NCBI RefSeq assembly: GCF_026571515.1 | Contig: NW_026856059.1 | Location: 62,001 to 126,000 of the forward strand | DNA from: Ruditapes philippinarum | Lineage: Eukaryota | Direction of reading: 5' to 3' | Length of the DNA stretch: 64,000 bases | Shown here: piece by piece, positions 1 to 64,000 of the stretch | Position numbering within the stretch: the first letter of the stretch is position 1 | How the letters are laid out: each line of letters opens with the position of its first letter | The notes under the pieces: model-generated | Told to the model about the DNA's origin: nothing | Seen by the model: only the letters and a program-made list of their open reading frames with translations | The model's database searches: none | Program-made: the position numbers and the translations under genes

Positions 1-1072
1 AATTCATATATAGTCGAAGTGAACTCATATATTATCCAAATGGTTACATAAATTGAAAAAGAACAATATCAGACAGCCATGGCTTTCCATACATAAGCCC
101 TCGGGCCAATATTTTACTAAGTGTGTCGATATGTTTCTTAAGGCAAACTTGCCCTGTAAAACCCTATTATTAATGTCAGTCATCTAAATATGTTTTTTTT
201 ATTCTTCTTCTTTTCAGAGATAAGTCTCATTGATCACAGTTTCTTGAGACATGTATTTAAAGATTTTTATCGTCAATTTTAATGGTTCTTCCCTGCGCCC
301 GACTCTGCACACATTTTAACTTTATTTCATCCATAGTGTGATTTTCACTCAAACGGGAAATTAAATCGTATTTGCCCGTAGAAAAAGAACAGTAATGACA
401 CAAAACATGCATTGTTGCATCTGAAATATTTGAATAAATATCATATAAACAGTTTATTATCAGCAAAATAAAATGGAATCGATAAACAGACGTAAAAATT
501 AGACAAAAATATCGATTTTCCATACTAATGTGCTCATTCTGTTTTGCAATACACTGTACACTAAAGTTGGGCTATCTTGCAATACTCTGTACACTTAAAA
601 TCAATACTCGGTACACTTTCTTGTATCTTTTTTGGTCTGTATCTTTTTGTACTTTCACACTTTTTGCCTGAAATTTGGACAAAGCATTCTTGGATTGTGA
701 ATAAAAAAATTGCTCGATTCAATTTTTTTATATATTGGTAATATAATTATTTCTAACGATTCTACAGTATCACGGTCAGTATTTTCTAGTGAGCAGCGGA
801 TCGTTTAGGGGTAGTTTAATCATTTTTTCAAATACCTGTAATACTTTTATGTCTTTTAGAGCTACAAAAATACCTCTACATATATAAAACCCGTTGAGAT
901 AAATGAAATAGCCATTAGTTTGGAAAATATCGTCGCTGAACTTACCTTTGTTCCCCGTTTAAAGTCGCGAAATGGGATGAAAGTCCTCATAATATCGAGC
1001 AATATCCGGGGTACGGTATACCGCAGTGTATTTACAAGCTTAACTGACATAGTATTCCTTCTGCTTGATAAG

Positions 1073-2668
1073 CTATTTAGAGCAGACGACGCATGTTAGT
1101 TCACGTCCATGTACATATGGTGGACATCGCAAGGATCCACAACGTGCTTCTACGAAGTAAAAAAGCTTTCCATTTACATCGGCATGTCCACCGTCAATTA
1201 TCTCTGGTTTGGCATCAAGACACACAAATTCAGATGGATGGTGACTGTCATGTCCGCTCGATAGATACCCTTCATATTCTAATGTCCATCCATCATAGCA
1301 TTTGTTACGGCCAGGTATAAACAAAACACTTGCTCGCTTTGTCCGGCATACACAGCACGGTACATCTTGTTGGTGCAATGTTACCTCAAAGAAATTGTTC
1401 ATATTTCTACCATACAATTCATATTCTGCTCCCCAGACAGTGCCGGAAACCTGCTCTCCATCTTCATAAGCATTCCACAATGGTTCTTCTGGTAAACATA
1501 AAAAGTTAGCTGTTGCTCCTATATTATGTTGTGAACCACCAGCGTACCCTTTGTAAACCAGCTCTGTTCCATTTTGTGGGCATTGTGTTCGTCCCCAACG
1601 AATGTATGTATTTCCAGTTCCAGAAAGTGAATGAACTTTTCCTATCTTAATAACGTTCTCTTCAATCGTTTCCAATTTTGGTCTGACTTGATTGCTTTCT
1701 TCTGTAAAATATTCAGTTATCTATTATATTTTAGTGTTTATATGCGAGAAGCAAGCATTATTTTGCTGTAGGAAAAATGTTCATATCTGGAATTTTAACA
1801 CAACAGCGACATATTTATAAGCGGAATTCGTGGATATAATATAAATGAGCCGCGTCACGACAAAACCAACATAGTGCGTTTGCGACCAGCATGGATCCAG
1901 ACCAGCCTGCGCATCCGCGCAGTCTGACTAGGATCCATGCTGGTCGCTTACCAACCCTATTGCAAGTAGAGAAGCTGATAGCGAACAGCATGGATCCTGA
2001 TCAGACTGCGCGGATGCGCAGGCTGGTGTGGATCCAGCTGGTCGCAAACGCACTATGTTGGTTTTGTCATGACGCGGTTCAAATGTTGAATTGACTTATG
2101 TCCTTACAAATATACTATGTGTAACGGAAAAAACGCTCAACATTTTGTTTTTGCATTTTACATTTACATTTTATTTTACACTATAACACTAGTAAAAGCT
2201 GTTTTTAAAGACGAACGTCTGTGCTTGCAGTGTATTTTTGAATTATTGCATACCACAAACTATAATGCCACTATTTGTATGCTTTAAACATGTTAGACTT
2301 ATTTGGAAAAAAAACATATGTAAAAAGCTAAAATAATTAATTTCAAAACCCGAAAATTTGAGAATAAAGTACGTGTATACGATGAGACGCTTAATGCACT
2401 TGTATGAACATTTTTGATTGCATAGATCATTTAATTACATACCTTTTAGTTTTGCAATCACTGTTTTCATATCCTCCATAATGATTTTAGCATTTTTCTG
2501 TTCAATTTCCAACATAATCATTTTCTGTAACATTTTATGGTCATAATCAAATCTTGAAGTACAAACTGGTTCTTCCTGGCTTGCCAAAATGATTCTCAAA
2601 AACAACGTAAGTCCAAATGCCACACATACCACGATTTGTGCTCTTGTCATATGTTTAGCCCCTGACAT
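1073..2668 (-). CDS. Secreted short-chain-collagen-C4/spongin-like domain protein, copy 1 (exons 2668-2443, 1701-1073; 284 aa)
   Basis: Exon 1 encodes a hydrophobic signal peptide plus EEPVCTSRFDYDHKMLQKM and ends AAAG|GTATGT. Acceptor TTTTACAG| at 1702 joins in phase 1 and in frame. Exon 2 has YIRWGRTQCP..LVYKGYAGG..LCLP..GAEYE..VPCCVC..IPGRNKCYDGWTLEYEGYL..FVCLD..LFYFVEARCGSLRCPPY..ELTCVVCSK, which I recognise as the spongin/short-chain collagen C-terminal domain pattern. Confidence 0.9.
1843..2084. mobile_element. Palindromic MITE (~240 bp) in the intron of copy 1
   Basis: Arms of ~100 bp are inverted copies (atgagccgcgtcacgacaaaaccaacatagtgcgtttgcgaccagc... / ...gctggtcgcaaacgcactatgttggttttgtcatgacgcggttca). 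It is GC-rich against an AT-rich intron. Confidence 0.85.
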
Positions 2669-5099
2669 TGTTAGTCCAACAACAGCAAAGGAAAATATAT
2701 CCTCTTTTTCCTTCTTCTTCTCTCATACGTAAATGAATCTGTTGCTTTGCGGCGTCTGTTTGTCTCTATGATAAGCACTAAGCAAAATGAATAGCAAAAT
2801 AATGAGCTAATGATTGTTGTTCAAATGTCGTAACAGATTGTTGGAAGGGAGGATAGGATACATATATCAAAACCAACACAACAGATTGTTATAATTCTGG
2901 GACAGTGTTTCGGTTTAAAGGTAAACAAGCAGTGATCAGGATTATCAAAATCTTCAAAGCATTACATAAAAGTTATGCTAATTATTAAGTAGGATATTAA
3001 TTATTTACAATTATTATGTCCAAAAACGAAAAGATGAATAAAGCAATCGACAGCTCAAAGTGTATACATGCGTTACGGTAGATGTGTTTCCAAACGGTTT
3101 TTAGAAAATTAACTCATTCATCTCAAGTATGTCAAGTTTTTTTCTGTTCTGACTCTAGCAAATACCAGAAATTGTGGATTCTTTTCAGTACATTAAATAA
3201 TGACATATTCAATATAAAAATTATTCGTAATTTAAACTAATGTTCCTATTCTGTTTTTATTTTTCAGAGGAGTCATATTCACTGGTTTCATATACACAAT
3301 ATGCATTTATTACGCATAAGGCATGCTTACGAGAAAACTAATTCCTTTTGTTTTCTTTTCATATTTTCTTTTCATATAATATTTATAAATATAAAAGGAA
3401 AATATTAATATACACATAGGAATAAAACAAACTTAATGCAATCAGCAAGAGAACTGCTAAGCAATGAGAATCTCAGTCTGATGTAATGTTTTATTATATG
3501 CAATTCAATTGTATTTCTGTATCAAAATGTGTTCTGTAAAGGCTCATTTACACAGTTCAACATTCCCATATGAACGTATTCGAAATAGAGGCAGATAAAC
3601 AAGACTGCGATTACATGTATTTATCCATTGTATTTTCATACCTGTAGAAAGATGCTTGTTTTTATTTTTCAAAAATTGACTTGCCGCTTACTTTTTCATT
3701 AAAATTACAATTAATAAGAAAAGCATAGAAAAAGCTTTGAGGAACATACAGTAAAAAGTCTTATGATTTTCTGGTAACATCCAGATAAACAATCATCTTT
3801 GAAAAGGTAAACAAATAAAATAAGATGGTGTTGAGAGTAACTTTACAGATGTTCACTTGATACGGCTTTGGCTATCAGTTAAAATGTTTTCAAACAATAT
3901 TCACTTGCAGACTTTTATTTCCATCTTAGGTTTACATCAAGTAAACAACATAAGCATCTTTTTTTAATAATAACAGTGAATAATGGCGGCATATTACGAT
4001 ATCAAGTGCTAGGTAAATAGAAAAAGACGAACATATCCAAATAAAACATGTAAAATCACAAATAAATATGTATAGCAAATAAACATTTTACAAGTAAACA
4101 AGCAATCAGTGTTACATGTTTTAGATACAATTTCGATAAAGAAACTCAGTGTAGTCAGTAAAATTTTATTTTCACTGATTAACAATTTATTAAATTTGAA
4201 AAAGAAAATGGAATTAACACCGTCTTAAATACTTTTTTCTTTCACCAGAAAACTTTTTACATGTGAATAAATGATGAAATATATTTGTCACCTATTTCAT
4301 CATTTTCTTAAACGTGTCTTGACCTGTTAGTGTTTTCAGCCAGAAAAATTGTGTACATAATTACCATTTAAATTGGATGATCCGGACAAGAACAAACAAT
4401 TATTTATAAAAATGTCCGTCATTAACATTATTAATCATGCGGAAAGTATTGTCATAGTTTGAAACCATCTATACCTTCTTAAATTACCTTCATATTATGC
4501 CCAAGGAAATTTAACCTACTCTTCCTTGGATAAACCAATTGAAAGAAGTCGCACAGAAACAATGACGTTGGAGTACGTTAGAGATCTGACTGATGTAGAT
4601 ACTTACTACATGTATGTCTTTTATAAAGAAAGAAGGAGGCCAACAAATGATCAAAGTGCTGAAAGCACTGCAAGCGACGACATATCTAGCGGTTACATGC
4701 TATATGCACACTAACAAAATTTTGTAATGGTGCCATAGAAATGCCGCAAGAAAGTATTTCAGAATTTTATTGCAATTATACTTTTATATCAATCATTTGC
4801 TAATTTATCATACACCCAGGGTAAAAAGAAATATCACTAGGGTTTTCAAAAAACAAGGTCAATGCAGCTGGACCGTGTAAGATTTATTCATTTTCAACAT
4901 TCGTAAATAGGGTAGGGTTAACTACTCAATTGTCATTGCATATGCGTGAACGACATTTTAACAGACTTGAAATATAATTATAAGTATAATAAATATCAAA
5001 TAGAGAAGAATAGAATCACTAAGGACCGTGAAAAAACGGCAAAATTGACAATTTTGCAAGCTCGATTTGATATGGCTACAAACACAACACTGATAATAG

Positions 5100-6360
5100 A
5101 CCAGTCTGCCGTTTTATCTTAGACGCCTTAAACTGCCTTTGGGCTAACATTTAGACATACGAATGCAGAAGCACGGTGTGTATTTTGTCCGTCCGATAGG
5201 TACCTTTCATATTCCAATATCCATCCATCATGGCATTTGTTTCGATCAGACATTAATAGAACGCTTGCTTGCTTGATCCGGTGTACACAGCAGTAGACTT
5301 CATATTCCATTTTTTTTAAAACAGTATCCACATTTCTATCATACAATTTAAGTTCGGCTTCTTAGACGGTGCTTAATGCATTCTCAGCGTCTGTTTATAT
5401 ATTCGACGGGTGTTCTGTTAGTAAAATTAGCGGGATCAGCGAATTCTTTATAATCTAATTATATTCCATTATCTGGATAATATGTCCCAACGCACATACG
5501 TATATCCCGTCACAGCAAGTAAATTGTTCTTTCAATTTTCTTATCATTTCTTCAATGACTATCTGTCTTGGTCGCTTTTGTCTGAAAAACTATTATTATC
5601 CTAATTCTAGAATACTATAAATCTAGCTCCCATACTGCTTTGTAGTATTGCTAAATTTATGTATTAAATGTGTAATGAAGGTATGCATTTTATAAAAAAA
5701 TGAAAATTGCTAATTGTCTTAATTATCAACTTATACAATACTTTGTCCGATGAAAGACAAAAGACCCAGAAATATGATATTCGAAGAAGTAGAAAAAAAG
5801 AGAATAAAATTACTTTTTAAGTAACCAATCCATTATATAATTAATAGATCCCTGCTTTGACCTTTTATTTAAATAACAATAGATTTAACCACAAACATTG
5901 ACTTGTGCTCGTTTGGAAATAAATATGTTGTGGTGAAATTCTTATTGCATCAACTAATCTGATACTTAGAATTAGACAGGTCAGGGATCTATGCAGTATA
6001 AGAAATATGATCCCTCATAATTCTGTTATTTTGTAATGATTTAAAATATACTCGTTCACTATCAACCAAAATCTAGAGAGATTTAATGTATATGCATCAT
6101 CAAATGATGTCATAATTCAAATTAAAAAAATCATTACACATTATAAACTACATGTATATTGATTATGCATGAACATTACCTTTCTAATAAGAAGGTACCG
6201 CTTTCGTTTCCTCCAACACGGCTTTTTAGTTTTTCTCTGTTCAATTTCTAACATAGTTGTTTTCTGTTACATTTTCAAGTCATAGTAAACTCTGGAAGTA
6301 CAGTCGGACTATTTTTGGGTTGCCACTTGCAAAGCTCCAAAACAACGAAAGTCCAATAAA
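5100..6360 (-). pseudogene. Degraded paralogue (copy 2) of the C4-like gene family
   Basis: The exon 1 remnant (~6180-6360) reads CTSRVYYDLKM*QKTTMLEIEQRKT with stops and a frameshift, and keeps the AAAG|GTAATG donor. The exon 2 remnant (~5100-5581) keeps a TTTTTCAG acceptor and the fragments TYVRW, YCCVHR, DRNKCHDGWILEYERYLS and FVCLN, with deletions. Confidence 0.85.
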
Positions 6361-7069
6361 TGAATAAAAAATTTCCCAAAATTTCATAGGGGCAATAAAA
6401 GAAAGGGCCTTTTAAAAAATTTTTAAAAATTACTTTTTTTGGGCAAAAATACGGAAATTAAATTTTAAGGGGGATTCAAAAATTTGGGTATATATTTCAT
6501 TTTATCAAAAATGTTTAGTTTACTGCAATATCTCTTAACTCAAACCGACTTTTATTTGAATTTTTAATTACCTTTTCTTCATTTTGTTGTTGTTGGTTTG
6601 AATGGACAGGCTACTGTAAATGGACGACAAGGGTTGCTTATCCCCCGAGTATGAGCTATGCCGTAACAATTGGCTTAGTGACGTAAAACCAAATGTCATA
6701 AGCCTTGGATTAAATATATCAACGATAACGCCGCCGAAGGCATGCGATTTAAAAAGTAATGGCATCTACTCAGAGAAATGTTCCAATGAATTCCAAACTG
6801 ATTCAAAATTAAGAATTTGTGGACTATTTAAATCAAGCAATGTATAATAAAACCACATAAATCTGAGAGCGAATATATTTTGGAACATACTTCTCCCACA
6901 CGACTTTATCAAGACGATTACAAATTAAAACATTTCATATATAAATTTCCTAGAAAATGTGCAAACACTTGTTGTAAGTGCTTATCTCCACATACTTCCT
7001 GTCATAAATATCAGAATACGTAAATTTCTACTGAAATAATGCACTCCCTTTTAATTTAAATCGTGAAGA

Positions 7070-7190
7070 TGAAATCGTGATTTCCGGAAGTTGAAATCGT
7101 GAATTCCGTATATTGAAAACTTGAAATCAAGAAGTTAAAATTGTGATTCACAAACTTCAAGATGAAATTGGGAATTTATGAAGTTGAAAT
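7070..7190. repeat. Degenerate ~21-bp tandem repeat (gttgaaatcgtgaattcc-like); duplicated at ~19105-19240
   Basis: gaaatcgtga/gaaattgtga/gttgaaa motifs recur at about 20-bp spacing. Confidence 0.55.
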
Positions 7191-8042
7191 GTTCATAGCA
7201 GTCTATCGTGAAAGTGGCATGCCAGTACCATGCCCGTCATTTACTGGTCCAAATAAAAAAAGGATTGTAAATGGATATTTTATGTGATAAAAGCTGGTTT
7301 CAGGGTTACAGTCTCAAACATGTGTGGGTAGAATTTTAGTTTTTCTATTATGTTTTTAAAGAAAACAGCCATATCGCATTATAACTGCAATAACAAAAAA
7401 AATCTTTTAATGTAACTAAAAACATTACGGTGGACAGGGCTTCTATATGTATGGTCGGTATGTCCAAACCACAGGATATTTCAGGCCCTAAAGATTAATA
7501 TAATTAAGTTGTGTTCATAATTATTAAAAGTCTTACTAATTTTAATCGAGGAATGAGAAGTTATCTTTTGTTAACCACAAATGCCGATGGTCATATTTTT
7601 AAATGGCGTATCTGAAAATTATAGACAAAGAAGTTTGTATTTTTACATAACGTCATTGAAGCCTCTACTAACGAGGGGTCGTTTAAGGCAGGTTAAAGTG
7701 ACATAATGCTCATATTTTCATGGTCAATTTGAGCTGAATTGACTTTATGTTTGAAAAGAATGACTGTCAAAATGGTGTTTGACCAACAGTTGATATTGGA
7801 AAATGTTTAGGATAAAATTATAAATCTGTCTAAAATTTAAACAGACTGCCCAACTCTTTTTATAAACTATTCGTTTTAGGTAGATCCTAAAGGATAACTA
7901 CAGAAATTTCGTTTGGATCTGTGAGTTATTTATTGTTTATGCGAATTTAATTATTTAATTAAAAGGAATTATGGCAAAATGAAACTTATTTTGACTTTCA
8001 CCCGTTCAATCACTATATACCCTTGGATGGGCATAATGTCAA

Positions 8043-8061
8043 ATTATTATTATTATTATTA

Positions 8062-8113
<52 letters not shown>
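8043..8113. repeat. (TAT)n microsatellite
   Basis: Seen directly; a shorter copy is at 20468-20529 in unit B. Confidence 0.95.
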
Positions 8114-8114
<1 letters not shown>

Positions 8115-9872
8115 TCTACAAGCATTGCATACATTTGTTTCAGTACCGTATAGTCATGGACTATTTATTTCAATACTTATTCCTTCTAGTTATTAAAAAT
8201 AATTATATATAACTTTTTTACTATCACCACATTTCATTAATTACATAAGAAATTTATGTGGAAAAAAACAACAACAACAAAAAAAACATCATCAACAAAA
8301 GAAAAACACCTTGAATTGAACTGATACAGTACTGCGTTTAAAGAGCATACCGAAAACTAATTTTGTTTCTTTTAAAGGGCGACAACTGATGTATTCTTTG
8401 TTGTAATTGTATAGGCAGATTTGCTGTTCTTTTTATTCAACTTGGTTCACACAAAAAAATTTCAATTTACATTGTTACTTTTGTTACACGCAGATATCGT
8501 TCACATTTGATTTTGTTCGGGGAAATGTAGAAAATATTCAACAAAATCGATGTTTAAGTATATAAGTAAATTTTGCTACCCATATGTATCTTTTTACTTC
8601 GCTATTTGATGTCATAATTGTACATAAATACCAACTTCGAGATAGTTTTCTTGCAATAATGAATACTTTATTGATAGTATGTTTGTTGTAAAACGTGGTA
8701 TTGCTTTCCATATTGCATGATGATGATGATTAAAATGATGATTATGATGATGATTTTATTTATAAAGAAACATATCCAATTAAGGCATTCACAGAAAATC
8801 ATGAGTCGCGGGCATCATCAACAGAGTGAAGATTACAAATAATGGGGCATAAAAAATCAGTGACTTTGTACTTGCAGACATTTTCATGATATGATTTATT
8901 TTTCTCTATAGCTATTTATATTTGTATACAATTTATAGTAGCATAATAAACATATCTTATTTGACATAAAGGTGTCACTAAAAGTTTAAACGCAATATGC
9001 TATGATTTGATAAATGTTTATTTTGCAATAGAATTGTTTATAGTCAAACACAGTCAGCAGTCAAGCTGAAAATGTTCAAGATTAGATATGAAAAGTCAAA
9101 TTTGCTAAAACACGACCTATTTCTAATATAAACTGAGATTATACTAACGTATATTTTGCCGAACGAAGGAAAAGATTGGTTTGATTGGCTCCTTGTATTA
9201 CATTGACGCACAATTAGCCAAAGGTCAAGCAGTATGTAACAGTATAAGTTCTCACATATATGTTATATGATTCTGTAAGTTTTATAAGTCTTGAGATTGA
9301 GACTGACGGCGGACATTAACTTGAAAATATAATCATATAATAAACCAATTTATATTTTGTAATTCATTGAATGTATATTAAGTTTCTATGGCAACGCGTT
9401 TGAATACATTGATAATATGTCAGGATCATTAAAAGTTAAGCATCTTCAACCATGTACTATTTTCTTAGAAGTATTACAAATAAAGTAATTTAAACTGTTC
9501 TTATTCACCTTTATGAAATAAAAATATCGCATAATGCAAATTATGTGTGTAACTTTATCAAAAATGTCAAGCATATGAGCAAGCCATTTGATGTTTTGCC
9601 GTTACTCCAGATTGTAACATGTAATGAGTGTTCTATTGCGGTTTGCAGTATACAACAACTCAATTGTTAAAATGCGCAATTATATAAAAAAAAACTTGAC
9701 AATGGGCTCTTTTCTAAAAGGCAGTAAATGAGGACACCGTACCTTTTTCTTAAAAGCATGTTCTTGTTTGAATTTTAAAAAGAACGATTAGATTTTCAGA
9801 ACCGGTAAGTGATAAGTTTTCTCTAAATAAAACATGCATCTACCTATTAAATGATTGCTACGTTATTATATT

Positions 9873-11365
9873 TTATTTAGAGCAGACAGCACATGTCAGC
9901 TCACGTCCATTAACATATGGTGGACATCGTAATGATCCACAACGTGCTTCAGCAAAATAGAACAGTTTTCCATTTTTATCCGCGTGTCCGCCTTCCACTA
10001 CCTCCGGTTCCGTGTCAAGACAAACGAATTCAGCAGCATGATGTGTATCATGTCCGCCCGACAGGTAGCCTTCATATTCCAATGTCCATCCATCATAGCA
10101 TTTATTCCGGCCTGGAATCATTAGAATGCTTGCCCTGTTCGTGCGACATACACAACACGGAACGTCATGTTCTGCCACTCCTTTTTCAAAGAAATTATTC
10201 ATATTTCTACCATACAATTCATATTCTGCTCCCCAGACAGTGCCTCCAGTCTGCTCAGCGTCTTCATATACATTCCACAACGGTTCTTCCGGTAGACATA
10301 AATAGTTGGCGGAAGCTCCTTTATTACTATAGTGGGAACCACCAGCGTAACCTTTGTAAACCAACTCTGTTCCATTTTCTGGGCACTGTGTTCTTCCCCA
10401 TCTCACATACGCATTTCCCGTTCCAGCTAGTGAATTCATACTTTCAATTGTTCTAACTTTTTCCTCAATTGTTTTCAACATGGACTTGTCCTGATTGCTC
10501 TCGTCTGTAATATAGTATGCAGTTCTTAATTTAGTGTTCTATAATAATGCTTTAAATATGTGGTTCTGGAGATTGTTAAGAAAGGATACACTGAATCTGT
10601 AATGAATGCTAGCCGTTTAAAAAGAGAAAAAGGATGACTTATTCCCATAATTATACTAATACACAATCTTATGAAAGAAAGCATTGCACTAGTTATATGA
10701 TGATTTAGGAAATAAGGATAAATGATTTATAACTAGTCCATTTTGTTTAGACAATAAATATCAAATAAGAATAGTAAAAGTGATGTAAATGTTCTTTAAG
10801 CTTAAGCGTGTGTGCTGGAAAACAAAACCCGCCAGCGTAAATTGCTCAGGAGTAATGAAAACATAACCTAATGACTCAGTGTGATTCAGTATGCGCTTTA
10901 AAAATGACGTAAAATACATGTTCGATATCATCGACTTTAGCGGAATCCTCAATCTTTAAAATATTACATTCAATGATCCCAAAAGATTTTAAAGATATAA
11001 AAATACAATGTCATAACACTGCTCACAAAATATAATTTGTAAACAAAGTAGATAAAAAATTAGAGTCAAAATAATTCAATAACAATAAGAGTAAATATCA
11101 AATGTCAGTTTATGTCAGATCATATATACCTATCTTATATAATTGTTAACACATTACCTTTCTGTTTAGAAAGCGCCGCTTTAATTTCCTCCAACATGGT
11201 TTTAGTATTTCTTTGTTCAATTTCTAACATTATCATTTTCTGTAACATTTTGTGGTCATAGTCAAATCGTGAAGTACATACTGGTTCTTCTTGGTTTGCA
11301 AAAATTATTCCCACAAACAACACAAGAATAAATACAATACGTAAAAACAAATTTACAAAAATCAT
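9873..11365 (-). CDS. Secreted C4/spongin-like domain protein, copy 3 (exons 11365-11158, 10504-9873; 279 aa)
   Basis: ATG at 11365 gives signal peptide MIFVNLFLRIVFILVLFVGIIFA. Donor AAAG|GTAATG and acceptor TTACAG| give an in-frame phase-1 join, and the Cys-rich domain is intact to ...ELTCAVCSK*. Confidence 0.92.
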
Positions 11366-11654
11366 TTTGCATGTAATTTTGCTTCCAGTTTCCAACGTTT
11401 ACTCTCTACACGTAAAAGAAAAAAGGACCACTGGAACAGATTTACTGTAAAAGTAAACTCCTTGATATTTGCGAATCCATTTTTTCATTTCATGCGTCAC
11501 ATTAATTAGATGCATATGCTTCAATGTGATGAATCTTTTACTTTGTACTTTCTTGTACTTTGTTAAAAAGCACTTATATTATTGATGTCCATACACGTTC
11601 GATTTACGTTGGCACCAATGCCTACACTCAATGAGAAATATTTGACATTGAATA

Positions 11655-13109
11655 GCATTGTCGGACCAAAATTGTCACGGAACGTATGTGTCACACGTGT
11701 GACATATTCGGTCGAATATAATAAGCGTTTTACGAAATCTCGTATTTCATTAATGCAATTTATAAGAAGGGAGACAACCCTGGTATGTCATTAAGTTTTC
11801 ATATTTTATACTATTCATCTCCCTTTACAAGTCAGGTGTCTTCTATAAAATTTTGCTTTGTGTTCATTTCCGTTTAAAAAAAATGAATGCATGTTTTACA
11901 TTGTTTGTGAATATCTTATTTATGTTCACGTCATACTGAAAGTTTTGTAATGCTTATATTTAAGCAGTTATTTGTGAATTTCTCTTCCGCCATCCGATGC
12001 ACATGGTTTTCTAGGAACTAAATGGCTGCAATATTGCAATATTCTGACGATATAGTTATACAATTTTCTTTTGTTTCGAATGACTTATTTTGTATGTATA
12101 ATTGCTTCTTCATCAAATCAATCTAAAGGTATAGTTACTCTAAATGTAAACAATATCATAATTTAACAGCTGCCTGCATTAACAGTCATGTTACAGTCAT
12201 GTGACCAAAATGTCATAGGCGATCTTACCTCAAGTACTGTTTTGGCTACATGCGACACAAGTATAAATTGCAAATTTGTTTTAAGTGAAGGACACTAACT
12301 CTGGCATTGCTGCGGGAATCAACAGGTGAACAACTCGCACGGACAAGTAAGAAGGTTTAAATTCCCTCTCCCTATCAGAGTTTGGGGCATAAAAATTGGA
12401 TATTTTATCTTCGAGTCAATAAATATTTAATTGTCCAAATTAAATTTAACTAAGCTAATCACTGTGTATCGACACAGTGTCATCTTACTCGGAAAGGGCT
12501 TAATCTAATATTGTTAAGAACTTGTTGCCCAACCTATTTTGCATTTTTGATATATATACTCATTATTTGTAAATAATTGTTTGTTAACATGAGTATTTAA
12601 TGCAACAACATATGTTTAATAAATTAAAAAAAAAATCTTACTGGTAAAATGAATAAGCAGGGCGGCGTCGAACAAATTTATAAAAAATATATTGCTGTTT
12701 TGGCGATGNNNNNNNNNNNNNNNNNNNNNNNNNNNNNNNNNNNNNNNNNNNNNNNNNNNNNNNNNNNNNNNNNNNNNNNNNNNNNNNNNNNNNNNNNNNN
12801 NNNNNNNNNNNNNNNNNNNNNNNNNNNNNNNNNNNNNNNNNNNNNNNNNNNNNNNNNNNNNNNNNNNNNNNNNNNNNNNNNNNNNNNNNNNNNNNNNNNN
12901 NNNNNNNNNNNNNNNNNNNNNNNTGTAGGCAGGTTAAAACGACGATAATAATATTAGTTTACTGTGTAAAATGTGTGACATATACGGACAGGCATTTACT
13001 TCCAAATTGCAGAAACGTGTATGGCTTATATAGATAGCTGTGATTAATTCGGCCGAATATGTCCCACAAGTGTGATATACGCTCCGTGACATATACGGTC
13101 CGACATAGC
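11655..13109. mobile_element. Non-autonomous TIR element (~1.45 kb) upstream of copy 3, spanning the N gap
   Basis: The left end gcattgtcggaccaaaattgtcacggaacgtatgtgtcacacgtgtgacatattcggtcgaat matches the reverse complement of the right end attcggccgaatatgtcccacaagtgtgatatacgctccgtgacatatacggtccgacatagc (~60-bp imperfect TIR). Confidence 0.65.
12709..12923. other. N gap (215 nt); equivalent gaps at 25110-25304 and 31825-31970
   Basis: The N runs lie at the homologous position in all three units, next to (GAT)n/(GTT)n simple repeats. Confidence 0.95.
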
Positions 13110-14980
13110 ATCCTTATCAATCTGCCAGTTGTTTAATTAGTAATTGCCCTTTGATTAAGAAATTCCGCACGGAATCACATCTTGTACATGTTTGTTTATT
13201 ATGCAAATTGTATAAATTTAATGTATACCTCAAAAGTTAAAGTAATGTGAAAGGCTTTCTCAAAATATTCAAAGTTTATATTCTTTGAATACAATATACG
13301 CGACGCGCCATTGCCATTATACAATGGACATCGTGCGAGGTATATATATCCATTTTTCCATACTTTTTCTGTTATTTTCCTTTTGTATTCAAGCCTATAA
13401 ATTATCATACTCACATACTTTTATGAGTATACAGTAATAATAAATCCAGGGTGATATAAAGTTCATAAACATTGAAATGGTTCAAGACAAACATATCGTG
13501 AGAAACGATTTATGTTAAAGGCACAGAAGGGCCTAGAATTGCATAGATATTTCCTTATTTTGAAACGGCCAACATTAATGATATAACGTTGGATACTAAT
13601 TTCTGAGGCATTCTTTGACCATTATTAAGTAATTAAGTAATTGCTTAAAGGCACAGTATATGTCGCAAAATTTCGTGTATATTTATAATTCGTTATAAGT
13701 GGCAAACAAGTGTTTAATAAAGTTTCGACAATGAATTTAGAACATGTTACGTGTTTAACAGGCGAAGAAAGTAGCGATTAAATTGAGTTATGTGCCGTGC
13801 TAACTGTACACATAGTTTTATTTTAACTTCCATACAAAATAATAATTCACTTTATTTAAAGCAATTGCCAACAAAGCTAAAGAACCAAATTTAGTAATAA
13901 GATAACAAAATGTTTTTGAGAAATGCAAATCATAGCATTTCTGAGGCACAATGAGGCATAATGGACCTTTAAGATTGTGTACAGGCTTATTATATATGAT
14001 GAAAGTAATGCTGCATGTGGAGTTTGAATTTGCCATGAAAGTAGCATATGTAAACAATGTAGTATTCTGACTCAAAAAATGAATCACTGTAACTATGCAA
14101 ATTGCCGTTAGGCAACATAAGTAAAATATAATTCAGGTAATTGGTCAAAAAGTAACATTCTAGAAACTATAACAGGACGAAATAACGATTCTCAGAAATA
14201 AGAATAACAGCATTTCTTGTATAAAGGGCCTTTAATAACTAATGTGTAATTTAATATCATGTTCCTGAGATTCAACGCTCTCAACAGGCATCTGGCAGCA
14301 ACTAGATATTGTTGTGAAAACAACATACATGTTAAGTTTTCTACTCATATCTACTGCGTAAAGATATGTTTCAGTATAGAGTATGCAAGATACCGGATTC
14401 TTTCTATGAGGGCATCAAAATATCTAAGATCAAATAAGACAAATCAATGCATTACGGACCGGCTGTAATTTGAAAAAGAGGAAGGTTATAGTCAATACTG
14501 AGTCCATTTATCAAAAGTCACGTGAATAATGATAGAAATTCGTTACACAAATTTATTTACTTTATTATAACACTACAGGAGAGGAACTGTCACACGGGGG
14601 ATTAACTTGTCTGAAGTTATTCTGATAACTGTCATGGAGTTCCTGGAAAACGTTACGGGTTTCGTCGGGAAACTTCTGTTTATACCGAAGAAGTATTTGT
14701 AAAAAAACGGTAATTTTCGAGTTTGACGTGCTAAATTACAAAAACCTAGCTTATGGTAACTGTGAACGGCCGCGACCATCCTCTGCATGAGGTATACTTT
14801 TTTTTTGCTTGACGTTTTCTTTCCTTGCACTGGTGAAAATGTAGAGTAAAAACATCTGTCTGATATGCATGAATTGTTTCTTCTTTGTTATGTTTAATGT
14901 TAGATCTACTTAAATTATTTAACCTGAAATATGTTAACATCCACAATTAATTCAAATGAAGACGTAAAGAATATACATAA

Positions 14981-16178
14981 TGTTACCGTTGTCACTGTTG
15001 AAATGATTTTGTCAGGATCACTTTTAAGGCTACTGAAGTTAAATGGTACGGTAATTTACCATAAAACTTAATCAATGAAAAAGAATATAAACACTTGAAA
15101 ATACCAAAACGCTCAAGTACAGTTAATCTTATTTATTAAGATCTTCTGTTAAATAAATGCATAAAACAGGATAATTAAATACTGTAAAAACATGTAAATT
15201 ATTGCCCTTGGTATAGTTATTGTAGATCTAATGAGTTCGTCAATGTAAAGTTGTAAAAGAAGGGGTTATATGAACGTATTTCGCGTAAATTACAGTTAAA
15301 GTCTTCTAGCGGAATATTTATTTAGCGGAATGTTCAAGTTTTGACGGATTTCCGTTGTTTGGCGGATTTTTAGTTAGGGTTGAGCTACTGTTCAAATAAT
15401 AACCTTGTTAGTCCGTGTTTCACGGTTGGAAAGCTGCTCAACTGAATTGAGCGTCTGTATTTATAGACTTTGGCGTGTTAATTCCGAAATGAAATTGCCC
15501 GCCGCTAAAACATTCAAAAGTACTCTTATCCAATAAGATTCGACAACGGAATTAGTTAACCAATCACAGCGTTCCGCTAAACATAGCACAGTCATGGCTC
15601 ATACGCCGTCAGACAAAAATAGATCCGTCAAGGATCCGCTAAAATGTTATTATTCTTTTATAGAATAATAAAGACATAAAATATCGGCAGATTTTTATAT
15701 AATAGTCACTCTTTTTCCAAAATATGATTATGGTAGTTTCGTTGCATTACAGTACTTTCTCGGAATTTGGCCGGATATGGAACTTATTTCCGCTGAATCC
15801 GTCAGCTAGAAAATGTAAATAATACACACCTTTGTGTTCTAGTGACACTTCTAGTGTACACTTTCTGCATCTATTGTAATGGAATAATAGTTCAGGTATA
15901 TTTCTACATATCTGATCGTTATTATTGTTATTCTTTGGTCAGTTGAGTATCTACGCTCAATTGTCAGGTTATTTCGCGACCCGGATCATGTTCACAAAGT
16001 TCTGAACGATATTTCAATGTTTCTTTAACTCGAATCATTGAATACTTATACTGTTTACTGTTAGATATATAGTTGATAAACAACCACACAAATCACGGAA
16101 ATGACAGAGCAGAATTCAAGTAAAGGAAAGGTAAAATCTCGTCACACTGTCAAATTGTTTACATGTCTATCCATAACA
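14981..16178 (-). repeat. 3' LTR (~1.2 kb) of the Gypsy element
   Basis: TG...CA termini with a 5-bp inverted repeat TGTTA/TAACA, adjacent PPT, and an empty site acataa|tgtatac in unit B (~27336). Confidence 0.75.
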
Positions 16179-16689
16179 CTTCCCCCTCCTTATTTAAAAG
16201 AATATCCTCCTGGATAATGTTACTAATGAAAATGTTTTTACACATGTCATACCAAGGGCTACGAAATTTAAATTAAATTATTTATAAACAATATCAACAA
16301 ACAATATTTTAGAACACCAATGCATTATTTTTCATAAATCTGTCAATAAAAATATCTCTTATAGTTTATGCTCTAGGTTATTTTAAGAGTTTTCTATTAA
16401 AGTCACACAACTGTCACATGTATTTTCTTTCTTTAAAAGATATTTTGTGCACTATGAAATAAATAAAACATTAAGGTTAACAACGAAAACATTTAAAATG
16501 ACACAATGTACATGTAGTAGTACACATCACGCAACACATGACAGTGTAATTTATGTTTTTCACTTTTCACACATTATAACTGGATAAATCATTAAATAAC
16601 ACTTTATTTTGTCTATGGCCACTCATTTAAGTTGTTTTCTAAAGTCATTCACATTAACATTCATCATATTTTGTCGCTTCACTTATTCA

Positions 16690-17185
16690 CATATAACTCA
16701 ATATAACCATCTGATTTCACTTACACTTTTATCTAAATATAACTATCTGAATTTACGTAATCACATATAACTCGATATAACCATCAGATTTCACTTAATC
16801 ACTTTTATCACAATATAACCATCTGATTTTACTTAATCACTTTTATCTCAATATAACCATCTGACTTTACTTAATCACTTTTATCTCAATATAACCATCT
16901 GACTTCACTTAATCACTTTTATCTCAATATAACCATCTGACTTCACTTAATCACTTTTATCACAATATAACCATCTGATTTCACTTAATCACTTTTATCT
17001 CAATATAACCATCTGACTTTACTTAATCACTTTTATCTCAATATAACCATCTGACTTTACTTAATCACTTTTATCACAATATAACCATCTGATTTCACTT
17101 AATCACTTTTATCTCAATATAACCATCTGACTTCATTTAACCAAATATAGCTCAATATAACAGTCTGACTTCACTTTATCACATA
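16690..17185. repeat. 38-bp minisatellite in the Gypsy 3' non-coding region
   Basis: Unit aatataaccatctgacttttacttaatcacttttatctc-like, period 38 (16812 to 16850), about 10-12 copies. Confidence 0.9.
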
Positions 17186-17340
17186 TAACACTTGTCACAC
17201 ACTTCACAATGTTCATGTATTAAATAGCTTTAGAATGAATTTTATAAATCTCATAACATTACTCATCACAAAAACAAAACATGTAGAATTTTCACTTCAA
17301 CAATGATTTTTTTTGTATACATTTAATTAATTTCACTCTG

Positions 17341-18441
17341 TTAATCACTGTTTTGGGAACTGACTACTTCCTTCTTTATCCACATGGGGATATTCTTACC
17401 CGAATATGGCCACAATCTGTCAATGTGATAGGCTTTTGCTTTTTGTTTGCTGGAACGTTTAACACAACATATCAAATCATCAAGAACACTTGTAATTATG
17501 TAGGGACCTTTCCATTTATTGATCAATTTTGAACATATTCCCTTCTTTCTTGTTGGGTCATGTAGCCATACTAATTGACCTTTATGATATCGTCTTTGTT
17601 TGGCATTTGTATCATAATGTCTCTTTTGATAATTTGCGACACGACCAATATTTTGTCGTGCAAATTGATGAATTTGACTAATTTTATGTTTCAGCATATC
17701 TGTATAACTGTCACTATCATATTGATCTGTGTTTTGTTCAGGGATTCCCACTACTGCATTTAAAGGTAGTGTTACTTCACGACCAAATAACATTTTATTT
17801 GGTGATACTTTAGTTGAGCTGTGCTCAGAACTTCGGTAGGCCATCATCACCAATGGTAGGTAATCATCCCAACTTGACTGATCTTTCGAACAGTATGCGG
17901 CTAACATGGATAGTATCGTACGGTTACTTCTTTCTATAAGGCCATTGGCTTGTGGTCTTAGACTTGTTGTACGCGTCTTTTCTATACCAAGGAAATCGCA
18001 AAGCTCCATTATCAATTGCGACTCAAAGTTTCTGCCTTGATCTGTGTACAATTGTAGTGGTACACCAAACCTTACAACAAAATTATTTACAAATGCTTCA
18101 GCAACAGTTCTAGCATCCTGGTTTGGTATTGGGACACTTTCGGTCCATTTTGTGAACCAGTCTGCAATTACTAATATATATTTGTTTCCATTTTTAGAAA
18201 CCGGAAGTGGACCTAAAATATCCATGGCAACACTTTCCATAGGCATGCCTACAATATACTGTCCTAATGGTGCTTTATTATTTTCTTTTGACAATTTTCG
18301 TGCTGTGCATGTATCACAGGCCTTACAATACAGCTTAATACTATCTGCAACACCAGGCCAGTAGAAACCTTGTCTGACCTTATATAATGTCTTTTCAAAC
18401 CCAAGATGTCCAGATGACGGAATATCATGGGCTAAAGTCAC
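17341..18441 (-). CDS. Gypsy pol integrase region (truncated; 366 aa)
   Basis: Zinc-binding H..H..C..C motif (AHD..SGHLG..CKACDTC), rve core (MDILGP..D..FTKW..TDQGRNFES..QANGLIERSNRT) and a C-terminal WKGPY (GPY/F) module. Confidence 0.92.
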   Translation of the reverse strand: MTLAHDIPSSGHLGFEKTLYKVRQGFYWPGVADSIKLYCKACDTCTARKLSKENNKAPLGQYIVGMPMESVAMDILGPLPVSKNGNKYILVIADWFTKWTESVPIPNQDARTVAEAFVNNFVVRFGVPLQLYTDQGRNFESQLIMELCDFLGIEKTRTTSLRPQANGLIERSNRTILSMLAAYCSKDQSSWDDYLPLVMMAYRSSEHSSTKVSPNKMLFGREVTLPLNAVVGIPEQNTDQYDSDSYTDMLKHKISQIHQFARQNIGRVANYQKRHYDTNAKQRRYHKGQLVWLHDPTRKKGICSKLINKWKGPYIITSVLDDLICCVKRSSKQKAKAYHIDRLWPYSGKNIPMWIKKEVVSSQNSD

Positions 18442-19620
18442 ACATATTGCCTGTCAAATCTTATAATGCGCTGCCCTTCATAAAAACCTAAAAAAACAGG
18501 CACTCTTTAAAATAAAAATAAAAACAATCGTTCGGAGTTTAACTTTGATATTTTCAAATTAATGAAAATATGAAACCGTATAGTATTTATTTAGTTATTT
18601 TTCTCTTATTCATCTTCATATTTGCGTATCTATTTACCTTTTCTTTATTTTTTGTTTTTTTTTAAATTGGATTTGGTACTTTTAAATGGATACAAGGGGG
18701 TTTTTACCCCAAAGTATGGCTTTTTCCGTAAAAATTGGGTCTAGGGGAGAAAAACCAAAAATTTCAAAAAGCCTTGGTTTAAAAATTAAAATCAACAAAA
18801 ACCCGCCCCGAAGGTAGGTTTTAAAAAAATTTACGGGCATCTACCCCAGAGAGATGTTCCCCAATGAATAAAAACTTTTAAAAACAAGCAAGTATAAAAA
18901 AACCCCCTTTAAACTGAGAGCGAATTTTTTGGGAAAACTTTCCCACAAGACTTTATCAAGACGATTACAAATTAAAACATTTCATATATAAATTTCCTAG
19001 TAAATGTGCAAACACTTGTTGTAAGTGCTTATCTCCACATACTTCCTGTCATAAATATCAGAAAACGTAAATTTCTACTGAAATAATGCACTCCCTTTTA
19101 ATTTAAATCGTGAAGATGAAATCGTGATTTCCGGAAGTTGAAATCGTGAATTCCGTATATTGAAAACTTGAAATCAAGAAGTTAAAATTGTGATTCACAA
19201 ACTTCAAGATGAAATTGGGAATTTATGAAGTTGAAATGTTCATAGCGGTCTATCGTGAAAGTGGCATGCCAGTACCATGCCCGTCATTTACTAGTCCAAA
19301 TAAAAAAGGATTGTAAATGGATATTTTAGGGACTGATAAAAGCTGGTTTCAGGGTTACAGTCTCAAACATGTGTGGGTAGAATTTTAATTTTTCTATTAT
19401 GTTTTTAAAGAAAACAGCCATATCGCATTATAACTGCAATAACAAAGAAATTTTTTTAATGTAACTAAAAACATTACGGTGGACAGGGCTTCTATATGTA
19501 TGGTCGGTATGTCCAAACCACAGGATATTTCAGGCCCTAAAGATTAATATAATTAAGTTGTGTTCATAATTATTAAAAGTCTTACTAATTTTAATCGAGG
19601 AATGAGAAGTTATCTTTTGT

Positions 19621-20004
19621 TTGTATCATAGTTTGGGGACCTTTCTGTTGAAAATGTGTCAGTGTTAAATCGTATACATATACATGCACAGTGCGTTAAC
19701 TGGAGTGCGTGTATTAGTTACCCGCACTCCAGAGCATGCCCATTGATTGGCTCATTTTTGCTGGGGTTTACATATTGTGACGGCAGAGAAAGGGAAAGCG
19801 ACAGAAATGTCATATTCAGATGTTCGTTCATTGGTTCATTTTTGACGGGGTTTCATATTGTGACAACAGGGAACGTGCTTTTATGTTTGACTATGATACA
19901 AAAGAGAAAGAACACCAAAACACTCGGCAATCTGATTAATACTCGGGGGCTACGCCCCCTCGTACAAATCAGATAGCCTCGTATTTCGATGCTCTTTCTA
20001 TTAC
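19621..20004. mobile_element. Non-autonomous hairpin-bearing insertion specific to unit B (superfamily uncertain)
   Basis: Absent from unit A (empty site tatcttttgt|taaccacaaatgcc at ~7571). It has the inverted pair ttgtatcatagt/actatgatacaa and a ~95-bp imperfect terminal hairpin centred on gggggctacgccccc. Confidence 0.75.
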
Positions 20005-20486
20005 TAAGCACAAATGCCGATGGTCATATTTTTAAATGGCGTATATGAAAATTATAGACAAAGAAGTTTGTATTTTTACATAACGTCATTCAAGCCTCTA
20101 CTAACGAGGAGTCGTTTAAGGCAGGTTAAAGTGACATAATGCTCATATTTTCATGGTCAATTTGAGCTGAATTGACTTTATGTTTGAAAAGAATGACTGT
20201 TAAAATGGTGTTTGACCAACAGTTGATATTGGAAAATGTTTAGGATGAAATTATAAATCTGTCTAAAATTTAAACAGACTGCCCAACTCTTTTTATAAAC
20301 TATTCGTTTTAGGTAGATCCTAAAGGATAACTACAGAAATTTCGTTTGGATCTGTGATTGTTTATGCGAATTTAATTATTAAATTAAAAGGAATTATGGC
20401 AAAATGAAACTTATTTTGACTTTCACCCGTTCAATCACTATATACCCTTGGATGGGCATAATGTCAAATTATTATTATTATTATTA

Positions 20487-20530
<44 letters not shown>

Positions 20531-22316
20531 TCTACAAGCATTGCATACATTTGTTTCAGTACCGTATAGTCATGGACTATTTATTTCAATACTTATTCCT
20601 TCTAGTTATTAAAAATAATTATATATAACTTTTTTACTATCACCACATTTGATTAATTACATAAGAAATTTATGTGAAAAAAACAACAACAACAAAAAAA
20701 AACATCATCAACAAAAGAAAAACACCTTGAATTGAACTGATACAGTACTGTGTTTAAAGAGCATACCGAAAACTAATTTGTTTTTTTAAAGGGCGACAAC
20801 TGATGTATTCTTTGTTGTAATTGTATAGGCAGATTTGCTGTTCTTTTTATTCAACTTGGTTCACACAAAAAATTTTCAATTTACATTGTTACTTTTGTTA
20901 CACGCAGATATCGTTCACATTTGATTTTGTTCGGGGAAATGTAGAAAATATTCAACAAAATCGATGTTTAAGTATATAAGTAAATTTTGCTACCCATATG
21001 TATCTTTTTACTTCGCTATTTGATGTCATAATTGTACATAAATACCAACTTCGAGATAGTTTTCTTGCAATAATGAATAATTTATTGATAGTATGTTTGT
21101 TGTAAAACGTGGTATTGCTTTCCATATTGCATGATGATGATGATTAAAATGATGATTATGATGATGATTTTATTTATAAAGAAACATATCCAATTAAGGC
21201 ATTCACAGAAAATCATGAGTCGCGGGCATCATCAACAGAGTGAAGATTACAAATAATGGGGCATAAAAAATCAGTGACTTTGTACTTGCAGACATTTCAT
21301 GATATGATTTATTTTCTCTATAGCTATTTATATTTGTATACAATTTATAGTAGCATACTAAACATATCTTATTTGACATAAAGGTGTCACTAAAAGTTTA
21401 AACGCAATATGCTATGACTGGATAAATGTTTATTTTGCAATAGAATTGTTTATAGTCAAACACAGTCAGCAGGCAAGCTAAAAGTGTTCAAGATTAAATA
21501 TGAAAAGTCAAATTTGCTTATACACGTTCTATTTCTAATATAAACTGAGATAATACTTACGTTATTTTGCCGAACGAAGGAAAAGATTGGTTTGATTGGC
21601 TCCTTGTATTACATTGACGCAATATTAGCCAAACGTCAAGCAGTACGTAACAGTATATTAAGTTCTCACATATATGTTATATGATTTTTTTTTGTAGCTT
21701 TTATAAGTCTTGACATTGAGACTGACGGCGGACATTAACTTGAAAATATAATCATATAATAAAGCAATATATATTTTGTAATTCGTTGTATGTATTTTCA
21801 AATCGAATGTACAATTCAATGATTACAGTTTCTATAGCAACGTGTTTGAATACATTAATAACATGTCAGGATCATTAGAAGTAAAGCGTCATCATCCATG
21901 TACTATTTTCTTAGTAGTATTACAAAGGAAGTAATTTAAACTGCTTTTATTCACCTTTTTGAAATTCGAATAGCGCATAATGATAGATATGTGAGTAACT
22001 TTATCAAAAATGTAAGGCAAATGAGCAAGCCATTAAAATTTAATGTTTTGCCGTTACTCTAGATTGTAACATGTAATGACTGTTCTATTGCGGTTTGCCG
22101 TATACAACAACGTATTTGTTAAAATGCGCATAAAGAACTTAACAAAGGGACTTATTTCTAAAAGGTAGTAAATGAGAACACCGTACCTTTTTCTTAAAAG
22201 CATGTTCTAATTTGAATTTTAAAAAGAACGATTAGATTTTCAAAACCGGTAAGTGATAAGTTTTCTCTAAATAAAACATGCATCTACCTATTAAATGATT
22301 GCTACGTTATTATATT

Positions 22317-23774
22317 TTATTTAGAGCAGACAGCACATGTCAGCTCACGTCCATTAACGTATGGTGGGCATCGTAATGATCCACAGCGTGCTTCAGCAAA
22401 ATAGAACAGTTTTCCATCTTTACTCGCGTGTCCGCCTTCCACTACCTCCGGTTGCGCATCAAGACAAACGAATTCAGCAGCATGATGTGTATCATGTCCG
22501 CCCGACAGGTAGCCTTCATATTCCAATGTCCATCCATCATAGCATTTATTCCGGCCTGGGACCAATAGAACGCTTGCCTTGTTCGTACGACATACACAAC
22601 ATGGAACGTCATGATTAACCAGTTCTTTTCCAAAGAAATTATTCATATTTCTACCATACAATTCATCATATTCTGCTCCCCAGACTGTGCCTGCGTCCTG
22701 CTCAGCGTCTTCGTATACATTCCACAACGGTTCTTCCGGTAGACATAAATAGTTGGCGGAAGCTCCTTTATTACTATAATGGGAACCACCAGCGTAACCT
22801 TTGTAAACCAACTCTGTTCCATTTTCTGGACATTGTGTTCTTCCCCATCTCACATACGTATTTCCCGTTCCGGCTAGTGAATTCAAACTTTCAATTGTTC
22901 TCACTTTATCCTCAATGGTTTTCAACACGGACTTGTCCTGATTGCTCTCATCTGTAATATAGTATATGCAGTTCTTAATTTAGTGTTCTATAAATTATAC
23001 TTCCAATAATACTTTAAATATGTGGTTCGGGAGATTATTAAGAAAAGATACCCTGAATCTGTAATCATGCTAGCCGTTTAAAAAGTGATAAAGAATGACT
23101 CATTCCCATAATTATACTAATACACAATCTTATGAAAGAAAGCATTGCACTAGTTATATGATGGTTTAGGAAATAAGAGTAAATGATTTATAACTAGTCC
23201 TTTTTGTTTAGACAATAAATATCAAAGAAGAATAGTAAAAATGCTGTAAATGTTCTTTAAGCTTAGGCGTGTGTGCTAAAAAAAAACGCCAACGTAAATT
23301 GCTCAGTGTGATTCAGTATGCGCTTTAAAAATGACGAAAAATACATGTTCGATATCATCGACTTTAGCGGAATCCTCAATCTTAAAAATATTAGATTTAA
23401 TGACTTTAAAGATATAAAATACAATGTCATAACACTGTTCACAAATTATAATTTGGAAACAAAGTAGATATAAAATTAGAGTCGAAATAATTCATTAAGA
23501 ATATATATCAAATGTCAGTTATGTCAGATCATATATACCTATCTTATATAATTGTTAACACATTACCTTTCTGTTTAGAAAGCGCCGCTTTAATTTCCTC
23601 CAACATGGTTTTAGTATTTCTTTGTTCAATTTCTAACATTATCATTTTCTGTAACATTTTGTGGTCATAGTCAAATCGTGAAGTACATACTGGTTCTTCT
23701 TGGTTTGCAAAAGCTATTCCTACAAACAACACAAGAATAAGTACAATACGTAAATACAAATTTACACAATTCAT
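22317..23774 (-). CDS. Secreted C4/spongin-like domain protein, copy 4 (exons 23774-23567, 22951-22317; 280 aa)
   Basis: Same exon structure and splice sites as copy 3; intact ORF with a one-codon insertion (GAEYDELYG). Confidence 0.92.
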
Positions 23775-24047
23775 TTTGCTTGCAATTTTGCTTCCAGTTA
23801 GCAACGTTTACTCTTTACAAGTAAAAGAAAAAAGGCCACAGGAACAGCTTTACTGTAAAAGTAAACTCCTTGATATTTGCGAATCTATTTTTTTTTATTT
23901 CATGCGTCACATTAATTAGATGCATATGCTTCAATGTAATGAATCCTTTACTTTGTTAAAAAGCACTTATATATTGATGTCCATACAAAGTTCGATTAAC
24001 GTTGGCATCAATGCTTACACTCATTGAGAAATATTTGACATTGAATA

Positions 24048-25490
24048 GCATTGTCGTACCAAAAATGTCACGGAACGTATGTGTCACACGTGTGACATAT
24101 TCGGTCGAATATAATAAGCATTTTACGAAATCTCGTATATCATTAATGCAATTTATTAGAAGGGAGACAACCCTGGTATGTCATTAAGTTTTCATATTTT
24201 ATACTATTCATCTCCCTTTACAAGTCAGGTGTCTTCTTTAAAATTTTGCTTTGAGTTTATTTCCATCATAAAGTTTAGTTTAAAAACTTATAAATTATGA
24301 ATGCATGTTTTACATTGTTTGTGAATATCTTGTTTATGTTAACGTCATATTGAAAGTTTTGTAATGATTATATTATAGCAGTTGTTTGTGAATTTCTCTT
24401 CTTCAACCCGAAGCACATGGTTTTCTAGGAACAAAATGGCTGCCATATTGCAATATTCTGACGATAAAGTTATTCAATTTTCTTTTGTTTCGAATGACTT
24501 ATTTTGTTTGTATAGTTGCTACTTCATCAAATCAATCTAAATGTATAGTTAGTCTAAATGTAAACAATATCATAAACAGCTGCTTGCATTAACAGTCATG
24601 TTACAGTCATGTGACCAAAAATGTCATAGGCGACCTTAGCTTTAGTACTGTTTTGGCTACATGCGACACAAGTATAAATTGCAAATTTATTGAAGGACAC
24701 TAACTCTGGCATTGCTGCGGGAATCAACAGGTGAACAACTCGCACGGATAAGTAAGAAGTTTAAATTCTCTCTCCCCCTCAGAGTTGGGGGCAAAAAAAT
24801 GGATATTTTATCTTCGAGTCAATAAATATTTATGTCCAAAATATTTAACTAAGCCAATTACTGTGTATCGACACAGTGTCATCTTACTGGGAAGGCCTTA
24901 ATCTTATATTGTAAGAACTTGTTGCCCAACCCATGTGCATTTTTATATACTCATTTTTTGTATAATATGTTTGTAAACATGTATTTAATGCAATCACAGA
25001 TGTTTAAATGAATAAAAATCTTACTGGTAAAATGATAAGCAGGGCGGCGTCGACAAATTTATAAAAACAGATATATTGCTGATTAACGATGACGATGATG
25101 ATGTATCATNNNNNNNNNNNNNNNNNNNNNNNNNNNNNNNNNNNNNNNNNNNNNNNNNNNNNNNNNNNNNNNNNNNNNNNNNNNNNNNNNNNNNNNNNNN
25201 NNNNNNNNNNNNNNNNNNNNNNNNNNNNNNNNNNNNNNNNNNNNNNNNNNNNNNNNNNNNNNNNNNNNNNNNNNNNNNNNNNNNNNNNNNNNNNNNNNNN
25301 NNNNTGTAGGCAGGTTAAAACGTCGATGATAATGTTAGTTTACTGTGTAAAATGTTTGACATATACAACCAGGCATTTACTTCCAAATTGTAGAAACGTT
25401 TATGGCACATAAAGATAGCTGTGATTTATTCGGCCGAATATGTCCCACACGTGTGATATACGCTCCGTGACATATACGGTCCGGCTTAGC
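24048..25490. mobile_element. TIR element, unit B copy
   Basis: Same terminal inverted repeats as 11655-13109. Confidence 0.6.
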
Positions 25491-27364
25491 ATCCTTATCA
25501 ATCTGCCAGTTGTTTAATTAGTAATTGCCCTTTAATTAAGAAATTCCGCACGGACTCACATCTTGTACATGTTTGTTTATTATGCAAATTGTATAAATTC
25601 AATGTATACCTCAAAAGTTAAAGTAATGTGAAAGGCTTCCTCAAAATATTTCAAAGTTTATATTCTTTGAATACACTATACGCCACGCGCTATTGCCATT
25701 ATAAAATGGACATCGTGCAAGGTATATATATCCAATTTTCCAATTTTTTTTCTGTTATTTTCTTTTTGTATTTCAAGCCTATAAATTATCATACTCACAT
25801 ACTTTTATGAGTATACAGTAATAATAAATCCAGGGTGATATAAAGTTCATAAACATTGAAAACATATTATCGTGAGAAAGATTTATGTTAAAGACACAGA
25901 AGGGCCCAGAATTGCATAGATATAACGGCCAACATTAATGATATAAGTTGGATTTAAATTTCTGGGGCATAAGGTGCTTCTTTGACCATTATTAAGTAAT
26001 TGCTTAAAGGCAGAGTATGTCGAAAAATTCCGTGTATATTTGTAATTCGTTATATAAATGGCAAACAAGTGTTTTATAAAGTTTTAACAATAAATTTAGA
26101 ACATGATACATGTTTAACAGACGAAGAAAATAGCAATGAAATTGAGTTATGTGTCGTGGTGGCAGCTGACTGTACACACAGTTTTATTTTAACTTCCATA
26201 CAAAATAATAATTCTCTGTATTTAAAGCAATTGCCAACAAATTTAGTAATAATATAACAAAATAAAAAGTTTTTGAGAAATACAAATGATAGCATTTCTG
26301 AGGCATAATGAGGCAAAATGAATCTTTAAGATTTTGTACAGGCTTATTATACGAAGCAAAAATGCTGCATGTGGAGTTTGAATTTGCCATGACAGTAGCA
26401 TATGTAAACAAAGTAGTATTCTGACTCAAATAATGAATCACTGTTACTGTGCAAATTGCCATTAGGAAACATAAGTAAAAGATTATTCAGGTAATTGGTC
26501 AAAAAGTAACATTCTGGAAACTATTACAGGACGAAATAACGATTCTCAGAAATAAGAATAACAGCATTTCTTGTATAAAGGGCCTTTAATAACTAATGTG
26601 TAATTTAATATCATTTTCCTGAGATTCAACGCTCTCAACAGGCATCTGGCAGCAACTAGATATTGTTGTGAAAACAACATACATGCTATGTTTTCCACTC
26701 ATATCTACTGCGTAAAGATAGGTTTCAGTATAGAGTATGCAAGATACCGGGTTCTTTCTATGAGGGCATCAAAATATCTAAGATCAAATAAGACAAATCA
26801 AGGCATTACGGACTGGCTGTAATTTGAAAAAGAGAAAAGTTAAATATTCAATATTGAGTTCATTTATCAAAAGTCACGTGATTAATGATAGAGATTCGTT
26901 ACACATATTCATTGATTTTATTATAACCCCACGAGAGAGGAACTGTTGCACGGGGGACTAACTTGTCAGAAGTTTTTCTGATAACTGTCATGGAAACCGT
27001 TACGGATTTCGTCGGGAAACTTTTGTTTATACCGAAGAAACATTCGTCTAAAACGGTAATTTTCACCTTAAAAAAAGGGGTTTGGTGTGCTTTATTAAAC
27101 TAAGATATACGAAAACCTAGCTTATGGTAACTGTGAACGGCCGCGACCATCCTCTTCATGAGGTATAAGACGTTTTCTTTCTAGCACTTGTGAAATTGTA
27201 GAGTAAAAACATCTGTCTAATATGCATGAATTGTTCCTCTTTCTTATGTTTAATGTTAGATCCACTTAAATTGTTTAACCTGAAATATGTTAACATGCGC
27301 AATTAATTCAAATAAAGACGTAAAGAAGATACATAATGTATACGACTTACTTTGATGCATGGTT

Positions 27365-27475
27365 AATCGAAGATTAATGTTCTTACTCTCAATTAATCAT
27401 GAACTTGATTATTGCCATAATCGAAGATTAATGTCCTTACTCTCAATTAATCATGAACTTGGTCATTGCCATAAT
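27365..27475. repeat. Local 54-bp tandem duplication
   Basis: aatcgaagattaatgt.cttactctcaattaatcatgaacttg...attgccat occurs twice here and once at ~34720 in unit C. Confidence 0.8.
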
Positions 27476-29025
27476 TTTATAAAGAGAATAGTCCACAATA
27501 TCGACAACTTATTAACTATTTCGTTTTTCAAAGTACAACCTCTCAGTGAGACTGGTTTGTGTTGGGGCTCGTCCAGTGAATATTGTTTATATTAGTTATA
27601 GACATATTATCAGTTCTCTTGAAAACCATCGCCGTATAGTCATCATCTTTTCACTTTACATTGTTTTATATATATATTAAATGCAAATTTAAATAACTAT
27701 GTAGACTAAGTCATATATTATGTTATCAGCATAATGCACACGTTTCTATAGACCTAATTTACAATATTGTACAAGATTAAAAATTTTCTTGCAATAATGA
27801 ATAATTTATTGATAGTATGTTTGTTGTAAAACGTGGTATTGCTTTCCATATTGCATGATGATGATGATTAAAATGATGATTATGATGATGATTTTATTTA
27901 TAAAGAAACATATCCAATTAAGGCATTCACAGAAAATCACGAGTCGCGCGCATTATCAACAGAGTGAAGATTACAAATAATGGGGCATAAAAAATCAGTG
28001 ACTTTGTACTTGCAGACATTTCATGATATGATTTATTTTCTCTATAGCTATTTATATTTGTATACAATTTATAGTAGCATAATAACTATATCTTATTTGA
28101 CATAAAGGTGTCACTAAAAGTTTAAACGCAATATGCTATGATTGGATAAATGTTTATTTATTGTTTATAGTCAAACACAGTCAGCAGTCAAGCTGAAAAT
28201 GTTCAAGATTAAATATGAAAAGTCAAATTTGCTAAAACACGACCTATTTCTAATATAAACTGAGATTATACTAACGTATATTTTGCCGAACGAAGAAAAA
28301 GATTGGTTTGATTGGCTCCCAGAATTACATTGACGCAATATTAGCCAAAGGTCAAGCAGTATGTAACAGTATAAGTTCTCACATATATGTTATATGATTC
28401 TGTAGCTTTTATAAGTCTTGAGACTGAGACTGACGGCGGACATTAACTTGAAAATATAATCATATAATAAAACAATATATATTTTGTAATTCGTTGTATG
28501 TATTTTCAAATCGAATGTACAATTCAATGATTACAGTTTCTATAGCAACGTGTTTGAATACATTGATAACATGTCAGGATCATTAGAAGTAAAGCGTCAT
28601 CAACCATGTACTATTTTCTTAGTAGTATTACAAAGGAAGTAATTTAAACTGCTTTTATTCACCTTTTTGAAATCAGAATAGCGCATAATGATAGATATGT
28701 GTGTAACTTTATCAAAAATGTAAGGCAAATGAGCAAGCCATTAAAATTTAATGTTTTGCCGTTACTCTAGACTGTAACATGTAATGACTGTTCTATTGCG
28801 GTTTGCCGTATACAACAACGTAATTGTTAAAATGCGCAAAAAGAACTTGACAAAGGGAGTCTTTTCTAAAAATCAGAAAATGAGAACACCGTACCTTTTT
28901 GTATAAAAGCATGATCTTATTGGAATTTTAAAAAGAAAGATTAGATTTTCAAAACCGGTAAGCGATAAGCTTTCTCTAAATTAAACATGTATCTACCTAT
29001 TAAACGATTGCTACGTTATTATATT

Positions 29026-30484
29026 TTATTTAGAGCAGACAGCACATGTCAGCTCACGTCCATTAACATATGGTGGGCATCGTAATGATCCACAACGTGC
29101 TTCAGCAAAATAGAACAGTTTTCCATCTTTACTCGCGTGTCCGCCTTCCACTACCTCCGGTTCCGCATCAAGACAAACGAATTCAGCAGCATGATGTGTA
29201 TCATGTCCGCCCGACAGGTAGCCTTCATATTCCAATGTCCATCCATCATAGCATTTATTCCTGCCTGGGATCAATAGAATGCTTGCCCTGTTCGTACGAC
29301 ATACACAACACGGAACGTCATGATTTACCAGTTCTTTTCCAAAGAAATTATTCATATTTCTACCATACAATTCATATTCTGCTCCCCAGACTGTGCCTGC
29401 GTCCTGCTCAGCGTCTTCGTATACATTCCACAACGGTTCTTCCGGTAGACATAAATAGTTGGCGGAAGCTCCTTTATTACTATAATGGGAACCACCAGCG
29501 TAACCTTTGTAAACCAACTCTGTTCCATTTTCTGGACATTGTGTTCTTCCCCATCGCACATACGTATTTCCCGTTCCAGCTAGTGAATTCAAACTTTCAA
29601 TTGTTCTCACTTTTTCCTCAATGGTTTTCAACATGGACTTGTCCTGATTGCTCTCATCTGTAATATAGTATGCAGTTCTTAATTTAGTGTTCTATAAATT
29701 ACACTCCCAATAATGCATTAAATATGTGGTTCCGGAGATTGTTAAGAAAAGATACCCTTAATCTGTAATGAATGCTAGCCGTTTAAATAGTGATAAAGAA
29801 TGATGACTTATTCCCATAATTATGCTAATACACAATCTTATGAAAGAAAGCATTGCACTAGTTATATGATGATTTAGGAAATAAGAGTAAATGATTTATA
29901 ACTAGTCCTTTTTGTTTAGACAATAAATATCAAAGAAGAATAGTAAAAATGCTGTAAATGTTCTTTAAGCTTAGGCGTGTGTGCTAAAAAAAAACGCCAA
30001 CGTAAATTGCTCAGTGTGATTCAGTATGCGCTTTAAAAATGACGAAAAATACATGTTCGATATCATCGACTTTAGCGGAATCCTCAATCTTAAAAATATT
30101 AGATTTAATGATCCCAAAGATATAAAATACAATGTCATAACACTGTTCACAAAATATAATTTGGAAAAAAAGTAGATTAAAAAATCATAGTCAAAATAAT
30201 TCAATAAGAATATATATCAAATGCCAGTTTATGTCAGATCATATATACCTATCTTATTTAATTGTAAACACATTACCTTTCTGTTTAGAAAGCACCGCTT
30301 TAATTTCCTCCAACATGGTTTTAGTATTTCTTTGTTCAATTTCTAACATTATCATTTTCTGTAACATTTTGTGGTCATAGTCAAATCGTGAAGTACATAC
30401 TGGTTCTTCTTGGTCTGCAAAAATTATTCCCACAAACAACACAAGAATAAATACAATACGTAAATACAAATTTACACAATTCAT
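29026..30484 (-). CDS. Secreted C4/spongin-like domain protein, copy 5 (exons 30484-30277, 29657-29026; 279 aa)
   Basis: Same exon structure, canonical splice sites, intact ORF. Confidence 0.92.
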
Positions 30485-30754
30485 TTTGCATGTAATTTTG
30501 CTTCCAGTTTGTAAGTTTACTCTTTACAAGTAAAAGAAAAAAGGCCACAGGAACAGATTTACTGTAAATGTAAACTCCTTGATATTTGTGAATCTTTTTT
30601 TTCATTTCATGCGTCACATTAATTAGATGCATATGCTTCAATGTGATGAATTCTTTACTTTGTTAAAAAGCACTTAATATATAATTGATGTCCATACAAA
30701 GTTCGATTTACGTTGGCCTCAATGCACTCATTGAGAAATATTTGACATTGAATA

Positions 30755-32228
30755 GCATTGTCGTACCAAAAATGTCACGGAACGTATGTGTCACACGTGT
30801 GACATATTCGGTCAAATATTAAAAGCCTTTTACGAAATCTCGTATTTCATTAATGCAATTTATTAGAAGGGAGACAACCCTGGTATGTCATTAAGTTTTC
30901 ATATTTTATACTATTCATCTCCCTTTACAAGTCAGGTGTCTTCTTTAAAATTTTGCTTTGAGTTTATTTCCATCACAAAGTTTAGTTTAAAAACTTATAA
31001 ACTATGAATGCATGTTTTACATTGTTTGTGAATATCTTGTTTATGTTTACGTCATATTGAAAGTTTTGTAATGCTTATATTATAACAGTTGTTTGTGAAT
31101 TTCTCTTCCTCCATCCGAAGCACATGGTTTTCTAGGAACAAAATGGCTGCCATATTGCAATATTCTGACGATATAGTTATTCAATTTTCTTTTGTTTCGA
31201 ATGACTTATTTTGTATGTATAGTTGCTACTTCATCAAATCAATCAAAATGTATAGTAACTCTAAATGTAAACAATATCATAAACAGCTGCCTGCATTAAC
31301 AGTCTTGTTACAGTCATGTGACCAAAATGTCATAGGCGACCTTAGCTCAAGTACTGTTTTGGCTACATGCGACACAAGTATAAATTGCAAATTTGTTCTA
31401 AGTGAAGGACACTAACTCTAGCATTGCTGCGGGAAGCAACAGGTGAACAACTCGCACGGATAAGTAAGAAGTTTAAATTCTCTCTCCCCCTCAGAGTTGG
31501 GGGCAAAAAAATTGGATATTTTATCTTCGAGTCAATAAATATTTATGTCCAAAAATATTTAACTAAGCCAATCACTGTGTATCGACACAGTGTCATCTTA
31601 CTGGGAAGGACTTAATCTTATATTGTAAGAACTTGTTGCCCAACCCATTTGCATTTTGATATATACTCATTATTTGTATAATATGTTTGTAAACATGTAT
31701 TTAATGCAATCACAGATGTTTAAATGAATAAAAAAATCTTACTGGTAAAATGATAAGCAGGGCGGCGTCGACAAATTTATAAAAAATATATTGCTGATTT
31801 ACGATGACGATGATGATGTATCATNNNNNNNNNNNNNNNNNNNNNNNNNNNNNNNNNNNNNNNNNNNNNNNNNNNNNNNNNNNNNNNNNNNNNNNNNNNN
31901 NNNNNNNNNNNNNNNNNNNNNNNNNNNNNNNNNNNNNNNNNNNNNNNNNNNNNNNNNNNNNNNNNNNNNNTATTGATGATGATGTTGTTGTTGTTGTTGT
32001 TGTCGTTTTGTTGTTGTTATTGTTGTTGTTGTTGTTGTTGATGATGATGAAGATGATGATGATGATGTTAGTTTACTGTGTAAAATGTTTGACATATACA
32101 ACCAGGCATTTACTTCCAAATTGTAGAAACGTATCGTATATGGCACATATAGATAGCTGTGATTAATTTGGCCGAATATGTCCCACACGTGTGATATACG
32201 CTCCGTGACATATACGGTCCGGCTTAGC
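30755..32228. mobile_element. TIR element, unit C copy, containing a (GAT)/(GTT) microsatellite and a gap
   Basis: Same terminal inverted repeats; simple repeats are visible at 31971-32068. Confidence 0.6.
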
Positions 32229-33591
32229 ATCCTTATCAATCTGCCAGTTGTTTAATTAGTAATTGCCCTTTAATTAAGAAATTCCGCACGGACTCTCATC
32301 TTGTACATGTTTGTTTATTATGCAAATTGTATAAATTCAATGTATACCTCAAAAGTTAAAGTAATGTGAAAGGCTTCCTCAAAATATTTCAAAGTTTATA
32401 TTCTTTGAATACACTATACGCCACGCGCAATTGCCATTATAAAATGGACATCGTGCAAGGTATATATCCAATTTTCCATATTTTTTCTGTTATTTTCATT
32501 TTGTATTTCAAGCCTTTAAATTATCATATTCACATACTTTTATGAGTATACAGTAATAATAAATCCAGGGTGATATAAAGTTCATAAACATTGAAAACAT
32601 ATTATCGTGAGAAAGGTTTATGTTAAAGGCACAGAAGGGCCCAGAATTGCATAGATATTTCCTTCTTTTGAAAACGGCCAACATTAATGATATAACGTTG
32701 GATATAAATTTCTAAGGCATAAGGTGCTTCTTTGACCATTATTAAGTAATTGCTTAAAAGCACAGTATGTCGCAAAATTCTGTGTATATTTATAATTCGT
32801 TATAAATGGCAAACAAGTGTTTAATAAAGTTTCAACAATGAATTTAGAAAATTTAACAGGCGAAGAGAGTAGCACTGAAATTGAGTTATGTGTCGTGATA
32901 TAGTTACACAAAGTTTTTATTTTAACTTCCGTACAAAATAATAATTCACTTTATTTAAAGCAATTGCCAACAAAGCTAAAGATCCAAATTTAATAATAAG
33001 ATAACAAAATATTTCTTTTTTAGAAATACAAATGATAGCATTTCTGGGGCATAATGAGGCATAATTGATCTTTAAGATTTTGTAAAGGCTTATTATATGA
33101 GGAAAGTAATGCGGAGTTTGAATTTTCCTTGAAAGTAGCACATGTAAACAAAAGTAGTATTCTGACTCAAATACTGATACACTGTAACTGTTCAAATTGC
33201 CATTACGCAACATAAGTAAAAGATTATTCAGGTAATTGGTCAAAAAGTTCTCAGAAATAAGAATAACAGCATTTCTGGTATAAAGGGCCTTTAATAAGTA
33301 ATGTGTAATTTAATATCATGTTCCTGAGATTCAACGCTCTCAATCGTTATAGGCATCTGGCAGAAACTAGATATTGTTGTGAAAACAACATACATGTTTT
33401 CCACTCATATCTACTGCGTGAAGATATGTTTCAGTATAGAGTATGCAAGATACCGGGTTCTTTCTATGAGGGCATCAAAATATCTAAGATCAAATAAGAC
33501 AAGTCAATGCATTACGGACCGGCTGTAATTAGGAAAAGAGAAAGGTTATATTAATTACGTATTGAGTCCATTATTCAAAATGTCAGGTGAA

Positions 33592-34297
33592 TTATTCCCT
33601 GCGGTCTGGAGACCGCAGGGTATTGGTACGCGTTTAACTTTTGAGGCATGGAGGAGCACGTGACCTGTTTTCGGTACATGGAGGAGCATGTGATCTGTAA
33701 ACCGTACATGATTGGTTAATTGACCTTTTCGAAAACCTGGCTAAATACCGTTTGCCGGTACGTTACGGATTTACCTCTAGGGAATTAGTCAGAATTACAC
33801 CTAATTAAGAACAAAAAACTATTACGTGATATTCCTAATTTTTTGTAATTATTTTACCGTTTAAGGTGGAAAAACTTTAATGATGTGTTTGAAAATTATC
33901 AATGTTTCTTTAATATCTCAAATTTTACAAACAATAGATTGTTTATACTGAAAATCTACAAAATTACAATATTCGTAGTGGCATCTGCCATAATAAATAG
34001 AGATATTTTCTGCGTAAACTTGTGTGTTTACTTTATTTTATTTTTTTGCTAGGAATTATTCATAAAATGGTAGGCCTATTTAATCATTTTCTTAAAAAGA
34101 AATAATTGATTTATGTTCGACCTTCTCCGGTCATCAACGGTCACCAGTTTCCAAAGATCTTCTTCTATATTGATCGATTATTGTCAACTATATTCCTGAT
34201 ACAAACGTTTATTTATCCCCCCACAATGTTGAAAATAGTTAAATAAAATATCTTTATATCATTAAAAATGTTCCCCGCAGGAAACCAGTTTACTTGT
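33592..34297 (-). mobile_element. Helentron-associated (HINE/DINE-1-like) non-autonomous element specific to unit C
   Basis: Absent from units A and B. On the minus strand it starts ACAAGTAAACTGGTTTCCTGCGGGGAA and ends with the stem-loop CCCTGCGGTCTCCAGACCGCAGGG plus AATAA. It has an internal direct repeat (catggaggagca.gtga.ctgt x2) and no TSD. Confidence 0.7.
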
Positions 34298-35190
34298 ACA
34301 CAAATTTATTGATTTTATTATAACACTACAGGAGAGTCGGACGTTATTCTGATAACTGTTATGGAGTTCATGGAAAACTTTACGGATTTCGTCTGGAAAC
34401 TTTTGTTTATACCGAAGAAACATTCGTAAAAACTTTAAAAAAAGTTTGATGTGCTAAATTAAACTTAGATAACCGAAAACCTAGCTGATGGAAACTGTGA
34501 ACGGCCGCATAGGGTATAACACTTTCCCAGCACTGGTGAAAACATCTGTCTGATATGCATGAATTGTTTCTTCTTTATTATGTTTAATGTTAGATCTTCT
34601 TAAATAGTTTAACCTGAAATATGTTAACAACTTAACATGCTCAATTAATTCAAATGAAGACGTAAAGAAGATACATTATGTATACGGCTTACACTGAGCC
34701 GTAACGTAGTTACATGGTTAATCGAAGATTAATGTCCTTACTCTCAATAAATCATGTACTTGAGCATTGCCATTATTTTATATAGAGAATAGTCCACATT
34801 ACCGACAACTTATTAACTATTTTGTTTTTCGAAGTACAACCTCTTTGTGCTGGGGCTCGTTCTGTGAGTATTGTTTATATTTGTTCTCATATAAAGTAAA
34901 GACATGTTTTTGGTTACATTTTATCAGTTTATCTGTTTCTTGAAACTTGCCATTCTTTGTCGTTTGCATATTTTATGTATTATAAGAATCACTAAACAAG
35001 AAACACCATCGTCATATAGTCATCATCTCTTCATTATATATTGTTTTTTTTATATATTAAATACAAATTTAAATATTTATGTAGACTAAGTCATATATTA
35101 TGCTAGCAGCATAATGCACACGTTTCTATAGACATAGTTTACAATATTGTACAAGATTAAAAATGTTTATTACCGCTAGGGTTTCCTTAA

Positions 35191-35549
35191 AGGGACTCCA
35201 CTGAGGTTTAAAAGCCTAAAAACTTAACATTTGAATTTCTTACATAAATTAGCTGGGGCACTTTATGCAGAAATATATGCAAAGATAGTTAAGAAATATA
35301 CTTTGAAATAAATTAAAAATCGTATTTGTATGCTTTTCTCAGCCTGATTTGAGTGAAAAGTGTATAAACGCTTTTAATTTTGGGTCATTTTTTTTTTACA
35401 ATTTGAATAATTATTCTGGAGAAACAAAGTGCGCGAATGATCTGAAATTTTGCACAAAGATTAGTGGTCTAAACCTTCATCAAATGGTACATTTATCTGG
35501 AAAAAATATTTTCAGTCCCTTCATGTCTAAAAACCTCAGTGGGGTCTCT
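35191..35549. mobile_element. MITE with TTAA target duplication (Kolobok- or piggyBac-type)
   Basis: TTAA|AGGGACTCCACTGAGGTTT ... AAACCTCAGTGGGGTCTCT|TTAA. Confidence 0.8.
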
Positions 35550-37167
35550 TTAAAGATTTAAAAATGTGCTTTATCTGTTGTTTTTTTAAATAAGAAAATA
35601 TTTATTTGATAATTGGAAGAAAAGGTCGTCTGGTGTACAAAATGTGACGTCATCAATCACCAACTGCAACACCCGTCTCCCCTACCTGACAATGAAGTGT
35701 CAAGAAAATAATCACTTCTTAACTTTTTAATAATAATATTGACGCTCTTGGGAATCGGTCATTCAATTACTTGGTTTGATGTTTCATGATATATGTCCCC
35801 GTTTCAAAACAACATTATTTGGTTATTTTTAACATTTTAAAATGCTTAAACATCAAGCAACTGATAAAACATTTAACATTCAAAAGTGTGGGTAGAAAGT
35901 TGATACCATGACGGCATTGATGACGTCAATTCCGTTGGGTCGTTTTGCATGATAGCGCGGTCCAAGGAACAATATTCTGTAACAGTTTCATTTTATCATC
36001 AAAGTATATCACCGAAAGCTATGTTTTGAACTATGGAAAAGAAGTATCTTTTTTTTGTGTTAAATGTACAAGAATCAAAGATTTGTACATTAATTTGGCC
36101 AGAAGTTTACTTTTCGAGACTGATTTTGAAAGGCCGCAACATTCACCCGATTTTGAACGTTTTGGATTTTGGGGTGAGGGGGGATATCTAAGAGAGGATA
36201 AACAAACTTACAAAAAATAAAACAATCGATGCGCTTGAGAATGCAATAAAGAGTGACAGAGACACTTGCACAGCAGTCATACGCAATTTCAAACATAGAC
36301 TTGACGAGAATTGACGTCATTTGGGCTGTAAACTGGTCTATTTTGAAAATGATTAATGTAAACAATTCTTATGAAAAATAAAAAGCATATTTCATACATG
36401 TATACCGAACAATCTTTAATCTTTCAACAATATAACTATAAAACACAAATATAATGATGGTTTTGTAAAATAAGAACAGATAGTATGAAACAGCCTGTAA
36501 ATCCCATTATGCTGCCGGTGAATATAAAAAATCTAGACTTACTTATTTGGCTCGTCCAATCAGATCGCGTATTTCAACCCAGGTATCAGACTGCAAAATG
36601 GCTACGACAATTTAAAAAATACCGTGAAACAGAAAAAATCGGAATGATAGTGATATTCGTTAGACTTGAATTAAGTAAGCTGTGGAATTCAAGTTCTTTT
36701 TATTGATGTAAATGAATGATGCAGCAAAATGCCCTCGGAATGCGCCTCAGTCGCCGAAACGACGATTTCCCGTGTTCCACATTGTTTGGCAAATGAACAT
36801 ATAGTAGGCTTTTGGTTTAAACATATTTTATTTAGAATATTTGTACATGTGTAAATAACAACATAACAATAATTATAGATTTTGGCCGAAAGCAGAAGCT
36901 TATAGAAGCCATTATCTAACAATAACAATCTTCAATGTCTGTGGTGGTTGTAATTAACAAGTTACCAAAAAAAACACATTTGATAATGCAAGATTGAAAA
37001 AGAAAAATGAAATGTTAATGGTAAGGACAAGATTTTAGTAAGTTTTGACAAAAATTAAGTAAAAAACTACAGAAAACAACTAAAGAAAAAAACACAAAAA
37101 GGACATTAAACAAATAAAGATAAGGACAAGAAAAGAATATAAGCAGCATAGTAGTAGCAGTCAGACA

Positions 37168-40100
37168 TTATATAAATCGTTTCGTAGAATCAATATAAAG
37201 GTATACAGACTTGAAAAGCTCTACGTTTTGGTTGTTTGAAAGGGAATTTGAACCATGCAATAGCAGAGTGTGAGTTATGATCAGGGATCTATCCAGTTGT
37301 ATGATGTTCCTATAGAGAATATCTCGCATATGTTGATACAAAGGACAGTTTAGAAGAAAATGACACACTGATTCTGTTTGACCACAGGCGCATGTGTTTG
37401 ATTCGGAAATATTTTTTCGGAAAAGATCATCATTTAAGGAACTACAGCCAAGTCTTAAGCGAGTATGCAGGATTTGAAGTTTGCGAGGCCCTGTGTTAAA
37501 ATAATTAGGAGGTTTGTGTGGGTTTGAAAGAAGTCGCTTGAATTGTTGTAAAGATTCTGATGATTTTGTATTCTGAGGGAGCGTGTTCCAGGAACGGATG
37601 CTAGACGGGATGAGAGAGTTTTGATAAAAGGATGTTCGACAATAGATAGGAGGAATATCAGAGGAGTTTCTGAAGGTGTATCTTTCGTTTTGACGTGTTG
37701 GGATTAGAGTGTTTAAGTAAGTGGGACATAAACTATTTCGAATTTTGTAAATAAAGACCAGTTTGTGATTACTACGTCGAGTTGATAATGATTCCCATCC
37801 TAGGTCGTCATAAAGTTTTTCAAGAGAACAAAGTTTAGTAGCACCTGTGACTATTCTTGCAACCTCGTTTTGAATCATATCTATTTCATGCTTTTCGCTA
37901 GCTGAACAATTATCAAAAAGTATATCTCCATACTCTAATAATGGACGGATAAATGTCAAATATAATGTTTCTAATGTATTTCTGTCGAGTGTAAATTTTA
38001 GACTACGGAGAATATTGATCCTTGTCCAAGCTTTGTTTTTAATATATTCTAGATGATTTGACCATGAACAATCGTTTGATAGAACAACTCCTAAATGTTT
38101 GTGAGAAGAAGCTTCAGAAATGACTTGGTTTTGCAGAAGTAGGGGAGGATGTTGTGTTTTGATAGCTTTCCGAGATATAGTCATACATATGGTCTTTGCT
38201 GGATTAAACGAAACCAGCCATTCTTTAGACCATTGGTTAATCTTTTGTAAATCAGAGTTTAGTACATTTGCTGTTATTTCGGGTGTATTAACGATAAGGG
38301 ATAAACTTGTGTCATCTGCAAAAAGTCTGATGTTGGCGTCGATATCTATTACAATGTCGTTAATAAATATAAGGAAAAGCAGTGGACCGAGAATGGATCC
38401 TTGAGGAACACCAGCCTTGACGTAAAGAAGAGAAGATGATGATCCTTGGACAGTGACTCTTTGCTGCCTATTGAATAAGTAGCTTTGAAACCAAAGAAGT
38501 AAATCTCCACGAATTCCAGCAGATGACAATTTAGTTATGAGTCCTTTGTGCCATACCCGATCAAAAGCTTTGCTTATATCACAAAATACAATTCTAATTT
38601 CCTTTCCATTGTCTATTGCTTCACAGAAAGAATTATAAATTACTGATAGTTGGTTTATAGTTGAGTCGCCTTGGCGGAAACCAGACTGATATTCTGTTAA
38701 AATGTTGTTGCTAATTAGATGATTATATACGTGTTTGTAAACAGCTTTTTCTAAAACTTTGCCTAGGGAACAGAGAAGTGAAATTGGTCTATAATTACTA
38801 ATTACATTGGTCTCATTCTTTTTATGAACTGGACATACGTTTGCAACCTTCCATTGAGTATGAAAAGTACCGATAGACAGAGAATAATTGAAAATATCTG
38901 ATAAAGGAACAGCTAATTGAGACGATATTTCTTTTTTAAAACGCGATTGTTTATTAAATCAGGACCAACTGCTTTCCCAAGTGGTAGTGTTCGTAATAAT
39001 GGTTCGATATCAGATGGTTCAAAGTGAAGTGATGATAGAGTTGAGGAGAAAGAATAAATTGGTGGAATGGGTTGCCAATCAGGTTCGTCAAGAAATGTTT
39101 GTTGAGCGAAGAAACGATTGAAGGCGTCCGCCTTTTCCTCGTTGTCATATAGAATATTTGAGTCATTGAGCAGTGGAGGAATAGATCTTATTTGACTATT
39201 AGGGGAGATAAACATTTTAACTGTGGCCCACCATGATTTATTAGATGTTTTATAAGTGAGAGTCTGGGTTAATTTGGCTGTATATTCTGATTTAACATCT
39301 CTAATAAGGGAAACTATTTTATTTCTAAGTTGGCGGAATTTCGACCAGTCCGAAGTTCGATTATGGAGCTTAGCTTGTTTGAAAAGACGCTTGCGTTTGC
39401 GTATAAGTCGTTTAATTTCACCTGATATCCACTGTGGTTCTGTGGGTCTGATAGTGATTAACCTATTAGGAATATATTGGTTACAAAATTTAAATATGGT
39501 AAATGTAAATGCAGAGACCCATTGGTCAATATCAGTGTTACGAATGGTCTGCCAATCAAATTGTTCTAAAGAGTATCTCAATGCATTATAATCTCCTCGG
39601 TCGTACAGCCATATTTGACGGGAGTGAGTCTGACATTTTGGTTTAGTAAATTTAAAAAGTGCAAAAGTGGGACAATGATAACGAATTTGCTGATCGAAAA
39701 CTGGTTCACCAACGCCACTAAGTACCAAACTACGTATGTTTTTTTAAAAAAATAAGATCTATGACGGATGAAGACGTTTCAGTGAAGTGAGTTGGATCAT
39801 TGATACATTGAGCAAGCCCAAATTGGTTACAAAGGTGTAAAAGTTTTCGCTTGGATGCGGGAATGGCAGGATTGAGGTTAAAGTCGCCACTAATTGTAAT
39901 GTTTTGAATACCAGAATTAAGTGCAAGGTCGAAAGATTGTTCAATTTTAAGGTCATATTGGGCATCAGAGTTTGGTGGGCGGTAGAAGAGTCCAATAAGC
40001 ATTTTAAGGTTCCGCTTTAGAATAAGTTCAATCCAAATACATTCAACATCAAAGAATTCTAAGTCATGCCTTCGGACAAACGCTACATTTTCTTTGACGT

Positions 40101-40648
40101 ATAATATAACATCACCATATTTGTCATGTCTCTGCGCTCGGGAATATGAAAGTTATTCTTGTGCTTACAGATGAATGTAACCATGTTTCGCTTAAAGATA
40201 ATAAGTTAAAAGAATCGAACTCTGTATTGATAATATCAATTTTGGGTAAAAGACTCTGAACATTGTAATGAAGAATGGACAAGTTATGTGAAATATCAAG
40301 TGATGCATGTGAAAATGAGTTATCAGGCCCTGGATGCGGATGAACGTCTCCACACTGTAAAAGGAAAATTGTTGACCACGATATTATTAAACAAACAGTG
40401 AAAACAATAGCTACGTTTTTGGAAAATGAAAGATTTCTATAGAATGCCCTAGACTTTACAGAATATGTTTTAGTCAGTCCTTTCAATGAACGGAGACGAC
40501 TAGCGTTGACTTCGAAATATTGACTAAAAGACAAGCAATATACAGGATTATTAAGAAGCAACCAAATTGTTAAGAGTAAAAAGTGAAAACGGCAAAATCT
40601 TGATTCTACTAACAGGTTTCTGTTCCAGAAAACAAAAGTACACTCCAT
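37168..40648 (-). pseudogene. LINE ORF2 (APE endonuclease + reverse transcriptase), frameshifted
   Basis: Endonuclease motifs HYNVQSL, LSETWL, YRPPN, GDFN and SVIDLIF. RT motifs NYRPISLL, QSGFR, DISKAFDRVWH, GVPQGSILGPLLF and LFADDT, plus a C-terminal CACG..E...HFLLNC. Frame breaks at ~40130, ~39740 and ~38930. Confidence 0.9.
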
Positions 40649-42183
40649 TATGTAATTGTTGAAAGGAGAAATGATAATAATTGGTAAGTTGTAATCAACA
40701 AATATTTACAAATATGCAAGATTTCTATGAATGTCATGACTGCTACACTGATCTTCAAGGATAGTGAAGAAAAAAAGAAAAATATATATTAACTTTTACA
40801 ATGTTATACATGTATGTGAAATATATAATTAAGCAAATTATCGAATTAAACAGTGTTCATTATGACTGTAAACTTTATTATAATGATGTGTGTGCAGTAA
40901 GATTTTATCTTCCTATATAAAGAATATAAAAAAGAGAAGGGGAAATATAATGATTAAATCCATTTGCATAATAAGGCAAAAACACAAGTATTGGATAAAC
41001 GCATTAATATCAGCAAAGAAGTCCATAATTTGTCAGTAGTACATTTGTTCTAGTATAAACGCAAAATGACCTATAAGCACATAAATATTTACACATTAAT
41101 TATACTTACAATCATAGTTAATATACATTCAAAGTAATGCAGGTATATATCGGCTACCAAGGTAAAATTACAAGTGTATTAATTATACAAGAACATAAAC
41201 AGAAATAGCATACTATGGAAAACAAAAGTATTTTCAGTAATAAAACATCTCTTTAAATAAGTTTATACAATTTAACTTAGGCGAGTGCCAATTCTGATAA
41301 ACTTAATGACTATTCTTCATTGAACTATTAAATATCGATCAATTATATACTATGCACTTTAATTATTATAAAAAGAGAGATTGATATTACTTGAGTATTA
41401 TAATTATTATAACGTTGATGTCAACATGTCAAATAACGCATGAAAACACAACAACGGGCATATTCGACTATCTGAAGCCGCGGTAGTACTTGATGATAGA
41501 GATATACAATATTTATTTTAATTTGATAAGATTTAATAATCAACTATCTATCATAATTTATTAGATTTTTAAAAAAGAGAAGCGAGACCTGGTAATGTTA
41601 ATGGTATAGGTATACAATGTATTTGTTACAGATAATAATAAATAAAATTGTTCTACTAAGATAATATATCAATTACTTTGTGGAATGTTTTACAGACATA
41701 ATGTCATAAATTATTACGCGCGAAGAGCAAGAATTTAGATCATGAAGATATATATAACAGTCCGATACATTAAGAAACGAAAAAAACCGTGATATGTGAT
41801 CAGTCAAATCATAAGTACCGTTAAATTGTTAAAGTTTTCCCGTTTAAGTTATTTGCCTACAATAAGTAGGTCGAAAAAGTATGTTATGATTCAATACAAA
41901 CTACTAACACTAAAGTATTACAGTAGATCACAGATGTTATAGACCGTAAATCGTATGAAATAAGGTTATATAATTCATATAACAATGTAGCACATATAAC
42001 AGTCTTCACATTTCTCAATATTACTACATGCAATAAAACAACAACAACGACTGTTATATCATGTTCTAATCACTGAATGTAAATTGTATGACAAATAACA
42101 GTTATTAAAGTAGCATATCAATGAGTATTTTAGTATATACATGAATGTTGTCTTAATGAACTCTCATAATATGAGTTACATTA

Positions 42184-42762
42184 TTAACTGCCAGAAGTTC
42201 CCGAGGTTAGAACCACTTCTGCATATGTATGTGTCTTAATGTGCGCTAGATCCTCTTCTGAGTTTATCACGTGCACTTGATTGAATTTATCTTTAGCCAG
42301 GATAGTACCATCAGAAGACCACGTGCTAAGTATCGACTTATGCTTGACCAGCTGTCGTGCTTCGAAGAGTAGTGAGCTTCGCTTTTTTGTAAGATCTTCA
42401 TTAATATAGGAATTCTTATACCCTTTTGATTTAAGTGAAGCTCTTTTAGAGTAAAGTTTTTGTCGAGCTCTATATGAGACGAATTTAACAATAATGTCTC
42501 TAGGACGTGTTTCATGGGCCTTCGGTGTTCCAACCCTGTGACTTCGATCAATTTCGTCTAAGGCAAGATTCGAGCCAATAGTATTTGCCATGTCCAGTAT
42601 AAGTGAATCGGTATTTTCTCCCGGTTTTTCTGGCAGGCCTGATACACGCAGACAGTTGCGTCGGCTATATTGCTGGGCACGATCCGCATCATTTTCCAGT
42701 TGAGTGACCCTTTTTCGCAATGTAGTGTTTTCAGCCTCGACGAGTTCGAGCCGATTGGCCAT
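42184..42762 (-). CDS. LINE ORF1 C-terminal part (coiled coil + RRM/CTD, L1-ORF1-like)
   Basis: Coiled coil followed by QQYSRRNCLRVSGLPE..IDRSHRVG..PRDIIVKF..YINEDLT..WSSDGTI, a typical invertebrate LINE ORF1 pattern. It lies on the same strand, upstream of ORF2. Confidence 0.8.
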   Translation of the reverse strand: MANRLELVEAENTTLRKRVTQLENDADRAQQYSRRNCLRVSGLPEKPGENTDSLILDMANTIGSNLALDEIDRSHRVGTPKAHETRPRDIIVKFVSYRARQKLYSKRASLKSKGYKNSYINEDLTKKRSSLLFEARQLVKHKSILSTWSSDGTILAKDKFNQVHVINSEEDLAHIKTHTYAEVVLTSGTSGS

Positions 42763-43346
42763 TTCCGTTTGAATATTGTTAGTAGGCTTTTCACCTTTCT
42801 ATAACTATAATTTTGATAGTGGAGTTTTTTTATTATTATTTAATTTCATCGATGGTTTTGTATTTGGTACCTTATAGGAAGCCTTAGAATGTTGAATTAT
42901 TTTTTTTCAGGGTTGTAGTAGGGGTCCAGGGGCAGATAGGGGTGGGGTGTCCAAACAATGATACTGCCACCTGTGCTTTGACCGACATTATCAATCACTG
43001 TATGGTGACATGAACACGCTGTTATTTCACACAGTCGAACGTATTTCGCGATGTTTTTTTTTTTTTAATCCGGGGTTTATATAACTAAGCGATTACACGA
43101 ACTTAGCAATCACCCCACGCACATTCCATCACGATACATAATTCTATTCTGATAATAAATAGGCGTTTTATATTTCAGTGTTGGCAAAATAATCACTAAA
43201 TGATTCTCTATGAATATTTATTATCTTTATTGTTAAATATAAATGCTTATAAAGGCCGAATCATTTCATACTTACTGAATAAATACTTAGCAACTATATA
43301 CTTTCATAACAATAGACTCTCTTTATATAATTATATAAAAGTAAAG

Positions 43347-43621
43347 ATGATTTTATGTTTTGTGTTTGGACTTGTATTGTTTGGAAGGACACTTTTGGCA
43401 AGCCAGGAAGAGCCGGTTTGTACTTCAAGATTTGACTATGATCATAAAATGTTACAGAAAATGGTCATGTTGGAAATAGAACAGAGAAATACTAAGATTG
43501 CTTTAGAGGAGATAAAGACAACGTTATCAAAACAAACAGGTAAGAAACCGGCATATATATCACTCATAATAAGTTTGTTATTTTTAATTATAATTTCTAG
43601 ATTGGATATCCTTGTTATTAT

Positions 43622-43657
<36 letters not shown>

Positions 43658-45246
43658 ACTTTTGATTTACCTACTTAAACTCGTGCGCAAAAACGTTGTT
43701 GCGTTTTGTTCCTCCTTATGGCATTTTGCTCTATTAAAATATCATAACAGAACTAAAAAAAATTTAATTAATTACTTTCAAGTCCGCAACCAGTATTGGC
43801 GTGACCAACTTGACTTTACTTTACTTCCCATGCATAGTTTATTCATCATTTTATTATATGGAGACATATTCAGAAAGAATTTCATACATTTCAATAAAGT
43901 TCCGTGAATAAATTTTAATCAATGATGAGCATGGTAAATCTTTCAATAAAACTATTTTTGTCAATTGTCACGTAGTGTTTTCGAAATGTTGAGTATCATA
44001 ACTGTGGTACTTTTGGCATTCAAAAGATTGTCCTAGTGTGTGTATAATATGAATATATAAACGTACATGATTTATCATTTTGTGTTTAATCTACATGTAT
44101 TATGACTGTACCTATGACTTTTACTACTAAACTGCATCTGAATGATATAGTCTCACAAAATTCAAGAATAACTTTTAAATGTCAAACACACGATTAACAA
44201 AAATAATTCCTTAAAAACTTAAAGATATACTATGCTCATCTTTGTGTAAAATATTTTTATCTTAGAAATGTATTGAAATCAATGAAATTCTTACTGAATA
44301 TGTTAAATTTGAATTAAATAATGAAGAAACTATGTATGGGAAGCAGCATTCCTTATTACGGGTCAATTAAAGTTGGTATTTTCTTTAAAGAAAACTGCCA
44401 GTTTTTTTTAATGACACTATATATTCATATTGTGACCACCTGTAGTGTGTAGAGTTCAAAACATAACATATCTACTTTAAATTAAGCCGAAACCTGTTTA
44501 TTTTATACATACAAAGAGACTTTGTAGCAATTATCAATATCTTTAAAAATCAAATTTGAGCATAGTATATCTTTAAAAGAAAACAAAAATTAAAATATTA
44601 AATGTTTCCAGACGGAAGCAGGCAGGAGAAGTTATTGCTGGCAAACATTGAGGAAAAGATAAAAGAAGTTGAAACAGCTACTTCAGTTCTTCGATCGGGA
44701 AATACGTACGTGCGTTGGGGAAGAACACAATGTCCAGAAAATGGAACAGAGTTGGTTTACAAAGGTTACGCTGGTGGTTCCCACTTTAATAATAAAGGAG
44801 CTTCCGCCAACTATTTATGTCTACCGGAACAACCGTTGTGGAATGTATACGAAGACGCTGAGCAGACTGCAAGCACTGTCTATGGAGCAGAATATGAATT
44901 GTATGGTAGAAATATGAATAATTTCTTCGGAAAAGGAGTGGCAGATCATAACGTTCCATGTTGTGTATGTCGTACGAACAGGGCAAGCATTCTAATGATC
45001 CCAGGCCGGAATAAATGCTATGATGGATGGACATTGGAATATGAAGGTTACCTATCGAGTGGTCATTACAGTCACGAAGCATCATCTGAATTTGTTTGTC
45101 TTGACGCAAAACCAGAGATCATAAATGGTGGTAGTGCTGATGAAAATGGAAAACTATTTTATTTTGTTGAAGCGCGCTGTGGATCGTTACGATGTCCACC
45201 ATATGTGAACGGACGCGAACTTACATGTGTCGTCTGCTCTAAATAA
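43347..45246 (+). CDS. Secreted C4/spongin-like domain protein, copy 6, inverted (exons 43347-43539, 44612-45246; 275 aa)
   Basis: ATG at 43347 gives MILCFVFGLVLFGRTLLASQEEPVCTSRFDY. Donor ACAG|GTAAG and acceptor TTTCCAG| give an in-frame phase-1 join; the domain is intact. Confidence 0.92.
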
Positions 45247-46060
45247 GTTCTATATATATTACAAGAAAAGCATTAATGCAAAGCATCAAAGGGCGTCCAA
45301 GCAAGAAATGCAGAAAGTGTCCCTTATTATGTTATCGCTATTCGCTATTAGCGAAGACCCCCTCTTAAGGTATCTGTTCACACTTAGTAAAAATATGACA
45401 CTGGTTATATTACCATGTTGATCATGTTGAGCATGTTGTTTATTATACAATAATTGTAATATCTATTTTATTATAAAAAATACAGATTTTATGAATATTG
45501 TTTTCCTCTCTTTTTTGTGTTTTATGTGCTATTTTAATACTGAGTTTTTTACGTTTACTACTCTTTTTTTATTAAAATTGTAAAATAAATTTTAAGAATT
45601 CAATTGTCATATTGACCGACGATTATAAGTCAAAACTTAACTGGAAAAAGTCAGTAAATTATGGTTAATCTTTCAATATATAATATTGTTTATTTTTAAA
45701 CCATGTACATGTACATTTGTATTTTTCTTTATCATTTTTTAAAATATCAATCCATTGTAAAATTCATAAAATCTAATTTGTAACTTTGAAAAATTCCTCG
45801 GCATCTTTACTAAACACGAATAACAAATTAAATAAAATGTTTCAAAGTTGATAGTGTCATATTAATACCATAAAAATGTACCTTTTTGCTCAATTATTGT
45901 ACATATTTATTGTTTTTATCTCATATAGAGTTACAAACTAAGTGACAAACATTTATTTTGGAAAAAAGCTTATTTATCTGTAAAAAATTGGTTCTTTTCT
46001 GAAACGATATCAAACATCTACTCCAAAACCGGGAGAGACCGGACAATAAACGTGTGATTC

Positions 46061-46709
46061 GGGGGCAGGGGACCTAAAAATGAACAATTTTGTATTTCAG
46101 TGTGACCAGAAACACAATTCCAAATATTTCAAAATCTGGTTCACAGGCAGATAACCAGTTGCACAGCATTATTCAATGATGTATGACATACATTGAAGAA
46201 AATAATAGTTTGCATGCATTGCTCCTTCAAAAAATGACTGACAGCAATTTATATTTACCCCCACCCAGCCAAAATCACACCGAAAATATACCAATATGGG
46301 CAATCTTCATGAAGGTGCAGCATACTCCAGAATCCGCCCGATTCCTTAAAAAATATCAGTAACACGCAGTGCAAGCTATGGCATTTTCAGAAATGACCAA
46401 TAAAGTGTCTGTCATACGTTTAGATTTTTCACAAAATTTATCTAAAATTTCTTACTTGTTTGGCGCCAACTGTCAAAGCTTGATTTTTAACTTTTTCACC
46501 TCCATTCGGAGAGTCAGAAATACATATAAAGCTACCAAAATGCTTAGTTTCGGGTAAAAACCCAAAAATACTTCTCATTTCCTACACACAAACAAGAAAG
46601 AATTACAATGACAGAGAAATATCAGAAGTTATCAGTACCTTCAAAACACCATGTCTTAGTTATGAAAAAATTTGACCGGGGCCATCATTCGAATATGTCC
46701 CCTGCCCCC
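46061..46709. mobile_element. MITE with 13-bp perfect TIR and 3-bp TSD (PIF/Harbinger-like)
   Basis: TTC|GGGGGCAGGGGAC ... GTCCCCTGCCCCC|TTC. Confidence 0.75.
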
Positions 46710-47632
46710 TTCTATTCGCCGGTCACTAGTAAATATCGGTCAAAATAGACCGGGAGAGACCGGGAATTAACGATAGGAGTACATCCTTCTATAAATAGAT
46801 TTTCGGAATGTTTAGGTAGACAGTAGACATTTAGGTCATCAACTTATCATTCTATGTACTACAAAATGATAAATAAAAAAAAAACTGAAGAGAAAAGGTT
46901 ATTTCATTTGAAAATGTCACTCGGAACTGCCTCGGCTATTATCTATAATAACCTCGGAAACAATACGGATTGAAAGTAGTTCTACAACGTGATTTACAGA
47001 TGTAAACAGAAACAGAGATAATATAAAACGAATTCATATATTTGAAATCTAATGTCTTTTCCGGTACTCTTCTGCTTGAAAATATGTCTGACAACAATTT
47101 GTAATTTAAATATGCCCACTGATGTTCAATTTTAAACAAATCCGACTAAATGTAAACAGGTTGGTTTTTTGTACTTTCGGTTTCTTCAGCCATAATAATA
47201 AATATATAAATAATGTATTGTTTGCTATTGTACCTATGAATTCACTTATTTTAGGTGAACTTTTACTACATATATTGGAAACAAACTTGTCAAAAACTCC
47301 CAGCATTAAATTACTATTTGTTTACATGTTCAGTTTCTTAGCGTAAGTTAGACCGGAATACCGCATCCGTTCTGTGTATTCATACTATTGTGTTCGAGGT
47401 CCTTATCCGAAGACTTACGGAAAGGGCCGAGTAGTTGCGATTGTTGAAAATGTTTGCATTGCGAAATTCTCCAGTTCGCTATTAATTGTACATATCGCGA
47501 CATTTCATTTTTAATTAATAATAATCAAGCACCCTCATACCGATCGGAATGATCGGCTTTTATTATTACCGACTAAAAGGCTCGAGAAGTTGCTATCGCC
47601 CTTTCACAAAATCTGATTTCATTCCATAAAGG

Positions 47633-47657
47633 GGCGCCGCGCTTCGGCGCGGACGCC
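47633..47657 (+). other. GC-rich stem-loop, probable 3' hairpin of a rolling-circle element remnant
   Basis: GGCG-CCGCGC-TTCG-GCGCGG-A-CGCC in an AT-rich context. Confidence 0.45.
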
Positions 47658-48637
47658 AATCATTATTATAGAACGAGTGGAGAAAATTTGTCTAATCAAA
47701 ACATTAAAATTTACAACAACATCGATATTAACTCACAAACCTTTTGGAACATGGGTATTCCTGAAGAAAAGTGAAATGTGTACTACAATATAAACAATCG
47801 AACATGTTGGTTATAGTCAAAAGCTGCCATCAATATGGTTGAGATTTAATTGTGTTTATCGATATTTCTTGAACAACGTGTAGTTTGAAGTTATATCTTA
47901 ATTAAGAACATGTTTTTTGTTAATCATATCTGAAAGACAATAAAATAATACGTCTACAATATATCGGATTTATTTGTAGCTAGATTGACTTTGTAGTCAA
48001 AACATAGCGTATTGCATGTGTGTCATACACGAACGACAATTTCAGCTAAACCCGCCATTTCTTAATCTATAAGTAAAATGTACATATAAATTTTAAGTAC
48101 ATGATTATACTTCAACATTAAAGTCGGATTTTCAAAAAGAAATGTATTCATCTAAAATACGTGTGGATTTATGTTTTAACATGACGAAATTATGACTTTA
48201 TGAGGTCAAAAAAGTCTAAGATATCAGAGATAAGATATACAGAAACTACGAAAAGGCGTGAAATAGACAGAAAAATTGTTGATTTCTTTGTAGTAGAGTT
48301 ACATCCTTTATTTATCTAGTTTTATTTTATTTACCATCTTTTTAAACCCATTTTTTTAATCTTAACCCCCGTTTGTTTCTTCTTTTTTCAAATAAAACAG
48401 TTGCGTTATACTCATTGCCGCGTTACTTATGAAAAATGATCGTTGAGTCGGTATTTCAATCTTACAATGAAAGGGAAAAATAATTACGTACATGTTAATA
48501 AGGTAAAACATCATGGTATCTATACGGCGTGAGTTTCTGTGATGTGCGTTTGGGCAGAAAACTAAAACAACAGGTGGTTCAGGTAATAATATTTCTACGG
48601 AATACCGTTAGGGCCATCGTGGTTATACGTTAAAATA

Positions 48638-48882
48638 CAGAAGGCGACAATGCGAGAGTGCGACAGTGCGATGACGACAATACGACAGTGCGATAACGAC
48701 AATGCGACAGTGCGATGACGACAATGCGACAGTGCGATGGCGACAATGCGATAACGCGATAGTACGATGACGACAGAGCGATATTGTCGTCATCGCATTG
48801 TCGCACTGTCGCATTGTCGCACTGTCGTCATCGCATTGTCGTCATCGCGTTATCGCATTGTCGACTCGACTCTCGCCTTCTG
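48638..48882. mobile_element. Foldback-like element built from inverted arrays of short repeats
   Basis: Ends are cagaaggcga / tcgccttctg. The left arm is (gcgacaat/gcgatgac)n and flips at ~48783 to its complement (attgtcgc/gtcatcgc)n. Confidence 0.75.
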
Positions 48883-49310
48883 GTGGACGGTTCTAAACTG
48901 CTGGCGAATAAGCTGTCGGTATAGAATATGGGCTTATTTTACTTTTGTCAATATTTTTTTTCTTCTTGTTTTTTTCTTTTTCTTTTTATTATTTATTTGT
49001 TTGTTTTTTTTCTGTATACTAATAATGTTTAAATGAAATCATAAATTAATAATAAGAATCATTTTGTATATAAATACTGAAAGAGTTATACATAGACGGA
49101 AAATGTAATAAATTGTGTGAAACTTTAATATACAATGTACAATGTAATAGAAATATTTCAGATGAAAATGATCTTATGTTGACATTAAAAAGATGCAAAA
49201 AAATTAAAATCATTGTTTATTACTTGTATAAAAAAGACAAACAAATTATATTCATTATTTATGTCAACATAAGATCATTTTCATGTGAAATATTTCAATT
49301 ACATTGTATA

Positions 49311-49359
49311 TGAGTGAGTGAGTGAGTGAGTGAGTGAGTGAGTGAGTGAGTGAGTGAGT
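49311..49359. repeat. (GAGT)n microsatellite
   Basis: Seen directly. Confidence 0.95.
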
Positions 49360-49399
49360 ACTCTATCATCCGCTACACTCTATTTTACTTTAATTTATA

Positions 49400-50404
49400 C
49401 CCCGGTCACATATTCACGGAATACGACCACGGAAGAGCCACGGATTAAGTCCGGCATCGTCCGTAGCTACCCGTACTGGTCAGTAGCTCTCCGTAGTGTA
49501 GCCGTAATCAATCGTAGTAGTCCTTGTATATCCGTAGCGATCCTTGACAATTTTTGAACATGCACAAACATTTGCTACGGAAAAATCAATCGTAACGTAT
49601 CCCTTCAAGTCCGTATTAAACCGTACTGATAAGTACTGGTCCGTACGAAAACCGTACTAGTCCGTACTGATTCGTTGGCCCCAACTTGTCAAGGATTTCT
49701 ACGGTTTAATACGGAGAACTACGTATTTGTACGGTTAACCTACGTATTAGCTACGGTTTTAATACGGATTTATACGGCATTGTCACGGAATGGCACGATT
49801 GTAATACGTTGTACTACGGGGAGGCAGGGATTAGCACGGTCTTATACGGTTTATTGCGTTGCAACACAAAACGGCACGGAATGGTACGGTCCACCACTGT
49901 TTAGTACGATAAATAAAGTATCATGTACTTTTTCAAGGGTATAAATACTATCTTTTTGTTAAAAACAGACATTTTTGCCTTTTCATGTTGCGAACATCAT
50001 CATGAACATTCAAAAAAAAAGATATTTGCCATTAACTGACTGTAACTGTATATTGATATGGCGCAGAATGCGGAGGCAGTATCGAGCTGCTTGATGACAT
50101 GCATAGAGGTATAAAATATATTAATATTGTACTACAATGCATTAGTAATAGAATAACATTTAAGGTTTCATATTTTACAAAACATTGGATCGTGAAATTG
50201 GAATATATGTGAACATGAAACGTAGTGTCTCCTAAGCCTCGGACGCTGGCCCTTATGTGATAATAAGATTAGTTAACGTACTCATACCGTTGTGTTTCCG
50301 TACCGGAACCGTAGCGGACAACGGAATTTCAAATTTCCGTAGTAATCCGTGAACGATTAGACCGTAGCTCTTCCGTGGCGTTATCCGTGAATATGTGACC
50401 GGGT
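49400..50404. mobile_element. Non-autonomous DNA transposon (~1 kb, Harbinger-like ends)
   Basis: TIR cccggtcacatattcacgga..ccacggaagagc / gctcttccgtgg..tccgtgaatatgtgaccggg; the interior is rich in ccgta/tacgg motifs in opposite orientations. Confidence 0.8.
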
Positions 50405-50407
50405 CAT

Positions 50408-50515
50408 TACCTTACCTTGCCTTACCTTACCTTATTTTACTTTACTTTACTTTACTTTACTTTACTTTACTTTATTTTCTTTACTTTACTTTACTTTACT
50501 TTACTTTACTTTACT
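50408..50515. repeat. (TTTAC)n/(CTTAC)n microsatellite
   Basis: Seen directly. Confidence 0.95.
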
Positions 50516-51408
50516 CAACGACTCAAAGTATTTTAAGTTAGATTATCAGCGCATTAAACTTACATGATAAATTTACGCTCGTTTTAACGGACTGTCAACT
50601 CTTTGAAAACGTTTTGTTCACACAATTATCTGGTCTATGACTTTAGTCTTGATTTTATTCTATTAGACATAATTAAAATTAATTTGCCGTAAACTTTGCA
50701 GTATTCCGTTACAACTGAGATTTCATTGCGACAAATTGACCGTAATCAATCCATTGTACATTTATAGGATATTCTGTAATTTTATACCATATTGTTCTTT
50801 AATGTTTAATAAATACTTGTGACCTCTTAAGAAAAAGAAAATATTAAAGATTGTATTAATCCGCTTTTATTTCGCTTAAACGCAGGCCTTTTAATCTTAA
50901 GTCAACCGCTATAAACTCTAATTACATGTACATGTAGAACGGCATGTTTTGCACACACTTTTGGATTATTGGAAGACAAAAGTTGAATTCATATCGCACA
51001 TATGTGGGAGAGTTAGAAATTAGTTTAAAAAATATTATCATGGAAATATCAGCTTTATGATTATTACGTAAGTATTTCTTAATTGAAATTTTAATTAAAT
51101 TTTGTTTCCAGATGTGTGTTTAATTTTATTACAATTTTAGTTTATACTGAATGAAACTATTAGAGTACTGCCATGCGTTAATCACATATTTAGAGGTAAT
51201 GACATCATGAGTTTTTTCTTTCAATAAGCTTCGACACATAGGACCTATCATAGAACCTAAATCAGATAAACACTGAAAAAAGATACAAAAAAGTAATTTT
51301 GCTGCATAAGTAGTATAGATTAAAATTGATATCTATATCGTAAAATCTAAACCATATATAAAGACCATTTGTAGCTAAAATAACTAAAATGATTTTGAAA
51401 AAAAATGT

Positions 51409-51481
51409 TGCACCGAAACCGGGACTAGAACCCGAACCCTCGGGAATACCTTCCGCCGCCATACAGACGAGCTATCCGGCC
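51409..51481 (-). mobile_element. tRNA-derived sequence (SINE head or tRNA pseudogene)
   Basis: The minus strand reads GGCCGGATAGCTCGTCTG...GGGTTCTAGTCCCGGTTTCGGTGCA, with A-box-like and B-box-like motifs, partial acceptor pairing and a downstream T run. The D and anticodon arms are poor. Confidence 0.55.
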
Positions 51482-51549
51482 ACACACACCCTTTCCCCCC
51501 CTTAGTGAAACAGTATGAAACCGTGACATAAGTTGTCACGCTGAATACC

Positions 51550-52070
51550 TTTAGACGTTTCATTCATCATTTAAGATGTGCTCTTTATTATTTAGATGTT
51601 CCATTCATCATTTCACATGTCACTTCAGACATTACATTCATCATTTCACATGCTCCTTTCATCGTTTCTGATGTGCCTTTTATTATTTCAGATGTGCTTT
51701 TTTATTATTTCAGATGTGTGTTCCATTCCCTAGTTTAGATGTTCCTTTTATCGTTTCAGATGTGCCTTTTATCATTTCAGATGTTTTATTCATCACTTCA
51801 TCTGACACTTCAGACATTACATTCGCCAATTCCTGTCATCGTAGTAGATTTGCCTTTACTTATTTCACATGTTCCTTTCATCATTTTAGATGTTTTATTC
51901 ATCATTTCAAATGTCATTTCAGACATAACATTCATCATTTCACATGTTTCTTTTATCGTTTCAAATTTGCATTTCAGTTGTTTCATTCATCGTTGTATAT
52001 GTACCTTCATCATTTCAGATGTTCCATTCATGATTTTAGATGTTCCATTTATCATTTCGTGCATTTCTTA
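51550..52070. repeat. Degenerate ~21-bp tandem repeat (ttcattcatcatttcagatgt-like)
   Basis: atcatttcagatgt / tcgtttcagatgt recur at about 21-bp spacing. Confidence 0.8.
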
Positions 52071-53308
52071 CATGAAAAGCATAATATCATATGAAATGAA
52101 CAGGATATACATTCCATTGTAAACATCATATGCACGATAGAATCACAATTTAACCCGTTAAATTGTAATAAAATTTAAATCGATTACTATAGTATACTGA
52201 ATTATCTTTAATATTTATATTATGGCGACATAAATGAGAGCGCAGAAGGTTACACAGAAAAATCAGTAAGATTAATTTAAGACATTTCAAAAACGGAATG
52301 AAATATCTGCGAAATTGTTTGTCATGTAAGATCAAATCATAATTGATACTAGCCTGTGTTCACGAGTGAAATATAATTTGATCTTACACCGAAACAAACA
52401 AATATCTTACATATATTTTTTTTCTAATTTTTCAACATGTTCCTTTACAAAAAAAAAATGAGTTTTCATTTAGACACGGAAATGACCGAAACTTGCCGAA
52501 CATTTTAAGCGTAATGTCACACATTTATCGGTATGACACCCAGGAGGTATACCGATGACATTACTGTTTTATTCATGCTAGTGATTTATTAGTGGAATTG
52601 CTCTGTTATTGAAATGAAACGATCCGATCTTAGATATTAAAGCTCTTGTATAGACGGGTTTTGCTGATAGACCGCATTGTTTGTATTTCCTGTCAGATTA
52701 TAGAAAATGTTCACGATTTAACGTCAGTCTGTGATGTGGGTTTAAAAAGGCAATCACCAGAAGGTCTTGCTAATCGATAGTCTACCACAATGCTTTGTTG
52801 TATGACTGATCTGATGTGACTTGTATAAATGTAATGTGTTTTTATTGATAGAATATACGCGAATACATTACAAAGAGAGGAAGGTATTCTAAAACAGGTT
52901 AATCAGAGATGGAGCACGAGCGTTTATCTAAATAAAGTCTTTTCATTATTTTAAAACGCCGCCGTTTACGGAAAAAGAACTGTCACCAATCACTGAATTC
53001 TGGATCATAATTGTGTGCTAAATATTGATTCTGTAAAAAGTTGAAAATGTTTTTTGTCGCGAATATTTTAGTAAATTTATACGACCATGGAAATGCATAA
53101 TAAACAGTGCACGTGCGTTACGAGTTATTCATGTGTTTTTGTCAACAAGCTTAAAGGTAAGTGTGAAGTAAAGCGAAGTTCGAAGCGAAGAATAGATACA
53201 CAGTGTAGCATAGGGACTATTATAAATGGAAATGTATTTCAGTCGTAATTCGGGATCTCAGATTAAAAAGTAATCGGTTAGAAGGAAAGGGTAGTATAAG
53301 AATGTACT

Positions 53309-53345
53309 TACGAGGACTGTCCGGAAAGTTCGTTGATAAGGCTAT
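53309..53345. mobile_element. Possible mariner-type terminal repeat (one end only)
   Basis: TA|CGAGGACTGTCCGGAAAG resembles mariner termini; no partner end was found. Confidence 0.3.
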
Positions 53346-53545
53346 AAAATAATTATTAATAGTCACATCAATGATGATCATGATTTGATAATTTTCTAAA
53401 GTATTTATTTGTTACATATTTCTAAGATGAAAAACATGAGAACAGCAATATTCGCAAAGCGCCGATCACCATGGCAACGTGATCAACGGTTCACAAAACA
53501 CTTTGATTTTATTACAATATTTTTTTATTTCAACTAATGCATTAG

Positions 53546-53705
53546 ATAGAGGATATTAAATGAGTGTAGTTTAATACTGAATTTATTGAATGAGTTGAAT
53601 AAAATCATATTATGCGAGCCTCTGGCGAGCATAAAAATTTTTTTATTCCCCCGAGTTTAAAAAATTTTTGTATTGAACACCGAATATAATATTTTATTTA
53701 CACAA
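53546..53705 (+). mobile_element. Hairpin-type interspersed repeat (related copy at 57269)
   Basis: It starts atagaggatatt and forms a long imperfect hairpin centred on atgcgagcctctggcgagcat. Confidence 0.55.
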
Positions 53706-55128
53706 AATTTTAAAATAGAACCCGAAACTGTTTTAAAAAGGGGAAATTTTTTAAAGACGGCCTCAGTGTAACCCCCCAACATTTGCGCGCTTAAAAACTA
53801 TTTTTTTTAAAAAGCGAAATACGTCAATTTTTAAAGTGTTATTACAAAATTTGTGTAAAAAAACGTTTTTTAAATTCAATGCTTTTTTTTAAAACCCTGC
53901 GCCGGGGGTTTTTTAAATTTCTGTTTCAACTTTAAACAAAAAAATCTATCATCTATATAATGAAAAACAGGTTGATACAGCGTCCTTCTTCACCCGAAAT
54001 ATGGGGACTTAGGGCCAAAAACCATTACAACGAGGGAAATTTTTTTCCCGATTTTAAAAAAATTGTCTTTTCTGTAGGGTTTTATTTTCGGGCACTGATT
54101 GGGCCTAAAGTCCAGACAAGAAACAAAAATTCCCAAAAAAAATTTCAAAAAGTTTAAAAATCCATTTTGCATTTAAAAACCTTTTTTTTAATTTTTTAAA
54201 AGCTTTCTTTTTAAAGTCCGTTTATTTCCACAAAGACATTTTATTTTCCCAATTTCCCCGAGCAACATTTTTTTCTGTTCTGGGAATAGAAAAAAGAAAT
54301 AAATTTTAGTATTAATTACGGGTATCCCCAAATTTTTAAAGTTTCCGAAAAATAACAGAATTTTCTGTGGGTTGAATGGAAAAGAGCAATGTTAAAAATA
54401 AAAAATTTCAGCTTTTAAACAAAAAAAACAAAAACAAACAAAAAAACAAAAACTGCATTTACAATTTATCAAAACCTTTTTAATTTTACATTTTTTTCCC
54501 CCATCATACCCAAAATTTTAAACTAAATAGCTTTGGGATGAAAGGGTAAAAAGTAACGCTTTTTCCCTAAAAACCCAAGGGGCTTTCCCTTTTTTGATTT
54601 CTTTTATGATTTTTTTTAATGTACCCTATTTTAAAAAATATTATTTCAGTATGAAAAAAGAAAGTATTTTACAAACGGCGATTAAAAATCTAAAAAATGT
54701 ACTCAAAAAAGCCAGAATATGCAACAATGGCCGTTATTGCGTTAGTCACGCAGTAGAAATATGGCGAAAAAATACTGCAAAACCAAGAATTGTGAATATT
54801 TTTATGTTTCTTAAAATCTTAGAACATTTTTCTTAAGATTGATTTTCTTGAAATAGTTTGGCATATCTGGAGGAATGCAGCTTTGATATTATTTACGAAT
54901 AGTATCGAGTTTTGAAATCAAGGATAAACAGAATTTATTTATATTTGTTTTGACAGTCCGTTATCTATCTAAAATATTCTGTTATATCTTGATAAAATAT
55001 CTAAGACCTACTAAAGAATGGCAAGCCAGTAAGGCAGTTATATATTATACTTTTATAAACAGCCGTTCAACTTTAATTTCGAGTTTAAATTTAAATTTAA
55101 TCATGAAATGTTGTCATATTTGTTCCAG

Positions 55129-58100
55129 GTTCACCATAAAGATGAAAGTCAGTATGAAACTGATGGGGACGGAATGTCGAGCACTCTGACCATTCAGAGT
55201 GGTTATAGCTCTGACTACCGCTCACACACCCAGCCGTTATCCCGGCTAAGTAGACACAGCATCAAAATAAAGTCAAGTTCAAGCTTTCCTAACTTACTTA
55301 GTTTGTACCAGACACCAATACGAGAAGAGGTAATAAAATCACAAACCATATCAAAATCATACAACGTTCAAGTTTTTCATATTACGCACAATAATGTATC
55401 AAAATGTTCTGGGTTCTGGAGTCGACCCCGATATATATTGCCTGTAGAGTACTTTAGATATGAAGCGATCTATCCGTTAGTTGTTCAAAAGTCCAAAGTT
55501 TTAACACTGATTTTTTACTTGGAACACATAACAGAAAATAGTGCCAGAGATATTTCAAATGTTCGTCGCAAGACTGGCACATCGTGTTTCGACACGCATA
55601 TTAGATAAAAGCATTTATTTATAGAATTTTTATCTTTCGATGCTCTTATACCTATCAAATACTCTATTTCTTCTTTTCATTATTATGAATTCGTTTTTTT
55701 TAACAACATCGTTAAAACAAAAAAAAGAACATGATAGGAAAGCTTATGTAGTAGACCTTGTGAAGGTAACAGCAAATGATAATCAAAGACTTTGTACTCT
55801 TGAAAATGGTATTCAGTTACAATGTATTCGTTTGATAAAAAAGGTCACGACGTCTATAATTTCCATGTAAGTTTATGAATTATGTCATTTTAAAATTTAA
55901 TCCAAACAACAAATTACTGACGTTTACTTGCGCTATCATCTTATAATTCGTTGCAATATCATATTATAGTAGACTTATATAAGTGGTATCAAATGTTTTT
56001 ATTTTCGACGCAGGTATTTTCCTAAATTTAAAGTACTAGTGATATTAGTCTAAATGAAATTAAAACACAGTCATGTTTTATTCTAAACTTATAGTTCGCT
56101 TATGTTTACAATTAAAAATTATCATTATTTCATTATCCAAAAGGATTATCAAAGATTGGATACATGATCGACAGTTACATGTTATGAATGTTATACAAGG
56201 GTACATAACTGCTACGATCTTTTAACCGAAACATTCAATAATAGCTCCCTTGTACTGATACTGTTTTCAAGTACATCGTGAAGGCTCATATAATCGTTGC
56301 AATTTCTTTCTGATATTTTTTAAGTTTTACTTAGAAAAGATCTTATTTTGTTTGGTATAATACCATAGATATTATAGGGCTTAGTGTCTGAAATCTTGAA
56401 ACAGATTTGTTACACATCGGCTTTCAGTATCAATATCTTTAAAAATATCCAGTATTTTAACTCTTTATCTAAAATATTTGTTGATAAATGTAGGATCGTG
56501 TTCTTTGGACCAGTGCAGTACTCTGTGTTATATATTATATAACGTTTAGTGCCATATGTATAACTATACATGGCAATACCAAACATATTACCCTATAGCA
56601 AAATACATGATAACAGAGAACAAACTATATATGCGAATGTTGAGCCTATTTCAATGTGTAGTGCAGTTTGTGACTGTATAAAAAGTTGTTCTGAAACCAT
56701 CATTTTTGTGATGGTGGATTTGCTTTCATGACTGTTCTGCTAGGCACTGTGCCGTAATTGGACTGGCATATGGCGATTTGGTGGTATGTGTGTATTAATT
56801 CTCTCATTTCTATGTATATTTGTGTCAATTTTTGCGCCATTTTGTGCCATTGTATTACTCATTGTACATAATACATAACTCTTTGTACTCAATATATTAT
56901 TATTTCTCCTTTCCCAAATATATTACCATTGTGCTTTTCTTTTACTTAAAGAGTAACTTAGAAGAAATAAAAAAGAAACCGAAACAGCAGAAAAAAGAAA
57001 GACGAAGAAAAAATGTCACTAAACGACCAGATTGGGAGGAGCAACATGAAAGTCGTGCGAAACACGAGGTATGTTCAAAATATTCAAACCCGACATAAAA
57101 TAAATTGGTGATACGGGATATATTTACATTTCGTGGTATGAAAACCAGTATATTTCACTTGTAGCTACCGCCACTTGTGAAATATTTATTTTTAAACCAC
57201 TCATTGAAAAATAAATATCTATAGAAAGAAATGACTATTCTTTAAACGTGTCTTTGGTTAGCATAAAAATAGAGGATATTGAATGAACGTTTGTTCAATA
57301 TTAAATTGATTATTGAACGAGTTCAATAACGCCCTATGATGCGAGCCTCTTGCGAGCATGAAATGGTTTTATTCAACGATTTCAATAATTTTAATATTGA
57401 ATCTACAGAATTATCAGATAAAAGAATCACTTTTCATTGACGCGCATATAGTGTATCGGTAACATTTAGCGCATCTTTACAATTCTAATATTGTATCACG
57501 CAGATGACGTCACGTCAAAATAAATGCACGGTCATATGCATGCGACGTCGCAAATACCGCACTGGTGTGTGATAATTTTATTCAGTGAGTTCATGAATTC
57601 AGTAATAAACATACGCGAATATAATATCCTATTTATCACATACCCAAAATAAAGACAGTTTAAAGTAAAATTTGATCATTTTTCATTGACACGCCTATTG
57701 TTTAAGTCATAGTATTTTCTTTTCCATTTTCACTTGAATATATTTAAGGGTGTAACTAAATAATATATATTTTTTCTAAGTTGATTGAAATGAAACATTT
57801 GCGTGTCACGATAGAATTGTAAAATGTCAGGGTATGGGGTGGGGAGAGGTTAATGTTTACAACGGTACATTTCTTAGTTTTTGCGAAAATGTGAAATGGT
57901 TCCACACAGTCTGAATCGTTAAGATTAATGGTTCTGCCTTCTGATAGTCACAGTTCTTGAACTGAATAAACAAAGATGCATTCACAGTGACATGAGAAGA
58001 AAGTCAATTACTCTTATAGATAATATCCTCGTTATCTTTGCAGTCACGGCAGATACGTATGGACGCAGTGGCGAAAGAACAGCTAGACAAATTTGACAAG

Positions 58101-58199
58101 TATGTTAACAGTATGAAAGAAAAAGTGGAAAAACAGAGAGACGAAAGGCGAAAATACAATGAGATTCTTCAAGAAAGACTTAAAGAACAAGAAGAAGAG
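55129..58199 (+). CDS. Unidentified coiled-coil protein, three internal exons (55129-55329, 56952-57068, 58044-58199); continues beyond the window
   Basis: Three exons (201, 117 and 156 nt) have canonical AG/GT sites, are all phase 0 and join into one open frame: a Ser-rich segment, a Lys/Arg-rich segment, then an E/K/R/Q-rich helix (KEKVEKQRDERRKYNEILQERLKEQEEE). Confidence 0.75.
57269..57640 (+). mobile_element. Hairpin-type interspersed repeat, intronic
   Basis: atagaggatatt...attgaacgagttcaataa..atgcgagcctcttgcgagcat..ttattcaacgatttcaataa; same family as 53546. Confidence 0.55.
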
Positions 58200-58204
58200 G
58201 TAAG

Positions 58205-61200
58205 TTATACCAGTCTAGATATACAATCTACGTGACTGTAACATCTTATCTGTGGTCACATTTATACCTGTCTATATATACAATCTACGTGACTGAAACA
58301 TCTTATCTGTGGTCACATTTATACCATTCTACACATACAATCTACGTGACTGTAACATTTAATGTGTGGTCACATTTATGCCAGTCTACACATACAATCT
58401 ACGTGACTGTAACATCCAATTTTTGGTCACATTTATACCTGTCTATATATACAATCTACGTGACTGTAACATCCAATTTTTGGTCACATTTATACCTGTC
58501 TATATATACAATCTACGTGACTGTAACATCCAATTTTTGGTCACATTTATACCTGTCTATATATACAATCTACGTGACTGTAACATCTAATTTTTGGTCA
58601 CATTTATTCCGGTTTGTACATACAATGTACATGACTGTAACATCTAATGTGTGGTCACATTTATACCAGTCTACACATACAATCTACGTGACTGTAACAT
58701 CTAATGTGTAGTCACATTTATACCAGTCTACACATACAATCTACGTGACTGTAACATCTAATGTGTAGTCACATTATATACCAGTCTACACATACAATCT
58801 ACGTGACTGTAACATCTAATGTGTAGTCACATTTATACCAGTCTACACATACAATCTACGTGACTGTAACATTTAATGTGTAGTCACATTTATACCAGTC
58901 TACACATACAATCTACGTGACTGTAACATCTAATGTGTAGTCACATTTATACCAGTCTACACATACAATCTACGTGACTGTAACATTTAATGTGTAGTCA
59001 CATTTATGCCAGTCTACACATACAATCTACGTGACTGTAACAATTAATTTTAAGTCACATTTATACCAGTCTACACATACAATCTACGTGACTGTAACAT
59101 TTAATGTGTAGTCACATTTATACCAGTCTACACATACAATCTACATGACTGTAACATTTAATGTGTAGTCACATTTATACCAGTCTACACATACAATCTA
59201 CGTGACTGTAACATTTAATGTGTGGTCACATTTATGCCAGTCTACACATACAATCTACGTGACTGTAACATCTAATGTGTGGTCACATTTATACCAGTCT
59301 ACACATACAATCTACGTGACTGTAACATTTAATGTGTAGTCACATTTATACCAGTTCTACACATACAATCTACGTGACTGTAACATCTAATGTGTGGTCA
59401 CATTTATACCAGTCTACACATACAATCTACGTGACTGTAACATCTAATGTGTGGTCACATTTATACCAGTCTACACATACAATCTACGTGACAGTAACAT
59501 TTAATGTGTAGTCACATTTATGCCAGTCTACACATACAATCTACGTGACTGTAACATCTAATGTGTAGTCACATTTATACCAGTCTACACATACAATCTA
59601 CGTGACTGTAACATCTAATGTGTAGTCACATTTATACCAGTCTACACATACAATCTACGTGACTGTAACATCTAATGTGTAGTCACATTTATACCAGTCT
59701 ACACATACAATCTACGTGACTGTAACATCTAATGTGTAGTCACATTATACCAGTCTACACATACAATCTACGTGACTGTAACATCTAATGTGTAGTCACA
59801 TTTATACCAGTCTACACATACAATCTACGTGACTGTAACATCTAATGTGTAGTCACATTTATTCCAGTCTACACATACAATCTACGTGACTGTAACATCT
59901 AATGTGTAGTCACATTTATACCAGTCTACACATACAATCTACGTGACTGTAACATCTAATGTGTAGTCACATTTATACCAGTCTACACATACAATCTACA
60001 TGACTGTAACATTTAATGTGTAGTCACATTTATACCAGTCTACACATACAATCTACGTGACTGTAACATCTAATGTGTGGTCACATTTATACCAGTCTAC
60101 ACATACAATCTACGTGACTGTAACATCTAATGTGTAGTCACATTTATACCAGTCTACACATACAATCTACATGACTGTAACATCTAATGTGTAGTCACAT
60201 TTATACCAGTCTACACATACAATCTACGTGACTGTAACATCTAATGTGTAGTCACATTTATACCAGTCTACACATACAATCTACAAGACTGTAACATTTA
60301 ATGTGTAGTCACATTTATTCCAGTCTACACATACAATCTACGTGACTGTAACATTTAATGTGTGGTCACATTTATACCAGTCTACACATACAATCTACGT
60401 GACTGTAACATCTAATGTGTAGTCACATTTATACCAGTCTACACATACAATCTACGTGACTGTAACATCTAATGTGTAGTCACATTTATACCAGTCTACA
60501 CATACAATCTACAAGACTGTAACATTTAATGTGTAGTCACATTTATTCCAGTCTACACATACAATCTACATGACTGTAACATCTAATGTGTAGTCACATT
60601 TATACCAGTCTACACATACAATCTACAAGACTGTAACATCTAATGTGTAGTCACATTTATACCAGTCTACACATACAATCTACGTGACTGTAACATTTAA
60701 TGTGTGGTCACATTTATGCCAGTCTACACATACAATCTACGTGACTGTAACATCTAATGTGTGGTCACATTTATACCAGTCTACACATACAATCTACGTG
60801 ACTGTAACATCTAATGTGTGGTCACATTTATACCAGTCTACACATACAATCTACGTGACTGTAACATCTAATGTGTAGTCACATTTTTACCAGTCTACAC
60901 ATACAATCTACAAGACTGTAACATCTAATGTGTAGTCACATTTATACCAGTCTACACATACAATCTACGTGACTGTAACATCTAATGTGAAGTCACATTT
61001 ATACCAGTCTACACATACAATCTACAAGACTGTAACATCTAATGTGTAGTCACATTTATGCCAGTCTACACATACAATCTACGTGACTGTAACATTTAAT
61101 GTGTGGTCACATTTATACCAGTCTACACATACAATCTACGTGACTGTAACATCTAATGTGTAGTCACATTTATACCAGTCTACACATACAATCTACGTGA

Positions 61201-64000
61201 CTGTAACATCTAATGTGTAGTCACATTTATACCAGTCTACACATACAATCTACAAGACTGTTACATTTAATGTGTGGTCACATTTATTCCAGTCTACACA
61301 TACAATCTACGTGACTGTAACATCTAATGTGTGGTCACATTTATACCAGTCTACACATACAATCTACAAGACTGTAACATTTAATGTGTAGTCACATTTA
61401 TACCAGTCTACACATACAATCTACGTGACTGTAACATCTAATGTGTAGTCACATTTATACCAGTCTACACATACAATCTACGTGACTGTAACATCTAATG
61501 TGTAGTCACATTTATACCAGTCTACACATACAATCTACAAGACTGTAACATTTAATGTGTGGTCACATTTATTCCAGTCTACACATACAATCTACGTGAC
61601 TGTAACATCTAATGTGTGGTCACATTTATACCAGTCTACACATACAATCTACAAGACTGTAACATTTAATGTGTAGTCACATTTATTCCTTCTACACATA
61701 CAATCTACGTGGACTGTAACATTTAATGTGTGGTCACATTTATACCAGTCTACACATACAATCTACGTGACTGTAACATCTAATGTGTGGTCACATTTAT
61801 ACCAGTCTACACATACAATCTACGTGACTGTAACATTTAATGTGTAGTCACATTTTTATACCAGTCTACACATACAATCTACGTGACTGTAACATCTAAT
61901 GTGTAGTCACATTTATACCAGTCTACACATACAATCTACGTGACTGTAACATTTAATGTGTAGTCACATTTATACCAGTCTACACATACAATCTACGTGA
62001 CTGTTACATCTAATGTGTAGTCACATTTATACCAGTCTACACATACAATCTACAAGACTGTAACATCTAATGTGTAGTCACATTTATACCAGTCTACACA
62101 TACAATCTACGTGACTGTAACATCTAATGTGTAGTCACATTTATACCAGTCTACACATACAATCTACAAGACTGTAACATTTAATGTGTAGTCACATTTA
62201 TTCCAGTCTACACATACAATCTACGTGACTGTAACATTTAATGTGTGGTCACATTTATACCAGTCTACACATACAATCTACGTGACTGTAACATCTAATG
62301 TGTAGTCACATTTATACCAGTCTACACATACAATCTACGTGACTGTAACATCTAATGTGTAGTCACATTTATACCAGTCTACACATACAATCTACAAGAC
62401 TGTAACATTTAATGTGTAGTCACATTTATTCCAGTCTACACATACAATCTACGTGACTGTAACATCTAATGTGTAGTCACATTTATACCAGTCTACACAT
62501 ACAATCTACAAGACTGTAACATCTAATGTGTAGTCACATTTATACCAGTCTACACATACAATCTACGTGACTGTAACATTTAATGTGTGGTCACATTTAT
62601 GCCAGTCTACACATACAATCTACGTGACTGTAACATCTAATGTGTGGTCACATTTATACCAGTCTACACATACAATCTACGTGACTGTAACATCTAATGT
62701 GTAGTCACATTTATACCAGTCTACACATACAATCTACATGACTGTAACATCTAATGTGTAGTCACATTTATACCAGTCTACACATACAATCTACGTGACT
62801 GTAACATTTAATGTGTAGTCACATTTATACCAGTCTACACATACAATCTACAAGACTGTAACATCTAATGTGTAGTCACATTTATACCAGTCTACACATA
62901 CAATCTACGTGACTGTAACATCTAATGTGTAGTCACATTTATACCAGTCTACACATACAATCTACGTGACTGTAACATCTAATGTGTAGTCACATTTATA
63001 CCAGTCTACACATACAATCTACGTGACTGTAACATCTAATGTGTGGTCACATTTATACCGGTCTACACATACAATCTACATGACTGTAACATCTAATGTG
63101 TAGTCACATTTATACCAGTCTACACATACAATCTACGTGACTGTAACATCTAATGTGTAGTCACATTTATACCAGTCTACACATACAATCTACGTGACTG
63201 TAACATCTAATGTGTAGTCACATTTATACCTGTCTATATATACAATCTACGTGACTGTAACATCTAATGTGTAGTCACATTTATACCAGTCTACACATAC
63301 AATCTACGTGACTGTAACATCTAATGTGTAGTCACATTTATACCAGTCTACACATACAATCTACGTGACTGTAACATTTAATGTGTAGTCACATTTATAC
63401 CAGTCTACACATACAATCTACGTGACTGTAACATTTAATGTGTAGTCACATTTATACCAGTCTACACATACAATCTACGTGACTGTAACATTTAATGTGT
63501 AGTCACATTTATACCAGTCTACACATACAATCTACGTGACTGTAACATCTAATGTGTGGTCACATTTATACCAGTCTACACATACAATCTACATGACTGT
63601 AACATCTAATGTGTAGTCACATTTATACCAGTCTACACATACAATCTACGTGACTGTAACATCTAATGTGTAGTCACATTTATACCAGTCTACACATACA
63701 ATCTACAAGACTGTAACATCTAATGTGTAGTCACATTTATACCAGTCTACACATACAATCTACGTGACTGTAACATCTAATGTGTGGTCACATTTATACC
63801 AGTCTACACATACAATCTACGTGACTGTAACATTTAATGTGTAGTCACATTTATACCAGTCTACACATACAATCTACGTGACTGTAACATCTAATGTGTA
63901 GTCACATTTATACCAGTCTACACATACAATCTACGTGACTGTAACATCTAATGTGTGGTCACATTTATACCAGTCTACACATACAATCTACGTGACTGTA
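58205..64000. repeat. 57-bp satellite array (~100 copies, runs off the window), intronic
   Basis: Unit ttataccagtctacacatacaatctacgtgactgtaacatctaatgtgtagtcacat, period 57; highly homogeneous with a few recurrent variant sites. Confidence 0.97.

Follow-up and report, generated by a model that had tools for sequence, protein, structure and literature searches.

A gene cluster in Ruditapes philippinarum raised the question of whether its secreted products are collagens or soluble proteins in which a coiled coil stands in place of the collagen helix. The original prediction favored the second answer, assigned the cysteine-rich head a diversifying binding role, and regarded the cluster as the best candidate for an undescribed system in the window (the whole 64,000-nucleotide stretch of DNA analyzed).

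Gene content of the cluster

The cluster contains five intact genes (g1 to g5) and one pseudogene, as predicted. Coordinates and reading frames confirmed this count, and all of the motifs named for the genes were found at their expected positions. Each intact gene has two coding exons separated by a single phase-1 GT-AG intron of 615-1072 nt and encodes a product of 275-284 aa. The features are listed below.

2443..2650, minus strand: g1 exon 1, encoding the signal peptide, the Cys leader module and the first half of the stalk; an alternative ATG lies at 2668
1073..1701, minus strand: g1 exon 2, encoding the remaining stalk and the NC1-like head, stop included
6173..6382, minus strand: pseudogene exon 1 remnant with a stop and frameshifts
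5095..5596, minus strand: pseudogene exon 2 remnant with many deletions and stops; the 3' end of the head is missing
11158..11365, minus strand: g2 exon 1 (RefSeq LOC132745279, XP_060590137.1)
9873..10504, minus strand: g2 exon 2; the head (residues ~97-279) has two NC1-like half-repeats and the 10 family cysteines plus Cys187
23567..23774, minus strand: g3 exon 1 (LOC132745280, XP_060590138.1)
22317..22951, minus strand: g3 exon 2
30277..30484, minus strand: g4 exon 1 (LOC132745281, XP_060590139.1); g4 may be the other haplotype of g3
29026..29657, minus strand: g4 exon 2
43347..43539, plus strand: g5 exon 1, inverted copy
44612..45246, plus strand: g5 exon 2; codons ~100-212 show apparent conversion with the g2-g4 lineage

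The g2, g3 and g4 genes were letter-identical to the three RefSeq R. philippinarum loci, whose models share both exons. The pseudogene was disrupted by stops and frameshifting indels. No additional gene copy was found by tblastn.

Leader and stalk

All products have signal-like hydrophobic N-termini, as judged by hydrophobicity alone. In the leader (residues 25-52), dN was 0.014-0.029 against a dS of 0.6 to saturation, and the single leader cysteine, Cys30, did not vary in any of 17 close relatives. Glycine content was 8-9%, and no low-complexity segment was present. No hidden collagen exon was found in the introns or in the window: no Gly-X-Y run of at least 4 occurred in any of the six frames, the introns reaching 3 at most, which confirmed the predicted absence of this repeat.

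The heptad helix was borne out by the models, with a helix predicted at residues 33-93 and heptad-spaced contacts at 37-93 in the predicted trimer. However, the periodicity of the sequence itself was not significant (Fourier best period 3.44-3.50; across the full stalk, shuffle p 0.085-0.37). The claim that a coiled coil stands where relatives have collagen was supported by the helical stalk in both monomer and trimer models.

A profile search with the leader gave 51 matches among 7,999 scored candidates. Many of these were exon-1-only fragments that do not extend to a head. Of the 51, 15 were read and 13 scanned, and a C1q domain was found in only 1, the protein P0306, which begins with the same leader (leader profile E 1.3e-8; C1q E 2.7e-16). 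A single-sequence leader search yielded 3 matches among 6 candidates, with a Pfam domain in none of the 3, and an Atlas search with the leader returned no usable match.

Predicted fold and assembly of the head

The head is the C-terminal domain of spongin short-chain collagens. It showed 52% identity over 187 aa (pairwise E 3e-63) to Branchiostoma belcheri XP_019647873.1, a collagen-bearing amphioxus 'short-chain collagen C4-like' protein, and the UniRef names of close matches agreed with this family. Ten head cysteines were conserved at no less than 99% across 145 sequences, and there was no HSQ motif. Spongins are defined in PMC5395295 by ten cysteines, 7 in common with collagen IV and 3 spongin-specific, without HSQ. 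The predicted internal duplication was real (HHalign of the halves, probability 97.6, E 3e-12). At E<=5, Pfam searches returned no family for either the g4 or the g5 head, and none for P0002, and PDB sequence searches with a single head or the 145-sequence profile gave nothing significant.

The AlphaFold2 head model had a pLDDT of 95.8 and a pTM of 0.90. In the fold search, only 2 of 48,161 chains reached Z>=2, and each was a collagen IV NC1 domain; over all the fold comparisons made, the NC1 matches had Z 7.4-7.6 and rmsd 4.2-4.4 with 145-147 residues aligned. The top Foldseek matches were all NC1 (E 3e-5, 13% identity). No C-type-lectin-fold chain was among the fold matches listed. The resemblance to collagen IV NC1 covers the fold (Z 7.4 and rmsd 4.2 over 147 residues), the internal duplication and a predicted trimer ring. 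The two differ in sequence (13-17% identity) and in length, the clam head being ~40 residues shorter (183 vs 224). Furthermore, collagen IV has Pfam C4 domains, the HSQ motif and a long triple helix, none of which occurs in the clam proteins.

A homotrimer with the coiled-coil stalk was predicted at a score of 0.91, compared to 0.01 for the best of 3 controls, although three copies lie outside the calibration of this score and the pass may reflect memory of NC1. Prediction runs agreed in at least 92% of contacts, with pLDDT of at least 84. In calibration, 21 of 30 proteins with solved structures as pairs of one chain passed the mark, compared with 0 of 23 among single chains (eukaryotes 17/29, animals 7/16, proteins lacking an older solved relative 1/7). 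A secreted coiled-coil trimer with an NC1-like head is very probably the architecture of these proteins.

Family relationships

By sequence comparison, the cluster genes belong, as paralogues, to the collagen-less branch that molluscs have in the spongin short-chain collagen-related family. As an example of that family, the cluster is unremarkable. Clam proteins and spongin short-chain collagens have in common the C-terminal domain with its two half-repeats and ten cysteines, the lack of HSQ, secretion and tandem multigene arrays. However, spongin short-chain collagens in the strict sense have a short Gly-X-Y collagen domain, which is absent from the clam genes; instead, these encode a conserved Cys leader and a helical stalk predicted to form a coiled coil.

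The collagen-less form constitutes a 151-head clade that holds the named molluscan proteins, and at least 5 consecutive Gly-X-Y triplets occurred in 0 of the 120 closest matches. To judge from these sequences, the collagen-less layout is not a local invention but the usual molluscan form, and the view that the 'collagen' label misleads was upheld. One search gave 754 mollusc protein matches at E<=1e-10, and the family overall comprised 3,491 clusters at 50% identity. In the tree, Mercenaria LOC123532371 grouped as the sister of the window genes with a UFBoot value of 97. Independent expansions were seen in Ruditapes, Mercenaria and Sinanodonta.

Homologous heads were also found at the end of MACPF proteins of Ancoracysta twista and, in repeated form, in proteins of Choanoeca perplexa and Bicosta minor that also bear TNFR, positions that would be typical of binding modules. 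Spongins have been called specific to invertebrate animals (PMC5560861). Among the papers listed by a literature search on Provora MACPF proteins, none mentioned MACPF.

Bivalve sC1q-like type II proteins (PMC6835236) resemble the clam proteins in their signal peptide, a coiled coil replacing collagen, a trimeric head (predicted for the clam) and two-exon tandem paralogues, and the same leader module occurs in one C1q protein (P0306). Their head is unrelated, being a C1q domain (PF00386) as opposed to the NC1 fold, and no C1q Pfam match was obtained for the clam head. PMC6835236 already describes the swap of collagen for a coiled coil in bivalve C1qDC proteins. The idea of an undescribed system was overstated. 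No account of collagen-less or coiled-coil spongin-like mollusc proteins, or of the locus ids, was found in the literature searched, and Aouacheria et al. 2006 may mention collagen-less members. The family is known, three genes are in RefSeq, the layout is usual in molluscs, and the stalk swap is established for C1qDC proteins.

Apextrin/ApeC proteins, with a secreted invertebrate Cys-rich module, were a weak feature-level Atlas lead (score 0.80). The apextrin module also occurs behind MACPF. A relationship is a tentative lead: ApeC (PF16977) had no Pfam match, and its fold was not among the fold matches listed.

Expression records and proposed function

Ten rows annotated 'short-chain collagen C4-like' were listed for cell-free haemolymph and extrapallial fluid of Mercenaria (Table S1, PMC8902148), 8 of which were mapped there to complement component 4 via the letters 'C4'. 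One row (279 aa, 32 kDa, 9 peptides, 166 PSMs) showed nearly the same level in the two fluids (log2FC -0.26), and Mercenaria LOC123532371 (279 aa, 31.97 kDa) matches it by length and mass only. 'Short-chain collagen C4' is among the top Mytilus gill transcripts beside C1qDC, perlucin, apextrin and fucolectin, together with collagens and dermatopontin (PMC4581086). Both the gill and the plasma records follow the annotation name and could concern other paralogues, and the gill is rich in collagen. Oyster authors have tied the same name to shell formation (PMC12040131). No match to the family was found in the available part of the supplements of a Manila clam PAMP study or in the main text of a Dreissena challenge proteome, and literature searches gave no ligand, binding site or infection response for any family member.

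Soluble secretion is likely. We propose that three chains would join through a parallel coiled coil while their heads form a closed ring, in which each chain's second half-repeat packs against the first half-repeat of its neighbor, as predicted by the models. Since the Cys30 residues cannot all pair inside a trimer, they may connect trimers to give bigger bouquets, similar to those of plasma proteins with a stalk and a head. The clam protein would be secreted to the haemolymph, the extrapallial fluid and the secretions of the gill. In the least certain step, it would act as a multivalent surface binder, similar to an agglutinin or opsonin, and not as a collagen that forms fibrils or a receptor that diversifies rapidly; its conserved ligand would probably be a glycan present on microbes, particles or matrix. 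Such a binder would fit the hard-clam plasma and extrapallial fluid records, the leader shared with the C1q protein P0306, and the terminal or repeated heads of the protist MACPF and receptor-like proteins. The soluble-binder function is an evenly balanced proposition, and the explanation as a whole, a secreted coiled-coil NC1-head protein working as a soluble multivalent binder, stands at the same even level. Several observations count against this explanation: positive selection was not detected, unlike in oyster C1qDC clusters (PMC6835236); the only solved relative of the head is a matrix assembly domain; only 1 of the 51 leader matches had a C1q domain; the heptad signal in the sequence was not significant; the searches gave no ligand, binding site or infection response; and the gill and plasma records could concern other paralogues.

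Alternatively, the trimer may be a structural block or cross-linker in gill support, mucus gel or shell matrix, with the head self-associating as in collagen IV and leader disulfides polymerizing the protein. This is possible, though the less probable assignment. The relationship to NC1, the strong purifying selection on head and leader, the gill enrichment beside collagens and dermatopontin, and the occurrence in extrapallial fluid are consistent with such a role, as is the upregulation of anemone homologues (by name) in the adhesive pedal disc (PMC6626399). However, the proteins lack a collagen helix and low-complexity segments, the head is shorter than NC1, spongins are reported to be without the domain-swap region (PMC5395295), and the 279-aa row was not enriched in extrapallial fluid over haemolymph. 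Repeated lineage-specific expansion would also be unusual for a purely structural unit.

Copy number and turnover

The paralogues appear to have multiplied by tandem duplication, accompanied by gene loss and conversion. Three duplication units were delimited, without strand assignment.

6553..14983: unit with g2, ~87-91% identical to the next units
18619..27597: unit with g3
27784..35167: unit with g4; over 4 kb, its identity to the g3 unit is 95%

The g3 and g4 genes (96.4% identity) lie on two contigs (12924-25109 and 25305-31824) with homologous start and end points adjoining N gaps, and from sequence may be two haplotypes of a single locus. Because of this, intact loci can safely be counted as 4-5. 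The expansion in the window may in part be neutral turnover or an assembly artefact, that is, redundant copies beside retroelements with g3 and g4 as haplotypes, a tentative reading that we consider rather unlikely. It draws on the homologous contig ends, on a g3-g4 identity that falls inside the range seen against other database copies (which diverge 2-10% from g1, g2, g4 and g5), on an LTR-type integrase fragment and a LINE between copies, and on the one dead copy. However, g1, g2 and g5 are mutually 72-79% identical and all under purifying selection; therefore, no fewer than 4 loci are genuine and maintained. This reading also bears on copy number, not on the proposed binder function.

Selection on the head

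The head is under purifying selection, with an M0 omega (dN/dS) of 0.15 across the five sequences, and no positive selection was detected by M1a/M2a or M7/M8 (LRT = 0), a comparison of low power given five sequences with conversion. Variation was concentrated in loops near 127-131, 167-182, 222-225 and 234-246, where dN/dS was 0.35-1.11 compared to 0.07-0.26 elsewhere. Variable sites were not enriched outside the trimer interface (mean entropy 0.76 for 107 interface positions vs 0.70 for 74 others).

These values lent no support to the predicted diversifying head. A pattern-recognition repertoire in which selected head-loop changes give paralogues different ligand specificities would fit the independent expansions in three genera, the loop-concentrated variation, the conversion-like tract that makes g5 a mosaic (permutation p <= 4e-4) and the differences among database copies, but it is improbable, as no site class had omega above 1 and the loop dN/dS is compatible with relaxed constraint.

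Implications

We speculate that these proteins could be a fourth, overlooked group of mollusc plasma recognition proteins with a stalk and a head, in addition to C1qDC, FReD and C-type lectins, built from a shared Cys-leader/coiled-coil exon and an NC1-like head, and hidden in databases as 'collagen C4' or 'complement component 4'. Under this doubtful extension, the head would be an ancient ligand-binding module older than animals, as in choanoflagellate receptor-like and Provora MACPF proteins, and matrix assembly by collagen IV NC1 would be a secondary use of a binding domain, as opposed to binding having arisen from an assembly domain.

Hundreds of mollusc proteins are read as collagens or as complement component 4. 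Most of the close relatives lack collagen altogether. How the collagen IV NC1 fold arose is a question on which the homologous choanoflagellate and Provora heads have a bearing. If microbe binding is true, these proteins would be an abundant addition to bivalve humoral immunity in farmed clams.

Gene cluster and neighbouring elements

The cluster is real and belongs, as a collagen-less variant, to the spongin short-chain collagen-related family. As the original prediction had it, five intact genes and one pseudogene were recovered, and all of the motifs that it named were found. Each intact gene (g1–g5) contains two coding exons and one phase-1 GT-AG intron of 615–1072 nt, with products of 275–284 aa, while stops and indels disrupt the reading frame of the pseudogene (6382–5095). 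No further copies were detected by tblastn of the window. The predicted lack of Gly-X-Y repeats also held, with no run of at least four triplets in six frames across the whole 64 kb. The products of g2, g3, and g4 were letter-identical to XP_060590137.1, XP_060590138.1, and XP_060590139.1 of R. philippinarum, named 'uncharacterized protein'; thus, these three genes are already annotated, with matching exon structure.

The units carrying g2–g4 are arranged head-to-tail and show 87–95% mutual identity. Since the contigs of g3 and g4 begin and end at homologous points adjoining N gaps, the two genes may be haplotypes of one locus, and four intact loci were therefore taken as the safe minimum for the window. 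The N gaps (12709–12923, 25110–25304, and 31825–31970) all fall at one position of the repeated unit, a GAT/TGT microsatellite. The window also contained the following features:

about 1846–2081, palindromic MITE-like element of ~235 bp, 87.5% self-complementary, in the g1 intron
16677–17182, 38-bp repeat array
17341–18453, minus strand, between the g2 and g3 units, fragment of an LTR-retrotransposon integrase (Integrase_H2C2, rve)
37168–42798, minus strand, LINE lying between g4 and the inverted g5, interrupted by frame breaks and encoding reverse transcriptase and endonuclease, with an ORF1-like frame upstream
55033–55608, plus strand, stop-to-stop frame of 191 aa without Pfam match
58205–64000, 57-bp satellite, 101.6 copies, 95% matches, continuing past the window edge

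The g5 intron holds an inverted pair as well. The 191-aa frame could belong to a neighbouring gene as one of its exons.

Fold of the head domain

The head had no Pfam match, and among PDB sequences it had no significant match either as a single sequence or as a profile of 145 sequences. It was 52% identical to the head of an amphioxus collagen-bearing 'short-chain collagen C4-like' protein. Its two halves are homologous, in agreement with the proposed internal duplication of a Cys-rich domain; each of its ten cysteines is conserved in 99% or more of the 145 sequences aligned, and the HSQ motif is absent. Ten cysteines, no HSQ, and two halves match the spongin criteria in the available text of PMC5395295. 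An eleventh head cysteine (Cys187 of g2) is present in all five genes, giving VPCCVC compared to VPCAVC in the family; it is variable among relatives and probably unpaired.

AlphaFold2 confidence was high for the full-length protein (pLDDT 94.2) and for the head alone (pLDDT 95.8, pTM 0.90). Among 48,161 chains, only two reached Z ≥ 2 against the head model, each of them an NC1 domain of collagen IV (best match: Z 7.4, rmsd 4.2, 147 aligned), and Foldseek agreed on NC1 (E 3e-5). A Z below 8 is middling by itself, yet this was the sole match of the predicted structure, it spans most of the domain, and Foldseek was concordant; the comparison with collagen IV NC1 proposed earlier did return an NC1-like fold. 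In the Atlas, a neighbouring cluster carried Pfam C4 on 11% of members (score 0.91), and an ApeC lead for the head was weak (score 0.80).

Stalk, leader, and oligomer

Residues 33–93 formed a single helix in the AlphaFold2 model, and in the model of three copies of residues 24–279 the chains trimerised, the stalks touching at heptad spacing and the heads closing into a ring. The proposed heptad helix was seen in the models as helix and contact spacing, whereas heptad periodicity of the sequence was not significant in the shuffle test (p 0.085–0.37). The trimer score was 0.91 compared to 0.01 for the best of three controls, with contact agreement of at least 92% and pLDDT of at least 84, on a calibration that excludes three-copy models. 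Among proteins solved as one-chain pairs, 21 of 30 passed the score mark, compared to 0 of 23 single chains; 7 of 16 animal cases passed, as did 1 of the 7 eukaryotic cases that had no older solved relative. The trimer pass may be explained by likeness to the NC1 trimer.

The leader (residues 25–52) was the most constrained part, with 1–2 amino-acid changes against dS from 0.6 to saturation, and its single cysteine was invariant in 17/17 close relatives. Stalk-and-head plasma proteins provide a model for cysteine cross-linking between trimers, and by analogy the leader cysteine may cross-link trimers here.

Family distribution and architectures

Of 900 candidates in the homologue search (lengths 115–368 only), 754 proteins passed E ≤ 1e-10. 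Among the 120 matches listed, many of them partial, none had a Gly-X-Y run of at least five and 28 had the leader pattern. The unindexed search returned 3,491 clusters, with such a run in 17 of the 150 listed. For the tree, a full head was present in 285 of 311 proteins; 71 were dropped as too short for architecture, and g1 and g5 were added, leaving 216. A clade of 151 heads (FastTree 0.953; UFBoot 77 in a 60-sequence subset) contained the named molluscan proteins and no Gly-X-Y run above three. Collagen-bearing heads fell in a separate clade in 21 of 22 cases, those identified being from Nematostella, Branchiostoma, Amphiura, and Ptychodera. A coiled coil likely replaced collagen, as originally proposed, but this direction is not proven because the deep nodes are poorly supported and the sample favours relatives of the query. 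The Ruditapes copies grouped in a clade of their own (UFBoot 98), to which Mercenaria LOC123532371 is sister (UFBoot 97). A separate Mercenaria expansion stood apart from this group, and Sinanodonta carried another array of family copies. The family history is one of birth-and-death evolution.

The leader profile detected 51 proteins among 7,999 scored candidates. P0306 (an ENA record) combines a signal peptide, the cluster's leader, a coiled coil, and a C1q domain, and P0279 (Sinanodonta woodiana ACJMK2_036315) carries the leader twice, followed by a different, non-Pfam, unclassified C-terminal region. These few cases suggest a stalk exon shared across kinds of protein.

Domains beside the head in 40 proteins scanned included collagen, MACPF, F5/8C, TNFR, SH2, Sushi, Ig/EGF, and TSP1. 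TNFR-bearing proteins of Choanoeca perplexa (P0121, EukProt P018407) and Bicosta minor (P0146, EukProt P006823) had nine and three tandem heads, respectively, and proteins of the Provora predator Ancoracysta twista (P0128/P0132/P0139) had MACPF followed by three heads. Protist heads scored 98–147 bits per domain, from transcriptome records in which contamination is possible. The Cys258–Cys263 pair of animal heads was missing in all four protist heads aligned. Two Logan/JGI records each had a single head, P0225 with the full animal-type cysteine set and P0257 with 48 Gly-X-Y triplets; we took their N-termini ahead of the head to be bacterial-looking. Spongins are called specific to invertebrate animals in the accessible part of PMC5560861, and no report of choanoflagellate spongin domains was found in the accessible parts of the literature searched.

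Selection and gene conversion

Pairwise dN/dS of the heads was 0.11–0.41. Codon site models of the five heads (own implementation, low power) gave an omega of 0.15, placed some 17% of sites in the neutral class, and detected no class under positive selection. At 32 sites variable in 14 non-window relatives, dN/dS was 0.35–1.11 compared to 0.07–0.26 at other sites; on this evidence, the variable sites appear relaxed, not adaptive. Together, these results weigh against the 'diversifying' head of the original prediction. In oyster C1qDC clusters, positive selection has been shown (PMC6835236, accessible text).

A tract of g5 (codons about 100–212, roughly 44710–45050) was shared with g2–g4 (permutation p ≤ 4e-4), and head dS between g5 and these genes was 0.12–0.14 in the first half and 0.64–0.72 in the second. 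g5 appears to be a conversion-like mosaic with g2–g4.

Possible function

The most likely mechanism, to which we give roughly even odds, is that a secreted trimer, multimerised by disulfides, would act in body fluids and gill secretions by binding a surface ligand that is conserved. The overall build resembles that of bivalve type II C1qDC proteins. In the accessible part of PMC8902148 (Table S1), ten 'short-chain collagen C4-like' proteins are recorded in Mercenaria cell-free haemolymph and extrapallial fluid; eight of them also carry the KEGG assignment K03989 'complement component 4', which seems to be a mis-annotation that arose from the name. One row has 279 aa, 32 kDa, and 9 peptides. 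LOC123532371 (279 aa, 31.97 kDa) was the only one of that length among 16 Mercenaria relatives compared, and by its size it may be this protein. In Mytilus, the top gill transcripts include one named short-chain collagen C4 (PMC4581086, in part).

A matrix role for the protein is the main rival, possible yet less probable. A shell role was suggested for the same-named protein of oyster gill (PMC12040131). The name is also recorded in octopus ink (PMC10142993), anemone pedal disc (PMC6626399), and Nematostella neuroglandular cells (PMC12549020), all in the accessible portions of these sources. The accessible portions of PMC11270918, PMC13093298, PMC8878817, and PMC8533556 gave no functional information on the family, and no immune-challenge data were found in the literature searched, which covered part of the supplements. 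The literature searched for the collagen-less variant, which left out the family's founding paper, yielded no description of it. The window cluster is one of many, in a family that is large and mislabelled.
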